Part shown: positions 1 through 64,000 of the stretch, one piece after another | Position numbering within the stretch: position 1 is the stretch's first letter | Layout: every line of letters begins with the position of its first letter | Source of the DNA: a virus | Length of the DNA stretch: 64,000 bases | Direction: 5' to 3' (one strand) | Virus record (IMG/VR): IMGVR_UViG_3300009151_000053 | Coordinates: 1-64,000 of that record | The notes under the pieces: model-generated | Seen by the model: only the letters and a program-made list of their open reading frames with translations | What the model was told of the DNA's origin: nothing | Database searches by the model: none | Position numbers and translations under genes: made by a program

Positions 1-11
1 AAGGAAAGATT

Positions 12-611
12 ATGCCCTCTGTATTTTTGACATCTGATACACACTTCGGTCATGCTGGAGTGTGTCGCTTTCTTACCAACACTGGTGAGAAGTTGCGCCC
101 ATGGGACAATCCAGATGATATGGACGAAGATATGGTGAAGCGGTGGAATGAAACCGTGAAGCCAAACGATAAGGTCTATCATCTTGGTGATGTTGTGATC
201 AACCGCAAGGCTCTGGCTATTATGCATCGCCTTAACGGTGATAAGGTGCTGATCAAGGGCAACCATGACATCTTTAAGTTGGATGATTATACGCAACACT
301 TCCGTGAGATTCGTGCATACCAGGTTATGGACGGTATGATTCTAAGTCATATCCCTATCCATGAAGCAAGTCTTGGAAGATTTGGCACGAACATCCACGG
401 ACATCTGCATAGCAATCGTGTGATGAAGGCCAACGGCTTTGACAAGAAAACTGGTCAAGTGCTGTATGGAAATCAGATCGATCCAAGATACATTAGCGTT
501 TGTGTAGAAGCCACAGACTTTCGTCCTATTTTATTTGAAGAAGTGAGGCAACGTATCATCGACCAAGGTGGAACTGTCGGATTTAAGAACGGAAACGGTC
601 CCACTATGTAA
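12..611 (+). CDS. Calcineurin-like metallophosphoesterase
   Basis: Motifs SDTHFGH, HLGDV, KGNHD, LSHIP and IHGHLH. Confidence 0.9.
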
Positions 612-1164
612 GGGTTCTGCCTCGAGTCCAATCAGGTCCGGGGCAGTCTTTTACTACTTTGTTGATATAGCCATTAGTCCACCAAATGGCACCAATGCGT
701 TTTGTTCCAATAAGTTGTTTAGTAGATTCGGATAACTTTTGACCTGTTTTACTTTTGCTACCTTTGGCATTTTGATTGCCTGTGGCACGAATCGATCTCG
801 CTTTACACATATCTTCTGTATATACAGTATTTTTTGCAAGTTGATTTCCTAACAAACGAATAGACGACTGATGTCTATGTTTAATCGATGGAATCCACCC
901 GGACACACCATCTCCTCCATCAGTTTTGTTATACAATATTCCAGAACTTAAATCTTTTCGTCCATACCAACGGATATATCTACGCTCTAATGCACATGCA
1001 CCAATATCTGATAAGTTCGTTTCTAAGAATATGATCTTTGATTTGTCTTTGGGAACAGACACATTATGTTGTGGTGAATATGCTCTGTTGCCTTTTCCTT
1101 TACCAATATAGTAAGGCGTTCCATCAGATTTTCTGACATAGGCATAGACGTAATAAATAAACAT
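604..1164 (-). mobile_element. Free-standing GIY-YIG homing endonuclease (Seg-like)
   Basis: N-terminal YVYAY...PYYIGKG..RAY, catalytic-type ALERRYI and YNKTDGG; basic NUMOD-like C-terminus; antisense to its neighbours; AAGGAG RBS. Confidence 0.85.
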
Positions 1165-1233
1165 TGCTGATACTCCTTGAAAGTGTTAGAGTCTGTGGAT
1201 ATTGACGTATCGTGACAGACACTTCTATTTATA
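1165..1233 (-). promoter_or_regulatory. T4-type late promoter plus structured leader of GIY-YIG gene 1
   Basis: TATAAATA on the minus strand at 1233-1226, then a GTCTGT/ACAGAC stem and TCTAACACTTTCAAGGAGTATCAGCA before the ATG; second copy at 2700-2771. Confidence 0.75.
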
Positions 1234-1259
1234 TTTTTCAGGAAACTACTAAATAATGA

Positions 1260-1382
1260 TTGCCATTCGCTCGGTATCATAGTATATTGAGTGAGTAAGC
1301 CGATGCGCTGAGGCTTAGAAGCGCCGTGAAACGTAGAGAACGGAATGCACGAAAGACATTCGCTGGATTGCGTAACCAGCAC
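1260..1382 (+). ncRNA. Candidate structured non-coding RNA, family not recognised
   Basis: Non-coding; lies between ACTAAATA (1248-1255) and TATAAATA (1384-1391); five adjacent stems and a possible pseudoknot. Confidence 0.5.
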
Positions 1383-1383
1383 T

Positions 1384-1391
1384 TATAAATA
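1384..1391 (+). promoter_or_regulatory. T4-type late promoter
   Basis: Exact TATAAATA upstream of the cell wall hydrolase gene. Confidence 0.7.
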
Positions 1392-1520
1392 GTATCTTAA
1401 CCAGATCGTAAAACGCGGTCTTTATTGAAAACACCCTACACACTTTTGTACGGTGGTTCTTCGCTCCCTATCCTATCAGTTTAGAGAAGAGAATGTTCGA
1501 AGACAAATAAAGGAAGAATA

Positions 1521-2075
1521 ATGACGAATGGATTCAAGCAATCTAAAACCCTTCAAGACATCTTTGTTGGTATTGCAATATCTCTCGCACTAACACTGAC
1601 TGTCCAACAAGTGTTCCATAGACCATCGGAACCAATAGTTATTGAAAGACAAGTTATCGTTAAAGTCCCAGTCTACCTAAGTGTGCAAGATAAGAAGCAG
1701 ATCAAGTGTCTTGCTGATAATGCATACTTTGAGGCTGGTAATCAAACAACAAGAGGAAAGATTGCCGTCACTAATGTCGTAATGAATAGGACAAGTGACG
1801 ATAGTTTTCCAAGTACTCCATGTGGAGTTGTCAAACAAAAGAAGCAAGGTCGTTGCCAGTTCTCATGGGTCTGTGAGAAGAAAAAGGTAGTTGACGTTGA
1901 TGTTTACACAGAAAGCAAACGAGTTGCCGAACAAGTTTATATCCAAAACATTGGAGATGTAACTGCTGGAGCAACGTTCTACCATGCCAATTGGATGAAA
2001 ACTTATCCTTTTTGGTCAAAGGTATTTAAGCAAACGGTAAAAATAGAAGATCATATATTTTATTCAGAATCATAA
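1521..2075 (+). CDS. SleB-like cell wall hydrolase (Hydrolase_2 family) with N-terminal membrane anchor
   Basis: CLADNAYFEA, AVTNVVMNR, CQFSW, GATFYHA and HIFY motifs; hydrophobic N-terminal segment. Confidence 0.9.
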   Translation: MTNGFKQSKTLQDIFVGIAISLALTLTVQQVFHRPSEPIVIERQVIVKVPVYLSVQDKKQIKCLADNAYFEAGNQTTRGKIAVTNVVMNRTSDDSFPSTPCGVVKQKKQGRCQFSWVCEKKKVVDVDVYTESKRVAEQVYIQNIGDVTAGATFYHANWMKTYPFWSKVFKQTVKIEDHIFYSES

Positions 2076-2699
2076 AGAACATTTATTTGATGTGATGTGT
2101 TGTCTGTAGTTTCCTGGATTAAAACCTTTGCCACATTTAGCACACACATTTTTATTTTGTTTTTGAAAATCACTTATGGCTTTCTTATGAAAATCTGTTC
2201 TCGGCGGTATTGTCTGTAGTTTTCTTTTATCTTTTATTTTGTTCTTTGTTTCTTGTGACATAGGTCTTCGTGCTGATGGATTTGGCACTCCTGTTTTAGT
2301 TTTTTTCATTTTCTCAATAACATCTTTAGGCCTTGGTTTTCCTAAACGAGATTCTTTGAGTTTTTGTTTTGTTTTTTCAGAACAAGGATGACCTTTCAAC
2401 CCCGTCTTTCCTTTATTCCAAGGTGTTCTTCCGGCAGCAGTTTCTCCACCGTCTGTCATATTTCTTAATATTCCAGTGTTATTATCTTTTCTTCCATACC
2501 AACGAATATATCTTCTTTCTAACGCAAGAGCGCCAAGTTCTGAAAGATTTCTTTCCATTATTATGATTCGTTCTTTTTCAGAAGGAAGATTTACTCTATG
2601 CTCGTTTGAATATGCTCTTTTGTTTTTACCTTTACCGATATAATAAGGCGTGTTATCTTTTCTAAGATAAGCATACACATAATAGACATAAATACTCAT
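2070..2699 (-). mobile_element. Free-standing GIY-YIG homing endonuclease with NUMOD3-like repeats
   Basis: [53 protein letters not shown] and a C-terminal CxxC; start placed at ATG 2699 because AAGGAG precedes it; AT-rich. Confidence 0.85.
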
Positions 2700-2771
2700 T
2701 GCTGATACTCCTTGCAAGTGTTAGAGTAGATGGAGTTCTGGGGAGTCCTCGCGATCTACATTCTATTTATA
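2700..2771 (-). promoter_or_regulatory. T4-type late promoter plus structured leader of GIY-YIG gene 2
   Basis: TATAAATA on the minus strand at 2771-2764, a GTAGAT/ATCTAC stem, then TCTAACACTTGCAAGGAGTATCAGCA. Confidence 0.75.
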
Positions 2772-2819
2772 AAAACTTGAAACCAACACCACATCTTTTA
2801 TAGAGAAGGCTAATACATC

Positions 2820-3065
2820 ATGGAAGAAATCGTACTAGAAAAGGCTCTATCGAGTGAAAAGTTTACAGCCGATATTGAAAATCTGATTGCACAACATAAA
2901 CTTAACTATGTTGATGCGGTCATTCATTATTGCAACATCAACAACATTGAAGTCGAAAGCGCAGCCACAATAATCAAGCAAAATCTTAAGATGAAGGCTC
3001 AACTAGAGTCTGAGTATGAGAGTCTTAACTATTTGCCAAAGCGGGCTAAACTGAACTTCGGATGA
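2820..3065 (+). CDS. 33: Late promoter transcription co-activator, T4 gp33-like
   Basis: F..DIE...LNYVDAVIHYC..NNIEVE...LNYLPK pattern; 81 aa; synteny 33-59-32. Confidence 0.85.
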   Translation: MEEIVLEKALSSEKFTADIENLIAQHKLNYVDAVIHYCNINNIEVESAATIIKQNLKMKAQLESEYESLNYLPKRAKLNFG

Positions 3066-3655
3066 GAGTTGCTATGACTCCCTTTGAGACTTACAAGACA
3101 TTCGTTGCTCTTAAGGCACACTTTGAGACCAATTATGATTATATTAAAAATAATGGTAATACAAAAAATATCACACAAGATGTCTTTAAACAGAGAAGAG
3201 ATGCCAACTTCTTTTACAAAATAGCCAGACATAAAGACTCGAAAAACTTTATGCTGGCTAACTTTGTTGGCAATTCTATTTCTTATGCTGGTGATCTAGC
3301 AACTGATAAAGCGGATGTTGTATATTCAGACTGGCTTAAGCGGCAGCAGGCTATTACATATATCTTTACTGAAGACTGCAATAAACTATTGACAAACTTC
3401 AATGAAAACTTTATAGTAAAGAGTGGGCAGAGACCACATGCATTGAAGTTATACTTACAGAAACAGATCAGTATTGAAACACTGATCATTTTGAATGACA
3501 TATGCAAGTTCTTTCCACATTGGAACAAGACAATCACTGAAACGATTATCTGGCCATCAATATATAAGAAGTGCATTAAATATAAACCGTTCTTTCGTTA
3601 TGACACTGCAAAGTGTAAACAGATCATGAGAGACATATTTACAGGTGATGAATGA
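3062..3655 (+). CDS. 59: DNA helicase loader, T4 gp59-like
   Basis: MTPFETYKTFVALKAHF..NYDY, ISIETLIIL and KYKPF motifs; synteny. Confidence 0.85.
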   Translation: MRVAMTPFETYKTFVALKAHFETNYDYIKNNGNTKNITQDVFKQRRDANFFYKIARHKDSKNFMLANFVGNSISYAGDLATDKADVVYSDWLKRQQAITYIFTEDCNKLLTNFNENFIVKSGQRPHALKLYLQKQISIETLIILNDICKFFPHWNKTITETIIWPSIYKKCIKYKPFFRYDTAKCKQIMRDIFTGDE

Positions 3656-4554
3656 CTGATTACTTTCAATACAATGTAGGACTGCCATCCAACCCTTTCA
3701 TGGATGCTCCTGCTCCTTTGTTCTCTGATAAAGAGACAGCGGATAAGATGGCTCGTGCAAAGCAAATCAATGACGACACTTTCTGGGCTTCTATGCGTGA
3801 AGTCTTTGCTAAAGACCTGGAAACGCTTCCTATGGAACGCTTCAAGGTCTGGGCTTCCACTATGACTGTTCCTATCATGAGTCGCAATCGGTTAACTGCT
3901 TATATGAAGATTGCTTTGGATGCTCTTGAACTTAAGGCAGTCGATGGACCCACTCGTACTGAGATTGCATTAACCGAACCCATGATTGGTATAACTGAAA
4001 AAGATTATCCAATCTATGCAGTCTTTGATGACTTCAAGACAACCATGAATCGTATCCAAGCATTCGCACATCTTAAAATCAATCGTATCTCTGCTGCTGA
4101 CCTTGAGCGTATGGACACAATCGTTGAACTTGGCGGTGGTGTTGGTGATATGGCTGATGTTGTCTACAAGTTGGGATTCAAGGGTAAGTATATCATCTAT
4201 GACTTCCCTGAACTTGGTAAGATTCAAAAGTGGTATCACGATGAACTTGGGTTGACAAACGTGGTACATACTGATAATATTAATGATCTGGTAGACGCTG
4301 ATCTATGCATCGCTACTTGGTCATTGACCGAAATGCCTATGGATTTGAGAGATCAGATTGTAGACAAGATCGGGAATACGAAGAATTGGCTCATTGCCTA
4401 TTCTAATGAAATCTTCGGATTTGATAACGATAAATACATCCGTGAGAACTTGCTTCCACGGTTCAAAGTCGGCTATGATACAGAGTTTACCGATGTACCA
4501 TATATGGCTTGGGATGGTGGCACCAAGTATGTCACGATCAAACAAAACACATAA
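3652..4554 (+). CDS. Putative SAM-dependent sugar O-methyltransferase
   Basis: IVELGGGVG SAM-binding motif, YIIYDFPE and DLCIATWSLTEM. Confidence 0.65.
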   Translation: MTDYFQYNVGLPSNPFMDAPAPLFSDKETADKMARAKQINDDTFWASMREVFAKDLETLPMERFKVWASTMTVPIMSRNRLTAYMKIALDALELKAVDGPTRTEIALTEPMIGITEKDYPIYAVFDDFKTTMNRIQAFAHLKINRISAADLERMDTIVELGGGVGDMADVVYKLGFKGKYIIYDFPELGKIQKWYHDELGLTNVVHTDNINDLVDADLCIATWSLTEMPMDLRDQIVDKIGNTKNWLIAYSNEIFGFDNDKYIRENLLPRFKVGYDTEFTDVPYMAWDGGTKYVTIKQNT

Positions 4555-4589
4555 TCATACACTTAACATAAACATACAAGGAAATAAAA

Positions 4590-5489
4590 ATGTCATTTGC
4601 AGACCTAAAGCGTACTTCTTCCAGCAACTTTGAAAAGTTGAACCAAGAACTTTCAAAGATGAACACAAAGTCATACAATGATGACGACAAGGATAAGTAC
4701 TGGTACCCAGACACCGACAAGGTTGGTAACGGCTATGCTGTTATTCGGTTCTTGCCACCAGCAGAAGGCGAAGATATTCCATTCGTCCGCATCTGGGACC
4801 ACAGTTTCAAGAATCCAGATACTGGACAGTGGTATATCGAGAAGTCGCTATCGACTCTTGGTAAGGCTGATCCGCTCGGCGAGTATAACTCAAAGTTGTG
4901 GAACTCTGGTATTGACTCTGATAAGGAAATCGCTCGCCTTCAGAAGCGCCGTTTGACCTTTGTCTCTAACATCTATATCATCAAGGATGGTGCTAATCCT
5001 GAAAACGAAGGAAAGGTCAAACTCTTTAAGTATGGTAAGAAGGTGTTCGACAAGTTGAATGATGCAATGAACCCACAGTTTGATGATGAAAAGCCAATGA
5101 ACCCATTTGACTTCTGGGCTGGCGCGAACTTCAAGTTGAAGATTCGTCAAGTCGAAGGCTATCGTAACTACGATAAGTCCGAGTTTGATGCAGTTGGTGC
5201 ATTGTTTGAAGATGACTCTAAGTTGGAAACAATCTGGAAGCAAGAGCAATCTCTACAGGCTCTGATCGATCCTAAGGTCTTCAAGACCTACGAGCAACTT
5301 CAGGCTCGTCTCAATCTGGTGTTGGGTAAGACCAAGACTGTGGCTGAGACACGGAATAGTTTTGTCGAAGATGATTATGTAGCACCTGCGCCTGCGGCTA
5401 AGGCTGCTCCCGCAAAGGCTATTGCGTCAACTGATGACGATGATGACGACGGGCTAGAGTTCTTCAAGCGACTCGCTGAAGAGGACTAA
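4590..5489 (+). CDS. 32: Single-stranded DNA-binding protein, T4 gp32-like
   Basis: GNGYAVIRFLP, WYIEKS, YGKKVFDK, GANFKLKIR..EGYRNYDKSEF and an acidic C-terminal tail. Confidence 0.95.
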   Translation: MSFADLKRTSSSNFEKLNQELSKMNTKSYNDDDKDKYWYPDTDKVGNGYAVIRFLPPAEGEDIPFVRIWDHSFKNPDTGQWYIEKSLSTLGKADPLGEYNSKLWNSGIDSDKEIARLQKRRLTFVSNIYIIKDGANPENEGKVKLFKYGKKVFDKLNDAMNPQFDDEKPMNPFDFWAGANFKLKIRQVEGYRNYDKSEFDAVGALFEDDSKLETIWKQEQSLQALIDPKVFKTYEQLQARLNLVLGKTKTVAETRNSFVEDDYVAPAPAAKAAPAKAIASTDDDDDDGLEFFKRLAEED

Positions 5490-5495
5490 AACTAG

Positions 5496-5525
5496 AGGGG
5501 AGAGTTTCGGCTCTCCCCTTTTTTT
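5496..5525 (+). terminator. Intrinsic terminator between convergent genes
   Basis: AGGGGAGAG-TTTCGG-CTCTCCCCT stem with a UUCG-type loop, followed by a T-run directly after gene 32. Confidence 0.9.
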
Positions 5526-7032
5526 ATGCTGTGCCGAAATACATATGATATCCAGAAGAAGGATCATGATATGCTGGAGGCGGAACATTCTTTCCATTGC
5601 CTGCCATCATTCTTGGGCTTGATCCAGTTCCCGATTTTCCTGTGGCAGCGGTTTGAGTTGTCTGCTTCTTAACGATAGGCTTTTGTGTCTGAGACAGAGC
5701 AACATCATTAGATGCCATCGCTACTTTAGGAGTTTCAGCAGGAGATGGTTTTCCTTTAGGACCGTCATCAACAGCAAGAAGAACTTTGCGTTCTTCTTCA
5801 ACTCGTTTGGCAACACCCGCTCTAGTCTTATCATCACTACTCTTGAATCTTGTTGAAACAGTGCTGGATTTGTAATCTTGAATAGCATTGATTATTTCTT
5901 TATCAGACATAGATTTGGTATCTTTGCCTTTTAATGCTTTTTGTATGACACTTGTGTTCGCGCCATATTGATTGGCTGTACTGAAGATTGCTTCTTGCAC
6001 ACCAGCACCACGACCAGATAAATCTATGCCCGCTTTTTGTAATTTTGCAACTTGTGGATTATAATGAGTCTTAGCAGCATGTGCTTGTTGAGCGGCGCCA
6101 AACTCTTTAGTCTTTCCTAGTTCCTTCCACTTAGCATCAAACTCTTTTGACCCAACTTCCATACCAGCAAACTGTTTGGAATATCCACTTTCTTTTAGAA
6201 ACTTTTGAACATCGCCTGTTTTAGATGACAGTTGGAATTTGCCGTAACTTTTTCCACCAGCATCGCCTTTGCCAGTTGACACAGTTCCTGATTTACCGCC
6301 ACTCTCAAAGAATGCAGCAACTTTACCAAGACCTTCACCAACACCTTTGCCAATAGCAGTCGCGCCTTCACCAACTTTTTCAGCAGCCTGTTTACCAACA
6401 GCAACCGCACCTTCACCAACCTGTTTACCAACAGCAACCGCTTTCTTAGCGCCCTCTTTTACTTTGCCACCAAGGTGTCCAAAAAACTCTTTGATTGAAT
6501 CAATGATGTTCTGGAACTTTTCAGAAACAACAGCAAATCCATCTTTGATGTTTTGGATCGCAGTCTTTATGCTATTGACTATAGGACCTATAAGATGCAT
6601 TGCACCTAGTACGGCAAACTTGATGCCCTCTCTGATCGCTTTATCTAAGAAACCTTCTTTACCTTTTTCTTTTTTATCGCCTTCTTCGCCATCTTTGGGA
6701 ACTTTGTCTGCGTGTTTTTCTTGTGCATTCTCTGTTGCTAAACGATTTGCTTGTAACGATTGGTCTTTTTGAAGATTCATTGAATCTTGTAAAGTTGTAT
6801 CAATAGATTTGGCGCGACTTAAGATAGATTTGATCAGACCTGTGTTACTGGCTGATGGAGATGATATGCTTTGTTCCGATGATGTGTCAGAAATAGCAGA
6901 ATACGGAACAGTCTTACCAGCAGGAAGAGGCATAGGAACAGACATTTGAGCACGGATTTGCTCCATTGCTTTAGGAGAAAACCCTGCTGCCTCTAAAACT
7001 TCCGGCGATTTATATACTGTAGGTAGTCCCAT
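5524..7032 (-). CDS. Tape-measure-position (gp29-like) tail protein with lysozyme-like peptidoglycan hydrolase domain
   Basis: Follows gp26/gp51; helical Ala/Gly/Lys repeats; ESGG..GTVSTGKGDAGGKSYGKFQL motif resembling the VgrG3 C-terminal muramidase domain. Confidence 0.6.
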   Translation of the reverse strand: MGLPTVYKSPEVLEAAGFSPKAMEQIRAQMSVPMPLPAGKTVPYSAISDTSSEQSISSPSASNTGLIKSILSRAKSIDTTLQDSMNLQKDQSLQANRLATENAQEKHADKVPKDGEEGDKKEKGKEGFLDKAIREGIKFAVLGAMHLIGPIVNSIKTAIQNIKDGFAVVSEKFQNIIDSIKEFFGHLGGKVKEGAKKAVAVGKQVGEGAVAVGKQAAEKVGEGATAIGKGVGEGLGKVAAFFESGGKSGTVSTGKGDAGGKSYGKFQLSSKTGDVQKFLKESGYSKQFAGMEVGSKEFDAKWKELGKTKEFGAAQQAHAAKTHYNPQVAKLQKAGIDLSGRGAGVQEAIFSTANQYGANTSVIQKALKGKDTKSMSDKEIINAIQDYKSSTVSTRFKSSDDKTRAGVAKRVEEERKVLLAVDDGPKGKPSPAETPKVAMASNDVALSQTQKPIVKKQTTQTAATGKSGTGSSPRMMAGNGKNVPPPAYHDPSSGYHMYFGTA

Positions 7033-7158
7033 TTAGGTCTCTTCTATTATTTGTTTTTGTTTGTTTAAGAAGTCAAGAAGCATATCAACATATAGATCAC
7101 GTTCATAGGGCATGAGATTTTCTAAATCTGTTATTGAATATTTATGATGCTGAACCAT
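7033..7158 (-). CDS. 51: Baseplate hub assembly catalyst, gp51-like (absent from the ORF track; probably also made as a frameshift fusion)
   Basis: Hand translation MVQHHKYSITDLENLMPYERDLYVDMLLDFLNKQKQIIEET matches the gp51-like MQHHKYS..E.E...P.ER..YV pattern; the frame stays open upstream into gp26. Confidence 0.8.
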   Translation of the reverse strand: MVQHHKYSITDLENLMPYERDLYVDMLLDFLNKQKQIIEET

Positions 7159-7199
7159 TGAGAAAATCACGGTATAATAATTACTAAGACTAGTATGAC

Positions 7200-7913
7200 T
7201 CAGCCCAAGGTAAAAAAATCACGGAGCGTATCCAACACAATCTCTCTGTCATTATCAAGTGAGTTTTTATATTTGATCGTGTAGATAAGTTTTGGTGTGT
7301 TATCAATGAACTCTTTTACTTTCTCAAAACTTTTGGTATCGATGCTATCGATAAAGGTCTGGAGTTCTTCATCGGTATGTTCATATACAGGATAAACAGT
7401 TTCTTCATCATAAATCTCAACAATACATTTCTTAACAAAGAAATTCAAAACATCATCCAATCCATCTTCTAGATCGTCTGCTTCATCAAATACTGATGCT
7501 GTTGGATGCTTCATAATCATACCAATACCATTACCAAGTTGAATATTGTTATCGATGGCTTTTGGGCGAGTAACTTGGACTTCTTCTAGATCGATCTTAA
7601 ATGTATATTCTTTTTCATCTTCTCTATCTTTGTATTTGACTTCAATGATATTGTTGACCGACCGTGATCTTAGTTTTAAGAAGATGAATTCGATGTCCGT
7701 CATGGTAAGACTGTCAATATCCAAATCTTCTGAGATACAACAGTTATTGATTATCTGTTTAATAGACTTGAGAATATCTCTATTGCTATCCGATTGTTGG
7801 GCCATCAATAGAATCTTTTCCTCTTTGACAAGGAAAGGCCTAAACTCATAAGTCTTGTTGAATGAAGGAATTTCAATTTCAAATATTGGAGATTGGATTT
7901 TTGGTAAAGCCAT
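7200..7913 (-). CDS. 26: Baseplate hub subunit, T4 gp26-like
   Basis: MALPKI..P, FRPFLVKEEKILLMA, DIEFIFLKLRSRSV and a C-terminal DFF. Confidence 0.9.
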   Translation of the reverse strand: MALPKIQSPIFEIEIPSFNKTYEFRPFLVKEEKILLMAQQSDSNRDILKSIKQIINNCCISEDLDIDSLTMTDIEFIFLKLRSRSVNNIIEVKYKDREDEKEYTFKIDLEEVQVTRPKAIDNNIQLGNGIGMIMKHPTASVFDEADDLEDGLDDVLNFFVKKCIVEIYDEETVYPVYEHTDEELQTFIDSIDTKSFEKVKEFIDNTPKLIYTIKYKNSLDNDREIVLDTLRDFFTLG

Positions 7914-7915
7914 GA

Positions 7916-8779
7916 TTATTTTCCTTTGGTTGCAGTATCGTCCGCAGATGTTTCAATAGTGAGATATGTATATTTGATAGTTGTTGTGAACTTCATCATA
8001 TCTCCATTACCAGAATCTAAGTTAATAGGATTTGTGGATTCTGGGTATGCATCAAACAGTGTGACTTTGGTTTTTCTGTTGTTGTTGTAATCATACACAT
8101 ATATTTGCATTTGCTTACAGATGTAGTCATCTTTATATGTTAGTTCAAATGGCATATTGCCGCCTGCAGGTGCCATGCCTTTTGACACGTCATAGTTTAT
8201 GATGTGATTTGTCCATTTATTAAAATAGTCGATCACTTTGGTTTCTCTATCAACAACGAATGTCAATGCTATACTGTCAAACTTGACACCATATGGGCGT
8301 TGTTCTCTAACACCATATCCATATCTGAAGATATCCATGTTATTAAAAGACATTCCAGGCAAAACAACATTTTCACATCTCAATGTCAAAAACTCGTTTC
8401 TTAAATCAAAATACTGATTTGTCATAGGATCATTGGCAAAAATAAGTGGTCGAGGCATTACTACCAAAAATCTATTTGTTGGTAGAATGCCGTTCTCGTT
8501 TATTTCTGTTCTGAAGTTTTGTATATCAAAAGAAGTTTTTTGTGCAATATTAGGATTTGGAACAGATTTTAAATTCTGTATTTCTTGTTGTGTTGATATT
8601 GCTTTTTTGTTAATCGGATCATACGGCTTACCCGTTTGAGGATTAAGTCTTTGAGAATCGCTCATGTTATACTTAGAAGCGTCTTCTATTGATCGAGTTG
8701 CGAAATCTTTAGAAGCAGCAAGACGCGCTCTGTCCGCCGACAGTTCTTCATCTGATGAAATCAATCCAAATAATGCCAT
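7916..8779 (-). CDS. Tail-tube-fold protein (gp54/gp19-like tube initiator)
   Basis: NRFLV, LRCENVVLPG, YKDDY and LFDAYP motifs; position between gp2 and gp26. Confidence 0.7.
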   Translation of the reverse strand: MALFGLISSDEELSADRARLAASKDFATRSIEDASKYNMSDSQRLNPQTGKPYDPINKKAISTQQEIQNLKSVPNPNIAQKTSFDIQNFRTEINENGILPTNRFLVVMPRPLIFANDPMTNQYFDLRNEFLTLRCENVVLPGMSFNNMDIFRYGYGVREQRPYGVKFDSIALTFVVDRETKVIDYFNKWTNHIINYDVSKGMAPAGGNMPFELTYKDDYICKQMQIYVYDYNNNRKTKVTLFDAYPESTNPINLDSGNGDMMKFTTTIKYTYLTIETSADDTATKGK

Positions 8780-8842
8780 TACCCTCTAACCTTCTTCTTG
8801 TCTCTTAGTTGTTCTATTTTTGCTTCTAGAAAGTAGATTTAT

Positions 8843-8869
8843 TATAAATATCATCATACTCTATTTATA
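8843..8869. promoter_or_regulatory. Face-to-face pair of late promoters
   Basis: TATAAATA on + at 8843-8850 (towards the HNH gene) and on - at 8869-8862 (towards the tail-tube-like gene). Confidence 0.65.
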
Positions 8870-8881
8870 AAGGTTACTCCA

Positions 8882-9442
8882 ATGATTCATAAACATCATA
8901 TTATTCCCAAGCATATGGGCGGCACAGACGACACAGATAATCTTATTGAATTGAGTGTTGAAGAACATGCAGAAGCGCATAGAATGCTTTATGAACAACA
9001 TGAAAGAAAAGAAGATTATCTCGCTTGGAAAGGATTATCTGGACAAATTGATAAAGAAGAAATATTAAAAGAAATATATGTAAAAAATGGAAAAAAATTA
9101 GGTAAAAAAAATATAGGAAGAATTCCTTGGAATAAAGGATTAACAAAATCAGATCCAAGAATTAAAGCGAGTGCTGATAAAATGTGTAAACCAAAAACAG
9201 AAAAACATAAACAAGCACTGCGTAAACCAAAATCAGATAAAGGTAATATAGGAAAATACGAAAGAACGGATGAAACAAAACAAAAACTGAGAGAAGCGAA
9301 TGTTTTACGGTTTAATGAAGAAGGTCGCAAAAAACACTCGGAAATAATAAAAAACAATAGAAGAAAATGCAGTTATTGTGATATGGTATCAAATGTATCA
9401 AACATAACCAGACACGAAAAGAAATGTCCTAAATCTGTCTGA
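8882..9442 (+). mobile_element. Free-standing HNH homing endonuclease (Mob-like)
   Basis: HKHHIIPKHMGGTDD..NLIELSVEEHAEAH, PWNKG, NUMOD3-like repeats and a C-terminal Zn knuckle; very A-rich; antisense to the operon. Confidence 0.85.
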
Positions 9443-10025
9443 TTTTTTTCTTGCTATCAGCCCAAACCTGTGATGTGGTTGCTTTTTCAAACCTGGCTGT
9501 AGGAAGCATCAGGGCAATATCCCATTCAGATGGATACACATACATCATCTTTGATCTAACATGGCTTGTCAGGTAGTGCTTGATGCATGGAGAGAAATAT
9601 TTCAGAGTTGACACTTTAGATAGCAGTTCATAGTTCAGTTTCAGTTTGGTTGATTCATCATATCTGCTATTGTTTGCATATTCATACAGCCCATCCATCA
9701 ACTTCGCTCTGAGTTGTGGTGGCAGATAGTGCAGATTCAATCCTAGAAAGCCGCCTGGAATCTTCTTGAATGGAAAGATCAGTGGAAATCTGTCATAGAA
9801 TGGCAGTGTGTCTTTGTGCTTTGGATCGTAATAGAACATGTACATCTGTCCAGGCAACGGCTCTTTCTGGAGCCTGTCTTTATCAGAGTTCAACAATGAT
9901 CGTTCGTTGATGCTACTGATCTTGCCAGCAGTTGTACGAAACCAATCACGCGCCTCTTTAGTCCGCGCTGGAATCTGTCCAGAACGAACGCCTTTAGTGA
10001 TGATTGTATCAAATACATTTGCCAT
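9429..10025 (-). CDS. 2: DNA end protector protein, T4 gp2-like
   Basis: GQMYMFYYDPKHKDTLPFYDRFPL, GLNLHYLP, CIKHYL and VWADS. Confidence 0.92.
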   Translation of the reverse strand: MANVFDTIITKGVRSGQIPARTKEARDWFRTTAGKISSINERSLLNSDKDRLQKEPLPGQMYMFYYDPKHKDTLPFYDRFPLIFPFKKIPGGFLGLNLHYLPPQLRAKLMDGLYEYANNSRYDESTKLKLNYELLSKVSTLKYFSPCIKHYLTSHVRSKMMYVYPSEWDIALMLPTARFEKATTSQVWADSKKKIRQI

Positions 10026-10474
10026 TAACGAGCGATTCCTAGTTCTACTTCAGTTATAATCTCAAACTTCCATTTGCGTTCTTTGCAGTAGTTACTACAT
10101 GCAGCCCACTTAGCACTATTTATACCCCATGTTTGGACTTCTGTAATATATTTGCGAGTTGCTTTGGTCTGAACTTTAGGCGGTGCACACTGGACTTTAG
10201 GCTTAATCTCGACTACAGTAGTCTCAATCAATCCTTCAGGCGTTCTCTTCTTGATCACGAAATCTGGAAAGTATCTGTGAATCTTATTGTCTATTGGAGA
10301 CTTGTAAGGGATAGCCAACTCTTCACTTGACCACTTGATAACATTTGGATGACCGTCTAGATAACTCATGAACTTGAGTTCCCATCTTGATCTGTAGACA
10401 ATATTACTCGGATCGCCGAGATACTTCTCAGGATGAAATGGTTTAAACTTTCCTTTGTGTGTTTTGTAAGCCAT
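10025..10474 (-). CDS. 4: Head completion nuclease, T4 gp4-like (TnsA-like fold)
   Basis: KYLGDPSNIVYRSRWE, WSSEE..IPY.SP.D...HRYFPDF, EIKP and N.AKW.A. Confidence 0.92.
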   Translation of the reverse strand: MAYKTHKGKFKPFHPEKYLGDPSNIVYRSRWELKFMSYLDGHPNVIKWSSEELAIPYKSPIDNKIHRYFPDFVIKKRTPEGLIETTVVEIKPKVQCAPPKVQTKATRKYITEVQTWGINSAKWAACSNYCKERKWKFEIITEVELGIAR

Positions 10475-10478
10475 GGAT

Positions 10479-10492
10479 TATTTATATAAATA
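10479..10492. promoter_or_regulatory. Overlapping divergent late promoters
   Basis: TATTTATATAAATA gives TATAAATA on - (10486-10479) and on + (10485-10492), at the strand switch between gene 4 and gene 48. Confidence 0.8.
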
Positions 10493-10517
10493 AAAGAAAC
10501 TCTTGTTAAGGCATCAG

Positions 10518-11696
10518 ATGACCGATTTCTTCAAAAAAATTGTAATCAATCCATTAGAAAAAATGGTAAAAAACAATATCAGCGGATACATCAACAAAGC
10601 AGAGAATGCTTTGATCGATGCTGTTGGTGATAGTTTGGGCAGACTTGGATTAAGTTCAAATAGCAGAAACAAATATTTAGCGGCTCTTGGCGATTCTATT
10701 CTATCTGGTATTGCTAGTGAGTTCTTCGGCGCTTTTAATGGAGAACTCGACAGAATAACAAAAAAAGATATCATTAAAAATACAGGCTTTGCTGCCACTG
10801 ATTCTATTGGTGATACGCTTTCGCAGCCATCCACAATCAACAATCTTCATTATCCAGCAGACTTGAACAAGTATTACGTATCATTCGCATTCAAAGCATA
10901 TGAAAGACCAACACCATTTTACCCCGTACAAAAAATAGAAAAAGATTCTATCTCTCTGCCATTGCCAAGAGATTTGATTGAGAGTCATGAAGTTGATTAT
11001 AACAGTGGCACTACTGGAATGGCGGGGTCTGTTTTCAATGGTGTTCCTTCTGCTGCTGAAGGCTTGAGTGGAAACACAGTTGGCCAAGCAGGCATCGCCG
11101 CTGCTGCATATGGTGTAGAGACTGCTGCATCATTACTTGGTAACGATTTCTTAATGTCTCTTCAACAAGCGGCAGGCGCGGTTGCAAACCCAAATATCGC
11201 AACTGTGTTCAAGTCTCCTAAAATGCGGTCACATAAGTTCTCATGGACCTTTGCTCCTAATAACGAAAGTGAAAGCAGAACCATTCGAGATATTATCAAA
11301 AGATTTAAGCAGAGTGCATTACCAAAAGTATTCTCGGATACAACTGCTGCATTAGCATTTCCTGATATGTGCCAGGTAACATTGCACCCATGGGGAAATG
11401 GAAACTGGAATCCAAATACAGGATATGATGATTCTTACATGTATGTCTTTAAGACTTGCGTGATCGAATCTGTGAGTGTCAACTATGCGCCAGAACTGCC
11501 AGCATTCTTTGCATCTAAAGGTGCGGGACCGGCACCAGGGTTTATCACATTGTCAATCGCTTTATTAGAGGTCGAATACTTCACTGCAAACGATTATGGT
11601 GTGGCTAAACAAGGTGCGGGAGAAGTGGTATTAGGAAATCTGAAGACCACATTGAATACATTAACAGGTTCAACCACAACAGGAACTGGAGCATAA
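10518..11696 (+). CDS. 48: Baseplate tail tube cap, T4 gp48-like
   Basis: ISLPLP, NPN...FKSP..RSHKFSWTFAPNNESES..I..IIK.FK and CVIESVSVNYAP; ATG at 10518 chosen as start. Confidence 0.8.
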   Translation: MTDFFKKIVINPLEKMVKNNISGYINKAENALIDAVGDSLGRLGLSSNSRNKYLAALGDSILSGIASEFFGAFNGELDRITKKDIIKNTGFAATDSIGDTLSQPSTINNLHYPADLNKYYVSFAFKAYERPTPFYPVQKIEKDSISLPLPRDLIESHEVDYNSGTTGMAGSVFNGVPSAAEGLSGNTVGQAGIAAAAYGVETAASLLGNDFLMSLQQAAGAVANPNIATVFKSPKMRSHKFSWTFAPNNESESRTIRDIIKRFKQSALPKVFSDTTAALAFPDMCQVTLHPWGNGNWNPNTGYDDSYMYVFKTCVIESVSVNYAPELPAFFASKGAGPAPGFITLSIALLEVEYFTANDYGVAKQGAGEVVLGNLKTTLNTLTGSTTTGTGA

Positions 11697-12572
11697 ATGT
11701 CTAAGTATTTCGATAGATTTCCTGTTGTGATGTATAACGGCAGCCCTGTAAAGAATATCATGGCTCGAATAAAGTTCTCTGAAAATACCATGAATGATGC
11801 AACAAGTTTTGTTCCTCATAGAATAGAAGATTCGGTTCATAGAGCAGATCACATTGCAGATGCATATTACGGCGATTCTTATTATGACTGGATTTATCAC
11901 TTCAGTAATAGAACTGTTGATCCATATCATGATGTGTTCAAAAATTCTATCGCACTGAATGAATACATCAAGGGCAAGTATGGTACATTAGAAAAAGCCA
12001 GAGACACTGTTCTTTATTACAGAAACAATTGGGTCGATGAAGAAACTATTACTGTCTATGCATATGAAATGTTATCAGGTCCTTTGAAGAAATATTATAC
12101 GCCTATTATAGATTATGCAAATCAGATCATAGGGCATTCCAGAAAACAAATCGATTGGATTGCATCTACAAACTATATAAAGCAGTTGACTATTGGCGCT
12201 TTTGCATCTAATGCATTTGTTTCAGGCGATAAGATATATCAAGTCTATAATGGAAGCATTGTTGCCAAGGCTGAATTGATTTCATCTGATGTTGACACTG
12301 CCACTATCACTGTAAAGCATATTGAAGGCGCATTTATAACTACTGCTACTAATACTCTATACGGTAAATATGGGAGCGTAGGCACATATTCAGTCAATAC
12401 AGTCACTGATCTTGTTACTTGTATTCCAGCAAATGAGATGAAGTATTGGGCACCTGTAAACGTATATGACTTTGAAATAGAACATAACGAAGATAAAAGA
12501 AATATCTTTTTGTTAAGAAACAGCATTAAAGATGGCGTTGACAGACAACTTACACAACTATTGAGATCATAA
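11697..12572 (+). CDS. 53: Baseplate wedge subunit, T4 gp53-like
   Basis: MSKYF..FP, RADHIADAYYGDSYYDW, YIKGKYG and YDFE.E.NE.KR.I. Confidence 0.85.
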   Translation: MSKYFDRFPVVMYNGSPVKNIMARIKFSENTMNDATSFVPHRIEDSVHRADHIADAYYGDSYYDWIYHFSNRTVDPYHDVFKNSIALNEYIKGKYGTLEKARDTVLYYRNNWVDEETITVYAYEMLSGPLKKYYTPIIDYANQIIGHSRKQIDWIASTNYIKQLTIGAFASNAFVSGDKIYQVYNGSIVAKAELISSDVDTATITVKHIEGAFITTATNTLYGKYGSVGTYSVNTVTDLVTCIPANEMKYWAPVNVYDFEIEHNEDKRNIFLLRNSIKDGVDRQLTQLLRS

Positions 12573-13828
12573 TGACAACAAATTTAAATCCAGGCGAAGT
12601 AAATATTAAACGATTTGAGTTGATTCACACCAGTGGTAACAGAATCAATCTTATTCCATATGTAAAGCAAATCGATATTTTCGAAAGTATTATGTCACCT
12701 GCAATTTTTGGGACTATGCTCATGGTAGATACCATTGGGTTCAGTGACAATCTATTGCTTGGGTACAGTGATGTAGAAATTGATTTTCTTTCATATACTG
12801 GTAAAGGTGACTCGACTCCATCATCATTCAAGTTAAAGATATTATCTATTGCGAATGGCAAGTCAAACGAAGTGGATAAGTTTAAAACTTATACTGTGTC
12901 TCTAGCCAGTAAAGAATATATCAAATCTTCAAGTATGAACGTGACACAAAACTTTGTTGATATGTCACATGAACAAATGGTTGCCAACTTGTTTGCACGT
13001 TTAAAGAGCGACAAGAAGATTACTATTGAAGGAACAAAGAATGTTGACTTTGTGCCTATTTCCAAGTTGAACATATTTAAAGCGATTGATAAGGTAAGAA
13101 GAAGATCGGTATCAAAAAAAGGCAAGGCATCTCCATATTGTTTTTATGAAAATAGGCTTGGATACAACTTTCTGACTGTTGAGCAGATCATTGCTGAAGG
13201 AAAGAAACATCCATCAGTTGTTTCTGGTGATAGAAACTTTTTCTCTAATAGCGCGAATAAAAGAAACTTCTCTGATTCAGATTGGAGACAAGTTCTTGCT
13301 GTTGAACACGTCAAGATGGAAAATCTAATGGACACCGTTGGACGTGGTGGTTTAACTAACTCTACATGGTCATTCAATATCAACACAGGGCAATATGAAG
13401 AAGTCAAGTTTGATGCTCTTAAGGGTAGTGAGACCAGCACTTTGAATTCTGAGGCAACACACATCCAAAAAGTTATGGCAGACGATTTAGCAAACGATAA
13501 AGATTCTGCATCTGTCAATATGCTGGTGCCAGTTTCAAATGATAGTGATTATGATCGTATTACCAAGAACAGTTATCTAAGAGATTATGTGATGAAAATG
13601 TTAAGCAACATGATAAATATCCATATTCATGGTGATTCTGTTTTGGTTGCTGGGTCTGTAATAAATGTTGAATTTCCAAAAGTCGATGGCTTGACGAAGG
13701 CGAGCAAGAACCGACTTCTTTCGGGAAGTTATGTCATCACAAAACTCAGACACATTATCCATCCTTCAGGAAAACCAAAGTACTCACAATCTTGTGAAAT
13801 CGTAAGAACTGGATTTTTGGAAAGTTAA
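12572..13828 (+). CDS. Baseplate hub protein (gp27-like)
   Basis: IDIFESI, FYEN..GYNF, GDS.L.AG..I and SGSYVITKLRH; lies between gp53 and gp5. Confidence 0.65.
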   Translation: MTTNLNPGEVNIKRFELIHTSGNRINLIPYVKQIDIFESIMSPAIFGTMLMVDTIGFSDNLLLGYSDVEIDFLSYTGKGDSTPSSFKLKILSIANGKSNEVDKFKTYTVSLASKEYIKSSSMNVTQNFVDMSHEQMVANLFARLKSDKKITIEGTKNVDFVPISKLNIFKAIDKVRRRSVSKKGKASPYCFYENRLGYNFLTVEQIIAEGKKHPSVVSGDRNFFSNSANKRNFSDSDWRQVLAVEHVKMENLMDTVGRGGLTNSTWSFNINTGQYEEVKFDALKGSETSTLNSEATHIQKVMADDLANDKDSASVNMLVPVSNDSDYDRITKNSYLRDYVMKMLSNMINIHIHGDSVLVAGSVINVEFPKVDGLTKASKNRLLSGSYVITKLRHIIHPSGKPKYSQSCEIVRTGFLES

Positions 13829-13830
13829 TC

Positions 13831-14556
13831 ATGACAACACAAAATATGGGCGAAGAAGGATTCACTTGGTTTGTTGGTATCGTGGAAGATATCGTAGATC
13901 CACTAAAAAATGGAAGAGTTCGCGTTAGAATCTTAAACGAGCATTTCAATAAAATTGAGACTGCTGATCTTCCGTGGGCAATCGTGATGATGCCTATCAC
14001 ATCAGCGGCGTTTGATGGTGTTGGAATTTCACCCACTGGCGTTTTCAAAGGATCATACGTTGTTGGGTTTTATCTCGATGGTAAAGAGAAAGCCAAACCA
14101 TTAATCATGGGAACGTTCAATCTTTCTGCAAGAGGTGGCAACGAAAAGAATAATGACGTGTCCAAGATTGCTAGAGGGCTAGCGCCAGTCCAAAAAGATT
14201 ACTTAGACTATGAGCCGCAAACAAACTATAAAGCAGTCTACCCCTTCAACAAGACAATGACAACTGTTGCTGGGCATGTAATCGAAGTTGATGATACACC
14301 TAAGTCTGAAAGAATTCATGTATATCATACAAGCGGAAGTTACATCGAAATCAATCCAGATGGTACGGTTGTAGCAAAGGCTGTTAAAGACAATATTGAT
14401 ATTACAATCGGAGACAAGAACATTATTGTGGAATCTGGTGATATGTCTATTGTTGCGATAAATGGAAAGATTACTATACAAGCCAAAGGTGATGTTGAAA
14501 TTAGTTCTGGTGGAACTCTCAGTATTCTTGCACCATTGGTAAATATCAATGGTTAA
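13831..14556 (+). CDS. 5: Baseplate central spike, gp5-like (OB fold plus beta-helix, no lysozyme domain)
   Basis: WFVGIVED..DP...GRVRVR, LPWA, VVGFYLDG, YPFN and GHVIEVDDTP..ERIH.YH.SG. Confidence 0.9.
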   Translation: MTTQNMGEEGFTWFVGIVEDIVDPLKNGRVRVRILNEHFNKIETADLPWAIVMMPITSAAFDGVGISPTGVFKGSYVVGFYLDGKEKAKPLIMGTFNLSARGGNEKNNDVSKIARGLAPVQKDYLDYEPQTNYKAVYPFNKTMTTVAGHVIEVDDTPKSERIHVYHTSGSYIEINPDGTVVAKAVKDNIDITIGDKNIIVESGDMSIVAINGKITIQAKGDVEISSGGTLSILAPLVNING

Positions 14557-15790
14557 AAGAATCAAGTTATACGTCCCAAAGCCACTAGAGTTAGAATGTA
14601 CTCCAGATGGAAACATCGACTATAAGAGTTTGCATGATTATTTTCGTGTATTGGGAACTATTCCTGGACAGTTGAAAGCACAACTAAAAGCCCTAGCATA
14701 TGAAATGATTGATGAGGCAGTCGCTGATCTTTACAAACTAATCCAAGACATTGAAGACTTGATTAATGAAATCACTGGCTGGCTTCTGACTGATGTGTTC
14801 CAACGTATCAAGAACTTCGAACACGAGATGGAATACAAGATCCGCGAGTTCATGAAAGAGATTGATATTTACTTTCAAAAGAAGATTATTGAAGTCATCA
14901 CAAAACTGTTCAAGCAAGTTGTTGACATTATCAACTTTCCTATTCCATTTCTACCGCCTATTCGTATCTTTGACTTCTTTACAAAGGAGGGTAAGGTAAA
15001 GATCAAGGCTATGATCGCTGAGAATATCCACGACATTGTAGAAGCATTGAACAAGATTGATAAACGAATAGCACTGTTCTTTACAGGCAAGTTGACATTG
15101 AACATACCAGAATATTCTGCTGAAGAGATTTGGCAAAAACTTATTGCATACATTCAGAAGATCATTAATGACTGGTTGGCTGAAGTGATCGAGTTCATTC
15201 GTAATCTTCCTATTATCAAACAGATTCTTGGTGTGCTGAAGTTTCTTCAAGACCCTACCAAGGCTATTCAAGAGGCTATGGACAAAATATGGGATGATGT
15301 GCTACAGGCTATAGCAGATGCCAAGAAAGCCGCTATGGAAGCCATAGATGAACTGATCGATTCGATTCTAAACTTCCCTGTACCGATCTTCGGAACGCTC
15401 GGAGAAATGCTTGGTATTGATATCAAGGCTGAGGCTCGCAAGTTCAAGGTTCATATGAAAGAACTGTTACTTGCTCGTATCCATGATCTGTGGAATCAGT
15501 TGATGGAACGTATTCGCAAGTTCTTTGCTTATGGATGGTTAGAAGAACTTTACAATCTGTTAATGAAACTGGTGCAAAAGATTCTAGACAAGTTCCCAAT
15601 ACTTAAAGACATTATCGCTGCATTGAAGTTGATCATTGACATTCTTACAGGTAATGTAAAGGTCTGCGAGGTCATAAAGATAATATTACCCGTGATCTTT
15701 GATCTGTTTGGTTTGGTATATAAACTTATTCCTAGTGATGTGTTTGAAGTTATCTATACAGATTATGGCTATGAGCCAGCAACTAAATAA
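14549..15790 (+). CDS. Hypothetical all-alpha amphipathic protein
   Basis: 413 aa ORF translationally coupled to gp5; rich in I/L/K/E/D; no recognised motif. Confidence 0.6.
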   Translation: MVKRIKLYVPKPLELECTPDGNIDYKSLHDYFRVLGTIPGQLKAQLKALAYEMIDEAVADLYKLIQDIEDLINEITGWLLTDVFQRIKNFEHEMEYKIREFMKEIDIYFQKKIIEVITKLFKQVVDIINFPIPFLPPIRIFDFFTKEGKVKIKAMIAENIHDIVEALNKIDKRIALFFTGKLTLNIPEYSAEEIWQKLIAYIQKIINDWLAEVIEFIRNLPIIKQILGVLKFLQDPTKAIQEAMDKIWDDVLQAIADAKKAAMEAIDELIDSILNFPVPIFGTLGEMLGIDIKAEARKFKVHMKELLLARIHDLWNQLMERIRKFFAYGWLEELYNLLMKLVQKILDKFPILKDIIAALKLIIDILTGNVKVCEVIKIILPVIFDLFGLVYKLIPSDVFEVIYTDYGYEPATK

Positions 15791-15809
15791 CAGTTAAAAG
15801 AGAGAATAG

Positions 15810-16235
15810 ATGGCTATCGAAAGAGTAGATAAAAATACATCTGCAAATCGTCCAAAAGAAATCTACAGCGATTTCTTGACGAACTTTAATGCACACCCAA
15901 ATACTGGTGCGTTGCTTAAGCGTTCGGATGAAGATTCTGTTAAACGTGCCATGAGAAATCTATTGCTCACTGATATTGGTGAAAGAATGTTTCAGCCAAA
16001 TCTCGGTTCAAATGTTAATAAATATTTGTTTGAAGATGCAACAGAAGTTACCAAGAATAATCTTCAAGAGTCTATCACAAACACTCTTAAGAACTATGAG
16101 CCTCGTGCGAACATTCTTGATGTGGTTGTCAGACTAAGCGATGATCAATATTCCTATATGGTTGATATCTATTTTACTATCATAAATAATCCAACAGTAG
16201 TTGTCTTCAACGTCCAATTAGATAGAGTACGATAA
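15810..16235 (+). CDS. 25: Baseplate wedge subunit, T4 gp25-like
   Basis: YSDF, SVKRAMRNLLLT..GER.FQP.LGS and NYEPR; ACTAAATA at 15782-15789 upstream. Confidence 0.92.
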   Translation: MAIERVDKNTSANRPKEIYSDFLTNFNAHPNTGALLKRSDEDSVKRAMRNLLLTDIGERMFQPNLGSNVNKYLFEDATEVTKNNLQESITNTLKNYEPRANILDVVVRLSDDQYSYMVDIYFTIINNPTVVVFNVQLDRVR

Positions 16236-18023
16236 ATGGCAAATTCTAGCATTAGTCTGACCTCGTTGGACTTTGATAGTTACAAGAGTTCACTTAAGAC
16301 ATATCTTAAGCAGCAAGACAGATTCAAAGACTATGACTTTGAGGCTAGTAACATGAGTGTGTTGCTGGATGTATTGTCGTATAACACCTATCTAAATGCT
16401 TTCTATATGAACATGGTCGGCAACGAAATGTTTCTTGATAGCGCACAGTTGCGCGACAGTGTGGTATCACATGCCAAAGAACTTAACTATGTTCCATTCT
16501 CGTTCAAGTCCGCTGAAGCACAACTTGCATTGACAATCACTTCTGCTGATCCAACCAAGAAGAACATTACGATACCTAGAGGCACAATCTTTAGCACAAG
16601 AGTTGGTTCTAACAACTTCACGTTTACAACAGATGAAAGCGTTGTTACAACAAGTTCTAGTAATGTATTTACCACATCACTCCGTGTTTATGAGGGTGAT
16701 ACTCTTACCGACACCTATTCTGTCAACTACACAAATCCAACCAACTATGTTATCAATAATAAACTTGTTGACATTTCTAGTGTCAAAGTAACTGTTATTG
16801 AAAACAACGGCGCTAATCTGTATTCATATGCCAGAGCAACTTCGTTGTTTAATATTGAAGCAACATCGAAGGTATTCTTTGTTCAACCATATATTAATGA
16901 TACTTATGAAATCATCTTTGGTGATGGTATTGTTGGCGCAAAGCCTAAGAATAACTCAGTTGTTATCGTAGAATATCGTGTCTGTAACGGCGAACTTCCA
17001 AATGGTGCAAGAGTATTCAGAGCGGCGCAACTGATTGACGGTGAAGCAAATGTGTCTATTGTCACAACGTCTTCGGCTTCTGGTGGCGCAGTTTCAGAAT
17101 CTATCGAGTCGATCAAGTACAATGCACCAAGAGCATTCACAACTCAAGAACGTGCTATTACCTCTGAGGACTATGAGAATCTGTTGCGGCTTAACTACCC
17201 AGAAATCAATGCTGTTGCTGCATACGGCGGTGAAGACGCAACTCCTCCACAATATGGTCGTATTTTTGTTACAGTTGACCTTAAGGATGTTGATGGGCTT
17301 CCACAATCGAAAGAACTTGAATACAAAAGATTCCTGAAATCAAGAGCATCAGTTGCTATGGAACCAATCTTTATCTCTCCTGATTACATCTATCTTCAGA
17401 TTGTGTCTAATATCAAATACAACATTAACAAGACTGGATTGAATCCTGAAGATATTAGACTTCTTGCTGTATCAAGTATGCTTACCTATGCAACAACATA
17501 CCTAAACAACTTCAATAAAACGCTTCGGTATTCAGCATTCGTTAAAGCAATTGATGCGATTGAGGCTAGTATTGTGAGTAATGAAACAGATGTGTTCTTG
17601 ATCAAGTATGTAACACCAACATTGAATGTTGCTCAAAAGATTTATGCAGACTTCAAGACACCATTGATTCAATCAGTTCCATTATTATCAGATGAGCATC
17701 CTATTGTTGACGTTCATGCAATCTCATCAACTCCATTTACATATAATGGACAGGTAAATTGTATCTTAGAAGACAATGGTGATGGTATTGTTAGAGTTGT
17801 CGCGCCTGTTGGTTCTAATCACAAGAAACTTGCCGATGTAGGAACAGTTAACTATGACACAGGCGTTGTTAGCATCAACAACTTCAATATCTCAAACTTC
17901 TTTGGCACTTCAATGAAAATCTATGCTACACCAAGAACCAAAGATATCTCGTCGTCTAAAAATGTCATACTAAATATTCTTGAACCAGATATCAATATTG
18001 CCATCGAACAGATCAGAGAATAA
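16236..18023 (+). CDS. 6: Baseplate wedge subunit, T4 gp6-like
   Basis: LDFD..K.SLK.YL, DYDFE.S....LLDVLSYNTY, FGDG..G, ESIESIKYNAP and Q.RAIT.EDY. Confidence 0.95.
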   Translation: MANSSISLTSLDFDSYKSSLKTYLKQQDRFKDYDFEASNMSVLLDVLSYNTYLNAFYMNMVGNEMFLDSAQLRDSVVSHAKELNYVPFSFKSAEAQLALTITSADPTKKNITIPRGTIFSTRVGSNNFTFTTDESVVTTSSSNVFTTSLRVYEGDTLTDTYSVNYTNPTNYVINNKLVDISSVKVTVIENNGANLYSYARATSLFNIEATSKVFFVQPYINDTYEIIFGDGIVGAKPKNNSVVIVEYRVCNGELPNGARVFRAAQLIDGEANVSIVTTSSASGGAVSESIESIKYNAPRAFTTQERAITSEDYENLLRLNYPEINAVAAYGGEDATPPQYGRIFVTVDLKDVDGLPQSKELEYKRFLKSRASVAMEPIFISPDYIYLQIVSNIKYNINKTGLNPEDIRLLAVSSMLTYATTYLNNFNKTLRYSAFVKAIDAIEASIVSNETDVFLIKYVTPTLNVAQKIYADFKTPLIQSVPLLSDEHPIVDVHAISSTPFTYNGQVNCILEDNGDGIVRVVAPVGSNHKKLADVGTVNYDTGVVSINNFNISNFFGTSMKIYATPRTKDISSSKNVILNILEPDINIAIEQIRE

Positions 18024-21000
18024 TGAGAAACATAGAAAAACTAATTTCTCCGCTAGTTGCCAGCCAATTCCCAGCATTCTATCAAGAAGAGGGAGATCAA
18101 TTCATTGCGTTCGTTAAAGCGTATTATGAATGGATGGAACAGTCTGGTAATGTACTGAATCAAGTTCGCAGTCTTGGTGATTATAGAGATATTGATACGA
18201 CTCCTGATGAGTTCATTGTTTATTTTAAAGAGAAATATCTAAAAAACATTCAGTTTGATACGGCTAGTAATAAAACTTTGCTGGTAAAGAACTCTCTTGA
18301 CTTGTATAGATCAAAGGGAACAGAACGTTCTATCGATCTATTCTTCAAACTTGTCTACGGTACAAATGCAGATGTTCGCTATCCTGCTGAAAATATCTTT
18401 AGATTATCAGATGGCATCTATGAACTCCCACTTTACTTAGAAGTTTCGTATTCAAAATACAATATCGACTACGTTGGCAAGCAAGTTATTGGCGCGTTAA
18501 CTGGTGCAACAGGATTTGTTGAAAGATATATTCGTAGAAGAACAGATCGTGGCTATGTAAATCTTCTTTACATTACGAATATTAATGGAGCATTCCGTAA
18601 CGGAGAAGTTATCGGTCTTAACATAAACAACACACCAGTCTTTGATTCGACAAAACGCGCAAAAATGATTGGCTCTGTTAATAGAGTAGAAATCATTGAC
18701 AAGGGCGTGGAGTTTGCTGTTGGTGATATCGTTTCATTTAGCGGATCAGAGCGCGGCAATGGTGGTTTGGCTAGAGTATCTAGCGTTGGTTCTGCTACAG
18801 GCATCATCGATTTCATTTTCGTTGATGGTGGTTATGGTTATACGCTTGATGCAGAATCTCTTATCTCTGAGAAGGTTGTGTCTCTGTCTAATGTTGTGGC
18901 TGGTGCAAACAGTTATCAATATTTCAGGCTGTTTGAACAAATGGTCGAGCCTATCATCAACGTCGCATTCACAAGCGCAACAGCAAATCTTGCTGTAGGT
19001 GATACTATCTATCGTTACAACAGCGGAACACAAGTTGCGGCGGGCAAGATTCTCGATCTAGATCAGACCACAGCAAATGGCACGATTACCATTTCACATG
19101 TTAATGGCTCATTCACTAATACAGCAACATATTACACCACAGGAAATGCTATATCCTTCTATGCGAACACAATAGAAGATAGAACTATTGGTGGTAAAGT
19201 CATGGGTATTCCTGAGATATACAATATCTCTATTTCTAATCCGAGCGAAACCTTGACTGTTGGTGCTAATGTCTACCAAAAGAATACAGCAACAGGTGTT
19301 ATCTATGCTCGTGGAACAATCACTGATGTTGTAGACAATACCAATATTACTGTTGTAAATGCTCGTGGTGCATTTAAGAATAGTGTAACCAGTACAGACT
19401 TAATGTATGTTGAGGGAAGTAACTCTGAAATATATGCAAATGTTGGGCTGATCGATCTTACCGTTGGTCTTTACAATATTAGAAAATATGTTAATACCGT
19501 TAAATATTCTACGGCTAACAACAACAAAATATTGGATACTCCATACATCTATCAATATAATAGCAGTGGAAATGTTTCAGCAAAAGGTGTTGTGCTGACA
19601 TCTTCATTTACTTCTAACACAGGTAATGTCACTTTTATTCCAGTGTCTGGGTATTTCTTGAGTACAAAGAAAGTCTACACGCAAGGTAATACTGCTGAGG
19701 CTTATGTTGTTTCTTATGCAACTTCCAACTCTGGTGGAGATTATATTTCTTCTGCTAATGCAAGAATGATAACACAAACAACAAACACCTCTTCTATTCC
19801 ATACAGTATTGGTTATGGTTCTGGTGCAAGTTTTAAAGTTTCAACTATTGGTGATACAGAAGTTATCTTTATTGGTACTGATCTTATCGGCGCAAATAAT
19901 GTTGGAACACTTGATTATGATAGAAAGATTTTAACAGTTGGGGCTAATACAGGATTTGCTATTGGTGATCCTGTTTATCAAACTGTAAATAAAATAGCGT
20001 TTAATAGCAATACCTCTGTTAATGCTACAACTGGATTTATTACGATTCCTAGCGCAAACTCAAAGTTTACTGTTGGGGACAACATTAAATATGAAGTTGC
20101 GGCTGGTAATACCGCATTAAACATGATGGTTTCGAATAACTATTATCATGTTAGATTTGCCAATACCACGGGATTGATACTTTCCAATCCATATCGCAAG
20201 ACAGATTATCTCAACATAACAAACTACCCAGCAACAAACATGCCAGTGTCTCCTTATACGGAACTTTCTCCTGGATTTGCGAATGGTGCTGTTTCAGAAA
20301 CAGGTCATTATCTGTATAAGCAAATCTATGGCACTGTCTTTGAAACAGATTCAACACATGTGAAAATTCAAGATCGTGTTAACTATTTTTCAGTCACTGG
20401 AGGCACGACATCCACAACAACATCAGCCAACAGCAATCTGATCAAGTACGGCGCGACAACAACAAACACGGCTATCTCGGCTGTTGGTGTTTATCCAACA
20501 ATCGTTCAAGCCAATCAAGCATATGCGTCTCTGTCTATTCGTGCTCCTGCTTACGGATTTCCAAAAAATCCACAAGGTGATCTGGCTGATATCATCTACA
20601 GTTGCTTGACATTCGGTCGCTTTGAGATTGGTGTTATTGGAGCATTGAAGGGTATTGACCCTGGATCAGAATATAACGTTGATCCATATGTTCTTGCTTA
20701 CCAGCCATACATCTCTGCGTTTGATCGTAATGACTTCTTGATTACGATTGATACTCCAACCAGCACATTCGTTGTTGGCGAAAAGATCAATCAAGTTCAA
20801 GCAAATCTAATCTTCTATGATCTACAGGTTCCAAGCGGCGTGTATTCAAATGTGTATAGCGAAGTAACACGCTCAATCGATTCACAGATGGATGTCAATG
20901 GAACAACAGAGTTTATTCTAATTCCATCAAACACTGTTACAATCAACTCTGGAACAGATGTTTCTAGTGCGGCTGACACTATCTCTATTGCTGGCAACCC

Positions 21001-22738
21001 ATATGCTGCTAATGATTACATTCGTTATTATACAGCAACTGGAAATACTGTTATTAGTGGTCTTGCTAACAATACATTATACTATGTTTCATTTGCTAAC
21101 ACAAGCACAATTGCCCTTTCTTCTACATTAGGAGGCGCAAATCTTAATATTACTGCTGCTGTTACTGGTGAATCTGGGCACTTCCTTAAGAACTATGCAA
21201 ATCCATATGCCAATAATGATAGAGTTATTTACAGCACATTAGCAAGTAACACAGTTATCGGCGGTCTTGCAAACAATACACCTTATTATGTTGTGTATGC
21301 AAATGCGGTCGGTATGGCTTTGGCTTCAACAGTTGGTGGCGCTAATATCAACATCACTGCAAATAGCACAGGCGGCGAGCAACAGTATTTTGCTACCATT
21401 CCTGGATATCTGCCAAATGATAAGGTGTATCAAGGATCATCAAATGCAACTGTCCAGTCTGTCTATATCACAAGCGGCAATCAGTTCGTTAGAGTGTCTG
21501 GCAATACTGGACCATTAGCCACAAACCAAATCCTGTATTCATATTCTAATCCATATGTCAACTCTACAGTTTCGGCAGTGACATTTGTGTCGTTGACTTC
21601 TACGGCTAAAGGCATCATCAAAGCAGGAAGCAACACTTCTGTTCTCAAAGTTAAGCGTCTTTCTTTTGAAAATACATTTAAAGAAGGCGTGAATGTAATC
21701 GGTGATGTTTCTGGTGCCACTGCAAATGTTATGGGGATTGCTCCAGACTTCAACGAACTTTATCCTATTGGGTTGAATGCTGATATTCAGGCTAACGTTG
21801 TGACTGCTAATGGTCAAGTAACATCGCTTCAAGTTGTCGATTCTGGCTTCGGTTACGTCAACTCTGAAATCATTCAATTCAACTCTGCTGATCTTACTCG
21901 CTCTGGTTCGATCAAGGTTATTCTTGATGGGCACGGTAAAGGTAAAGGATACTACAAGAGTTCTAAGGGCTTCATCTCAGAAGATATGTACATTCATGAT
22001 GGTGATTACTATCAAGAGTATTCTTATGAGATTCTCTCTAAGATGTCGTTTGACAAATATGCTGATATGTTCAAGAAGGTCATGCACGTTGCTGGTACGA
22101 AGTTCTTTGGTTCGGCTCAAGTTGAAGAAGAAGGCAACCTTCCGCTTTCAGTGATCGAGTTTGCTAATGGTCCTGAAGTTGCATTTGATGCACATGATGA
22201 TGTGGACTCTGCTTCTGATCGAATCAAGATGAACATTGAGAAGAGTTATAGAGCATTCGATCCATTAGCAAATGTCAATCAAGAAATCGAGTTTATTACG
22301 ATTACGGCTAATCCATTCTCTAACAATGATCTAGTTCTTTATTATACAGACAGCGGTAACACAGTTTTACAGGGGCTATCAAACAACTCTCTGTATTATG
22401 TTGTTCAAGCCAATTCAACTGGTGTTAAGTTATCAGTAACTCGTGGTGGAACTCCAGTTGATGCAAATAATGCTTCATCTGTTTCTGAAAGAGGGCATTG
22501 GTTGAGAAGTTATGTGAATCCATTTGCAAATGGTGATTATGTTTATTACACCACGGCAACAGGCAACACAGCCGTTACTGGACTTGCAAATGGCGCACAT
22601 TATTTTGTGACAAACACAAATCCATTATCATTACAACTGTCTTCAAGTGCCACTGGATTGCCTATTATAAATATAACTGCATCAGGAAGTTCGCAAGTTG
22701 GGCACTTCTTATCTAAGACTATTGAGGAAAATAATTAA
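18023..22738 (+). CDS. Baseplate wedge initiator, gp7-like, with inserted repeats
   Basis: QFPAFY.E....F..F.KAYYEW, LYRSKGT..S..LFF and D.DYYQEYSYEI...HVAG.K.FG; follows gp6. Confidence 0.75.
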   Translation: MRNIEKLISPLVASQFPAFYQEEGDQFIAFVKAYYEWMEQSGNVLNQVRSLGDYRDIDTTPDEFIVYFKEKYLKNIQFDTASNKTLLVKNSLDLYRSKGTERSIDLFFKLVYGTNADVRYPAENIFRLSDGIYELPLYLEVSYSKYNIDYVGKQVIGALTGATGFVERYIRRRTDRGYVNLLYITNINGAFRNGEVIGLNINNTPVFDSTKRAKMIGSVNRVEIIDKGVEFAVGDIVSFSGSERGNGGLARVSSVGSATGIIDFIFVDGGYGYTLDAESLISEKVVSLSNVVAGANSYQYFRLFEQMVEPIINVAFTSATANLAVGDTIYRYNSGTQVAAGKILDLDQTTANGTITISHVNGSFTNTATYYTTGNAISFYANTIEDRTIGGKVMGIPEIYNISISNPSETLTVGANVYQKNTATGVIYARGTITDVVDNTNITVVNARGAFKNSVTSTDLMYVEGSNSEIYANVGLIDLTVGLYNIRKYVNTVKYSTANNNKILDTPYIYQYNSSGNVSAKGVVLTSSFTSNTGNVTFIPVSGYFLSTKKVYTQGNTAEAYVVSYATSNSGGDYISSANARMITQTTNTSSIPYSIGYGSGASFKVSTIGDTEVIFIGTDLIGANNVGTLDYDRKILTVGANTGFAIGDPVYQTVNKIAFNSNTSVNATTGFITIPSANSKFTVGDNIKYEVAAGNTALNMMVSNNYYHVRFANTTGLILSNPYRKTDYLNITNYPATNMPVSPYTELSPGFANGAVSETGHYLYKQIYGTVFETDSTHVKIQDRVNYFSVTGGTTSTTTSANSNLIKYGATTTNTAISAVGVYPTIVQANQAYASLSIRAPAYGFPKNPQGDLADIIYSCLTFGRFEIGVIGALKGIDPGSEYNVDPYVLAYQPYISAFDRNDFLITIDTPTSTFVVGEKINQVQANLIFYDLQVPSGVYSNVYSEVTRSIDSQMDVNGTTEFILIPSNTVTINSGTDVSSAADTISIAGNPYAANDYIRYYTATGNTVISGLANNTLYYVSFANTSTIALSSTLGGANLNITAAVTGESGHFLKNYANPYANNDRVIYSTLASNTVIGGLANNTPYYVVYANAVGMALASTVGGANINITANSTGGEQQYFATIPGYLPNDKVYQGSSNATVQSVYITSGNQFVRVSGNTGPLATNQILYSYSNPYVNSTVSAVTFVSLTSTAKGIIKAGSNTSVLKVKRLSFENTFKEGVNVIGDVSGATANVMGIAPDFNELYPIGLNADIQANVVTANGQVTSLQVVDSGFGYVNSEIIQFNSADLTRSGSIKVILDGHGKGKGYYKSSKGFISEDMYIHDGDYYQEYSYEILSKMSFDKYADMFKKVMHVAGTKFFGSAQVEEEGNLPLSVIEFANGPEVAFDAHDDVDSASDRIKMNIEKSYRAFDPLANVNQEIEFITITANPFSNNDLVLYYTDSGNTVLQGLSNNSLYYVVQANSTGVKLSVTRGGTPVDANNASSVSERGHWLRSYVNPFANGDYVYYTTATGNTAVTGLANGAHYFVTNTNPLSLQLSSSATGLPIINITASGSSQVGHFLSKTIEENN

Positions 22739-25140
22739 TGGCTGTAACTCAAAACTTTGTTACATCAAACTTTAATGTACATAGCGCAAAACAGTTTGTT
22801 GAATCTTTTTCGGAAGCAAACGGGTCTCAATATTTTGTCTATGCTGGTAAGCATACTCCATATGTAAACAGTGATGCGGCAATCACAACACCAGATAATA
22901 GTGTACAGAAGACTCACTTTGACGCATATAATGATATGTTGTTTGCCAAAAGAGTTACTTCTGGCGATGTGGTCCATGTTATTCCAAAACATACTTGGGT
23001 AGCAAACACGGTTTATTCAGAATATTCTCACTTAGATGGCGCTTTATTAGATAAGTCTTTCTATGTAATGGTCGATGATACATATGAATACAACGTTTAT
23101 AAATGTTTATTCAATAACAACGGTGCAAACTCAACCGTTGCTCCTTCTCGTGTTGGCAGTGCTGCTGACTTAAAGCCAATGGTAACTGGTGATGATTATA
23201 CTTGGAAGTATATGTACACTATTACCAAGACCAATTACGATAAGTTTTCAACGTCTAACTATATTCCAGTTACAGCGAATACAGATGTTATTGCTGGCGC
23301 AACACCTGGTACTATTGAAGTAATCAAGATTCTTGATGGTGGTTCTGGGTACGCAAACTATATTGCTGATGCGACATTTAAGACTGGTGATATTAATATC
23401 GGCGGTGTTAATACTATTTATGGCGCTCCTGAAGATTTGCCAGATATTGATGACTATTACCAAGGCTGCGTTCTAAAGATTACATCTGGTCCCGGTATTG
23501 ATCAATATAGACGTATTGTTAACTACGAAGGCGTAGGCGCACAAAAGAAGTTTATCCTTGATTCTGGTTTCTCTGTGACGCCAGAAGTTGGCAATCACTT
23601 TGAAGTGTATCCATACATTTATGTTTGGGGCGACGGTAACGAATCAACTGTTGCTGATGCAAGAGCGATCATTGATCCAGCATCGGCTAATGCGATTTCG
23701 TCTGTTGAAATGTTAAGCGTAGGCAAGAACTACCGCTATGCAGTAGGAGTTGCTGGAGCAACACCATCAACCGTTCCCATTACCATCAACAGTATTTACA
23801 TTCAACTTCCAGAAGTTATTACTCAAGATGTGCATTTCCAGCAAGCATCACTTGAACCAATCCTCTCCCCAAAAGACGGGCATGGTTCTGATCCTTTGAA
23901 CGAGTTAGGCGCAAGGCGTGTATGTGTCAGTACAAAGTTCAATCAAAGCGAATCTGGCACAATTCCAACTCAGAACGATTTCCGTCAGATTGGTTTGATC
24001 AAAGACCCATTGTATACCAATGTTGACTTACTGCTCAAGACGGCTAACACGGTAGGATCTTTCTCTATCGGAGAAACTGTGTATCAATATAAGCACGTCA
24101 AACTTGCTGGTAATGTGGTTGTGTCTACAGCCAATAAGGCTCTGGTCAAAGTCGATCAAGGTAAGATTTCCAGCACAATCACTATTCTGAATGCTGGTAC
24201 TGGATACAACAACACATCAAACAATCAACTTGTAGCCAACAACACAGGCACAGGTGGAACAGGTGCTGCTGCTACATTCTCAAATAACGGAAGCGGTGTG
24301 ATCACTTCTGTTACTGTAACAAATCAAGGCTCTGGATATCTGTCTGCTCCAGTATTCACTGTGAATCCAACAGCCGCTACTGGTGGTAGTAATGCAGTCT
24401 TCACTTCTGTATTAGCAAATCCTCTTGTGACATTCTACAAAGACGCATTTGACGTTGGAGATTATGCTCTGGTCAATAATGGAACAACAAACTATCTGAC
24501 TAAGGTTGATGGCGTTCCTTATGATTATCAGATCACAACATCAACAAATGGTGCATATTCTTCTACCTCTTCACAACTGTCATCTGTTAAACTTCAAGCA
24601 TCTGGAACAGTGACTTCGATCAGTGTTGGTCAAATCACTCTCTCTAATGTAAGCGGAACATTTGCCACAGAAAGCAGAGTTATTGGTACTACATCTGGTG
24701 CAACTTCTATTATTGATACTGGTGGTATTCAGATCAACGACAAAGCGGCTGGTGCGTTCACTTCGGCTGTACAGTTAACTCGCCTTGTTGGCAACTTTAC
24801 AACTGGTAGTTCGCCATTTATTGAAGACGAATATATAAGTCAGAACAGTCTTATTTCTTATGCAAAGCCACATGGGCAGTTGCATCATGCAGAGATTGTT
24901 GGCGGTATTAATGATGATACTCTTTATATCAGTAATAAGTTTGGTATTTACAATCTTGATCCAGGCGGAGTTAGAACAATCGTAGGGAATACAAGCGGCG
25001 CAACGCTTGATACTTTGCTGTCTAAATATCCAGGTGACTTCGTTGTAGGCAGTGGCGAAGTTCTATATTATGAAAACTTAGATGCGATTACAAGAAGTGA
25101 TAATAAATCAGAGATAATCAAAATCATATTGGAGTTTTAA
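22738..25140 (+). CDS. Baseplate wedge subunit, gp8-like
   Basis: FYV......NVYKCL.NN, D.Y.WKYMYTI, GHGSDP..ELG, NDFRQIGLIKDP and a terminal E.IKIILEF. Confidence 0.8.
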   Translation: MAVTQNFVTSNFNVHSAKQFVESFSEANGSQYFVYAGKHTPYVNSDAAITTPDNSVQKTHFDAYNDMLFAKRVTSGDVVHVIPKHTWVANTVYSEYSHLDGALLDKSFYVMVDDTYEYNVYKCLFNNNGANSTVAPSRVGSAADLKPMVTGDDYTWKYMYTITKTNYDKFSTSNYIPVTANTDVIAGATPGTIEVIKILDGGSGYANYIADATFKTGDINIGGVNTIYGAPEDLPDIDDYYQGCVLKITSGPGIDQYRRIVNYEGVGAQKKFILDSGFSVTPEVGNHFEVYPYIYVWGDGNESTVADARAIIDPASANAISSVEMLSVGKNYRYAVGVAGATPSTVPITINSIYIQLPEVITQDVHFQQASLEPILSPKDGHGSDPLNELGARRVCVSTKFNQSESGTIPTQNDFRQIGLIKDPLYTNVDLLLKTANTVGSFSIGETVYQYKHVKLAGNVVVSTANKALVKVDQGKISSTITILNAGTGYNNTSNNQLVANNTGTGGTGAAATFSNNGSGVITSVTVTNQGSGYLSAPVFTVNPTAATGGSNAVFTSVLANPLVTFYKDAFDVGDYALVNNGTTNYLTKVDGVPYDYQITTSTNGAYSSTSSQLSSVKLQASGTVTSISVGQITLSNVSGTFATESRVIGTTSGATSIIDTGGIQINDKAAGAFTSAVQLTRLVGNFTTGSSPFIEDEYISQNSLISYAKPHGQLHHAEIVGGINDDTLYISNKFGIYNLDPGGVRTIVGNTSGATLDTLLSKYPGDFVVGSGEVLYYENLDAITRSDNKSEIIKIILEF

Positions 25141-25145
25141 CGTAG

Positions 25146-28100
25146 ATGGCTCTACAAACCGACTTAAACGTATCACCATATTACGACGACTTCGATCCTG
25201 CGAAGAGTTATCATCGTATTCTGTTTCAGCCAGGTGTGGCTGTACAGGCGCGTGAGTTAAATCAACTCCAGTCAATCCTTCAAAATCAAATCGAGAAGTT
25301 TGGGGATAACATCTTCAAGCGTGGTACGATCATTGAAGGCTGTAATATTGTTCTTCATAACAATCTTCCATATATCAAGATTAAAGATGTTGAAACTGAT
25401 GGAACTCCTGTAAACATTACTCAGTACAATAACCTATACGTCAAGAATGCTGCTAATGTGAGCGCGTTTATTGTTAAGACTGCGGTTGGTTATGAGTCGC
25501 GTTCACCAAATCTTAATACACTTTTTGTTAAATATAATGGTACTGGTATTACAAGCAACGCTTCGTTGTTTGCAGCAGATGATACTTTGACTGTTTTTGA
25601 TCCATCTTATCCTATCTTCCATATGAGAGTTAATGACGGATCAACAGGATTCTCTAACTCTGATACTATTGCGGTTATTTCGGCTATTGCTGTTCAGAAC
25701 TCAACAGGCGGATCAGCCTTTGCTGGTGGTGCGTTTAACGTTAATGACGTTATTCAGAATGGTGTTGCTAATGCTACGATCATTGAAGCCAACAATACAG
25801 CCAATGCTTCTGCACTCATTCTTAAGATCAAGCCACTTGCTATTGACCTTCAAACGGCTAACACAGTCAAGTGGAGATTTACGGCTGGCGAAACAATCAG
25901 AAATGCAACAACTTCTGTAAGCGCGAATGTCGTCTCTACTATCGGTGCTGGTGCGACTGGTTCTTTGACCACAGATTCTCTCGGTAAGATTGTTTCGATT
26001 GCTGTAACAAATATGGGTGCCGGATATTACATTCAGCCACATGTCACAACTTCTATTACAAGCAATGGCGCAACAACCACATCTGCAATCACACAACTGA
26101 ATATCACTGGTCAAAACTATCTGACTAACATCACTGTGGCAAACTCTGCACAGTTGTCAATCGGCTTTGGTTATGGCATGAGCGTCAACGAAGGCACGAT
26201 CTATCAGAAAGGTTTCTTCTCTAGAGTTGATCCACAGTTAACAATCGTTAACAAATATTCTAATACAGGCTTTACCAAGTCTGTTGGATTCTACACAAGC
26301 GAATCAATCATTAACAGCAATCAAGACGCAACTCTGTTAGATAATGCAACTGGCTCATTCAACTATGCGGCTCCTGGCGCTGATCGTTTGAAGTTGTCTC
26401 CTGTTCTTACGGTTCTTGATAAGGTTGATGCCGACGCTAATACAGACTTCTTGCCAATCGTAGAATTTGCCGATGGTTCTGCTTATAAGCAAACTAAGCA
26501 AACCGTTTACAACGTTCTTGGCGATGAGATGGCTAAGAGAACATATGAAGAGTCTGGCAACTATGTGCTTGACCAATTCAATCTTACCACAAAAGATTCT
26601 ACCGTATTTACAGAAACTCCATCTGTATTCAAAATCTATATCGATCCAGGTCTAGCATACATCAATGGCTATAGAGTTGAAACTGTTTCTAACTATACGG
26701 CCAACATTGCCAAAGGAGTTGATACAGTAAGCAACGTTGAAACTTCTATCAAGGTTGGATATGGAAACTTCATCCGCGTTAAAGAACTTGCTGGCGTGTT
26801 TGAATTCAACTATGGCGCACAAATCGATCTTTATGATACAGCAAAAGGCTTCTTGACATCAACGCCAACTGGCTCAATCGCGCCAACTGGAAATAAGATT
26901 GGTGTTGCAAGAATTCGTTCGTTAGTTCATGACAGCGGTGAGCCAGGCGCGCCAGGTGCTGTTTATAGAATGTATCTGTTCGATATCGTAATGTCAACTG
27001 GTAAGAACTTTGCAGACGTTCGTTCAGTGTATTACTCAGGAAGCACAAAGGGTATTGCTGATATTCTTCTAAATGCTGGTGGACTAACAACAGTTCTTAA
27101 TGACAGTGCTGATAGCAGTCTTTTGTTTAAGACAGTAAATGCCACTAAGTATGCAAATAACATTACCTATACTTACAGAACAATGAACCAAACAGAACAG
27201 GCTAACACCACAGGTTATATTGATCTAAATGTTGGTGCTGGTGAATACTTCCCATATAACGCTGGTGGTGTTTTGAATGACACACAAGAGCGTGATATTA
27301 TTGTAATACCAAGATCAGATTATCAAGCACAAGCAAATGCTGCTGGTAACGTTTCAACATCTTCTGCTAGTGCAACAGTTACGGGTATTATTGGGACAAA
27401 TTTTGTTGCTTCGTTTAAGACAGGCGACTATATCAAGATTGCAAACTCTACAGCATCTGTAGTAAAACAAGTTTGGCAAGTAATCAATGCTACAAGCATG
27501 AACATGTATTCAAGTGTAGGCACAACTTTTGCTTATGCTAACGTTGTTCTTTACTTCCCTAATAATGTTCCTATCTCATTTGGTAGAAGAAGCGAAAGGA
27601 CAGTTACAGTAGCGGCTAATGGACAACAGTTGACTATCAATCTGGCTAATAATATTGCCAACTCTATCGGTAGCCCTTCTTCAGCCAACGTCACTGTTCT
27701 TTATAACGTTACAGCCAACAACACATCAACTGGCGCAAAAGTATCACACAGAGACATCTACACCAGAATTCGTGCTGCTAATAATGCTGCCACAACAACT
27801 GGTCCATGGGTATTGGGTGTTGCTGATGCATTCCGCTTGAAAAAAGTGTATCAAGCAAATGGCGCTTCTGTTGCCAAGACATTCAATGCAAACACTGGTG
27901 TCGTAGCAAGTTTTGTTTCTATTCCAAACAATCCATTTGCTAACGGTGATTCTTTGGTCTATACAACTGGAACAGACGGAACAATCTTAACGGGTTTGGC
28001 TAACAATACAACCTATTATGCGGTTCTTGCCAACTCATCAGGATCAAAGTTTGCTTCCACTCGTAATGGATCGGCGTTGTCTATTACCGCATCATCTATC

Positions 28101-30533
28101 AGTGAGACACATACATTCACAGGTGCACCACTTTACTTTGCCGCTGATACATACGGTGTTGCTGATATCACTAACGACTTCTATATTGATAACAATCAAA
28201 CAGAAGATTATTTGGATATCTCTTATCTGTACAAGAAGCCAAAGAGACTTGCCACTTCTGTAAACGATGTTTATCTGATTAAGTACGATGCATTTACTTC
28301 AGGTACTGGTGTAAAGACTGTAAGTTCTTATAATGTAAATGATGCTGCTAATCTAGCCACATTGTCCACTGGTTCTGAAATCCACACAATGGAAATCCCA
28401 GAAGCAACAGGCATCAGTGGCAAGTATTACGACTTGAGAGATCAGTTTGACTTCCGTCCAGTATCTTCAAATACCATTCCGCTTACCTCAGAACTGAGCA
28501 ATACGTCTATTGTTAACCCAACAGAACCATCAGATGCAAATCGTTTTAGTGCTGTTGAACAAAAGTTCCCATTGCCAAACTCCGATTTGACCGCAAACAT
28601 TAGTTATTATGTTGGGCGTAATGATCGTGTTGTTCTTGATAAGAATGGTAGATTTACAACACTCAAGGGTGTTCCCGGTGCATTGAATGCATTCCCAGAC
28701 GAACCAAGAGACAGCATCACTATTCAATATCTAACTATTCCTCCATATCCATCTCTTCCTGCTTCACTTTCAGCAGAGATGGTAGATATTGTTGATACTC
28801 GTGTTGCTAATGAGAAGTATGGCAGAAGAAAAAGCAACTTTAGAGTTACAACTCCTCTGGATAAAAATCAACAGGCTCGTATTCAAATCAAGAACTATCA
28901 GATGAATGATATCGCTTCTCTTGAAAAGCGTATTAAAGATTTGGAATATTATGTTTCGTTTACTCTAGTTGAAGCAATCACAAATGCCAAGTTCATTCCT
29001 AGTTCTGCTAGCAATGCTATTGACCGCTTCAAGTTTGGTTTCTTTGTTGATCCATTTACTGATTTAAGTTTTGCTGATACAAACAGCCCAGAGTTTAAAG
29101 CCACTGTGACTGATAATACACTAGGCACTCAGAAGTTTGAACATATTTTCCAACTTGTGCCAGATTCTGGTACATCAGAATCTATCCTGACTATGCCTTA
29201 TGTTGAATACAATCTTATCTCTCAGAATGATGCTACAGATGGTATTATTGAAATTGTGGGACCAACGACAGCTAACACAACTGCTAATACGACATCTAAC
29301 ACAACTGCTAATACAACAGTCGCTAATACAGATATTACGGTTCCAGTTATATCACAAACAACAGCCGAAGTTACAGAGCAACAAAAGACATTTGCAAATG
29401 TTCCTGAAGACGGTTCTGTTTATGAAGACTTCTTCTATGTGTTTAGTTCATTGTCTGGTCCAGCCGAACTCTATGCAATCTATCGCGATAACTATATGGC
29501 GTTTGAGATTTCACAAGGAACAGCGGCTAGCGGTCCATATACAACTACGATCACTTCAGCATCTGCTCAAGCGATTGGACAAGCCGCTTATGCATCAAAG
29601 GGCATCACAGGGCTTAATGCACAATACAGCGGTGGTGTTGCAGAAAGTATCGATATCTTGAATATAAAGAGCGTCTATGCGGCTGGCATTCCTTACATTG
29701 AAGATAGTCAAAAGATTCTTTGGACACATGATCCAAGTCTTGGAATATATGTGCGTGTTCGAGTTTACAAGGGCGGTCGCCATGGTAAATCACAAGGCAA
29801 GGCTGGTTCTTATGGATTTAAGATGTTCTATCCATCTGATACAGTAACAACAAGAACGGTAACAACAACAACACCAACTAACTTCCAATATTTGGGAACA
29901 GTGTTTGATGTCAATCCAAAAACATTCACTCTGATAACAACATTTGCCAATTTCGATCTTTATTCAAATAATGCAGATGTTTATGTTGCGGATGCTCAAA
30001 GATTTGTGATTTCTGTAACAGGTCTTAAGCCATCTACATACCATCAGTTTATTTTTGATAATGTTGATAAGACTGGCAAATGTGTTCAAAAGGTAACGTC
30101 TGGTACAAACTCAGGAACAGGTCTGTTGTCAGATGCTTACGGAACGTTGACGTTTGATTTCTATTATGATGCTGGTATCACAGAAGCAACGAGCGATCTA
30201 ATGCAACAGAACAAACTTGCTGCGGCGATTGCTGGACCAAAATCGTTCACTATTCAAAGTTATGGCGATGGAAACTCTAAGGCTGCTGGTAGTATTGAAA
30301 TGAAATATTACTCTGGTCTTACGGATGCTCTTACTGGATCATATGACACGCTTAATGTAACTCAAACAACCACTGTTGGAGATACAAAAGTTAATGATTA
30401 TAACTATAATACAGGAACACTTCCAGATTATACCACAAATACAAAGACGGACACCAATGTTCAGACAGTTGATTTTGTTGGCGCTGGTAATATTTACGGG
30501 GATAGACAAGACTTTAGACTCAATAATAAGTAA
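25146..30533 (+). CDS. Large virion structural protein, DUF4815/VrlC-like
   Basis: LNVSPYYDDF, LFQPG.AVQARELNQLQSILQ.Q, APGADRLK, KRTYEESGNY and RFKFGFFVD.F. Confidence 0.8.
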   Translation: MALQTDLNVSPYYDDFDPAKSYHRILFQPGVAVQARELNQLQSILQNQIEKFGDNIFKRGTIIEGCNIVLHNNLPYIKIKDVETDGTPVNITQYNNLYVKNAANVSAFIVKTAVGYESRSPNLNTLFVKYNGTGITSNASLFAADDTLTVFDPSYPIFHMRVNDGSTGFSNSDTIAVISAIAVQNSTGGSAFAGGAFNVNDVIQNGVANATIIEANNTANASALILKIKPLAIDLQTANTVKWRFTAGETIRNATTSVSANVVSTIGAGATGSLTTDSLGKIVSIAVTNMGAGYYIQPHVTTSITSNGATTTSAITQLNITGQNYLTNITVANSAQLSIGFGYGMSVNEGTIYQKGFFSRVDPQLTIVNKYSNTGFTKSVGFYTSESIINSNQDATLLDNATGSFNYAAPGADRLKLSPVLTVLDKVDADANTDFLPIVEFADGSAYKQTKQTVYNVLGDEMAKRTYEESGNYVLDQFNLTTKDSTVFTETPSVFKIYIDPGLAYINGYRVETVSNYTANIAKGVDTVSNVETSIKVGYGNFIRVKELAGVFEFNYGAQIDLYDTAKGFLTSTPTGSIAPTGNKIGVARIRSLVHDSGEPGAPGAVYRMYLFDIVMSTGKNFADVRSVYYSGSTKGIADILLNAGGLTTVLNDSADSSLLFKTVNATKYANNITYTYRTMNQTEQANTTGYIDLNVGAGEYFPYNAGGVLNDTQERDIIVIPRSDYQAQANAAGNVSTSSASATVTGIIGTNFVASFKTGDYIKIANSTASVVKQVWQVINATSMNMYSSVGTTFAYANVVLYFPNNVPISFGRRSERTVTVAANGQQLTINLANNIANSIGSPSSANVTVLYNVTANNTSTGAKVSHRDIYTRIRAANNAATTTGPWVLGVADAFRLKKVYQANGASVAKTFNANTGVVASFVSIPNNPFANGDSLVYTTGTDGTILTGLANNTTYYAVLANSSGSKFASTRNGSALSITASSISETHTFTGAPLYFAADTYGVADITNDFYIDNNQTEDYLDISYLYKKPKRLATSVNDVYLIKYDAFTSGTGVKTVSSYNVNDAANLATLSTGSEIHTMEIPEATGISGKYYDLRDQFDFRPVSSNTIPLTSELSNTSIVNPTEPSDANRFSAVEQKFPLPNSDLTANISYYVGRNDRVVLDKNGRFTTLKGVPGALNAFPDEPRDSITIQYLTIPPYPSLPASLSAEMVDIVDTRVANEKYGRRKSNFRVTTPLDKNQQARIQIKNYQMNDIASLEKRIKDLEYYVSFTLVEAITNAKFIPSSASNAIDRFKFGFFVDPFTDLSFADTNSPEFKATVTDNTLGTQKFEHIFQLVPDSGTSESILTMPYVEYNLISQNDATDGIIEIVGPTTANTTANTTSNTTANTTVANTDITVPVISQTTAEVTEQQKTFANVPEDGSVYEDFFYVFSSLSGPAELYAIYRDNYMAFEISQGTAASGPYTTTITSASAQAIGQAAYASKGITGLNAQYSGGVAESIDILNIKSVYAAGIPYIEDSQKILWTHDPSLGIYVRVRVYKGGRHGKSQGKAGSYGFKMFYPSDTVTTRTVTTTTPTNFQYLGTVFDVNPKTFTLITTFANFDLYSNNADVYVADAQRFVISVTGLKPSTYHQFIFDNVDKTGKCVQKVTSGTNSGTGLLSDAYGTLTFDFYYDAGITEATSDLMQQNKLAAAIAGPKSFTIQSYGDGNSKAAGSIEMKYYSGLTDALTGSYDTLNVTQTTTVGDTKVNDYNYNTGTLPDYTTNTKTDTNVQTVDFVGAGNIYGDRQDFRLNNK

Positions 30534-30571
30534 TCCAACAGCATAAATAATATTTAAAACAAGAGGAATGA

Positions 30572-32662
30572 ATGTCCGCATTTTTTGACTATATCCAAAC
30601 GTTCTATGTAAATCCTGATGCAGTCAATAATGCAGAAGAGATTATGATTACGTCTGTTGAACTCTATTTTAAGGGCAAGCCTTCTCTTGCTTCCAACATT
30701 AGCAACCTTGCTGGTCCAAGTATTTCTGCTTGGATTTGTGAGGTCACTAATGATCAGCCAAGCCCAGAAAGAGTTATGAATAACTCGATCACGACTGTTC
30801 CTTATGATAGAATCAATACATCAACGAATGCAATGACCGCAACAACTGTTTCGTTCAAGGCTCCAGTTATTGTCAAGACTGGTAAATCATATGGCATCGT
30901 TGTTAAATATGATGATCCAGCATTTGAGATTTGGTACAATAAACAGAATGATGCCCTTGTAGCAACAACTGGTAAAACCATAACAGCATCACAGGGTTCT
31001 CAAGGCAGATTCATTGGTATGATGTATAAGGCTACAAGTGCAACAGATAAGACTGCTTACACAGACAGAGATTTAAAGTTTAAAGTTAATATTGCCAAGT
31101 TTACCGTCAATAACACAAACTTTTCTTTTGTAAACAAAAACTACGAGTTCTTTTCTATTGAAAGCACAAGCGGTTCATTCTTAGGTGGCGAGACTGTATA
31201 TCAAGATGTTGCAAACGCAACTGGCACAGTTACGGTATCAAGTTCGAGTTCGACTGTTACAGGTTCTGGAACAACATTCACAAATCATGCGGCAGGACAA
31301 TATATTCTTGTGGCTAATGCGACATTCAAAACTCTTGTACAGATTGCTGGTATTACAAACACAACAAGCATGACACTTGTTACAGTTCCATCATTCTCTG
31401 GAACTGGTTTCAACTATAAAGTTCCACCAATCGGTAAAGTTGATTATACAGATTATACAAACAGTTCAAATACGAAACTATTTCTCGTAGATTCAAATGC
31501 TGCTAATGCAACTTTTAAGTTTGTTACAGGCACAAGATTGATCGGTGAACGATCTGGTGCTAGTGCAAACCTCAAGTCTATGTGGGCATATTCGGCTGAT
31601 AACGTAACTCCTAAGTTGCACCTCAAGACTTCTTCACAATCAAGTTATACCATTTCTTATAAGACTGTTAATGAAACGTACAACTTGGTTGATACAACAA
31701 GTAGTCTATTAAACCTTTACAACAATGAAGCGCAAACAAACTGGGATGCCTATATTCTTTCGAGATCACAAGAAGTTGATACTGGACTCGGCTTGACGCT
31801 TTATGGCACAAATAGAAAATCAATGGTTGTGAATGTTGCTATCTCAACAACAACAACTGGAACAACAAGTTTCTCTGTTCCTTATATCAACGCAGATGAA
31901 CTTGACATCTTTGTGTATCAAAATAAAGTGTCAACAACCACAAAAGATGGCACAGGATTTGATACTGAAACGGCTAAGAATGGTCTTTCAGAAAGCAAAT
32001 ATATCTCTAAGAAGATCACGTTTGCTGAAAACAAGTTTGCCGAAGATACGCTTGTCTATCTAACTGGATATCGTCCAGCAGGAACTTCCATTCAGGTTTA
32101 TGCTAAGATTCACAACTCTTCTGATAAAGAATCGTTTGATGATAAGTCTTGGACGCCATTAGAAATTATGAATAATCTTGAAAAATATAGTGCAGACGAA
32201 AAAGATTATATTGAATATACTTATGGGCTTCCACAATATCCTGAAACTCTTACTGTTTTACCAGGAACTTTCACTGTTCAAAATCCAGCAAATGCTGTTA
32301 TTCTCACTTCGGCAGATCAATCTGGTACTGTTGGTACTGGTGATCTTGTAAGAGTTTATGATCCATTATTGCCGAATAACCATGAAGTGTTTATTGCGTT
32401 AAGTTCGAATAGCACTTCTATCACTGTCAATAAGAAAATCACAAATATCAACATCATCGGCAACATGGCTGTTGATAAGTTAAGATATAAAACCATTGCA
32501 TGGAACAATATTGCTAATGCAAATGTGGCTAGATATGTCAGCACTTCACTTGTTGAATATGATACCTACAACTCTATGCAGTTAAAGATTGTTCTTTTGG
32601 CTGATAAGACATATGTAACACCAAAAGTTGGTCAGATTCAAGTGATCGGAGTTTCTGCATAA
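30572..32662 (+). CDS. Virion structural protein resembling the C-terminal part of DUF4815-type proteins
   Basis: QTFYV, ITSVELYFK.K, DLKFK....KF, KYISK.ITF and QLKIVL; CATAAATA at 30542-30549 upstream. Confidence 0.6.
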   Translation: MSAFFDYIQTFYVNPDAVNNAEEIMITSVELYFKGKPSLASNISNLAGPSISAWICEVTNDQPSPERVMNNSITTVPYDRINTSTNAMTATTVSFKAPVIVKTGKSYGIVVKYDDPAFEIWYNKQNDALVATTGKTITASQGSQGRFIGMMYKATSATDKTAYTDRDLKFKVNIAKFTVNNTNFSFVNKNYEFFSIESTSGSFLGGETVYQDVANATGTVTVSSSSSTVTGSGTTFTNHAAGQYILVANATFKTLVQIAGITNTTSMTLVTVPSFSGTGFNYKVPPIGKVDYTDYTNSSNTKLFLVDSNAANATFKFVTGTRLIGERSGASANLKSMWAYSADNVTPKLHLKTSSQSSYTISYKTVNETYNLVDTTSSLLNLYNNEAQTNWDAYILSRSQEVDTGLGLTLYGTNRKSMVVNVAISTTTTGTTSFSVPYINADELDIFVYQNKVSTTTKDGTGFDTETAKNGLSESKYISKKITFAENKFAEDTLVYLTGYRPAGTSIQVYAKIHNSSDKESFDDKSWTPLEIMNNLEKYSADEKDYIEYTYGLPQYPETLTVLPGTFTVQNPANAVILTSADQSGTVGTGDLVRVYDPLLPNNHEVFIALSSNSTSITVNKKITNINIIGNMAVDKLRYKTIAWNNIANANVARYVSTSLVEYDTYNSMQLKIVLLADKTYVTPKVGQIQVIGVSA

Positions 32663-32889
32663 TGCTTGTGGAAACTAATGTTCCTGGTTTTAAAAAAAAT
32701 ATCGACACTGGAGTAATCATAAATACATCTGATGAAGGCTACAAACGTATATTAGCGATGCGAGCGGAAGCCAAAAAGAATGCCGAGTTGCAACAGAAAA
32801 TGCAATCATTAGAGAATGAGATAACCGAGATTAAAAATCTGCTAGTTCAATTAATAGACGGAAACCGAAATGTCAAGACAAGTATCTAA
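32662..32889 (+). CDS. Small coiled-coil hypothetical protein
   Basis: TGVIINT...Y...LENEITEIKNLL; coupled to neighbours on both sides. Confidence 0.65.
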   Translation: MLVETNVPGFKKNIDTGVIINTSDEGYKRILAMRAEAKKNAELQQKMQSLENEITEIKNLLVQLIDGNRNVKTSI

Positions 32890-35038
32890 TGTCGATATCA
32901 TTACAGACAGTTTTGAAATTTGGTTGCTAGAAACCAATGAACTTCTTAATGCGTTGTCTACAGAAATCCTTACTGCAAATGTAACCTATGCTAATACAGG
33001 AAACTCTACTGTTAGCAGAACGGCTCAACTGTGGGGTCAGTTTGGTGCAAATAATCTAGTTGTAAGCAACTGGCTCAAGGGCGGTAACGTCAACGGTCAA
33101 TATGCTAATCTGATGATCAGCACGAATACGATGGTCTCTAATAACAATGCTGCTAATCTTAACTCAATGGTTATTAACAGTTCATCATTCAGTTATATGA
33201 CACCTATTGGTGGATATTTCGGTAATACTTCTGCTAATAGTCTTATTAACTCAATTTCTATTATAACCCAATCTGGATTACAAGTCAATACAAATATTAG
33301 CCCTATTTTAATCCAGATCGCAAACACTACATCAACTGCCAACGTAACGCCAACAAGTTTCAAAACTGGTATCTTCACAGGTAATACGATAGCAATGTCA
33401 GTAGGCGCAAATGTTATTGCGAATGCGACAACATATTTTGTAAATGGTGCATATTCATATTCGTTAACAGATGCAACACAATTCACAACCTATTCAGCCA
33501 ACGCCACATCTAATGGTCAAGTTATCATTAATGTGCAAAGCAATAGCACAGGTTCTATTGAAATTGGAGGAACTGTTGGCGGTCTTATTGACTTTAAGGC
33601 TCCACTTGCTGATGATTACGATTACAGATTCTTATCAAATACTAGTGGACTCTTTATCATTGGTGGTTCTTCGACAAGCACTGCCAATATTATCTATATT
33701 AATTCTGCGAATCTTAATGTTGATAGTGGCACATTGTTTGTCGATCAAATTAATAACAGAGTAGGCGTTGGAACAACTACCCCAATACAAGCATTTGACG
33801 TTGTGGGAAATGCAGTTCTTTCTGGACAAAGCACTGCTGATCAGTATTTCAGAATTGGTGAAGCACGGTCTGGAAATGGTAACAGTTACATTGACCTTCA
33901 GGGCGATGCGACATACACAGGTGGATTGAGACTCATTCGCGCTGATACTGGCGCAAATGCCAACAGTTCAATGATCCATCGCGGTACTGGTGCTCTCACT
34001 ATTCAATCCACTGAAGCCGCTCCTATCGTAGTGCTAACCACATCACTTGAACGTGTTCGTGTTTTGGCAACTGGCGAAGTCGGTATTGGTACAGCAACTC
34101 CAACAAACAAGTTGTCTGTTGCTGGTAACTTAGGATTACAAACTTCTGGTTATATCGCTTTCTCTGCAACTGTTGCTAGTGCTACAAACTATTCATTATT
34201 TGGAAGCACAACTACAACAACGCTCAATGGTCCATCTGCGGGAACGATTACTTTTAATATTAATGATGCCGAAAAGATGCGCCTTGACACAAACGGTAAT
34301 CTTGGAATAGGCACAACTACTCCAACAAGAAGACTTTCTGTAACTGCGAATACCAATGGTAATGAAGGATTGATCGTTACCAACTCGAACACTGGTGCTT
34401 CAGCACAGACAACCATTTCAATGAACGCTCAAGGATGGACAGGGCTTCAACTTGTTCAAAATCAAGCAACAGGGCTTGTGACGCTTTATAATGGCGATAA
34501 CACCTCGATGGTGCTTTCAACGAATGCGCTAGAGCGTATGCGTATTGATGCTGGTGGCAATACAGGCATCGGTAACACCACACCCGATGCTAAGTTAGCA
34601 GTTACTGGTACAGCAAACGTTTCTGGTGCTTCTCGTTTTGCAAACACATTTGCGGTTATCGGTACATCTTCTTTTGCAAACACAATAACAATTCAAAATG
34701 AAAATGTTATTGATGTGTCATCGAACGCAAATATAGGCACATTTATTGGTCTTATTCCTATCTATAGTTTCCCTAAAGCAACTTATTCTTCTGGTAAATT
34801 TACTGTTCAAGTTAAAAATACAGGCAATACACAGATCGCAGATATGCTTATTGCACATGATAATACCACTGCTTATGTGACAGTATTTGGTACAGTGGCA
34901 TCTCCTAATGCCGCAAACGGAAGTGTGTCTCCTCTTGGAAATTTTGTTGCTAACGTAAACGGTTCAAATATTGATCTTCTAATTAATCAAACAATAGCAA
35001 GTTCGGCTGTTAAAATTATAGCAAATCTAATAAAGTAA
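32870..35038 (+). CDS. Tail fibre protein
   Basis: DSFEIW...TN N-terminus; repeated ER(M/V)R....G.(V/L)GIGT.TP...L.V fibre modules. Confidence 0.7.
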
Positions 35039-35045
35039 GAGAAAC

Positions 35046-36974
35046 ATGGCAAACAATAGATTTAAAGTTGATAATGGTCTTGTTACTGGTCCTACTGGTA
35101 ATAGTGAATTTTACACAATAGCAACTTTTTATGCGAATACGGCTGTTGCTTCTGGCGCAGAGTTGCAACTTCCTAGCGGGGCGGGGCTAAGAGCGAGCGG
35201 CTCTCTAGGCACTCCTGGATATTCTCTTGTCACTGATGGGACTTCTATCTCTTGGGCACCAAATGCTGGATATACAGGCTCTCGTGGATATACAGGCTCT
35301 CTTGGATATTCAGGATCACAAGGTGTTGGGTACACTGGATCATCTGGAGCATCTGCTTCACAAGGTTATACAGGTTCACAGGGACCACAAGGTATTCAGG
35401 GCATTCAAGGTAGCCAAGGCAATCAAGGTATTCAAGGTCTCACTGGCTCGACTGGTCCTGCGGGTGCTGGCTTAACGGGATCAACTGGAGGCACAGGATT
35501 AACTGGTTCTAAAGGTGATACTGGATTAACAGGATTAACTGGCTCTCAAGGTATTCAAGGGCTTGTAGGATCAACTGGCTCTATAGGATTAACTGGTTCT
35601 ACAGGATTAACTGGTTCAACTGGCTCGGGTTTAACTGGCTCTTCTGGTGCTGCTGCAACAATTTCTGTCAATAGTACAACGACAACCGATCCTGCTGTTA
35701 CTCCTGCCGCTAGTGTTACCAATGGAGGCACGTCGAGCGCGGCTTCTCTTAATTTCAGTATACCCAGAGGATACACTGGTTCTAAAGGTGATACTGGATT
35801 ACAAGGTTTAACTGGCTCTTCTGGTGCTGCTGCAACAATTTCTGTCAATAGTACAACGACAACTGATCCTGCTGTTACTCCTGCTGCCAGCGTTACCAAC
35901 GGAGGCACGTCTTCTGCTGTTGTTCTTAATTTCAGTATACCTAGAGGATACACTGGTTCTAAGGGTGATACTGGATTAACAGGATTAACTGGACCTGCTA
36001 GTACTGTTGCTGGTCCTGCTGCAACAATTTCTGTCAATAGTACAACGACAACTGATCCTGCTGTTACTCCTGCCGCCAGCGTTACCAACGGAGGCACGTC
36101 GAGCGCGGCTTCTCTTAATTTCAGTATACCCAGAGGATACACTGGTTCTAAAGGTGATACTGGCTCTCAAGGTATTCAAGGGCTTGTAGGATCAACTGGC
36201 TCTATAGGATTAACTGGTTCTAAAGGTGATACTGGCTCTCAAGGTATTCAAGGGCTTGTAGGATCAACTGGCTCTATAGGATTAACTGGTTCTAAAGGTG
36301 ATACTGGTTCAACTGGAACTTTCACTTCTGGCGCTGCTGTAACTCTTGGAAACATCACAGGCAATGGTTTTGCAAATATAGCCGGAGAGTTTCAAGCGCC
36401 ATATATGCTATTCAATAGTACCAATAAGCATCTTATATATGATGGTGGGACTGATATTATCGCTTTCCGAATAAACTCAGGAAGCACTGGCGATGCATAT
36501 ATGAATTTAAAAGCCGTAAGCGGAGAACCAACGCTTGACGGAAGCGGGGGCGCGATAAGACTGTCTTCAGCAGGAACAACCAAATTGAGAGTTGATGCTT
36601 CTGGTGCTGCTGTAACTGGAACACTAACTGCGACTGGCGATATCACTGCATATTCATCTTCTGATAGATCACTCAAGAAGAACATTGTCTCTATCGCAAA
36701 TGCTATCGAAGGCGTTAAGGCAATCAGAGGTATTCGATATGATTGGACAGAAGAATATCTGGCGTCAAAAGGCGGCGTTGATGGTTACTTTGTTAGAGCA
36801 AATGATGTCGGTGTTATTGCTCAAGAACTTCAAGAAGTGTTGCCAGAAGCGGTTGGCGAAAGAGAAGATGGAATTCTTGCAGTTAAATATGAACGCATTG
36901 TTCCGTTGCTGATTGAAGCAATCAAAGAACAACAAATCCAAATCGATAAACTTACTAAAATGATTGAGGGTTAA
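35046..36974 (+). CDS. Collagen-like tail fibre with C-terminal intramolecular chaperone (peptidase S74-like)
   Basis: Long Gly-X-Y tract; [22 protein letters not shown] and [13 protein letters not shown]. Confidence 0.85.
35652..36163 (+). repeat. Three near-identical ~145 nt direct repeats within the fibre gene
   Basis: GCTGCAACAATTTCTGTCAATAGTACAACGACAAC...GGTGATACTGG starts at 35652, 35829 and 36018. Confidence 0.9.
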
Positions 36975-36976
36975 TT

Positions 36977-37291
36977 ATGACTTACACATATCACTGGGAC
37001 ATAAAGTCTTTTCAAGTTGCACCATCTTCTGATGGTTTAACAGAAGTTATTAAACAAGTTGAGTGGGATTATCATTGTTCAGATGACAATGATTCTTCTT
37101 TATATTCTGGTTACACCAATCTTTCTGCACCAAATTCTGCTGAGTTTATTTCTTATGAAGAGTTAACAAAAGATGTTTTGATTTCATGGATAAAGAGCCA
37201 TGTAAATGAAGATGAATTGAAAGTTGTTGTGCGAGATCAACTAGAACGTGCTAAAGTTCCTGTTGTGGAAACAAGAATACCGAACTTTTAA
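36977..37291 (+). CDS. Hypothetical fibre-associated protein
   Basis: TY.W.I, V.W.Y and FISYEELT...I.W pattern often seen next to fibre genes. Confidence 0.6.
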   Translation: MTYTYHWDIKSFQVAPSSDGLTEVIKQVEWDYHCSDDNDSSLYSGYTNLSAPNSAEFISYEELTKDVLISWIKSHVNEDELKVVVRDQLERAKVPVVETRIPNF

Positions 37292-37302
37292 TAGGAAAAT
37301 AA

Positions 37303-37887
37303 ATGACTTTACAGACATCTGGCGCTATTAGTTTAGGGAACATTCAAACCGAGTTTGGCGGTTCGAATCCTATATCTATGTCTGAGTATGTAAAAGGTGG
37401 CAGTTATGTTCCGTCTACAGCCACAAACACTAATATTCCATCAACTACATCAAACATGAGTTTCAGTAAGTTTTATGGTGGTTCTGTTGTTAGTTACTTA
37501 GACACACAAACAGTTACAGTTGGCTCTCGTGTTGTTGGCGGTGGTCCAGGCGGCATAAACACTGTATATTCCGGGTTTTCTGGTTTCCTTTCTACAGGTT
37601 CTATAACGGATGGAACGAGCAATTTATACAGTGGCGCTAGTATTTTAGAGTTGAACTATAATACAAACACAGGAACAGGGAATTATATCAGTTTCTCTGT
37701 AGAAGGATTGGTTAGTAATAGTGGGTGGACAAATATTATCATTGGAGGTGTGTCATTTGCAAGAGCAGACGCAATATATACACTTAGTGGTGGATCAACT
37801 CCGCAGTATACCACTTGGAATATCGCAACATCTGCAACAAATCCTTTTGGTGGTGCAGGTTCTGTAGTAACTGTAAACTGGAACTAA
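37303..37887 (+). CDS. Putative tail fibre tip or adhesin-like protein
   Basis: MTLQTSGAISLGNIQTEFGGSNPISMSEY...SFSKFYG N-terminus; AGGA RBS. Confidence 0.55.
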   Translation: MTLQTSGAISLGNIQTEFGGSNPISMSEYVKGGSYVPSTATNTNIPSTTSNMSFSKFYGGSVVSYLDTQTVTVGSRVVGGGPGGINTVYSGFSGFLSTGSITDGTSNLYSGASILELNYNTNTGTGNYISFSVEGLVSNSGWTNIIIGGVSFARADAIYTLSGGSTPQYTTWNIATSATNPFGGAGSVVTVNWN

Positions 37888-37896
37888 GGAACACCA

Positions 37897-38229
37897 ATGT
37901 CTATCAAAGCAAATATTGTAATCGATCAAGGTGCCGACTACGAAGTCACTATTGATATCACAGACGACAATGGAGACATTGTAGTTCTAACGGGCTATAC
38001 TGGTGCTGCACAGATGCGTAAGCACTATACATCAACAACTGCTTATAACTTTGGTGTTAATATCTCACCATTAGTTGGAACTGTTACTCTATCAATGCCA
38101 GCAGCAACTTCTGCTAATATTGCATCGGGTAGATATGTTTGGGATTGTGAACTGACAAGTTCTGCTAATGTTGTCACAAGAATCGTTGAAGGCATTGTTA
38201 CAGTAACACCACAAGTAACGAGGGTATAA
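37897..38229 (+). CDS. Virion structural protein, Ig-like/BppU-like
   Basis: NIVIDQGAD, LTGYTGAAQMRKHY, GRYVWD.E and RIVEGIVTVTP.VT. Confidence 0.65.
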   Translation: MSIKANIVIDQGADYEVTIDITDDNGDIVVLTGYTGAAQMRKHYTSTTAYNFGVNISPLVGTVTLSMPAATSANIASGRYVWDCELTSSANVVTRIVEGIVTVTPQVTRV

Positions 38230-38477
38230 TGGTTCTTAATGCTAAACTGAGAACAGTAAACAACATCACAGCCAGAGTCAATACGACTAGTGGAATCATT
38301 ACTCCTGTTCCACCTATTGTAATCAGAAATCAAATCCAAGAACAAATCTTTAACAGCATTCAAGATTTACCAGATGTTGCGGAGATAAGCGTTACGGACG
38401 GCGCAACTCTAGTGTACAACGCCAATAACGATCTTTACGAAGTCAAGCAACTTGTGATTGATGGTGGCGAGTTTTAA
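38229..38477 (+). CDS. Small structural protein ending in a DGG motif
   Basis: DLPDV.....DGATLVYN and a terminal IDGGEF; TAATG coupling. Confidence 0.6.
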   Translation: MVLNAKLRTVNNITARVNTTSGIITPVPPIVIRNQIQEQIFNSIQDLPDVAEISVTDGATLVYNANNDLYEVKQLVIDGGEF

Positions 38478-41400
38478 TTCGCTCTAGTAAAGTGATAGTC
38501 GCCGTCCATAAATCCACCACAAAACATTCCGCCAACTTTTACAAAGCCAATAGAGATTAAATAATCTGTAATCTCTTGGACTTTTGGTGCGCCAATGTTG
38601 TAATCAACTGTTTGCATCTCTAGAATAATGTCTTTACAGTTCTTAAGAACTTCAGTAGCACCTCTTAATATGTCAAGTTCTGCACCTTGAACATCCATCT
38701 TAATCAGATCAGGCAGAGGCAATCTTTTGTTTTTAACAACAGTATCTAATGTCATCGCGATCTTTTGAACTTTTGCAGATGGCGGAAACAGTTCTGCTGC
38801 CCGTGGGCTTAACTCTACATTTTCATCATAATAAGAGTTGCCACCAGGATGTTCTGTGTTTTGATTAAAGTCTACAACTTTAAAGTTTGTGTCTGATAGA
38901 ACACCCAATGAATATTTGTGACCATAATCGTCATACAGAAACTTAACAGCATCCATCGCCTCAAATAACACATACTCGGAATCTGGCCAAACTGGTTTTG
39001 CAGCATTTGTCCAATGAAGTACACATGCGCCAATGTCATAGATTACTTTTGGATTGATACCGCTTTCTTTCATCTTGAAAAGATAATCTATATGTTGTTT
39101 TGGTATCAAATCCATTTTGCCTAGTTCTCTAAGTCTGGTCTGTTCTGGAGTTTCCCCAAAGCATTCCGCTACCGCTTCTTTAAAACCGCTCATATCTGCT
39201 ATAGGTTTGCCGTTGTAAAGATTTGTGTTTTGCGATTCCACTCGAAACACACGTTCGCCAATATGACCACAAACGATAGAAGTATCAACCCAAATACCAT
39301 AACCTTTTGCATTTGCTTTTTTACAGAAGTCCAAATCTTCGCTAAATGTGTTAGCAAAATCCAAAGTTTGGTGATAGACAAACTGAGGATAACCAACGCT
39401 TGCTAAAACTTCTTTTTTAACAAGGACGCAACCGAAACCGCAACCACCAATCTCAATGAGACCCCCGTGTTCAAGAGATTCAAAAGGAACATTTCGGAAG
39501 TTCTTATCATAAATTTCGATAACTTGGGGTTCAAGGCGTTGACGATATATACCACTAACAACGTGCTTATCATGTGAGAGCATCTTCTTTAAAGTATCAG
39601 GAGTGAAAATAACATCATGGTCCACTGCGAAAAGATAATCATAACTGTTAACAACCCAACTAGCAATAAGGTTGCGGACTTGATCAACGGCATAGCCATA
39701 AAAATATTGGAAATCTACCTCATAGCCATCAGGCACTTCAAGATCATAGATTGACTTAAAGGTTTGCACTTCAATATATTTGGCTGTTGGGATTGCAATC
39801 AGAATCTTCTTCTTTGGTCCACTCACTTCATTTTTTCCTATCACTTTATTTGCATTTTTTGTTTGCTCTTCACCATTGACTTTGTAATCGTTCAATGGGT
39901 TGGCGTCATTGTAGTTATATAGCACGTCTGGAATACAAACAACTTTGTCTGGATTAGCCAGTTCAAGCATCGTATAGAATACAGCAGTATCACCACCAGC
40001 CTTTAGCCAGTTACCATTCTCATCTTTGAACGCAGACGTATCTTCAAGTCGCTTAACCAGACTAGAACTAAATGTTCTGAGGTGAGTGTAAGGCATGTTC
40101 CATGCAAATCGGTAATCACGATATGACTTATTCTGTTTTACTTCAGGTGGATATGGTTGAGCAATAAGAGGAATGTTGTCTACAACAGACCAGCAACTTC
40201 CGTAAGTAAATTCCGCACCTTCTTGGTATAAATTATTAATCTTGTGGAAGATATTAGGATCGTTTATTAGCCAATCATCACCATCAACAAGCATAATTAT
40301 AGACTCGCCATAATGCATACTTACGCTTTCTAACATCGTTTCGATTTGGTTACAAACAGCACCTTTATTTTCTTCATTTTTACGAAGAAAGAAATCTATC
40401 TCAGTATTATAATACATTTGAATTGCTTTATTAGCAACTTCGTATGTGTTATCTGTTGAACAATCATCGATTACCCAAATGGTATAATGTGAATAATCTT
40501 GTGCAGCGATTGACTTGATACATCTCTCGATATATTTCTCAGCATTATAAACCGGAACGATCACATCAATATGCATGGACCGACGATATCTTGGCTCTTG
40601 CAACTCTTCTGGATTAGTGAAGCGGCGACCAAATACCTTATGCACATCATGATTGATCTTCGAGACTTTGCGATATTCTGAAACAGGAAGATAATCGCCT
40701 AATGCTTTATAGAAGTGCTGCTTCCACTGAAGAGCAACCGTATCCCATGTGCAGATATCCTTGATCTGATTGCAAGCATACATCTTCTGCTGGTGAAGGT
40801 ACTTGTCGTTATACGCTCGTTCGAGCATATCAACAAACCGCTCTACTTGAAAATCGGTATTAATATTTGGAAACAAACTGTTCGGCACAATCGGATATGG
40901 AACCTTGTAACAAGCCATATCAATAGCAGTCTCTTCCAATGCACCGAAGTTGCAAGTGACAAGAGGCGTATTATAAAAAAGAGACTCTAGCGTAGAGATG
41001 CCAAATGTTTCAGGAAACGCGGTAGGGTAGACCATATAAGATGCTTTAGCAAGAATCTCTGCGATTTCTTTTTGAGGAATGATTCCAGTGAAGTCGATTT
41101 TATCGCCATACTTTGCAACTAACTCGTGGTATTTTTCCTCTAACTCATCTGGTGGTGAATCATCACGAAACTTGTAATATCCACCAATAACCTTAAGTTT
41201 CGCATGTGGAACTCGTTCAAGAAATTTTGGCCACACTCTTTCGATAAGAGGAATCATACCCTTTGACACTGATGCATTATAGACAAACAAATCAGGGTCT
41301 TTGTCGCGCACATCAACCCAATCAATATGCTTCTTCATTCCGTTGCGTGTCTGGAAGATATACTTCTTCATGGTCTCAAACATACGCTTGCCGCCATGAT

Positions 41401-41872
41401 CACAATTACTAGTATATGAAGTGTGGAAGTCTGACAGAGTAAATACTTTATCAATTCTACCAGCAACCAAGAAAGGCTCAATTAATTGATCGCCATCACA
41501 GAAAGTATCGTGCATCCACAGTACTTTGTAATTGGCTTTAAAATTATCAAAGTTTGGAAGATTTACAAACGACTTAAACGATTGTTTAAGTTCTGGAGGA
41601 GAGAATACTGCAACTGACCTTGAAGCAATAATAATATCATATTCTAATGTTTTTCCCTCGATATATGATAAAGGTCTGTAAAGAACTCCATCATATTCTC
41701 CAGGAACAGAATTATCACTGCTACAGTCATTGTAAACGGTAACATCAAATCCTACTTTGACAAGTTCTTTTGCCATAAGAATAACAGCAGACTCAGAGCC
41801 ACCAAGCCCACGTTTTTCTAAAGTGCTTCCATCATATGAAAGTCCCAACACATCAACAATCGCAATCTTCAT
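38474..41872 (-). CDS. Four-domain fusion: GT4-like + GT2 + second GT-A-like glycosyltransferase + FkbM methyltransferase
   Basis: GLGGSE...ETFGISTLE (GT-B); VIVPVYNAEKYI..DDCSTD..VDGDDWL (GT2); FAVDHD..GFGCVLVK..SEDLDFC; YDIGA..IKMDVQGAE (FkbM); GGAG RBS before ATG 41872. Confidence 0.88.
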   Translation of the reverse strand: MKIAIVDVLGLSYDGSTLEKRGLGGSESAVILMAKELVKVGFDVTVYNDCSSDNSVPGEYDGVLYRPLSYIEGKTLEYDIIIASRSVAVFSPPELKQSFKSFVNLPNFDNFKANYKVLWMHDTFCDGDQLIEPFLVAGRIDKVFTLSDFHTSYTSNCDHGGKRMFETMKKYIFQTRNGMKKHIDWVDVRDKDPDLFVYNASVSKGMIPLIERVWPKFLERVPHAKLKVIGGYYKFRDDSPPDELEEKYHELVAKYGDKIDFTGIIPQKEIAEILAKASYMVYPTAFPETFGISTLESLFYNTPLVTCNFGALEETAIDMACYKVPYPIVPNSLFPNINTDFQVERFVDMLERAYNDKYLHQQKMYACNQIKDICTWDTVALQWKQHFYKALGDYLPVSEYRKVSKINHDVHKVFGRRFTNPEELQEPRYRRSMHIDVIVPVYNAEKYIERCIKSIAAQDYSHYTIWVIDDCSTDNTYEVANKAIQMYYNTEIDFFLRKNEENKGAVCNQIETMLESVSMHYGESIIMLVDGDDWLINDPNIFHKINNLYQEGAEFTYGSCWSVVDNIPLIAQPYPPEVKQNKSYRDYRFAWNMPYTHLRTFSSSLVKRLEDTSAFKDENGNWLKAGGDTAVFYTMLELANPDKVVCIPDVLYNYNDANPLNDYKVNGEEQTKNANKVIGKNEVSGPKKKILIAIPTAKYIEVQTFKSIYDLEVPDGYEVDFQYFYGYAVDQVRNLIASWVVNSYDYLFAVDHDVIFTPDTLKKMLSHDKHVVSGIYRQRLEPQVIEIYDKNFRNVPFESLEHGGLIEIGGCGFGCVLVKKEVLASVGYPQFVYHQTLDFANTFSEDLDFCKKANAKGYGIWVDTSIVCGHIGERVFRVESQNTNLYNGKPIADMSGFKEAVAECFGETPEQTRLRELGKMDLIPKQHIDYLFKMKESGINPKVIYDIGACVLHWTNAAKPVWPDSEYVLFEAMDAVKFLYDDYGHKYSLGVLSDTNFKVVDFNQNTEHPGGNSYYDENVELSPRAAELFPPSAKVQKIAMTLDTVVKNKRLPLPDLIKMDVQGAELDILRGATEVLKNCKDIILEMQTVDYNIGAPKVQEITDYLISIGFVKVGGMFCGGFMDGDYHFTRAN

Positions 41873-41895
41873 TTCACACTCCAATAAATCATTCT

Positions 41896-41903
41896 TATAA
41901 ATA
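41896..41903 (+). promoter_or_regulatory. T4-type late promoter
   Basis: Exact TATAAATA upstream of the collagen-like gene cluster. Confidence 0.65.
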
Positions 41904-41978
41904 AGTCTACTATAGATTCTGTAGTAAGTCAACTATATAGTTGTCTTCATAAAGATACATATCGACTAGGAGAGCCAT

Positions 41979-42791
41979 ATGGCTGCTATTAAAGATGTCA
42001 AGTTTAAGAGAACGTCTGTTCCTGGAAAGGTGCCGACGCTTGCCGACATTAGTGTTGGTGAACTTGCAATCAATCTGGTCGATAAGAAACTTTATACAGC
42101 AAACACAACAGCAGTTTTTGAACTAGGCGGAAATCTCACAAACTTAAACGTGAGCAACACCGCAACGATCAATACGGCTAGTATCTTCACACTTAGCGCA
42201 AATGGCGCAGTTGGTCTTCCTGGACAAGGATTGACTTCTAACGGCACGTCTATCTATTGGTCTAATAATCCAGGTTATACAGGATCACAGGGTGTTATTG
42301 GTTATACTGGCTCTTTTGGATTTACAGGATATACAGGATCGTTTGGATACACTGGCTCGCAGGGTGTTATCGGTTATACAGGATCATTCGGCTACACAGG
42401 TTCATTCGGCTACACGGGTTCGTTTGGCTATACTGGCTCTAAAGGTGTTGATGGTACGATTGGCGTAGACGGCTACACAGGTTCTCAAGGTGTTATAGGT
42501 TACACTGGTTCGAAGGGTGCTGATGGGATTATTGGTTATAATGGTTCAATTGGCTATACTGGTTCTCAAGGTGTTATCGGTTACACAGGTTCCAGAGGAA
42601 CTGATGGGATAATCGGGTATAATGGTTCTAATGGCTACACAGGTTCTCAGGGCGCGACTGGCTACGTTGGATCACAAGGCATCGGTTACACAGGTTCTGC
42701 TGGCATCACGACATCATATGTATTTGATGGTGGTAGCCCAACAGCAGATTATTCATTAGGTCCAGCATTTGATTGCGGAGGAGTTTATTAA
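41979..42791 (+). CDS. Collagen-like (GYTGS repeat) fibre protein
   Basis: KFKRTSVPGKVP....GELAIN..DKKLY N-terminus, Gly-X-Y tract and DGG/DCGG C-terminus; AGGAG RBS. Confidence 0.75.
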   Translation: MAAIKDVKFKRTSVPGKVPTLADISVGELAINLVDKKLYTANTTAVFELGGNLTNLNVSNTATINTASIFTLSANGAVGLPGQGLTSNGTSIYWSNNPGYTGSQGVIGYTGSFGFTGYTGSFGYTGSQGVIGYTGSFGYTGSFGYTGSFGYTGSKGVDGTIGVDGYTGSQGVIGYTGSKGADGIIGYNGSIGYTGSQGVIGYTGSRGTDGIIGYNGSNGYTGSQGATGYVGSQGIGYTGSAGITTSYVFDGGSPTADYSLGPAFDCGGVY

Positions 42792-44926
42792 TGGCTAACA
42801 TTCAATTCCAACTTAGAAGAGGCACTGCTGCACAGTGGACAGCCGCTAACACAACTCTTGCTGCTGGTGAAATCGGTATTGAAACTGATACACAACTGTT
42901 CAAGATCGGCAACGGCTCTACATCATGGAACATTTTGTCATATGGTGGTTTGCGCGGTTATGTTGGTTCTCAGGGAACAACTGGATATACTGGCTCGCAA
43001 GGCGCGACAGGCTATACCGGATCGATGGGCTATACTGGCTCAATCGGTTATACAGGGTCTCAAGGCGTAACAGGTTATACTGGATCATTGGGTTATACTG
43101 GATCATTGGGTTATACTGGATCATTGGGTTATACTGGATCACTAGGATATACAGGTTCTAAGGGTGATATTGGTTACAGTGGATCATTTGGTTACACCGG
43201 ATCGCTAGGATATACTGGTTCGTTTGGTTATACTGGCTCGCAAGGTGTTATTGGTTATACAGGTTCTAAGGGTGATGTTGGTGCTCAAGGACCTCAAGGT
43301 CAGTTTGGTGGTGCTGCATTTGAATACAACTACAGCAATAATACAGCAAACACCGATCCAACTGCTGGTTATTTAAAGTTTAATAGCACAAATCTTGCTA
43401 CAGCAACATCAATGTATATTGATTATCTTGATATCACTTCTACAAGTGCATATAACTATTTGCAAACGATTGACGATTCTACATCTGCTATTAAAGGAAC
43501 ATTTAGACTTGAAGAAAAAGCAAATAATGCAAACTTTGCTTATTTCTCTATTACGGGTAATCACACAGAATCTGGTCCTGGTGGATATTTTACAGTTCCT
43601 ATCGCATGGTTAAATGGCGTAACTTCATTCACTAATGGATTAGATTCTATTATTACATTCGTTAGAACTGGTGATAAAGGTGACACAGGTTATACTGGAT
43701 CGCAAGGAATTATTGGTTATACAGGCTCGTTCGGTTATACTGGATCACTAGGATATACAGGCTCACTCGGCTATACAGGTTCTAAGGGTGATATTGGTTA
43801 CAGTGGATCATTTGGTTACACCGGATCGCTAGGATATACTGGTTCGTTTGGCTATACAGGTTCACTTGGCTACACTGGATCGCTAGGATATACTGGTTCG
43901 TTTGGTTATACTGGCTCGCAAGGTGATATTGGTTACAGTGGATCATTTGGTTACACCGGATCGCTAGGATATGTTGGTTCTCAAGGACCAACTCCAGTAT
44001 CAACCATATACACTGCACAATCACTCAATCTAACTGGTGGTGTGTATGTTTCTGGTTCTTTATCAAGTGTTCAAACATTCAACGATGGAAACAGTTATAC
44101 GATCACTGATGGTACAGGAACAGGTCCAGCATGGTATATTGATTTCGGATTTACTGGTGTTACATCTTTTAACCAAGTTGATTTAAATATTCAATACACA
44201 GTAAGTTCTGGTCATACAATCTATGTTCAGTTATACAACTATGCTATTGCTGGTTGGGACAACGTTGCGCAATATAGTGGTCTAACTGGATATACACAGT
44301 TTCAGTTAGGTGTTATTTCTAGTACAAACTATATTAATGCTGGTGCGGCAACTGTAAGACTTTACCATAGTAACACTGGTACTGCTGGTCACACAACAAA
44401 TATTGAATATGTATCTATCGTAGATTCTATTGCTGGTGGTCAAGGTCCTAGAGGATTTACTGGATACACAGGTTCTATTGGTTATACTGGTTCTCAAGGC
44501 GTTATTGGATATACTGGTTCTCAAGGTATTATTGGTTATACTGGTTCTCAAGGCGTTATTGGATATACTGGTTCTCAAGGTATTATTGGTTATACTGGAT
44601 CGCTTGGTTACACAGGTTCACAAGGTGTAATCGGTTATACAGGTTCTACGGCAGCATTAGCAATATTTACATCGCCCACAAGTCTTACAATGTCTTCGAC
44701 CTATGGTGCATACTTTGCTAACCACACAACAGGAACAATCACTTTTACATTACCCGATGCTACATTAAATACAGGTATCTTGTTGCACATTAAAAACATA
44801 AATACAGGCATATTAAACATAGCAGGAACGCAAAATATCGATTCTAGCGCAACACCACTAATAATGCAGTATAGAAACTCATCTGTTAGACTTATAAGCG
44901 ATGGAACAAGTTGGAAAATCTTTTAA
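42791..44926 (+). CDS. Collagen-like (GYTGS repeat) fibre protein with Mtd-N-like domain
   Basis: IQFQLRRGTAAQW....LAAGEIGIETDT..FKIG.G...W..L.Y; three Gly-X-Y tracts separated by globular domains; TAATG coupling at 42789-42793. Confidence 0.8.
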   Translation: MANIQFQLRRGTAAQWTAANTTLAAGEIGIETDTQLFKIGNGSTSWNILSYGGLRGYVGSQGTTGYTGSQGATGYTGSMGYTGSIGYTGSQGVTGYTGSLGYTGSLGYTGSLGYTGSLGYTGSKGDIGYSGSFGYTGSLGYTGSFGYTGSQGVIGYTGSKGDVGAQGPQGQFGGAAFEYNYSNNTANTDPTAGYLKFNSTNLATATSMYIDYLDITSTSAYNYLQTIDDSTSAIKGTFRLEEKANNANFAYFSITGNHTESGPGGYFTVPIAWLNGVTSFTNGLDSIITFVRTGDKGDTGYTGSQGIIGYTGSFGYTGSLGYTGSLGYTGSKGDIGYSGSFGYTGSLGYTGSFGYTGSLGYTGSLGYTGSFGYTGSQGDIGYSGSFGYTGSLGYVGSQGPTPVSTIYTAQSLNLTGGVYVSGSLSSVQTFNDGNSYTITDGTGTGPAWYIDFGFTGVTSFNQVDLNIQYTVSSGHTIYVQLYNYAIAGWDNVAQYSGLTGYTQFQLGVISSTNYINAGAATVRLYHSNTGTAGHTTNIEYVSIVDSIAGGQGPRGFTGYTGSIGYTGSQGVIGYTGSQGIIGYTGSQGVIGYTGSQGIIGYTGSLGYTGSQGVIGYTGSTAALAIFTSPTSLTMSSTYGAYFANHTTGTITFTLPDATLNTGILLHIKNINTGILNIAGTQNIDSSATPLIMQYRNSSVRLISDGTSWKIF

Positions 44927-44937
44927 GGAAATAAAGA

Positions 44938-46467
44938 ATGGCATATTTCGAAGTCTCAAACTTAGCCGATTCCAGTCTTTTATCGTCCACAACGATTGGC
45001 TCGGCTTATACCAACGTCACACTTACTAACGGTAGTGCTACGATCAGCGGTCTTAGCGGGCTAAACAGCACTTATCTTGGCGATTATATTAACAGCACTG
45101 CTGGTTTTCCTATCGGCACATTTATTGTTTCTATTACAAATGCCACAACGGCGGTGTTGTCAGCACCATATACTGGTGTAACAACTTCTACTGCTACGCT
45201 CGCTCTATATCCTTTAACTGGTCCTTCTATTGATACAACTGGTTATCCATCTATCGTGCTTCAGTTGGGTGGTGTTTTTGTTGGTCAGATGTATATCGAA
45301 GGATCAAATGACAACACTAACTGGGATAAACTTTATGTTCTTCCGTTGAATGATGTTGTTTTGACTGATGACATTACGTCTATGGGTAACTATCATTTAA
45401 AGACATCAACAAGATATATTCGCTACAACTTCCAGCAAATATTCAATGGTACACCAACATTAACGATTTATGGAAGATCAGGTACTGGTCCTTCTGCTGC
45501 TGATGGTCTGTCTCTTGCGTTATCACAAGAACAGAATATTCCACTTAACGTCAACTTGTCATCAGGTATAAAGAAAGATTCTACCAACGCTCTGTTTATT
45601 TCTGATGCTCCTACGCTTGTTCAGTTAGTTGCGGCAGTCGGTCAAATAACTGTTATCGATATGCAGGGTTATAATACGATTCACTTAACGACTAATGCAT
45701 ATGCAGCATCTGGTGGTTTCCAAATATCAAACTCAAATGACGGTACAGCAACATCATTTGCTACCAACCAGGCTGCTCTTTCATCTGCAACCGGTGGTAC
45801 TATGTCTACTGCTATTGTTGCTTCTACAACATATGCATTTACTCCGAATGCTCGTTATGTGCGTATTGTTTGCACAACCGCAGGTATGTTATCATATTTC
45901 TTACGCAACACACCAAACAGTGGCATCGTAGCACAAAACTTAACAGCAATCGGTGGTGCTGCTGTATCTTCTACTGCCGCACAACTTGGCGTTAACGTTG
46001 TACAGTTTGCTGGTTCGTTTGTCAACGGCGGTGTTGCTGGTTCTATAAGCGTCGGCGGCGCATCAGCCGTAGGTGTTGCACCAACTTATAACTATCTTGG
46101 CGCAAGCGGCATCGATACTTCTGGTTTGGCTAGACGTATTCTTTCTGATACAACAGGCCGTTTGCAGATAGCAGGATTCAACGCAATCTCTGCACAGTTT
46201 GCAAACACTTCTACAACAAACCCATTAACCGCAGTTGGTGCAATCACTGGCACAAACCAGGCAACGGCTGCATTAAACGTTCAAGACACTGCTCAATTTG
46301 AAGGACAATCTCTTGTTGAATTGCTTGCCTTGATGTTACTAGAATTGCGTATTGCTAATCAACAGCGATATGAAATGGTATACCTGCTAAATAATGGTAT
46401 ACAAAACGCAATGGACCCACCTGAAAACTTCAGAAACGATTCATCATCTCTCTTCTTCGTACAATAA
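44938..46467 (+). CDS. Hypothetical beta-rich virion protein
   Basis: Rich in S/T/A/G; EGSND..NW and RYIR motifs; C-terminal LLELRIAN helix resembling 57353-57787. Confidence 0.6.
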   Translation: MAYFEVSNLADSSLLSSTTIGSAYTNVTLTNGSATISGLSGLNSTYLGDYINSTAGFPIGTFIVSITNATTAVLSAPYTGVTTSTATLALYPLTGPSIDTTGYPSIVLQLGGVFVGQMYIEGSNDNTNWDKLYVLPLNDVVLTDDITSMGNYHLKTSTRYIRYNFQQIFNGTPTLTIYGRSGTGPSAADGLSLALSQEQNIPLNVNLSSGIKKDSTNALFISDAPTLVQLVAAVGQITVIDMQGYNTIHLTTNAYAASGGFQISNSNDGTATSFATNQAALSSATGGTMSTAIVASTTYAFTPNARYVRIVCTTAGMLSYFLRNTPNSGIVAQNLTAIGGAAVSSTAAQLGVNVVQFAGSFVNGGVAGSISVGGASAVGVAPTYNYLGASGIDTSGLARRILSDTTGRLQIAGFNAISAQFANTSTTNPLTAVGAITGTNQATAALNVQDTAQFEGQSLVELLALMLLELRIANQQRYEMVYLLNNGIQNAMDPPENFRNDSSSLFFVQ

Positions 46468-46490
46468 ACAAACTCTAAAGGAGACATTAT

Positions 46491-47144
46491 ATGTTAGTAC
46501 AAAAACAAGTAGGACCAGTGACTACAACTTCATCTTTGGCTGCTGGTGCCGCAATCAACGGTCGTCTTGGAAACATGGGTGAGGATATCGTATCCGAACT
46601 GCACGGTCGTTATTATGAAACAACTTATCGTCGTGCAATGTTCACTGGTGCTACTCAGGCTGTCATCGCAACTGCTACTGTTGCAGGTCCAACTGCTTCA
46701 ACGACTGGCGTTCCTGTGTTGTATAATCCAATCGGTAACGTCAACAACGTGATTATTACAAAGGTAGGCGTAGGCTTTGTTCTAACCCCAGCCGCTCCTC
46801 TTGTATATGGTATTGCTACCGGTTACAATGGTGCCACTGCCGTTTCTGGTACTTTAACTTCTGTAACCCCTAAGAACCGTTTCATCGGTCTTGGTGCCGC
46901 TCCAACTGCCGCGATGTATTTCTCGGCTGCTATCACTCTTCCAACTGCACCAACTGCTGATATTATCTTGGGCGTTGTTGATCAAGGTGCTGTCACAGTC
47001 TCTTCAGTTGGACCAGCCTCGATGGTCGATCTTGAAGGAAGCATCATTCTTCCTCCAGGTGCGTATGCGACTATTTACACTTCAGCCGTAATGGTTGCTT
47101 CTTCGTTGCTCGCTTCGTTCCAGTGGGAAGAAGTTCCTATCTAA
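46491..47144 (+). CDS. Hypothetical virion protein, paralog of 57799-58425
   Basis: Shared VSELHGRYYET.YR, DLEGSII.PPG and WEEVP; AAGGAG RBS. Confidence 0.7.
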   Translation: MLVQKQVGPVTTTSSLAAGAAINGRLGNMGEDIVSELHGRYYETTYRRAMFTGATQAVIATATVAGPTASTTGVPVLYNPIGNVNNVIITKVGVGFVLTPAAPLVYGIATGYNGATAVSGTLTSVTPKNRFIGLGAAPTAAMYFSAAITLPTAPTADIILGVVDQGAVTVSSVGPASMVDLEGSIILPPGAYATIYTSAVMVASSLLASFQWEEVPI

Positions 47145-47156
47145 GTATTGCTTAAG

Positions 47157-47186
47157 ATATGGGGGATTTATTCCCCCATATTTTTT
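47157..47186 (+). terminator. Intrinsic terminator
   Basis: ATATGGGGGA-TTTAT-TCCCCCATAT followed by a T-run; ACTAAATA at 47204-47211 follows. Confidence 0.85.
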
Positions 47187-47235
47187 ATCTCTGTACAATC
47201 ATAACTAAATAATAGTTGCAACAGAGAAAGTTAAA

Positions 47236-48468
47236 ATGAACACGAGTATTATATACGTTTCATCCAATACAGACCCTCAGTCAATAGATTCTATATCTTT
47301 GGCTGAGGTTCACTCTGTCCAGTACACAATACAAGCATCCACAAATACTGGTATCAGTGTTTCTAAATGCCAAGTTACTCATGATGGTGTTACGATTGGT
47401 GATATTCAAAGAGGATATACACTTAACAATGGTGCACCTCTAGAATATTCAACTGACATTACCAACTATTCTGGTAGATTAATGGTAACTCCATCTGCTA
47501 ACGTCACTACATTTAAGATTCAAAAAGAAACTATTGAATGTAACGTCTATTCAGAGAACACACAAAGCGGAAGAATGATCAAGGCTACTGAAGGCTTTGC
47601 TGTTGATTATGTTTCATCTCTAAACAATGCTACAGTTAGACAAATCAACAACAATCAATATGTATCACCAACAACATTTGTTACAGCAGGAACTCTTGGT
47701 CCTATTGCAACTAAGAATGAACTGTTTCTGAATACAACATTTGCTGATAACTCTGCATGGATTCCTTACAATGATAGTGTTCTGGTTGTTGATAATGGTT
47801 ACGGATCAATAACTAGTTATAACAATATTAACAACTTCTACTATCAAGCAATAGATGTTGTTCCTGGTAGAAACTACAGAGTCTCTGGTACTGGCTACAC
47901 GACTAATGATGGGACTGTTCGTATTGGTTCTTCATTGGAGTTAGATGATTATGCTATATACTCGTTAACAAGAACTGATGCTACATTTGATATTCTGTTC
48001 TCACCTAAAGTCAATAGAATATATGTTTCTGTTGGTCATGGATCAGAAGGAACAACTACAACTGTTAGCAATATGTCTTTTAAGGAATCTGTACCGTTTC
48101 ATACATACAATCAGACTCAAGGAACGTTTTATCTAAAGTTTAACTCTATAACTGCTGGAACAACATTAGCAACGTTTACTGCTACTGATACTCTAACAAG
48201 AACTATTAGTATATCATTAGGGAACAATCTCATTATAACCGAAGATCAAACGGATGTCAATAGCGGAACCCAACTTTCTGTAAATAAACTTGCTTTTTCT
48301 TATTCAGAAGCAGGGATCATTTCTTCGTTGAATGGTGCTCCTGTTGTTCAGGCTGATGCATCAATCGTTGACAATATGAAGACGCTGTATTTTGCCACTC
48401 TTCCATTAGAGTTTGCTTATGTGTCTGATGTTCTGGCTAACTCACAACTGATAGCGATGACGACGTAA
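47236..48468 (+). CDS. Hypothetical virion protein with possible carbohydrate-binding beta-sandwich
   Basis: N.TF.....W, YQAIDVVPGRNYRVS and VSNMSFKE resemble CBM4/9-like domains. Confidence 0.5.
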   Translation: MNTSIIYVSSNTDPQSIDSISLAEVHSVQYTIQASTNTGISVSKCQVTHDGVTIGDIQRGYTLNNGAPLEYSTDITNYSGRLMVTPSANVTTFKIQKETIECNVYSENTQSGRMIKATEGFAVDYVSSLNNATVRQINNNQYVSPTTFVTAGTLGPIATKNELFLNTTFADNSAWIPYNDSVLVVDNGYGSITSYNNINNFYYQAIDVVPGRNYRVSGTGYTTNDGTVRIGSSLELDDYAIYSLTRTDATFDILFSPKVNRIYVSVGHGSEGTTTTVSNMSFKESVPFHTYNQTQGTFYLKFNSITAGTTLATFTATDTLTRTISISLGNNLIITEDQTDVNSGTQLSVNKLAFSYSEAGIISSLNGAPVVQADASIVDNMKTLYFATLPLEFAYVSDVLANSQLIAMTT

Positions 48469-49802
48469 TGACCAAGAGAACAGAGTTCTTTTTAAATAAT
48501 ATTTCTGTTAAAGGCATTATGGCTAATGGTTATATCGGCTCTGCTGGTCAAGCGTTGTTGTCTAATGGTACATCAACCTATTGGGGTGCTGGTGGTGGTT
48601 ATGCCGGATCACAAGGATATACTGGCTCTTCTGGTGCTTATGCAGGGCTTGGCTATACTGGTTCTCAAGGTTATACCGGATCATTTGGTTATACAGGCTC
48701 TCAAGGTGATATAGGTTATACAGGCTCGCGTGGCTATACTGGTTCTCAAGGTTATACCGGATCATTTGGTTATACCGGATCATTCGGTTACACTGGATCA
48801 TTTGGCTACACTGGTTCTTTTGGTTACACTGGATCATTTGGCTATACAGGTTCTTTTGGTTATACCGGATCATTCGGTTACACTGGTTCTTTTGGTTACA
48901 CTGGTTCTTTTGGTTACACTGGATCAAGAGGAATAACATATACAGGAATAACTCCACCTGCATCTGCTATTAATGGTGATACTTGGTGGAATCCAGCCAC
49001 AGGCAATAGATATGTTTATTATCAAGATATTGATACCGCTCAATGGGTACAAGATTCTGCTGTAGGTCCTGCTGGTATTACAGGCTATACAGGTTCATTT
49101 GGATATACAGGCTCGCGTGGCTACACTGGTTCTCAAGGTTATACTGGTTCTTCTGGTGCATATGCTGCACTAGGATATACAGGATCGTTAGGATATACTG
49201 GGTCGCTAGGATATACAGGTTCAATCGGCTATACTGGTTCTCAAGGTGTTATTGGTTATACAGGTTCATTTGGTTACACGGGCTCAATCGGCTATACTGG
49301 CTCTCAAGGTGTTATTGGTTATACAGGTTCATTTGGTTACACGGGCTCGTTTGGTTACACAGGATCGTTTGGTTACACAGGTTCAATCGGCTATACTGGC
49401 TCTCAAGGTGTTATTGGTTATACGGGATCGTTTGGCTACACAGGTTCGTCTGGCGCATATGCTGCTATTGGATATACTGGTTCTGGTGGCAATTCTCCAG
49501 CACAGTTTAAATCTTCTGCATACACGCTTGCTTTCGGTGACGTGATCGCTGCAAATACCTATACAGCCGCATTTTCTCTAAGTCTTCCTGCTTCACCGAC
49601 AACTGGACAACCACCAATAACTATTTTTGATGGTGGTGCTAATGCAACTTTTGCTGGATTTGCCACAAACAACTTGACGGTACTTCGTAATGGAAGCGTT
49701 ACGATTAATGGTGTGGCTGATGATGTCTTTTTTGCAGAAAGTGGAATGTCTGTGAAACTTGAATATATGACTGGTGGATGGAGAATGCGAAATGGCGGTT
49801 AA
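48468..49802 (+). CDS. Collagen-like (GYTGS repeat) fibre protein
   Basis: Two Gly-X-Y tracts, a GDTWW...RYVYY...QWVQ module, and a C-terminal domain paralogous to 51636-53198. Confidence 0.8.
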   Translation: MTKRTEFFLNNISVKGIMANGYIGSAGQALLSNGTSTYWGAGGGYAGSQGYTGSSGAYAGLGYTGSQGYTGSFGYTGSQGDIGYTGSRGYTGSQGYTGSFGYTGSFGYTGSFGYTGSFGYTGSFGYTGSFGYTGSFGYTGSFGYTGSFGYTGSRGITYTGITPPASAINGDTWWNPATGNRYVYYQDIDTAQWVQDSAVGPAGITGYTGSFGYTGSRGYTGSQGYTGSSGAYAALGYTGSLGYTGSLGYTGSIGYTGSQGVIGYTGSFGYTGSIGYTGSQGVIGYTGSFGYTGSFGYTGSFGYTGSIGYTGSQGVIGYTGSFGYTGSSGAYAAIGYTGSGGNSPAQFKSSAYTLAFGDVIAANTYTAAFSLSLPASPTTGQPPITIFDGGANATFAGFATNNLTVLRNGSVTINGVADDVFFAESGMSVKLEYMTGGWRMRNGG

Positions 49803-50481
49803 TGCATCAACTTTATTATTTACTGGTAAAGGCACTGCTCGTTTATTAGATAGACAAGTTTTTACATCTTCTGGCACTTGGACCAAACCTGCTAATGGCG
49901 CTGGCAATATTGCTGCTGGAGTAGGAAAGATTGTTAAGGTTTGGTTGATTGGTGGGGGTGGCGCTGGTTCTTATTATTACCAAAACGTTGCTACTGGTGG
50001 CGGCGGTGGTGGATTGACTGAAAAATATATAGATGTAATTGAATGTGCAGCAACTGTGACAGTTACGATTGGCGCTGGTGGGGCTTCTAGTCTTCTAAAT
50101 GGCGGAGACACTACATTTGGAACTTTAGGTCGTGCTGGTGGTGGTAGAGGCGGTCAAAGTCATTATACAGGCGGTCCTGGTGGTGGCGGTACTTATCCAG
50201 GAGGAGAAGGTGGTTCGTGGTTTTATGATCCGATAACGACATCTTATATTTCTGCTAGTGGTCAATCTGGAGGTGGTGCAGGTGGTGGCGCGGGCGGCGG
50301 AGTTAACACTGCAAAAGGCGGCGATGGCGCTGGAATATATGGTGTTGATTATGGTCCAGGTGCTGGAGGCGATAATGGCGCTACTGGTAAACTTTATGGC
50401 GGTGGTGGAAGTGTTAATATGTCAACGCTTAATGGAAACGTCGGCGCTGCTGGTGTAGCAGTTATTGAAGTTTGGGGATAA
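49792..50481 (+). CDS. Glycine-rich adhesin-like protein (paralog 1)
   Basis: FTSSGTWTKP, V.LIGGGG.G, VTVTIGAGG, GG.TTFG and a terminal GVAVIEVWG. Confidence 0.7.
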   Translation: MAVNASTLLFTGKGTARLLDRQVFTSSGTWTKPANGAGNIAAGVGKIVKVWLIGGGGAGSYYYQNVATGGGGGGLTEKYIDVIECAATVTVTIGAGGASSLLNGGDTTFGTLGRAGGGRGGQSHYTGGPGGGGTYPGGEGGSWFYDPITTSYISASGQSGGGAGGGAGGGVNTAKGGDGAGIYGVDYGPGAGGDNGATGKLYGGGGSVNMSTLNGNVGAAGVAVIEVWG

Positions 50482-50487
50482 ATAATA

Positions 50488-51204
50488 ATGTCAACTAATG
50501 CATCAATTTTATTAACTGCTGGCGCTGGTGGGGGCGTTGCTCGTCTATTGGATAGACAAATATTTACTACAAACGGCACTTGGACAAAGCCAGCAAACAA
50601 TGCAGGTAATATTGCTTCTGGTGTTGGTAAACTTGTAAAGATTTGGTTAATAGGCGCAGGTGGATCGGGATCAGTAGTTGGGACTGCTGGCGCTACATCT
50701 GCTGGTGGCGGTGGCGGCGGGTTAACACAAAAGTTTATAGATATCAGTGAATGTGGCGCTACAGTCTCTGTTACAATTGGTGCTGGTGGAACTGCATCAG
50801 GTAATAATGGTGGAGACACTACATTTGGAACTTTAGGTCGTGCTGGTGGCGGTAAGGGTGCAATAAGCACAAAAGAAGGTGGTCCTGGAGGCGGAGGTAC
50901 GTTTCCTGGCGGTGCTGGTGGATCGTGGTTTTTAAATCCTATAAATTCAATTTATAATGGAATGAATGGTAAATCTGGTGGTGGTGCTGGTGGGGGTTCT
51001 GGCATGGGACAAAATGTTGGCAAAGGCGGAGATAGTTCTGGGATTGTCGGGTCTGATTATGGTCCCGGCGCTGGTGGTGGCACTTCTGGCGCTGGTAATA
51101 ATGGAAATCTTTATGGCGGTGGTGGTTCTGGTGGCACTTCTGCTAATAGTAATAATGGATTTACTGGTGCTGCTGGTGTAGCAGTTATTGAAGTTTGGGG
51201 ATAA
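50488..51204 (+). CDS. Glycine-rich adhesin-like protein (paralog 2)
   Basis: Same framework as 49792-50481 with different inter-glycine loops. Confidence 0.7.
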   Translation: MSTNASILLTAGAGGGVARLLDRQIFTTNGTWTKPANNAGNIASGVGKLVKIWLIGAGGSGSVVGTAGATSAGGGGGGLTQKFIDISECGATVSVTIGAGGTASGNNGGDTTFGTLGRAGGGKGAISTKEGGPGGGGTFPGGAGGSWFLNPINSIYNGMNGKSGGGAGGGSGMGQNVGKGGDSSGIVGSDYGPGAGGGTSGAGNNGNLYGGGGSGGTSANSNNGFTGAAGVAVIEVWG

Positions 51205-51215
51205 GGAGAAATCAA

Positions 51216-51632
51216 ATGAGACACGCGATTATAAAAGACAGTATTGTTATAAATGTAGCATTATGGGATGGAGAGACTGAATGGACATCTCCTGAAGGCA
51301 CTACAGTTGTGTCTTGTCCAGATGATGCTGGTCCAAATTGGTTATATGATGGTGTTAACTTTACTGCACCACCACATCTAGAAAATATTATTACAGAAGC
51401 GCCTTTACAAAAGATAGATTTTTTAAGATTATTCACACAGGAAGAAAGAATTGCAATCAAAGAAGCAGCAAAAACAAATGCTGTTGTTGAAGATTATCAG
51501 TATATGCTTGACAACTCTACAATTGTTTTATTAAGCGATCCAGATATTCAAACGGGCATTCCTATGTTAGAATCAGCAGGATTGATCGGCATAGGACGTG
51601 CTGCACAGATTCTTTCGGGGGTTAAACCTTAA
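51216..51632 (+). CDS. Fibre-associated (chaperone-like) protein, paralog of 53988-54407
   Basis: MRHAII....VINVALWDG, W.YDG.NFTAP and FLRLFT..ER.AI; TAAGGAG RBS. Confidence 0.7.
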   Translation: MRHAIIKDSIVINVALWDGETEWTSPEGTTVVSCPDDAGPNWLYDGVNFTAPPHLENIITEAPLQKIDFLRLFTQEERIAIKEAAKTNAVVEDYQYMLDNSTIVLLSDPDIQTGIPMLESAGLIGIGRAAQILSGVKP

Positions 51633-51635
51633 TAA

Positions 51636-53198
51636 ATGGCTTTATTAGACTTTCCTGCTAGCCCAACAAACGGACAGACATATGAATCAGGTGGTACCAC
51701 TTGGGCATATGACTCTTCTATAGGTGTATGGTCTATTACATCATCTGGTTATTCTGGTTATACAGGATCACTTGGATATACTGGCTCTATTGGATATACA
51801 GGATCGTTTGGTTACACTGGCTCTCAAGGTGTTATTGGCTATACGGGATCGTTTGGTTATACAGGATCGCAGGGCGTTATTGGCTATACAGGCTCTCAAG
51901 GTGTTATTGGCTATACAGGTTCATTCGGATACACTGGCTCATTAGGCTATACAGGTTCGTTCGGATATACTGGCTCTCAAGGTGTTATTGGGTATACAGG
52001 TTCATTTGGATATACTGGCTCATTAGGTTATACAGGTTCATTCGGATATACTGGCTCTCAGGGTGTCATTGGTTATACAGGATCGTTTGGTTATACCGGA
52101 TCACTTGGCTATACAGGTTCTCAAGGTGTTATTGGCTACACTGGCTCTCAAGGTGTTATTGGCTATACCGGATCACTTGGTTATACAGGTTCTCAAGGTG
52201 ATTTTGGCTATACAGGTTCACTTGGTTACACTGGCTCTCAAGGTGTTATTGGTTATACCGGATCACTTGGTTATACAGGTTCTCAAGGCGATTTTGGCTA
52301 TACAGGTTCACTTGGATATTCCGGTTCTCAAGGCTACACAGGTTCTTCTGGTGCATATGCTGGTATGGGCTATACTGGTTCTGGAGGATATACAGGATCA
52401 AGAGGAACTGATGGTGTTATCGGTTATAATGGATCGACTGGATACACTGGTTCTGCTGGTGCTGGTTATACTGGTTCTAGAGGCTACACCTATACGGGTT
52501 CAACTCCTCCAGTGTCTGCTATTTCTGGTGACACTTGGTGGGACACTGAAACTGGTAATAGATATGTTTATTATGTTGACATTGATACAAGCCAATGGGT
52601 TCAAGATTCTGCTGTAGGTCCTGCTGGTATTATCGGTTACACAGGCTCATCTGGTGCATATGCTGCTATAGGCTATACAGGGTCTCAAGGACTATTAGGA
52701 TATTCTGGACCAATTGGTTACACAGGCTCTGCATCAACTGTTATCGGTTACACAGGCTCGTTTGGTTACACTGGTTCTATTGGCTATACTGGATCACTTG
52801 GTTACACTGGCTCTGCATCAACAGTTATCGGATATACAGGCTCTATCGGTTATACAGGATCATTAGGATATGCTGGATCAGCAGGAAGAACTCCAGCACA
52901 ACTTAAGACTTCAGCATACACAGCGGTAGCAGGTGATGTACTTGCTGCGAATACATATACAGCAGCATTTAACATAAGTCTTCCTGCATCACCAACAGTT
53001 GGACAAGTTCCAATAGTGATTTTTGATGGTGGTGCTAATAGCACATTTAATGGGTTTGCTACGAACAACTTAACAGTTCTTCGCAATAGTGGTGCTACGA
53101 TTAATGGTGTTGCTGATGATGTGTATATGGCATTGAAGGGACAATCAGCGATATTTGAATATATGGCAAGCGGATGGAGAGTAAGAAATGGCGGTTAA
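51636..53198 (+). CDS. Collagen-like (GYTGS repeat) fibre protein
   Basis: MALLDFPASPTNGQ N-terminus, long Gly-X-Y tracts, WWD module and C-terminal domain shared with 48468-49802. Confidence 0.8.
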   Translation: MALLDFPASPTNGQTYESGGTTWAYDSSIGVWSITSSGYSGYTGSLGYTGSIGYTGSFGYTGSQGVIGYTGSFGYTGSQGVIGYTGSQGVIGYTGSFGYTGSLGYTGSFGYTGSQGVIGYTGSFGYTGSLGYTGSFGYTGSQGVIGYTGSFGYTGSLGYTGSQGVIGYTGSQGVIGYTGSLGYTGSQGDFGYTGSLGYTGSQGVIGYTGSLGYTGSQGDFGYTGSLGYSGSQGYTGSSGAYAGMGYTGSGGYTGSRGTDGVIGYNGSTGYTGSAGAGYTGSRGYTYTGSTPPVSAISGDTWWDTETGNRYVYYVDIDTSQWVQDSAVGPAGIIGYTGSSGAYAAIGYTGSQGLLGYSGPIGYTGSASTVIGYTGSFGYTGSIGYTGSLGYTGSASTVIGYTGSIGYTGSLGYAGSAGRTPAQLKTSAYTAVAGDVLAANTYTAAFNISLPASPTVGQVPIVIFDGGANSTFNGFATNNLTVLRNSGATINGVADDVYMALKGQSAIFEYMASGWRVRNGG

Positions 53199-53976
53199 TC
53201 TAGCCACATTAGTAAATTTTGGGTCTGTTGCGGGGTTGCGATTGCTCGACCGTCAAACTCTTACTTCGTCGGGAACATGGACTAAACCAGCCGATAACGC
53301 CGGAAATGTTCTTGCTGGGATTAATAAAATATTAGTGGCAAAGGTTGTTGGCGGGGGCGGAGGCGGAAGCGGATACAATGGCGGCGGAGGAGGAGGGTAT
53401 AGCGAAGAAGTTTGGGATATTTCTCAAATAGCCGCTACAGTAAGTTACACAGTGGGCGCGGCTGGTGCAGCAGGTGGCATTGGAGGCAACAGTAATTTTG
53501 GAATATATGCTTTTGCTGGAGGGGGCTTGCCTGGATATAATAGTTACGATATTGGAACAATAGCGACAACTACAGGACAAAACGCATACTTATATGCTTT
53601 TGCTTCCGCTTTTGCCACCAATTTTCAAAGCACTCAAGGTGGTAGTGGTAGGTATAAAGGTGGTGCTGGTGCTATGTTTTTGTCGCCATATTTCAGTGGC
53701 ACTGGATCGTATGCTGGTCTGATATCTATGCCAGCTACTAATAATGGTGGCGCGGGCGGTGGCGGGGCGTTCAACAATCTTTCAGGGTCTGGACAGATCG
53801 CTTCGAGTGCAGGACTTACTGCCGCTGCTAATAATGCTTCTAGCGTATATGGTCCTGGGGGCGGCGGTGACAACGGGTATGCTGGAAAATTATATGGCGG
53901 CGGTGGCGGGACCAATTCTGGAGCATCAGGTCTTGCGGGTGCTCAAGGTGTTGTTGTAGTTGAAGTTTGGGGATAA
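53188..53976 (+). CDS. Glycine-rich adhesin-like protein (paralog 3, more divergent)
   Basis: RLLDRQ..TSSGTWTKPA and a terminal GVVVVEVWG; extra aromatic-rich insertions. Confidence 0.7.
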   Translation: MAVNLATLVNFGSVAGLRLLDRQTLTSSGTWTKPADNAGNVLAGINKILVAKVVGGGGGGSGYNGGGGGGYSEEVWDISQIAATVSYTVGAAGAAGGIGGNSNFGIYAFAGGGLPGYNSYDIGTIATTTGQNAYLYAFASAFATNFQSTQGGSGRYKGGAGAMFLSPYFSGTGSYAGLISMPATNNGGAGGGGAFNNLSGSGQIASSAGLTAAANNASSVYGPGGGGDNGYAGKLYGGGGGTNSGASGLAGAQGVVVVEVWG

Positions 53977-53987
53977 GGAGAAACCAA

Positions 53988-54407
53988 ATGAGACACGCAA
54001 TTATAGAAAACAATACAGTTATAAATGTGGCATTATGGGATGGAGAGACTGAATGGACTCCCCCGGAGAATACTATCGTGGTAAGTTGTGCTGATGATGT
54101 GGGCCCAGATTGGCTATATGACGGTGTTAACTTTACTGCGCCAACGTTAAATCAAGAAAATATTATTACGGAAGTGCCATATCAAAAAATTGATTTTCTG
54201 AGACTATTTACTCAAGCGGAACGAATGGCAATCAAAGAAGCGGCCAAGACCAATCCCGTTGTAGAAGATTATCAATACATGCTCGATAATTCATCAACTA
54301 TACTATTAAGCGATCCAGATATTCAAGATGGCGTTCCTCTCTTAGAATCGGCAGGATTAATAGGAGAAGGTCGTGCTGCACAAATTCTTTCGGGGGTTAA
54401 ACCATAA
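53988..54407 (+). CDS. Fibre-associated protein, paralog of 51216-51632
   Basis: Highly similar sequence ending GRAAQILSGVKP; TAAGGAG RBS. Confidence 0.7.
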   Translation: MRHAIIENNTVINVALWDGETEWTPPENTIVVSCADDVGPDWLYDGVNFTAPTLNQENIITEVPYQKIDFLRLFTQAERMAIKEAAKTNPVVEDYQYMLDNSSTILLSDPDIQDGVPLLESAGLIGEGRAAQILSGVKP

Positions 54408-54410
54408 ACC

Positions 54411-54635
54411 ATGGCAGATTTAAACTTTCCAGGCAGTCCAACAAATGGACAAACTTATGTATCGGGCGCGACAACTTGGGTTTATAACTCCACAAAAGGG
54501 ATATGGTCAATATCATCTTCTGGATATTCTGGTTATACAGGCTCTAAGGGTCTTGATGCATCATTCAATATTGATGGCGGGTTTCCAAATTCTACATATG
54601 GTGGAATAACATCTATTGATGCGGGCGGTGTATAA
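54411..54635 (+). CDS. Small adaptor-like protein (FP.SPTNGQ head, DGG tail)
   Basis: MADLNFPGSPTNGQ, a single GYTGS and IDGG...IDAGGV. Confidence 0.65.
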   Translation: MADLNFPGSPTNGQTYVSGATTWVYNSTKGIWSISSSGYSGYTGSKGLDASFNIDGGFPNSTYGGITSIDAGGV

Positions 54636-54663
54636 ATATGACTATAAACATTAGGGCTGATCA

Positions 54664-55200
54664 ATGACTGTACAAATTCAACTTAGAAGAGGCACGGCTG
54701 CACAATGGACTAGCAGCAATCCTACGCTCGCGCTTGCTGAAATGGGAATTGAGACTGATACCGCTCTATTCAAGTTAGGCGATGGTGCGACTTCTTGGGT
54801 CTCATTGCCATATGGCGGTATTCAAGGCTATATGGGTTCTAGAGGATATACTGGCTCTAAAGGTATTGCGTCTTTAGGAACAACACCTCCTGCTTCTCCT
54901 ATGAATGGTGATCTTTGGTGGGACACTGAGACAGGAAATCGATTCATTTATTATAACGACGGCAACTCTTCGCAATGGGTTCAAGATACAGCATTAGGTC
55001 CTGCTGGTGTTATTGGATATACAGGTTCTCAAGGACCTATTGGCTATACAGGTTCAATTGGTTACACAGGTTCTGCATCAACTGTTATTGGTTATACAGG
55101 ATCGATTGGTTATACGGGATCAATAGGTATAGGTTATACCGGTTCATCGGTTTCAGACGCGCAACTAGGATTCTTAATCGCATTAACAGTAGCACTTTAA
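54664..55200 (+). CDS. Short collagen-like protein with Mtd-N-like domain
   Basis: QIQLRRGTAAQW, WWDTETG module and GYTGS tract; TATAAATA at 54631-54638. Confidence 0.72.
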   Translation: MTVQIQLRRGTAAQWTSSNPTLALAEMGIETDTALFKLGDGATSWVSLPYGGIQGYMGSRGYTGSKGIASLGTTPPASPMNGDLWWDTETGNRFIYYNDGNSSQWVQDTALGPAGVIGYTGSQGPIGYTGSIGYTGSASTVIGYTGSIGYTGSIGIGYTGSSVSDAQLGFLIALTVAL

Positions 55201-55212
55201 GGAGATAACTAA

Positions 55213-55623
55213 ATGGCTGTTACGCCAAATTCAATCATTACACCACAAACGCCTATCGGCGCAACTGCTGTTGTCACGACTGGTAACGCGACTTATACAG
55301 ATTCGCCTACCAACACAGTTCAACTATTAGCATCACAAACTAATGGCGCTCGTATTCAAAAGATCACTGCATTAGCAAGAGCGACTCCGTCGGCTACAGA
55401 ATTGCAGTTGTTTGTTTCTTCTGATGCTGGTACAACAAAGCGTTTTATCAAGTCGGTTGTTATGCCAGCATATACTGTTGCACAGACTACTGGTCAAACT
55501 GCTATTGATTTTGGTTATTCTGATTCTTTTCCATTGATTCTTTCAAATACAGAAAGTCTTTGGGTTGGTATTGGTGTGACTAACACGGGTATTGTTTTCC
55601 GTGCAGAAGGGTATGCATACTAA
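55213..55623 (+). CDS. Hypothetical virion protein
   Basis: 136 aa beta-rich ORF with AAGGAG RBS. Confidence 0.6.
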   Translation: MAVTPNSIITPQTPIGATAVVTTGNATYTDSPTNTVQLLASQTNGARIQKITALARATPSATELQLFVSSDAGTTKRFIKSVVMPAYTVAQTTGQTAIDFGYSDSFPLILSNTESLWVGIGVTNTGIVFRAEGYAY

Positions 55624-55626
55624 ATC

Positions 55627-56637
55627 ATGCAAGGCGCTAGACCACCAAGTTATCAAAGAATGATGTCTAGCCAATACATGCGCCAGCATAATAATATGCC
55701 GCATCAAAATATGTCTGGTAATCCTAGATCGCAAAAGATTCTTCGCGATGAAATATATTCGTTTTCAACGGCAACGTTTACTCCAGGAGGGGCGGTTTTT
55801 GCTACTGGTCCTACTCTCTCTCAAGTAAAATCTGGATTAATATTTGATGGCGATAGATCATGGACAGATGATACGACAAATCTTAGCACTACAGGCACAA
55901 ACGGCGGTATTATATTGTGGAAAGTTCCATCAACGGGAACCTATACGCTTGATTTATATGGAGCACAAGGCGGAACAGATGGCAATTATCTTGTTCCTGG
56001 AGCTTTAGGTGCTAGAATCAAAGGTGATTTTTTATTAACAAAAGGTCAAATATTGGCTTTGGTTGTGGGACAAAAAGGACAAGACGATAGACCAAACTTT
56101 AACAATGCATGGGGTGGCGGAGGCGGTGGAGGCTCTTTTGTGTGGGTTAATGGAACAACGTCCGCACCCTTAATTGCTGCTGGTGGAGGTGGGTCGGGTG
56201 GACAAAACCCTACTGGCGATATTTTGAGTAAGGCTGGAGGACAAATTGGAACTTCAGGAGCACAGTTTGCATCGGGCGGCGCTGGAGGTACTGGAGGAGT
56301 TGCGGGTGCTGGAGGCGGATGTGGTGGAGGTGGTGGACAAGGATGGTTTGGCGGAACATCTGGACACTGCGGCGGCGGCTTTACTTGGGCAGCAACATAT
56401 ACTGATCCGACTGGATTGACTGCATATGCATCCAGTGCAAGAGGCGGCTTTGGTGGCGGAGGGGGTTCTTATGGTGGTGGCGGTGGTGGCGGCGGATATT
56501 CTGGTGGTGGTGGTGCCGCGTGGTCTTATTCATATTATGGTGGCGGTGGAGGCTCTTATAACGTCGGCACTAATCAAACTTTAGTGGGCGCTACAAATTC
56601 AGATAACGGCAAAATAATCATTACGAAGGTAATATAA
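55627..56637 (+). CDS. Glycine-rich protein (ALK/LTK-type glycine-rich domain)
   Basis: W.VP.TGTY....GAQGG, G.GARIKG.F.L..GQ.L...VGQ.G, PLIAAGGGG and polyglycine runs. Confidence 0.7.
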   Translation: MQGARPPSYQRMMSSQYMRQHNNMPHQNMSGNPRSQKILRDEIYSFSTATFTPGGAVFATGPTLSQVKSGLIFDGDRSWTDDTTNLSTTGTNGGIILWKVPSTGTYTLDLYGAQGGTDGNYLVPGALGARIKGDFLLTKGQILALVVGQKGQDDRPNFNNAWGGGGGGGSFVWVNGTTSAPLIAAGGGGSGGQNPTGDILSKAGGQIGTSGAQFASGGAGGTGGVAGAGGGCGGGGGQGWFGGTSGHCGGGFTWAATYTDPTGLTAYASSARGGFGGGGGSYGGGGGGGGYSGGGGAAWSYSYYGGGGGSYNVGTNQTLVGATNSDNGKIIITKVI

Positions 56638-56828
56638 TGAATTTAAGAATACCAGGAATAGAAGCAGAAGATATCGTAATAAAAAAGTTGGATATATGCA
56701 AATCGTGTGATCAGTTTCAAGATGCCTTTATATCCACATGTAAAGTGTGTAACTGTATGCTTGAAGCAAAAGCAAGGATTATCAAATCTTGGTGTCCTCT
56801 TGGAAAATGGGACCACCTTATAACATAA
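56637..56828 (+). CDS. Small Cys-rich protein
   Basis: C..C, C..C.C and CPLGKW motifs. Confidence 0.65.
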   Translation: MNLRIPGIEAEDIVIKKLDICKSCDQFQDAFISTCKVCNCMLEAKARIIKSWCPLGKWDHLIT

Positions 56829-56854
56829 ATAGAAGACGTTAACAGGAAAAAATC

Positions 56855-57343
56855 ATGGCTGCGTTAGACTTTCCATCTAGCCCTACAAATGGGCAAGTAT
56901 ATACATCAGGAACAACTTCGTGGTCTTACAGCACTGCGAAGACTGCATGGATTGTACTTGGTACTGGATTCTCCGGCTACACAGGTTCTCTTGGTTACAC
57001 TGGTTCAATCGGATATACTGGCTCACTTGGATATGTCGGCTCTAAAGGAACAACACAAACTGGAATAACACCTCCAGTATCGCCGCTTTCTGGCGATCAA
57101 TGGTGGGATAGTGAAACAGGCAATCTGTATGTCTATTATAACGACGGAAACTCTTCACAATGGGTACAGCAATCTCTAGGCGCTTCTGTTGCTGGAGGTA
57201 ACACAAATATTCAGTTCAATGATAGCGGTGTTGCTGCTGGTACATCTGCATTAACATTTGACAAAACAACAAACATTATGAAGATAAATAATGTTGCCGT
57301 GCCAGATATGATAACCATGATGACATTTAATCTGGCGCTATAA
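56855..57343 (+). CDS. Short collagen-like adaptor protein
   Basis: MAALDFPSSPTNGQ, GYTGS tract, WWDSETG module and IQFND; CATAAATA at 56824-56831. Confidence 0.7.
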   Translation: MAALDFPSSPTNGQVYTSGTTSWSYSTAKTAWIVLGTGFSGYTGSLGYTGSIGYTGSLGYVGSKGTTQTGITPPVSPLSGDQWWDSETGNLYVYYNDGNSSQWVQQSLGASVAGGNTNIQFNDSGVAAGTSALTFDKTTNIMKINNVAVPDMITMMTFNLAL

Positions 57344-57352
57344 GGACAGACA

Positions 57353-57787
57353 ATGAAACAGTTACTTTCTTTTACTCCACTATTTGATCCTGTTGCTAAG
57401 ACATTAGATTTTGGCGGCATGAATGGATCATTCGCTATTGATAAACTGTATGCGGTTATTAATGTAACTCGCAACACTCCTTTGTATATTCCTGGCGCTG
57501 CTGGTTATGGTATTACAGCGATCAAAGGAACAAAGATCACATTAACATTTGATACTAGCACACACAGTAGTTCTGATCTGATTAATGTGTTTTATGATAC
57601 GGCTGGAACTATTGATGCCAATGCTGCATTAGAAAATGGCGGACAGTTACAGGTACTCCAAGAAACAATGACGCTTGTATTAGCAGAACTTAGAGTTACC
57701 AATATGCTCTTATCACAAGGACTAAATATAGATTATAACGATGCGGTGAATATCCGTAACGATTTAACAACAACAAACAACAACTAA
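57353..57787 (+). CDS. Hypothetical virion protein
   Basis: 144 aa ORF with AAGGA RBS; LAELRVTN helix like that of 44938-46467. Confidence 0.6.
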   Translation: MKQLLSFTPLFDPVAKTLDFGGMNGSFAIDKLYAVINVTRNTPLYIPGAAGYGITAIKGTKITLTFDTSTHSSSDLINVFYDTAGTIDANAALENGGQLQVLQETMTLVLAELRVTNMLLSQGLNIDYNDAVNIRNDLTTTNNN

Positions 57788-57798
57788 AGGGAAAACTA

Positions 57799-58425
57799 AT
57801 GCTTATTCAAGGACAAGTTGGTGCACCTGGTGCTCAATCTTTAACTCCAGGCACACAGCCAACTGTTCGTGCTGGACAATTGGGAGACGTTATCGTCTCT
57901 GAACTTCATGGTCGTTATTACGAAACGTCTTATCGTAAGGCTCTGTTCGGTGGCGGCAACCAAGCGGGTGTCACTACTACGGCTGCTTTCGCAACGACTT
58001 ATACAGGTCTTGTGCTAGCCAATCCAAACGGCTCTGCTGTTAACTTGGTTCTTAACAAGGTCGGTGTAACGCAGATTCTTGCACAGACAACTGTTTCTGC
58101 TGTTGGTATCATGGTTGGCTTCTCGCCAACTAACCTTTCTGGTACAACTGCTGTAACTGTTAAGAGCAAGTTCTTGGGTGCTCCTCAAGGTGTTGGGCAA
58201 CTTTATAATGCTGCTACGCTTCCTGTTGCTCCTACGCTTGATACAGTGTTTGGCGCTCTTTATACGGCTGCTACAACATCGATTCCAGTTGTTCCTGCAT
58301 TCTTGCTCGATCTTGAAGGCAGCATCATTATTCCTCCAGGTGGTTATGCCGCTCTTTATACGACAACTACTACAACCTCATCGAGCCTTATTGCAACGAT
58401 GTCATGGGAAGAAGTTCCAGTCTAA
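57799..58425 (+). CDS. Hypothetical virion protein, paralog of 46491-47144
   Basis: VSELHGRYYETSYR, DLEGSIIIPPGG and WEEVP. Confidence 0.7.
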   Translation: MLIQGQVGAPGAQSLTPGTQPTVRAGQLGDVIVSELHGRYYETSYRKALFGGGNQAGVTTTAAFATTYTGLVLANPNGSAVNLVLNKVGVTQILAQTTVSAVGIMVGFSPTNLSGTTAVTVKSKFLGAPQGVGQLYNAATLPVAPTLDTVFGALYTAATTSIPVVPAFLLDLEGSIIIPPGGYAALYTTTTTTSSSLIATMSWEEVPV

Positions 58426-58428
58426 TAA

Positions 58429-59268
58429 ATGGCAGCACTTGATTTTCCATCAAGTCCAACTAATGGACAGGCTTTTGTTTCAGGCACTACGACGTGGACT
58501 TATAGTTCTGCGAAGGGTGTCTGGAACATCACGTCTAATGGTCCATTAGGAGTCACTGGATACACTGGTTCTCAAGGCGTAATAGGTTACACTGGTTCAT
58601 TAGGCTACACTGGCTCTCAAGGCGTTGGTTATACAGGTTCTTCTGGTGCTTATGCTGCTATTGGCTATACAGGTTCTGGTGGCTATACAGGATCGGCAGG
58701 AACAAATGGTTACACAGGCTCTCTAGGATACTCTGGTTCTCAAGGAGTTGGCTACACAGGTTCTGCTGGTGCTGGTGTAGGTGCTTCAACAAACACACAG
58801 ATTCTTTTCAACGATTCTGCTGCTGCGAACGGCTCATCCAACTTTGTATATAATAAAGCAACAAACGTTATAACTGCATCTGCTAATATAGCAATGGCTA
58901 ATGCGTATCTATCTGCGTTGGTGTTAAAAGCGTATGCTGAAGACAAAACGGTCAACGCGGCGGCTACTGGTACAGTGACGCTCGATCTGTCTACGACAAA
59001 CGTATTTGATCTGACACTGACTGGTAACGTGACGTTTGCTTTTAGCAATCCAGCGCCCAGTAGCAGAGTCCAGACCTTTACGATCATTGCTAAACAAGAT
59101 GTTACAGGTGGTAGAACAGTAACATGGCCAGCAACGATTTCTAAGTATGCGGGCGGTAACGTTCCACCTGCTACGACAACTGCTAGTGCTATCGATATTT
59201 GGACGATTACTACATATGATGGCGGAACAACCTATGTTATATCGTTGTCGGTGAAGGATGTTAAGTAA
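58429..59268 (+). CDS. Collagen-like fibre protein with C-terminal beta domain
   Basis: MAALDFPSSPTNGQ, GYTGS tract, LDLS..NVF..TLTGNVT, QD.TGGRTVTWP and T.DGGTT. Confidence 0.72.
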   Translation: MAALDFPSSPTNGQAFVSGTTTWTYSSAKGVWNITSNGPLGVTGYTGSQGVIGYTGSLGYTGSQGVGYTGSSGAYAAIGYTGSGGYTGSAGTNGYTGSLGYSGSQGVGYTGSAGAGVGASTNTQILFNDSAAANGSSNFVYNKATNVITASANIAMANAYLSALVLKAYAEDKTVNAAATGTVTLDLSTTNVFDLTLTGNVTFAFSNPAPSSRVQTFTIIAKQDVTGGRTVTWPATISKYAGGNVPPATTTASAIDIWTITTYDGGTTYVISLSVKDVK

Positions 59269-59915
59269 TGCCTATTGGTGGTGGAAAGTTTACATTAGAA
59301 AAAACATGGCACTCGGCTGCACCTAGCACAACTACACTAAATGCATCTGGTAACTTTACTGTTCCATATGGTAAATATGATATTCAAATCTATGGTTATG
59401 GTGGTGCTCCTATTCCAGGAAACGTTTCTGGATATAATGATTACTATAACTATGTTTACGTTCCTGCATCTTACAATTCTAACATGATTTATTACGTCAC
59501 CCAAACATTTTATCAACCAGTTAACTTATATACCGGTGCTCCTACTCCAGGATATGGTGGTTCATCTACATCAGGTCCCTACACCACTTACAGTTGTCCA
59601 ACACCAAATTCTTACATTGCTTATGGTCCTTATGGTTCCGCTTCTACATATTATAACTATTCATGTTCGCCTGGACCGCCCACTCTTGTTCCTGCATATT
59701 CTTATGGCAATCTTGTTCCTGGAAACCCTAACTATAACCCAAGCAATGTTGCCAATCCAGCAACTCTGATGGGTGCTACGATTCCAGGTGGCTCTACGAA
59801 CTATTCGGCAAATGCTGTTAAAGTTAACTATCAAAACTTTCCAGGCGCTCCTGCTGGAACAGCATATCCAGCAACACTTGCAACTGGAGCACAAATGGTG
59901 ATTGTTTACAGATGA
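59268..59915 (+). CDS. Tyr/Pro/Gly/Asn-rich hypothetical protein (possible fibre tip)
   Basis: SGNFTVPYG..I.IYGYGG framework with a low-complexity Y/P/N/G core; TAATG coupling. Confidence 0.55.
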   Translation: MPIGGGKFTLEKTWHSAAPSTTTLNASGNFTVPYGKYDIQIYGYGGAPIPGNVSGYNDYYNYVYVPASYNSNMIYYVTQTFYQPVNLYTGAPTPGYGGSSTSGPYTTYSCPTPNSYIAYGPYGSASTYYNYSCSPGPPTLVPAYSYGNLVPGNPNYNPSNVANPATLMGATIPGGSTNYSANAVKVNYQNFPGAPAGTAYPATLATGAQMVIVYR

Positions 59916-60655
59916 GTTTAGAACAAGTTAGACATCAAATATTTACATGTTCGGGATCAGAGGATCATGTCCATGAAATAAAGTTTATTGTCGTTGAGAA
60001 TTCAGATACCATTATATTTGAGCCAAATCGATTTATTAAAGATAGATGGAACAGTTATATCTGCTTACAAGGTGCTATAGATATCAGATACACCAATACT
60101 GACACCGAACCGCGTCTTGAAGAAATAGATGATATTTTATCTGCTATAGATGCTGATACGAGTGGGCATTTATCTTACACAGTTATAGATGACAAAAACT
60201 TTACAATAAGACTTCATTCTGATTGGTATCCAAAGAACGAATTGGTTGAATATCAACATCCTATATGGCTATCAAATATGTTTGAAAGTAGAATCTTTCA
60301 AGTAGAAGGGTATGATGTTATTATGAAAAGAACTTTTGTTTCTCAGAAACATTTTAGGTTTCTTGATGATAACGTTTCAGAGTTGCGTAAAAAGATCGGA
60401 CTCGATATTGTAGCGGAAACTGCCGCAAATCATTATAGATTCTCATACTGTATATTAGAAGCAGGACATTCAATCAATATAAATCCGACCGATGAAAATG
60501 CTGAAGTCAGTTTTATAGGAGATGATTATACTGTTAATGGAAAATATATGGAATTTCAAGAGACCATAAGTGGTTCAACGCCACTGACTGTAGAAGTCGC
60601 GTCTGGTATCTGTTACATAACAATGGTAGAAAAATATGATTTGCTCACAGTCTAA
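59912..60655 (+). CDS. Hypothetical protein
   Basis: 247 aa ORF with ATGA coupling; no recognised motif. Confidence 0.55.
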   Translation: MSLEQVRHQIFTCSGSEDHVHEIKFIVVENSDTIIFEPNRFIKDRWNSYICLQGAIDIRYTNTDTEPRLEEIDDILSAIDADTSGHLSYTVIDDKNFTIRLHSDWYPKNELVEYQHPIWLSNMFESRIFQVEGYDVIMKRTFVSQKHFRFLDDNVSELRKKIGLDIVAETAANHYRFSYCILEAGHSININPTDENAEVSFIGDDYTVNGKYMEFQETISGSTPLTVEVASGICYITMVEKYDLLTV

Positions 60656-61343
60656 AAAAATCTGCATTATGCTTCCACCTAAAAATGGTTGTATGACTCT
60701 GGAAAGCATCTTTAACAAAGTGCATGATATCGATCACATCGCAATTGATACTAAACAACATTACACACTCGAAAGTTTTGCTACAAAATATCCTGACTAC
60801 GATCTGTCAGGATTCACATTCTATGGTTTTTACAGAAATCCAATCGATAGATTCTTATCAGCATACGAACATGCTAAATGGCATCCAGAATTGGCATATA
60901 TTCAAACCATCTTATATAAACAGATCACGTCAACACCGTTAACGACGGTGCAAAAACTAAAAGGCGGTCCTGCACTTTTTAAATCTGATTTGAAATCTCT
61001 CACTGTTGCTCAATATTTTGATTGTCTTCCTAAAATCGAATATGTACAAGCCAATAGTTATACACCACGATTGGACACCTTTACGCCACAAAAGAGTTAT
61101 CTTGACATTCCAAACATAACTTTATTAGACTTCAATAACTTTAATCAAGAGGTTATAAATCTGTTGACAAACTTTGAATATGGGTTTACAATTGATGTTA
61201 ATAGTGTACCTAAAAAGAATGCGGCTGAAGATCGGATTATAACTAAAGATACATTAACACAGATTGAGATCGATCTAATCAAGAATAAATATAGTGAAGA
61301 TTACGAGTTCTTCGCATCGAAGGGCATAACATTTATTGATTGA
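60636..61343 (+). CDS. Sulfotransferase family 2-like protein
   Basis: PPKNGCMT (5'-PSB-like), RNPIDRFLSAY (3'-PB-like), F.PQ..Y and Y.EDYEFF. Confidence 0.7.
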   Translation: MICSQSKKICIMLPPKNGCMTLESIFNKVHDIDHIAIDTKQHYTLESFATKYPDYDLSGFTFYGFYRNPIDRFLSAYEHAKWHPELAYIQTILYKQITSTPLTTVQKLKGGPALFKSDLKSLTVAQYFDCLPKIEYVQANSYTPRLDTFTPQKSYLDIPNITLLDFNNFNQEVINLLTNFEYGFTIDVNSVPKKNAAEDRIITKDTLTQIEIDLIKNKYSEDYEFFASKGITFID

Positions 61344-61356
61344 GAGAGGATATATA

Positions 61357-61947
61357 ATGGGGTTTCCTGTAAACAAGTATAACTTGATGTTGCCAAAATT
61401 TGGCGTTATGAAAGAAATCTTTACACCAGACGAAATTGAAAACATCATCTTTCTTGAAAAGTTGATGGATTTTACAGCCGCTAAAACTGGCTTAGTTCAT
61501 AATGCGATGTGTGATCCAAATCTTAGAGATACACAAGTATGTTTCTTTCCGCCAGATGAAAATTCTCGTTGGCTATATGATAGAATTTCTGCCATTTCTT
61601 CTAAAGCAAACTATGATTTGTTTATGGAAGATATTGAGTTTATGGAAGATATTCAGTATTCGGTGTATGATGTGGGTTGTCATTATGATTGGCATTTTGA
61701 CGCATATGACGAATATCGAGTATGGCAAAGAAAAATTAGCGGCGTTGTTTTCTTAACCGATCCTGAAGAATATGAGGGTGGTGAGTTAGAAATCATCACA
61801 ACTGGTAGCCCTGATAAGTCTCAAAAGTTAAAGCCAGTTAAAGGCGATGTTGCGTTCTTTTCTTCTGTACATCCACATAAAGTTCATCCTGTAACAAAAG
61901 GCGTTCGAAGGACCTTAGTGTTTTGGGTAATGGGAAAGACGCAATAA
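61357..61947 (+). CDS. 2OG-Fe(II) oxygenase (prolyl-hydroxylase/PKHD-like)
   Basis: HYDWHFD (HxD), RKIS, YEGGEL and HKVHPVTKGVRRTLVFW; GAGGA RBS before ATG 61357. Confidence 0.9.
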   Translation: MGFPVNKYNLMLPKFGVMKEIFTPDEIENIIFLEKLMDFTAAKTGLVHNAMCDPNLRDTQVCFFPPDENSRWLYDRISAISSKANYDLFMEDIEFMEDIQYSVYDVGCHYDWHFDAYDEYRVWQRKISGVVFLTDPEEYEGGELEIITTGSPDKSQKLKPVKGDVAFFSSVHPHKVHPVTKGVRRTLVFWVMGKTQ

Positions 61948-61948
61948 T

Positions 61949-62674
61949 ATGAATTTAAAATTGTTATTTAAGAATGAAGTGATCGAGTTCTATTGCCATC
62001 CAAATCAATATGGTGTTATTCCAGAACCAATTCCAGCAAATAAATGTATTGCGGATTGGTGGAAGAAAGTTCCTCCTAATATCGAAAATCGTAGAGACGC
62101 TCTTGGTGATCGTGCCATGACAGCCAAGAAGTGTATGCCCATGCTCGACGTTATGTCATTAGGGTATGTGATTCCGCTTCAAGCCGATTTACAGGTTATC
62201 ACCAACTCTGATTGTTCTATCATCAAACTGCACACACCACCAGAACTAAAGATTGCGGAGTTTCATGACATAGCACAGATCGGCGGCAAGAACATTTCAC
62301 CATCCAAGGGCGATGCTATCAAGTTTATCAATCACTGGGTTATCAAGACCGCTCCTGGATGGTCAACAATGTTCATACCGCCTTTGAACCACTTCAATCC
62401 AAACTTTACATGCTTTAGCGGATTGGTTGATACCGATAAATATGCAAAAGAAGTTAACTTCCCTGCTGTATGGCATATGCCTAACTTTGACGATAAGTTG
62501 CCAGCAGGAACCCCCCTCGTTACGGTCATTCCTGTGAAACGAGATTCGTTTCCTAAGAAGCCTAAAGTGAGAAAGATGAGTGATGCTGAGTTTAAAGAGA
62601 TTGATAGGATTTCAAGAACACAACAATCAAGAGCACATTATTATACAAATGAATTGAGAGAGTCTAGAAAATGA
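61949..62674 (+). CDS. Hypothetical protein, paralog of 62671-63393 (possible dUTPase-like fold)
   Basis: K.CMP..D....GY.IP, W.IKT.PGWS, GLVDTD and PAGTPLV.VIP. Confidence 0.6.
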   Translation: MNLKLLFKNEVIEFYCHPNQYGVIPEPIPANKCIADWWKKVPPNIENRRDALGDRAMTAKKCMPMLDVMSLGYVIPLQADLQVITNSDCSIIKLHTPPELKIAEFHDIAQIGGKNISPSKGDAIKFINHWVIKTAPGWSTMFIPPLNHFNPNFTCFSGLVDTDKYAKEVNFPAVWHMPNFDDKLPAGTPLVTVIPVKRDSFPKKPKVRKMSDAEFKEIDRISRTQQSRAHYYTNELRESRK

Positions 62675-63393
62675 TGTTTTGGAAAAAACCAGAGTTACCC
62701 GATATCCAGTTTCTTGACATAAAACGTGTTTCATACCAAGCACATCCTATTGTGCCAGCCAAAGAAGTGCCGACTTATTTTCAAGAAACACAAATCAAGA
62801 ATCAAGGTAGATTTAGATGGGCAGATTGTCCTGGAATGATCGACTATAAAAACTTCGGTTATATCGTTCCTGCATGGGATGATATTCATATCATTGCAAA
62901 TCGTGCTGGTGTAAAAGTTGTTGTTGGTGGTAAACGCGGTAATGTATTTGATTCGCCCAAAATGATGGATGCAACCATATGTGAATCGATTGTTACGCCA
63001 GAAGATAATGTTCCATTGACAACAGTAAATTGTCATAGCCCTTGGGTAGCAATGGTCAACAATAAGAAACTATCAGCAGCGGTGCTTCCTGCTACATACC
63101 ATTCACCGTTTCTAGATGATCTTTACGTTTATCCAGGTTTAGTAGATTATAATGGAAACTTTTCTTCGCTCAATTTTATCTTTTCCCCAAAGAGAGAATG
63201 TAAGTTGACGATTCCAGCAGGAACTCCACTGCTACAAGTTTTACCTTTTGAAGTTAGACATATCAAAGCAGGATATGGTCCCGCTGATGATTATCAAAGG
63301 GATAAATCGCAATCTATGATTTCCACAGTGGCACAATTTTATCGTAAGCATTATCAACAAAGAAAGCCTACGACAATATCGCTCAATCCTTAA
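62671..63393 (+). CDS. Hypothetical protein, paralog of 61949-62674
   Basis: CPGM.DY...GYIVPAW, PGLVD and IPAGTPLLQVLPF. Confidence 0.6.
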   Translation: MMFWKKPELPDIQFLDIKRVSYQAHPIVPAKEVPTYFQETQIKNQGRFRWADCPGMIDYKNFGYIVPAWDDIHIIANRAGVKVVVGGKRGNVFDSPKMMDATICESIVTPEDNVPLTTVNCHSPWVAMVNNKKLSAAVLPATYHSPFLDDLYVYPGLVDYNGNFSSLNFIFSPKRECKLTIPAGTPLLQVLPFEVRHIKAGYGPADDYQRDKSQSMISTVAQFYRKHYQQRKPTTISLNP

Positions 63394-64000
63394 TACCTTC
63401 AAGAAAATAAAATGCATTTTCTAAATCGATAGGAAGATCAAAGATATAATCCACAGTTCCTGTATTACCCAACACCCAATGTTCATATGTGTATCTAGAA
63501 GTCATTCCTCTAGCATACTCAGAAATGTTCATTGGGTGTTTTAGTTTTCTGATATGTTCTGACTTTGACCACCAAAAATTACCGCTTGTGAAACTGTCTA
63601 TCTTGAATCTGCCATTCTTTATACTTGGATCACTTACACCGACTACATCACAATGCTCAAGCCGCTCTACACATTCTTTCCATTTTGTAATACAGAAATG
63701 GTTTAGAACCTGTTTCCAGTTGAATGAATACATATTGAAGTTGGCTGATCCTTTGCTATGAAAGTAAAGAACGTCTATGTCTCTATCCATACAAGCATCA
63801 TACAGATAACTTAGAGTGTGCCCCTCATAGATATTTTCCATTGTGGTATCTCTTACATTAAGAATATTAGCAAAGGGGTATTTCAAAGCAATGTAACTCT
63901 TGACATCTGAATACAGATTGTCTCTAAATATAGGCATAGTGATTGCTATATTGATCTTGGCGTGTTCATGAAGATTTGATTGTTTGATTGCGGATAGTTG
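63383..64000 (-). CDS. Putative glycan-biosynthesis (glycosyltransferase-like) protein, 5' end outside the window
   Basis: The frame stays open to the window edge (QLSAIKQSNLHEHAKINIAIT precedes the listed Met); YEGHTL, VLYFHSKG, SGNFWW and RY.YEHW motifs. Confidence 0.5.
   Translation of the reverse strand, partial: QLSAIKQSNLHEHAKINIAITMPIFRDNLYSDVKSYIALKYPFANILNVRDTTMENIYEGHTLSYLYDACMDRDIDVLYFHSKGSANFNMYSFNWKQVLNHFCITKWKECVERLEHCDVVGVSDPSIKNGRFKIDSFTSGNFWWSKSEHIRKLKHPMNISEYARGMTSRYTYEHWVLGNTGTVDYIFDLPIDLENAFYFLEGIKD

Follow-up and report, generated by a model that had tools for sequence, protein, structure and literature searches.

The 64,000-nucleotide window analysed here comes from an uncultured T4-like myovirus of fresh water and contains its tail-fibre island, in which the shafts of multiple fibres are composed of the hexapeptide G-[Y/F]-T-G-S-x. 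Because that GYTGS repeat travels with one four-domain glycosyltransferase/methyltransferase (GT) in the uncultured phages that were sampled, the phage probably sugar-coats its own collagen fibres. The complete reading, in which a branched, baseplate-attached collagen fibre apparatus would be O-glycosylated and methyl-capped by the island’s own GT, is held here with slightly better than even confidence. A preliminary description of this DNA had proposed a broader system; its association of the GYT-GSx collagens with the multi-domain enzyme is upheld by their co-occurrence and co-variation, while its inclusion of the enzymes encoded to the right of the island is not.

Position and anatomy of the fibre island

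The island occupies the fibre slot between gp8 and gp13, the T4 counterpart of which holds gp9-gp12 and wac. The genes for gp6, gp7 and gp8 lie 5' of it, and those for gp13, gp14, gp15, gp17, gp18, gp20 and gp23 lie 3' of it. Its features are:

35046-36974, plus strand: collagen-like tail fibre, 642 aa (Pfam Collagen 3.3e-25, Peptidase_S74 1.2e-12; many PHROG tail-fibre families)
37897-38229, plus: fibre-associated protein, 110 aa (phrog_1084 / phrog_3304, 'L-shaped tail fiber protein assembly')
38474-41932, minus: four-domain enzyme, GT (Pfam, NCBIfam); the sole antisense gene inside the island
41896-41903, plus: putative T4-type late-promoter word TATAAATA, in the intergenic region between the divergent GT and first collagen genes, 75 nt 5' of the latter
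Same intergenic region, opposite strand: putative sigma70-like site for the GT, TTGACT-17-TAGACT
41979-42791, plus: collagen-like protein, 270 aa, a single unbroken tract of 46 triplets
42773-44926, plus: collagen-like fibre, 717 aa (Pfam Collagen 8e-40, Mtd_N 2e-14)
44938-48468, plus: three structural-module genes, 509, 217 and 410 aa, matching no Pfam or PHROG family
48468-49802, plus: collagen-like fibre, 444 aa (Pfam Collagen 1.2e-30), Trp-rich module inside, gp10-like domain at the C-terminus
49774-51204, plus: two Gly-rich proteins, 235 and 238 aa (PF21722 Gly_rich_2, phrog_863)
51195-51632, plus: 145-aa protein, possibly a fibre chaperone (phrog_14370, phrog_25252), paralogue of 53967-54407
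51636-53198, plus: collagen-like fibre, 520 aa (Pfam Collagen 2.7e-41)
53188-54407, plus: third of the Gly-rich fibre proteins, 262 aa, together with the 146-aa paralogue (53967-54407) of 51195-51632
54411-54635, plus: mini-collagen, 74 aa, LNFP head and GYSGYTGSKG
54664-55200, plus: collagen, 178 aa, Mtd_N head and Trp-rich module
55213-56637, plus: 136-aa protein and 336-aa Gly-rich protein (the latter ALK_LTK_GRD, phrog_22713)
56855-59915, plus: genes of 144, 208 and 215 aa alongside two short collagens
56855-57343, plus: short collagen, 162 aa, LDFP head
58429-59268, plus: short collagen, 279 aa, LDFP head

The late-promoter word TATAAATA has 11 matches in the window, versus 5.2 expected.

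In the collagens the heads are interchangeable (Mtd_N, 'LDFP') and the C-terminal attachment domains resemble gp10; matches to Mtd_N, the S74 chaperone and PHROG tail-fibre families among these proteins identify them as fibres. The 642-aa fibre (35046) combines GLT, GST and GYT triplets with three non-collagen repeats of about 60 aa and a C-terminal Peptidase_S74 intramolecular chaperone, and the 717-aa fibre (42773) consists of an Mtd_N head, tracts of 41, 36 and 24 triplets, two globular inserts, and a C-terminus that aligns to the modelled gp10-like domain. That domain was modelled with AF2 from the 520-aa fibre (51636), in which it follows an 'LDFP' head, a 68-triplet tract and a Trp-rich module. 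A Foldseek search with the model (residues 421-520, pLDDT 85) returned CBA120 TSP4 (7rfo; TMq 0.79, E 2e-5), T4 gp10 (5iv5/2fl8) and T4 gp9, the predicted fold scoring TMq 0.61-0.79 against the TSP4 XD domain, gp10 and gp9.

The Gly-rich proteins encoded at 49774-51204 are fibre or tail-tip components: for an AF2 model (pLDDT 70), the PDB matches ranking highest were 7ypx_A, from the cyanophage Pam3 fiber (E 1e-4, probability 1.0, TMq 0.43), and 9d93, from the tail tip of Bxb1. A cassette of fibre, Gly-rich and small-protein genes is duplicated, with 53188-54407 part of it. By its translation the 217-aa protein is paralogous to the 57799-58425 product; neither it nor the 509-aa protein was matched in the compared relatives, among which the 410-aa protein matched G063 alone (35% over 414 residues). 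Because the genes fill the gp9-gp12/wac slot, the collagen C-termini resemble gp10 and TSP4, and the Gly-rich neighbours resemble the Pam3 fibre, the region is a branched tail-fibre apparatus; the GYT-GSx collagens are baseplate fibres and not a capsid coat, for which reason the earlier terms 'coat' and 'glycocalyx' do not describe them best.

The collagen tracts and their core unit

Nine plus-strand genes (35046-59268) contain strict Gly-X-Y tracts and match Pfam Collagen (PF01391) with E values from 6e-5 to 3e-41, in agreement with the eight such genes, plus the fibre at 35046, that had first been reported. When tracts of at least five triplets were counted, these genes contained 453 triplets (including GYT 140, GSQ 48, GSF 36, GSL 29, GVI 22 and GSI 16). 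The X position is held by Ser in 176 triplets, by Tyr in 158 and by Pro in only 12; at the Y position Thr occurs 181 times (40%), Lys only 14 times and Pro never, and charged residues make up about 5% of X and Y positions taken together. The scarcity of proline, the few charged residues and the prominence of Thr at Y in the preliminary description were thereby all confirmed.

A degenerate DNA pattern for GYTGSxGYTGS matched the plus strand of the window 75 times and its minus strand not at all, and a reversed control pattern likewise gave no match in the window. The motif is kept at the protein level and is no recent DNA repeat, since its 143 G[YF]TGS cores use 69 distinct 15-nt strings. Over 1888 motif units, position 5 is Ser in 98% and position 3 is Thr in 67%, while position 6 is free (3.4 bits); T4-like phages encode the motif Ser by TCN codons, and jumbo phages by both AGY and TCN. 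Conservation of the G-[YF]-T-G-S unit thus has the appearance of a sequon.

The four-domain enzyme

Domain matches in the GT comprise Glycos_transf_1/Glyco_trans_1_4 (residues 215-338), Glycos_transf_2 (457-625, 82 bits), a third, GT-A-like domain (700-900; a lead from Atlas, with Anp1 below cut-off) and an FkbM methyltransferase (1023-1130), an architecture that reads, by sequence, as GT4 (GT-B), GT2 (GT-A), a virus-specific GT-A-like domain and a methyltransferase. Its true start is likely Met21, at 41872, giving 1132 aa. No hydrophobic or transmembrane segment was found in the enzyme (maximum KD19 1.47), and no lipid-carrier or flippase genes lie near it; it therefore fits direct protein glycosylation. 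The closest solved relatives of its GT2 domain are teichoic-acid and polysaccharide enzymes (E about 1e-8), and no homologue of the GT was found in cultured phages. It is a candidate for the enzyme that O-glycosylates and methyl-caps the fibres. The 110-aa protein (37897) adjoins the GT yet is not specific to it, since relatives with and without the GT both conserve it (39-62% identity).

Co-inheritance of enzyme and motif

Most positive records were ascertained through one of the two traits (GT or motif); the association was counted from either side and in a set selected by gp6. Among 39 IMG/VR records of at least 30 kb found solely through the GYTGS DNA pattern, 31 encode a GT (47-61% identical), and the other eight are 10-25% complete or, for G035, lack the syntenic part. 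Among 40 GT loci of at least 11 kb, 27 have at least two G[YF][TNS]GS units within 10 kb, and most of the remaining 13 are cut off on one side at the GT or close to it. In the set chosen by gp6 alone, all three GT-positive records contain 14-25 hexapeptides, versus none of the seven GT-negative records that span gp6 to gp13; the GT-negative G064, G065 and G068 have 70-370 collagen triplets of other kinds (GPQ/GAT/GAQ, GDK/GDT). Whether GYTGS genes are common in phages that lack the enzymes was a check proposed in the preliminary description, which these counts favour as regards the GT.

The GT and the motif collagens are the sole window proteins that separate GT-positive from GT-negative relatives, and the sole ones consistently common to jumbo phages of about 350 kb, one locus of which (G024) also gave weak matches to gp13 and gp15 (24-35%). 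The pair is also found in these unrelated phages: across lineages the GT is 47-55% identical and gp6 is alignable over about 100 aa at 26-31%, and the jumbo-phage GTs nest within those of T4-like phages (95* clades in the tree). A collagen gene lies 130-700 bp from the GT in 11 of 13 T4-like genomes; further motif collagens lie 18-50 kb from it in G033, G013, G018, G027 and G040, so that co-occurrence extends beyond physical linkage. In addition, GT subtype co-varies with collagen subtype in these sequences: a divergent GT without the methyltransferase is found in G063 and G033 (99*), which are non-sisters on the gp6 tree and have Pro-richer collagens (GPT/GFN; 24-43% Pro triplets, versus 0-8% in others and 16% in G014). 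Two joint GT/motif changes suffice on the gp6 tree, and because it provides only two independent pairs a sign test is unable to reach significance; the events beyond that tree are one or two transfers into jumbo phages, plus a single swap of GT subtype.

These few independent events leave room for linkage without function, whereby the GT would act on a capsid, sheath or other virion protein, a host envelope glycan, or phage DNA, and would accompany the collagens through a shared fibre cassette and freshwater gene pool. Since the two are usually neighbours, hitch-hiking in one mobile fibre cassette does explain part of the pattern, and both the substrates of the nearest solved GT2 relatives and the known glycosylation of phage capsid and tail-tube proteins point the same way. 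Nevertheless, this explanation appears unlikely, if deserving of serious consideration, given that (i) collagens far from the GT still co-occur with it; (ii) no further window protein shows the same distribution; (iii) the two subtypes track one another across the phage tree; (iv) the enzyme is soluble and lacks flippase or lipid-carrier genes; and (v) GT-negative relatives retain collagens of a different chemistry.

It is less probable still that the collagens are unmodified, with G-[YF]-T-G-S playing a structural role (a Tyr/Phe ladder, with Thr/Ser hydration networks) and the GT making a glycan that is free or directed at the host. Bacterial collagens that carry no modification commonly have Thr at Y, and Thr-rich ones fold unmodified through hydration networks (PMC8968730); furthermore, the flanking trimeric domains (gp10-like, S74 chaperone) can nucleate helices and may suffice for folding. 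However, such a role leaves unexplained why this chemistry occurs only with the GT, sister phages using GPQ/GAT or GDK/GDT collagens, and why an exposed X position is 98% Ser across two codon families. Host-guest peptide studies also indicate that aromatic residues and a lack of imino acids destabilise collagen.

Accessory genes to the right of the island

The enzymes flanking the collagens are present as first described: the multi-domain GT/methyltransferase on one side and, on the other, a sulfotransferase, a 2OG-Fe(II) oxygenase, a paralogous pair and, as a lead, a GT-like gene.

59912-64000: accessory block, including a 247-aa protein
60636-61343: sulfotransferase-like (Sulfotransfer_2 26.1 bits, cut-off 22, N-terminal part alone; carbohydrate-type signature)
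61336-61947: YbiX/PKHD-type 2OG-Fe(II) oxygenase (2OG-FeII_Oxy_3 69.8 bits)
Starts at 61949 and 62671: two DUF6065 / phrog_7084 paralogues
63383-64081, minus: DUF8361 gene with a GT-A-like predicted fold (lead, Atlas alone)

Among 22 compared relatives no homologue of the sulfotransferase, the DUF8361 gene or the 247-aa protein was found. The oxygenase and DUF6065a/b cassette (35-56% identity) is present in G064 and G065, both of which lack GT and motif, and is absent or weakly matched in GT-positive relatives; these genes are not linked to the collagen/GT pair. The full system first envisaged, in which a glycosylated collagen coat would be further sulfated, hydroxylated and modified by this cassette, is consequently very improbable and largely refuted as a conserved system: its genes are real and adjacent and the sulfotransferase signature is of carbohydrate type, but their distribution opposes it, as do the YbiX/PKHD type of the oxygenase and the absence of Pro at Y.

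A proposed route of fibre glycosylation

The nine collagen-like proteins, beside the Gly-rich fibre or tip proteins, belong to a branched fibre apparatus attached to the baseplate. If the GT glycosylates them, the acceptors would be the invariant hydroxyls of G-[YF]-T-G-S (Thr at Y and/or the next Ser). Working in the cytoplasm and on the fibre proteins themselves, the soluble enzyme would assemble a short O-glycan with a methyl cap, adding the first sugar by a mechanism akin to that of SgtA on BclA3, and extending and methylating the chain in a manner akin to PBCV-1 A064R. We infer the collagens as substrate, as well as the identity of the glycan and its role, which might be to stabilise or hydrate a helix free of imino acids and rich in aromatic residues, to shield it from proteases, or to mediate adhesion.

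Comparison with known systems

In Clostridioides difficile, the GT-A/WcaA-like SgtA, encoded immediately 5' of bclA3, transfers beta-O-GlcNAc onto Thr or Ser of collagen-repeat peptides (PMC7157674), and there, as here, a dedicated glycosyltransferase gene adjoins a collagen-like gene. By description, the likeness would extend to the acceptor (Thr, also Ser, in Gly-X-Thr repeats) and to a soluble GT-A/GT2-type enzyme acting directly on peptide. SgtA, however, has one GT-A domain with TPR repeats and adds a single GlcNAc, whereas the phage enzyme has three GT domains, a methyltransferase and no TPR; the BclA3 repeat is GPT, in the spore exosporium, whereas G-[YF]-T-G-S belongs to a phage tail fibre. 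Bacillus anthracis BclA, the glycosylation of which is cited in PMC8968730, is likewise a Thr-rich collagen-like filament, although it is an established exosporium glycoprotein and glycosylation here is predicted. In BclA, Pro occupies X (GPT) and the C-terminal trimer is C1q/TNF-like, whereas here Pro is nearly absent, X is Tyr/Phe and Ser, and the C-terminus is gp10-like. The O-glycan of BclA has a methylated terminal sugar.

Among viral enzymes, chlorovirus PBCV-1 A064R combines a methyltransferase with two GT domains in one polypeptide (PMC9614988) and, by description, builds and methyl-caps a virion-protein glycan in the cytoplasm without the host ER; in contrast to the present fusion, it has 638 aa and three domains, and extends an N-glycan of a eukaryotic-virus major capsid protein. 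Mimivirus encodes both collagens (L71) and their glycosylating enzyme, L230 (PMC9614988), a pairing that is also reminiscent of animal LH3 and for which the enzyme here is a candidate. L230 hydroxylates Lys and glucosylates hydroxylysine, whereas the GT has no lysyl hydroxylase domain, the tracts have Lys at Y just 14 times, and the neighbouring 2OG oxygenase is not inherited together with the collagen/GT pair. Mycobacteriophages with phage-encoded GT2 enzymes show that tailed phages can glycosylate proteins of their own virions, as may occur here; those enzymes are single-domain and unrelated to the four-domain GT, and their targets are capsid and tail-tube C-termini, not collagen repeats.

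Finally, the 100-aa C-terminal domain of three collagens shares its fold with T4 gp10 and gp9 and with the CBA120 TSP4 XD domain (TMq up to 0.79), the Gly-rich proteins match the cyanophage Pam3 fiber in predicted structure, and the island lies where the gene order of T4 places its branched fibre adaptors. Unlike in T4, CBA120 and Pam3, the adaptor domains here end collagen shafts, with nine collagen segments in the apparatus.

Overall reading and genome setting

While the preliminary description proposed a glycosylated collagen coat further modified by flanking enzymes, subsequent analyses upheld its connection between a glycosyltransferase (GT) and the collagens, and spoke against both the coat and a part for the right-hand tailoring genes. 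On balance, the sequence favours a branched collagen tail-fibre apparatus accompanied by a co-inherited glycan-assembly enzyme that would most likely decorate the G-[YF]-T-G-S repeats of those fibres.

The 82,212-bp IMG/VR viral record, of which the window forms the first 64 kb, has a CheckV completeness of 48% and carries a T4-like (Straboviridae-type) tail module. PHROG and Pfam searches placed gp59, gp32, gp53/gp48-like baseplate parts, gp6, gp7 and gp8 upstream of the collagen region, and gp13, gp14, gp15, gp17, gp18, gp20, gp22 and gp23 immediately past the window end, in the order gp6-gp7-gp8 ... gp13-gp14-gp15-gp17-gp18-gp20-gp23 (PHROG E 1e-26 to 1e-200); because gp6-gp8 and gp13 onward flank it, the collagen region occupies the slot of T4 gp9-gp12 and wac. 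A homing-endonuclease-like gene (phrog_314, E 3e-22) lies between gp14 and gp15, at 2637-3374 of the stretch L009 (record positions 65637-66374). Cultured relatives are remote (gp6 shares 37% identity with its counterpart in Caulobacter phage Cr30), and a megablast search of the region against GenBank phages returned no match; freshwater and lake metagenomes contain near-identical DNA. The features referred to here, in window order, are:

3652-4554 (+), 300-aa gene between gp59 and gp32, weakly similar to an O-methyltransferase (20.8 bits, below cut-off)
5524-7032 (-), 502-aa protein beside the baseplate genes; its C-terminal domain is T6SS VgrG3-like (208 bits) and it weakly resembles GH46, possibly a tail-spike or hub enzyme that degrades cell walls and was taken over from type VI secretion spikes
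16236-18023, gp6
25146-30533, 1795-aa structural protein (phrog_358) after gp8, with 28-54% identity across all T4-like relatives
35046, fibre with collagen tracts
37897-38229 (+), p110, a 110-aa fibre-associated protein
38474-41932 (-), multidomain GT/methyltransferase
41979-59268, eight genes with collagen tracts
48468-54407, tandem duplication of a unit made up of a collagen fibre, one or more Gly-rich proteins and a 145-aa protein
60636, sulfotransferase
61336, 2OG-Fe(II) oxygenase
61949 and 62671, two DUF6065 paralogues
63383-64081 (-), DUF8361 gene

Collagen tracts and their place in the virion

The strict Gly-X-Y tracts noted previously were found in all eight genes and in the fibre at 35046, and were indeed poor in proline (12 occurrences at X, none at Y) and in charged residues (about 5% of the residues at X and Y), with threonine filling 40% of Y. 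The 453 triplets counted included GYT (140), GSQ (48), GSF (36), GSL (29) and GVI (22), with lysine at 14 of the 453 Y positions, and the longest uninterrupted tract spans 68 triplets. Six genes scored 72-140 bits against Pfam PF01391 (cut-off 27.2 bits), and those at 58429 (27.1 bits) and 54664 (23.2 bits) fell slightly under that threshold. A degenerate two-unit DNA pattern gave 75 matches to the coding strand and none in controls; selection acts at the protein level, because 143 cores use 69 different 15-nt strings. Across 1888 units of the hexapeptide repeat (core G-[Y/F]-T-G-S), serine is conserved at position 5 (98%) and threonine at position 3 (67%), and position 6 is free; T4-like phages encode the serine with TCN codons, jumbo phages with AGY as well as TCN.

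In a related strain (90-95% identical) sampled in another freshwater metagenome (run X3), the gene at 42773-44926 carries an in-frame 27-nt insertion (window 44500) that adds one nine-residue unit, VGYTGSAST, and the GT gene carries approximately 630 additional bases (window about 39860); repeat number and enzyme domain content thus differ among strains.

A coat, as first proposed, fits less well than tail fibres: the Mtd_N heads, S74 chaperone, matches to PHROG tail-fibre families and gp10-like C-termini of the collagens identify them as tail-fibre parts and not as a capsid coat. When the C-terminal 100 residues of three collagens were modelled (pLDDT 85), the predicted fold resembled the N-terminal XD domains of CBA120 tailspike 4 (TMq 0.79), T4 gp10 and T4 gp9, modules that attach fibres to the baseplate and to one another; no C1q or TNF domain, the C-terminal trimerisation feature of BclA, was among the matches listed for that model. 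The Gly-rich proteins downstream of the fibres, which gave a phrog_863 hit (E 9e-19), resemble cyanophage Pam3 fiber and Bxb1 tail-tip proteins, with a weak match to the ALK glycine-rich domain; the structural matches of their model (pLDDT 70) did not include gp38, the T2/S16 polyglycine-II (PGII sandwich) adhesin, and a sequence search of the PDB gave no match. Neither the Gly-rich nor the 145-aa proteins had detectable homologues in any of the 22 relatives compared. Ahead of the first collagen gene stands a T4 late-promoter word, and the GT gene has a sigma70-like site instead, promoter types that would fit an early enzyme and a late substrate.

The four-domain enzyme

The multi-GT/methyltransferase reported on the left flank was confirmed as a minus-strand fusion of GT4, GT2, GT-A-like and C-terminal FkbM methyltransferase domains, and so unites at least two GT domains and a SAM methyltransferase in one virus-encoded polypeptide, an architecture like that of A064R; the structure of A064R domain 1 was not among the matches listed in a phmmer search of the PDB with the enzyme. 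Its GT2 domain scored 82 bits (WcaA models, E ~3e-9) and is joined by three further catalytic domains, with no TPR repeats detected by Pfam and no membrane segment. A public metagenome protein collection holds 1814 homologous clusters at 90% identity, all of them automatically named; no close relative turned up in 50,697 GenBank phage records, nor in the genomes of 185,579 prokaryote species, and no cultured phage with the enzyme was found.

The domain line-up of the family is changing fast. Several jumbo phages (G008, 120971-125053; G017, 1359-6029; G031; G039) carry a doubled GT4 domain or an enzyme of 1,545-1,600 aa; in others the enzyme is divided among two or three ORFs, or is without the methyltransferase. 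A lake metatranscriptome (run X2) contained 44% of the words of 36000-45000, in contigs covering parts of the GT and collagen genes; it was set aside as evidence of expression, given the low depth of those contigs and possible DNA carry-over.

Co-occurrence of enzyme and motif

The proposed association between GYTGS genes and this GT family was examined in both directions and in a control sample, and was borne out in each. A three-unit GYTGS DNA pattern matched more than 116 IMG/VR stretches, and 39 searchable records of at least 30 kb were scored. Of these, 31 hold an enzyme homologue (47-61% identity), and the remaining eight are fragments 10-25% complete or have weak partial enzyme matches; among these eight, G035 (73% complete) is without the part in which its relative G017 has the GT. 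Two lineages make up the 39 records, T4-like phages of ~165 kb and jumbo phages of ~350 kb, the baseplate protein of the latter matching gp6 over only ~100 residues. In the reverse direction, 27 of 40 GT-homologue loci (at least 11 kb) have two or more G-[YF]-[TNS]-G-S units inside 10 kb, and most of the other 13 are cut off on one side at the GT or close to it.

The control sample comprised twenty relatives picked on gp6 alone (41-69% identity). Three carry the GT, and all three have the motif, in the Phe form (GFTGSQ or GFN-GSI-GAT); none of the seven GT-negative records covering gp6 to gp13 has a G-[YF]-T-G-S unit. Three of those seven encode 70-370 collagen triplets of other chemistry, GPQ/GAT/GAQ or GDK/GDT. 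In the GT-negative G068 (L382-L383, 23-32 kb), the collagens are rich in Lys and Asp (GDK 55 and GDT 23 of 214 triplets) and give this fibre slot its third collagen chemistry. No window protein other than the GT and the motif collagens tells GT-positive from GT-negative relatives, and no other is consistently shared with the jumbo phages (the jumbo locus G024 also has weak gp13 and gp15 matches).

The GT has passed between lineages: in a tree of its first 690 residues the jumbo-phage enzymes are nested within those of T4-like phages, with motif collagens on both sides. A divergent, methyltransferase-less subtype occurs in G063 and G033, the two genomes with Pro-richer GPT/GFN collagens, which are not sisters on the gp6 tree.

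Neighbouring genes can hitch-hike together. In 11 of 13 T4-like genomes a collagen gene and the GT are 130-700 bp apart; additional motif collagens lie 18-50 kb from the GT in several genomes. The association is perfect in the sample and reflects few independent events: the gp6 tree shows two joint changes, and because it yields two independent pairs, statistical significance is out of reach. Beyond that tree come the transfer(s) between lineages and a single swap of subtype, and most positive genomes were ascertained through one of the two traits. For the jumbo baseplate gene, 529 relatives were retrieved on fragmentary contigs, and the GT lies ~150 kb from that gene.

Other candidate components and markers were not retained. 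Sugar epimerase/dehydratase genes (PF01370) are present in 4/4 complete GT-positive genomes but also in the GT-negative G070 (96% complete), and so do not discriminate; NTP_transferase was found in only one of five. The protein p110 was dropped as a GT partner because GT-negative relatives have it equally.

The right-hand enzymes

The enzymes on the right flank exist as described: a sulfotransferase (weak, above threshold), a 2OG-Fe(II) oxygenase of YbiX/PKHD type, a pair of DUF6065 paralogues and a DUF8361 gene predicted to adopt a GT-A-like fold. Their suggested role in the collagen system was not sustained, and they are unrelated accessories, not co-inherited with the GT and motif. The sulfotransferase, the DUF8361 gene and p247 (a 247-aa protein right of the collagens) have a homologue in none of the 22 relatives compared. 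Homologues of the oxygenase and both DUF6065 proteins (35-56% identity) recur in G064 and G065, two relatives with neither GT nor motif, and are absent or weak in GT-positive relatives. This cassette (window 61336-63393; G065, 35.6-37.7 kb, L367; G064, 0.3-1.6 kb, L364) adjoins fibre genes of GT-negative relatives with GPQ/GAT/GPT collagens (Pro at X), and may work for those collagens or have another target; the collagens of the window have no Pro at Y.

A joint reading and comparison with known systems

A broader reading, advanced tentatively, is that G-[Y/F]-T-G-S might be an encoded O-glycosylation sequon read by the virus-restricted four-domain GT/methyltransferase, that enzyme and 'glyco-collagen' might form a two-part module moving between unrelated freshwater phage lineages (~170-kb T4-like and ~350-kb jumbo phages), and that the glycan might replace proline and hydroxyproline as stabiliser of an aromatic-rich, imino-acid-free triple helix. 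If the inferred glycosylation holds, tailed phages would gain their first dedicated system for glycosylating collagen, in which a self-contained enzyme, needing no membrane machinery, acts on a defined acceptor motif; it would show phages tuning the chemistry of host-recognition fibres, reveal a second route besides hydroxyproline to stable collagen from cheap residues, and provide a compact enzyme-plus-sequon pair for glycosylated collagen-like materials made in bacteria.

A stabilising glycan is plausible by analogy, because aromatic residues and absent imino acids make the triple helix of host-guest peptides less stable, and Gly-Pro-Thr peptides designed after the cuticle collagen of Riftia gain stability from galactosyl-Thr; sugar-free BclA still forms a helix.

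Collagen-like phage fibres and the dedicated glycosylation of collagen-like BclA were already known. Threonine at Y is likewise established in bacterial collagens (PMC8968730). In Clostridioides difficile, the GT-A/WcaA-type enzyme SgtA is encoded just upstream of its substrate BclA3 and adds GlcNAc to Thr or Ser of the BclA3 repeats (PMC7157674). Among viruses, mimivirus L230 provides dedicated glycosylation of a collagen-like protein, and PBCV-1 A064R is a multidomain GT and methyltransferase that completes virion glycans (PMC9614988).

The present system resembles SgtA/BclA3 in that a GT gene adjoins, and is co-inherited with, a collagen-like gene. Compared by description, SgtA has GT-A and TPR regions, whereas the enzyme here is without TPR and has extra catalytic domains; Thr (or Ser) at Y is the acceptor there, and the Thr at Y here is a candidate acceptor from sequence. 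The likeness to A064R, also by description, lies in several GT domains fused to a methyltransferase. BclA ends in a C1q/TNF-like domain, in contrast to the gp10/gp9/TSP4 XD-like predicted fold of the phage collagens, and L230/LH3 combines a lysyl hydroxylase (2OG) with the GT and with Lys-rich Y positions, whereas the 2OG oxygenase here is not co-inherited with the GT and the collagens are Lys-poor.

A literature search returned nothing relevant on 'GYTGS' and no paper joining phage, collagen-like and glycosyltransferase for tailed phages. What is new is that the setting is the tail fibre of a tailed phage; that the enzyme belongs to a virus-restricted family with four domains and no TPR repeats; that the repeats place aromatic residues and Ser at X and have almost no proline; and that enzyme and repeat are co-inherited across two phage lineages.
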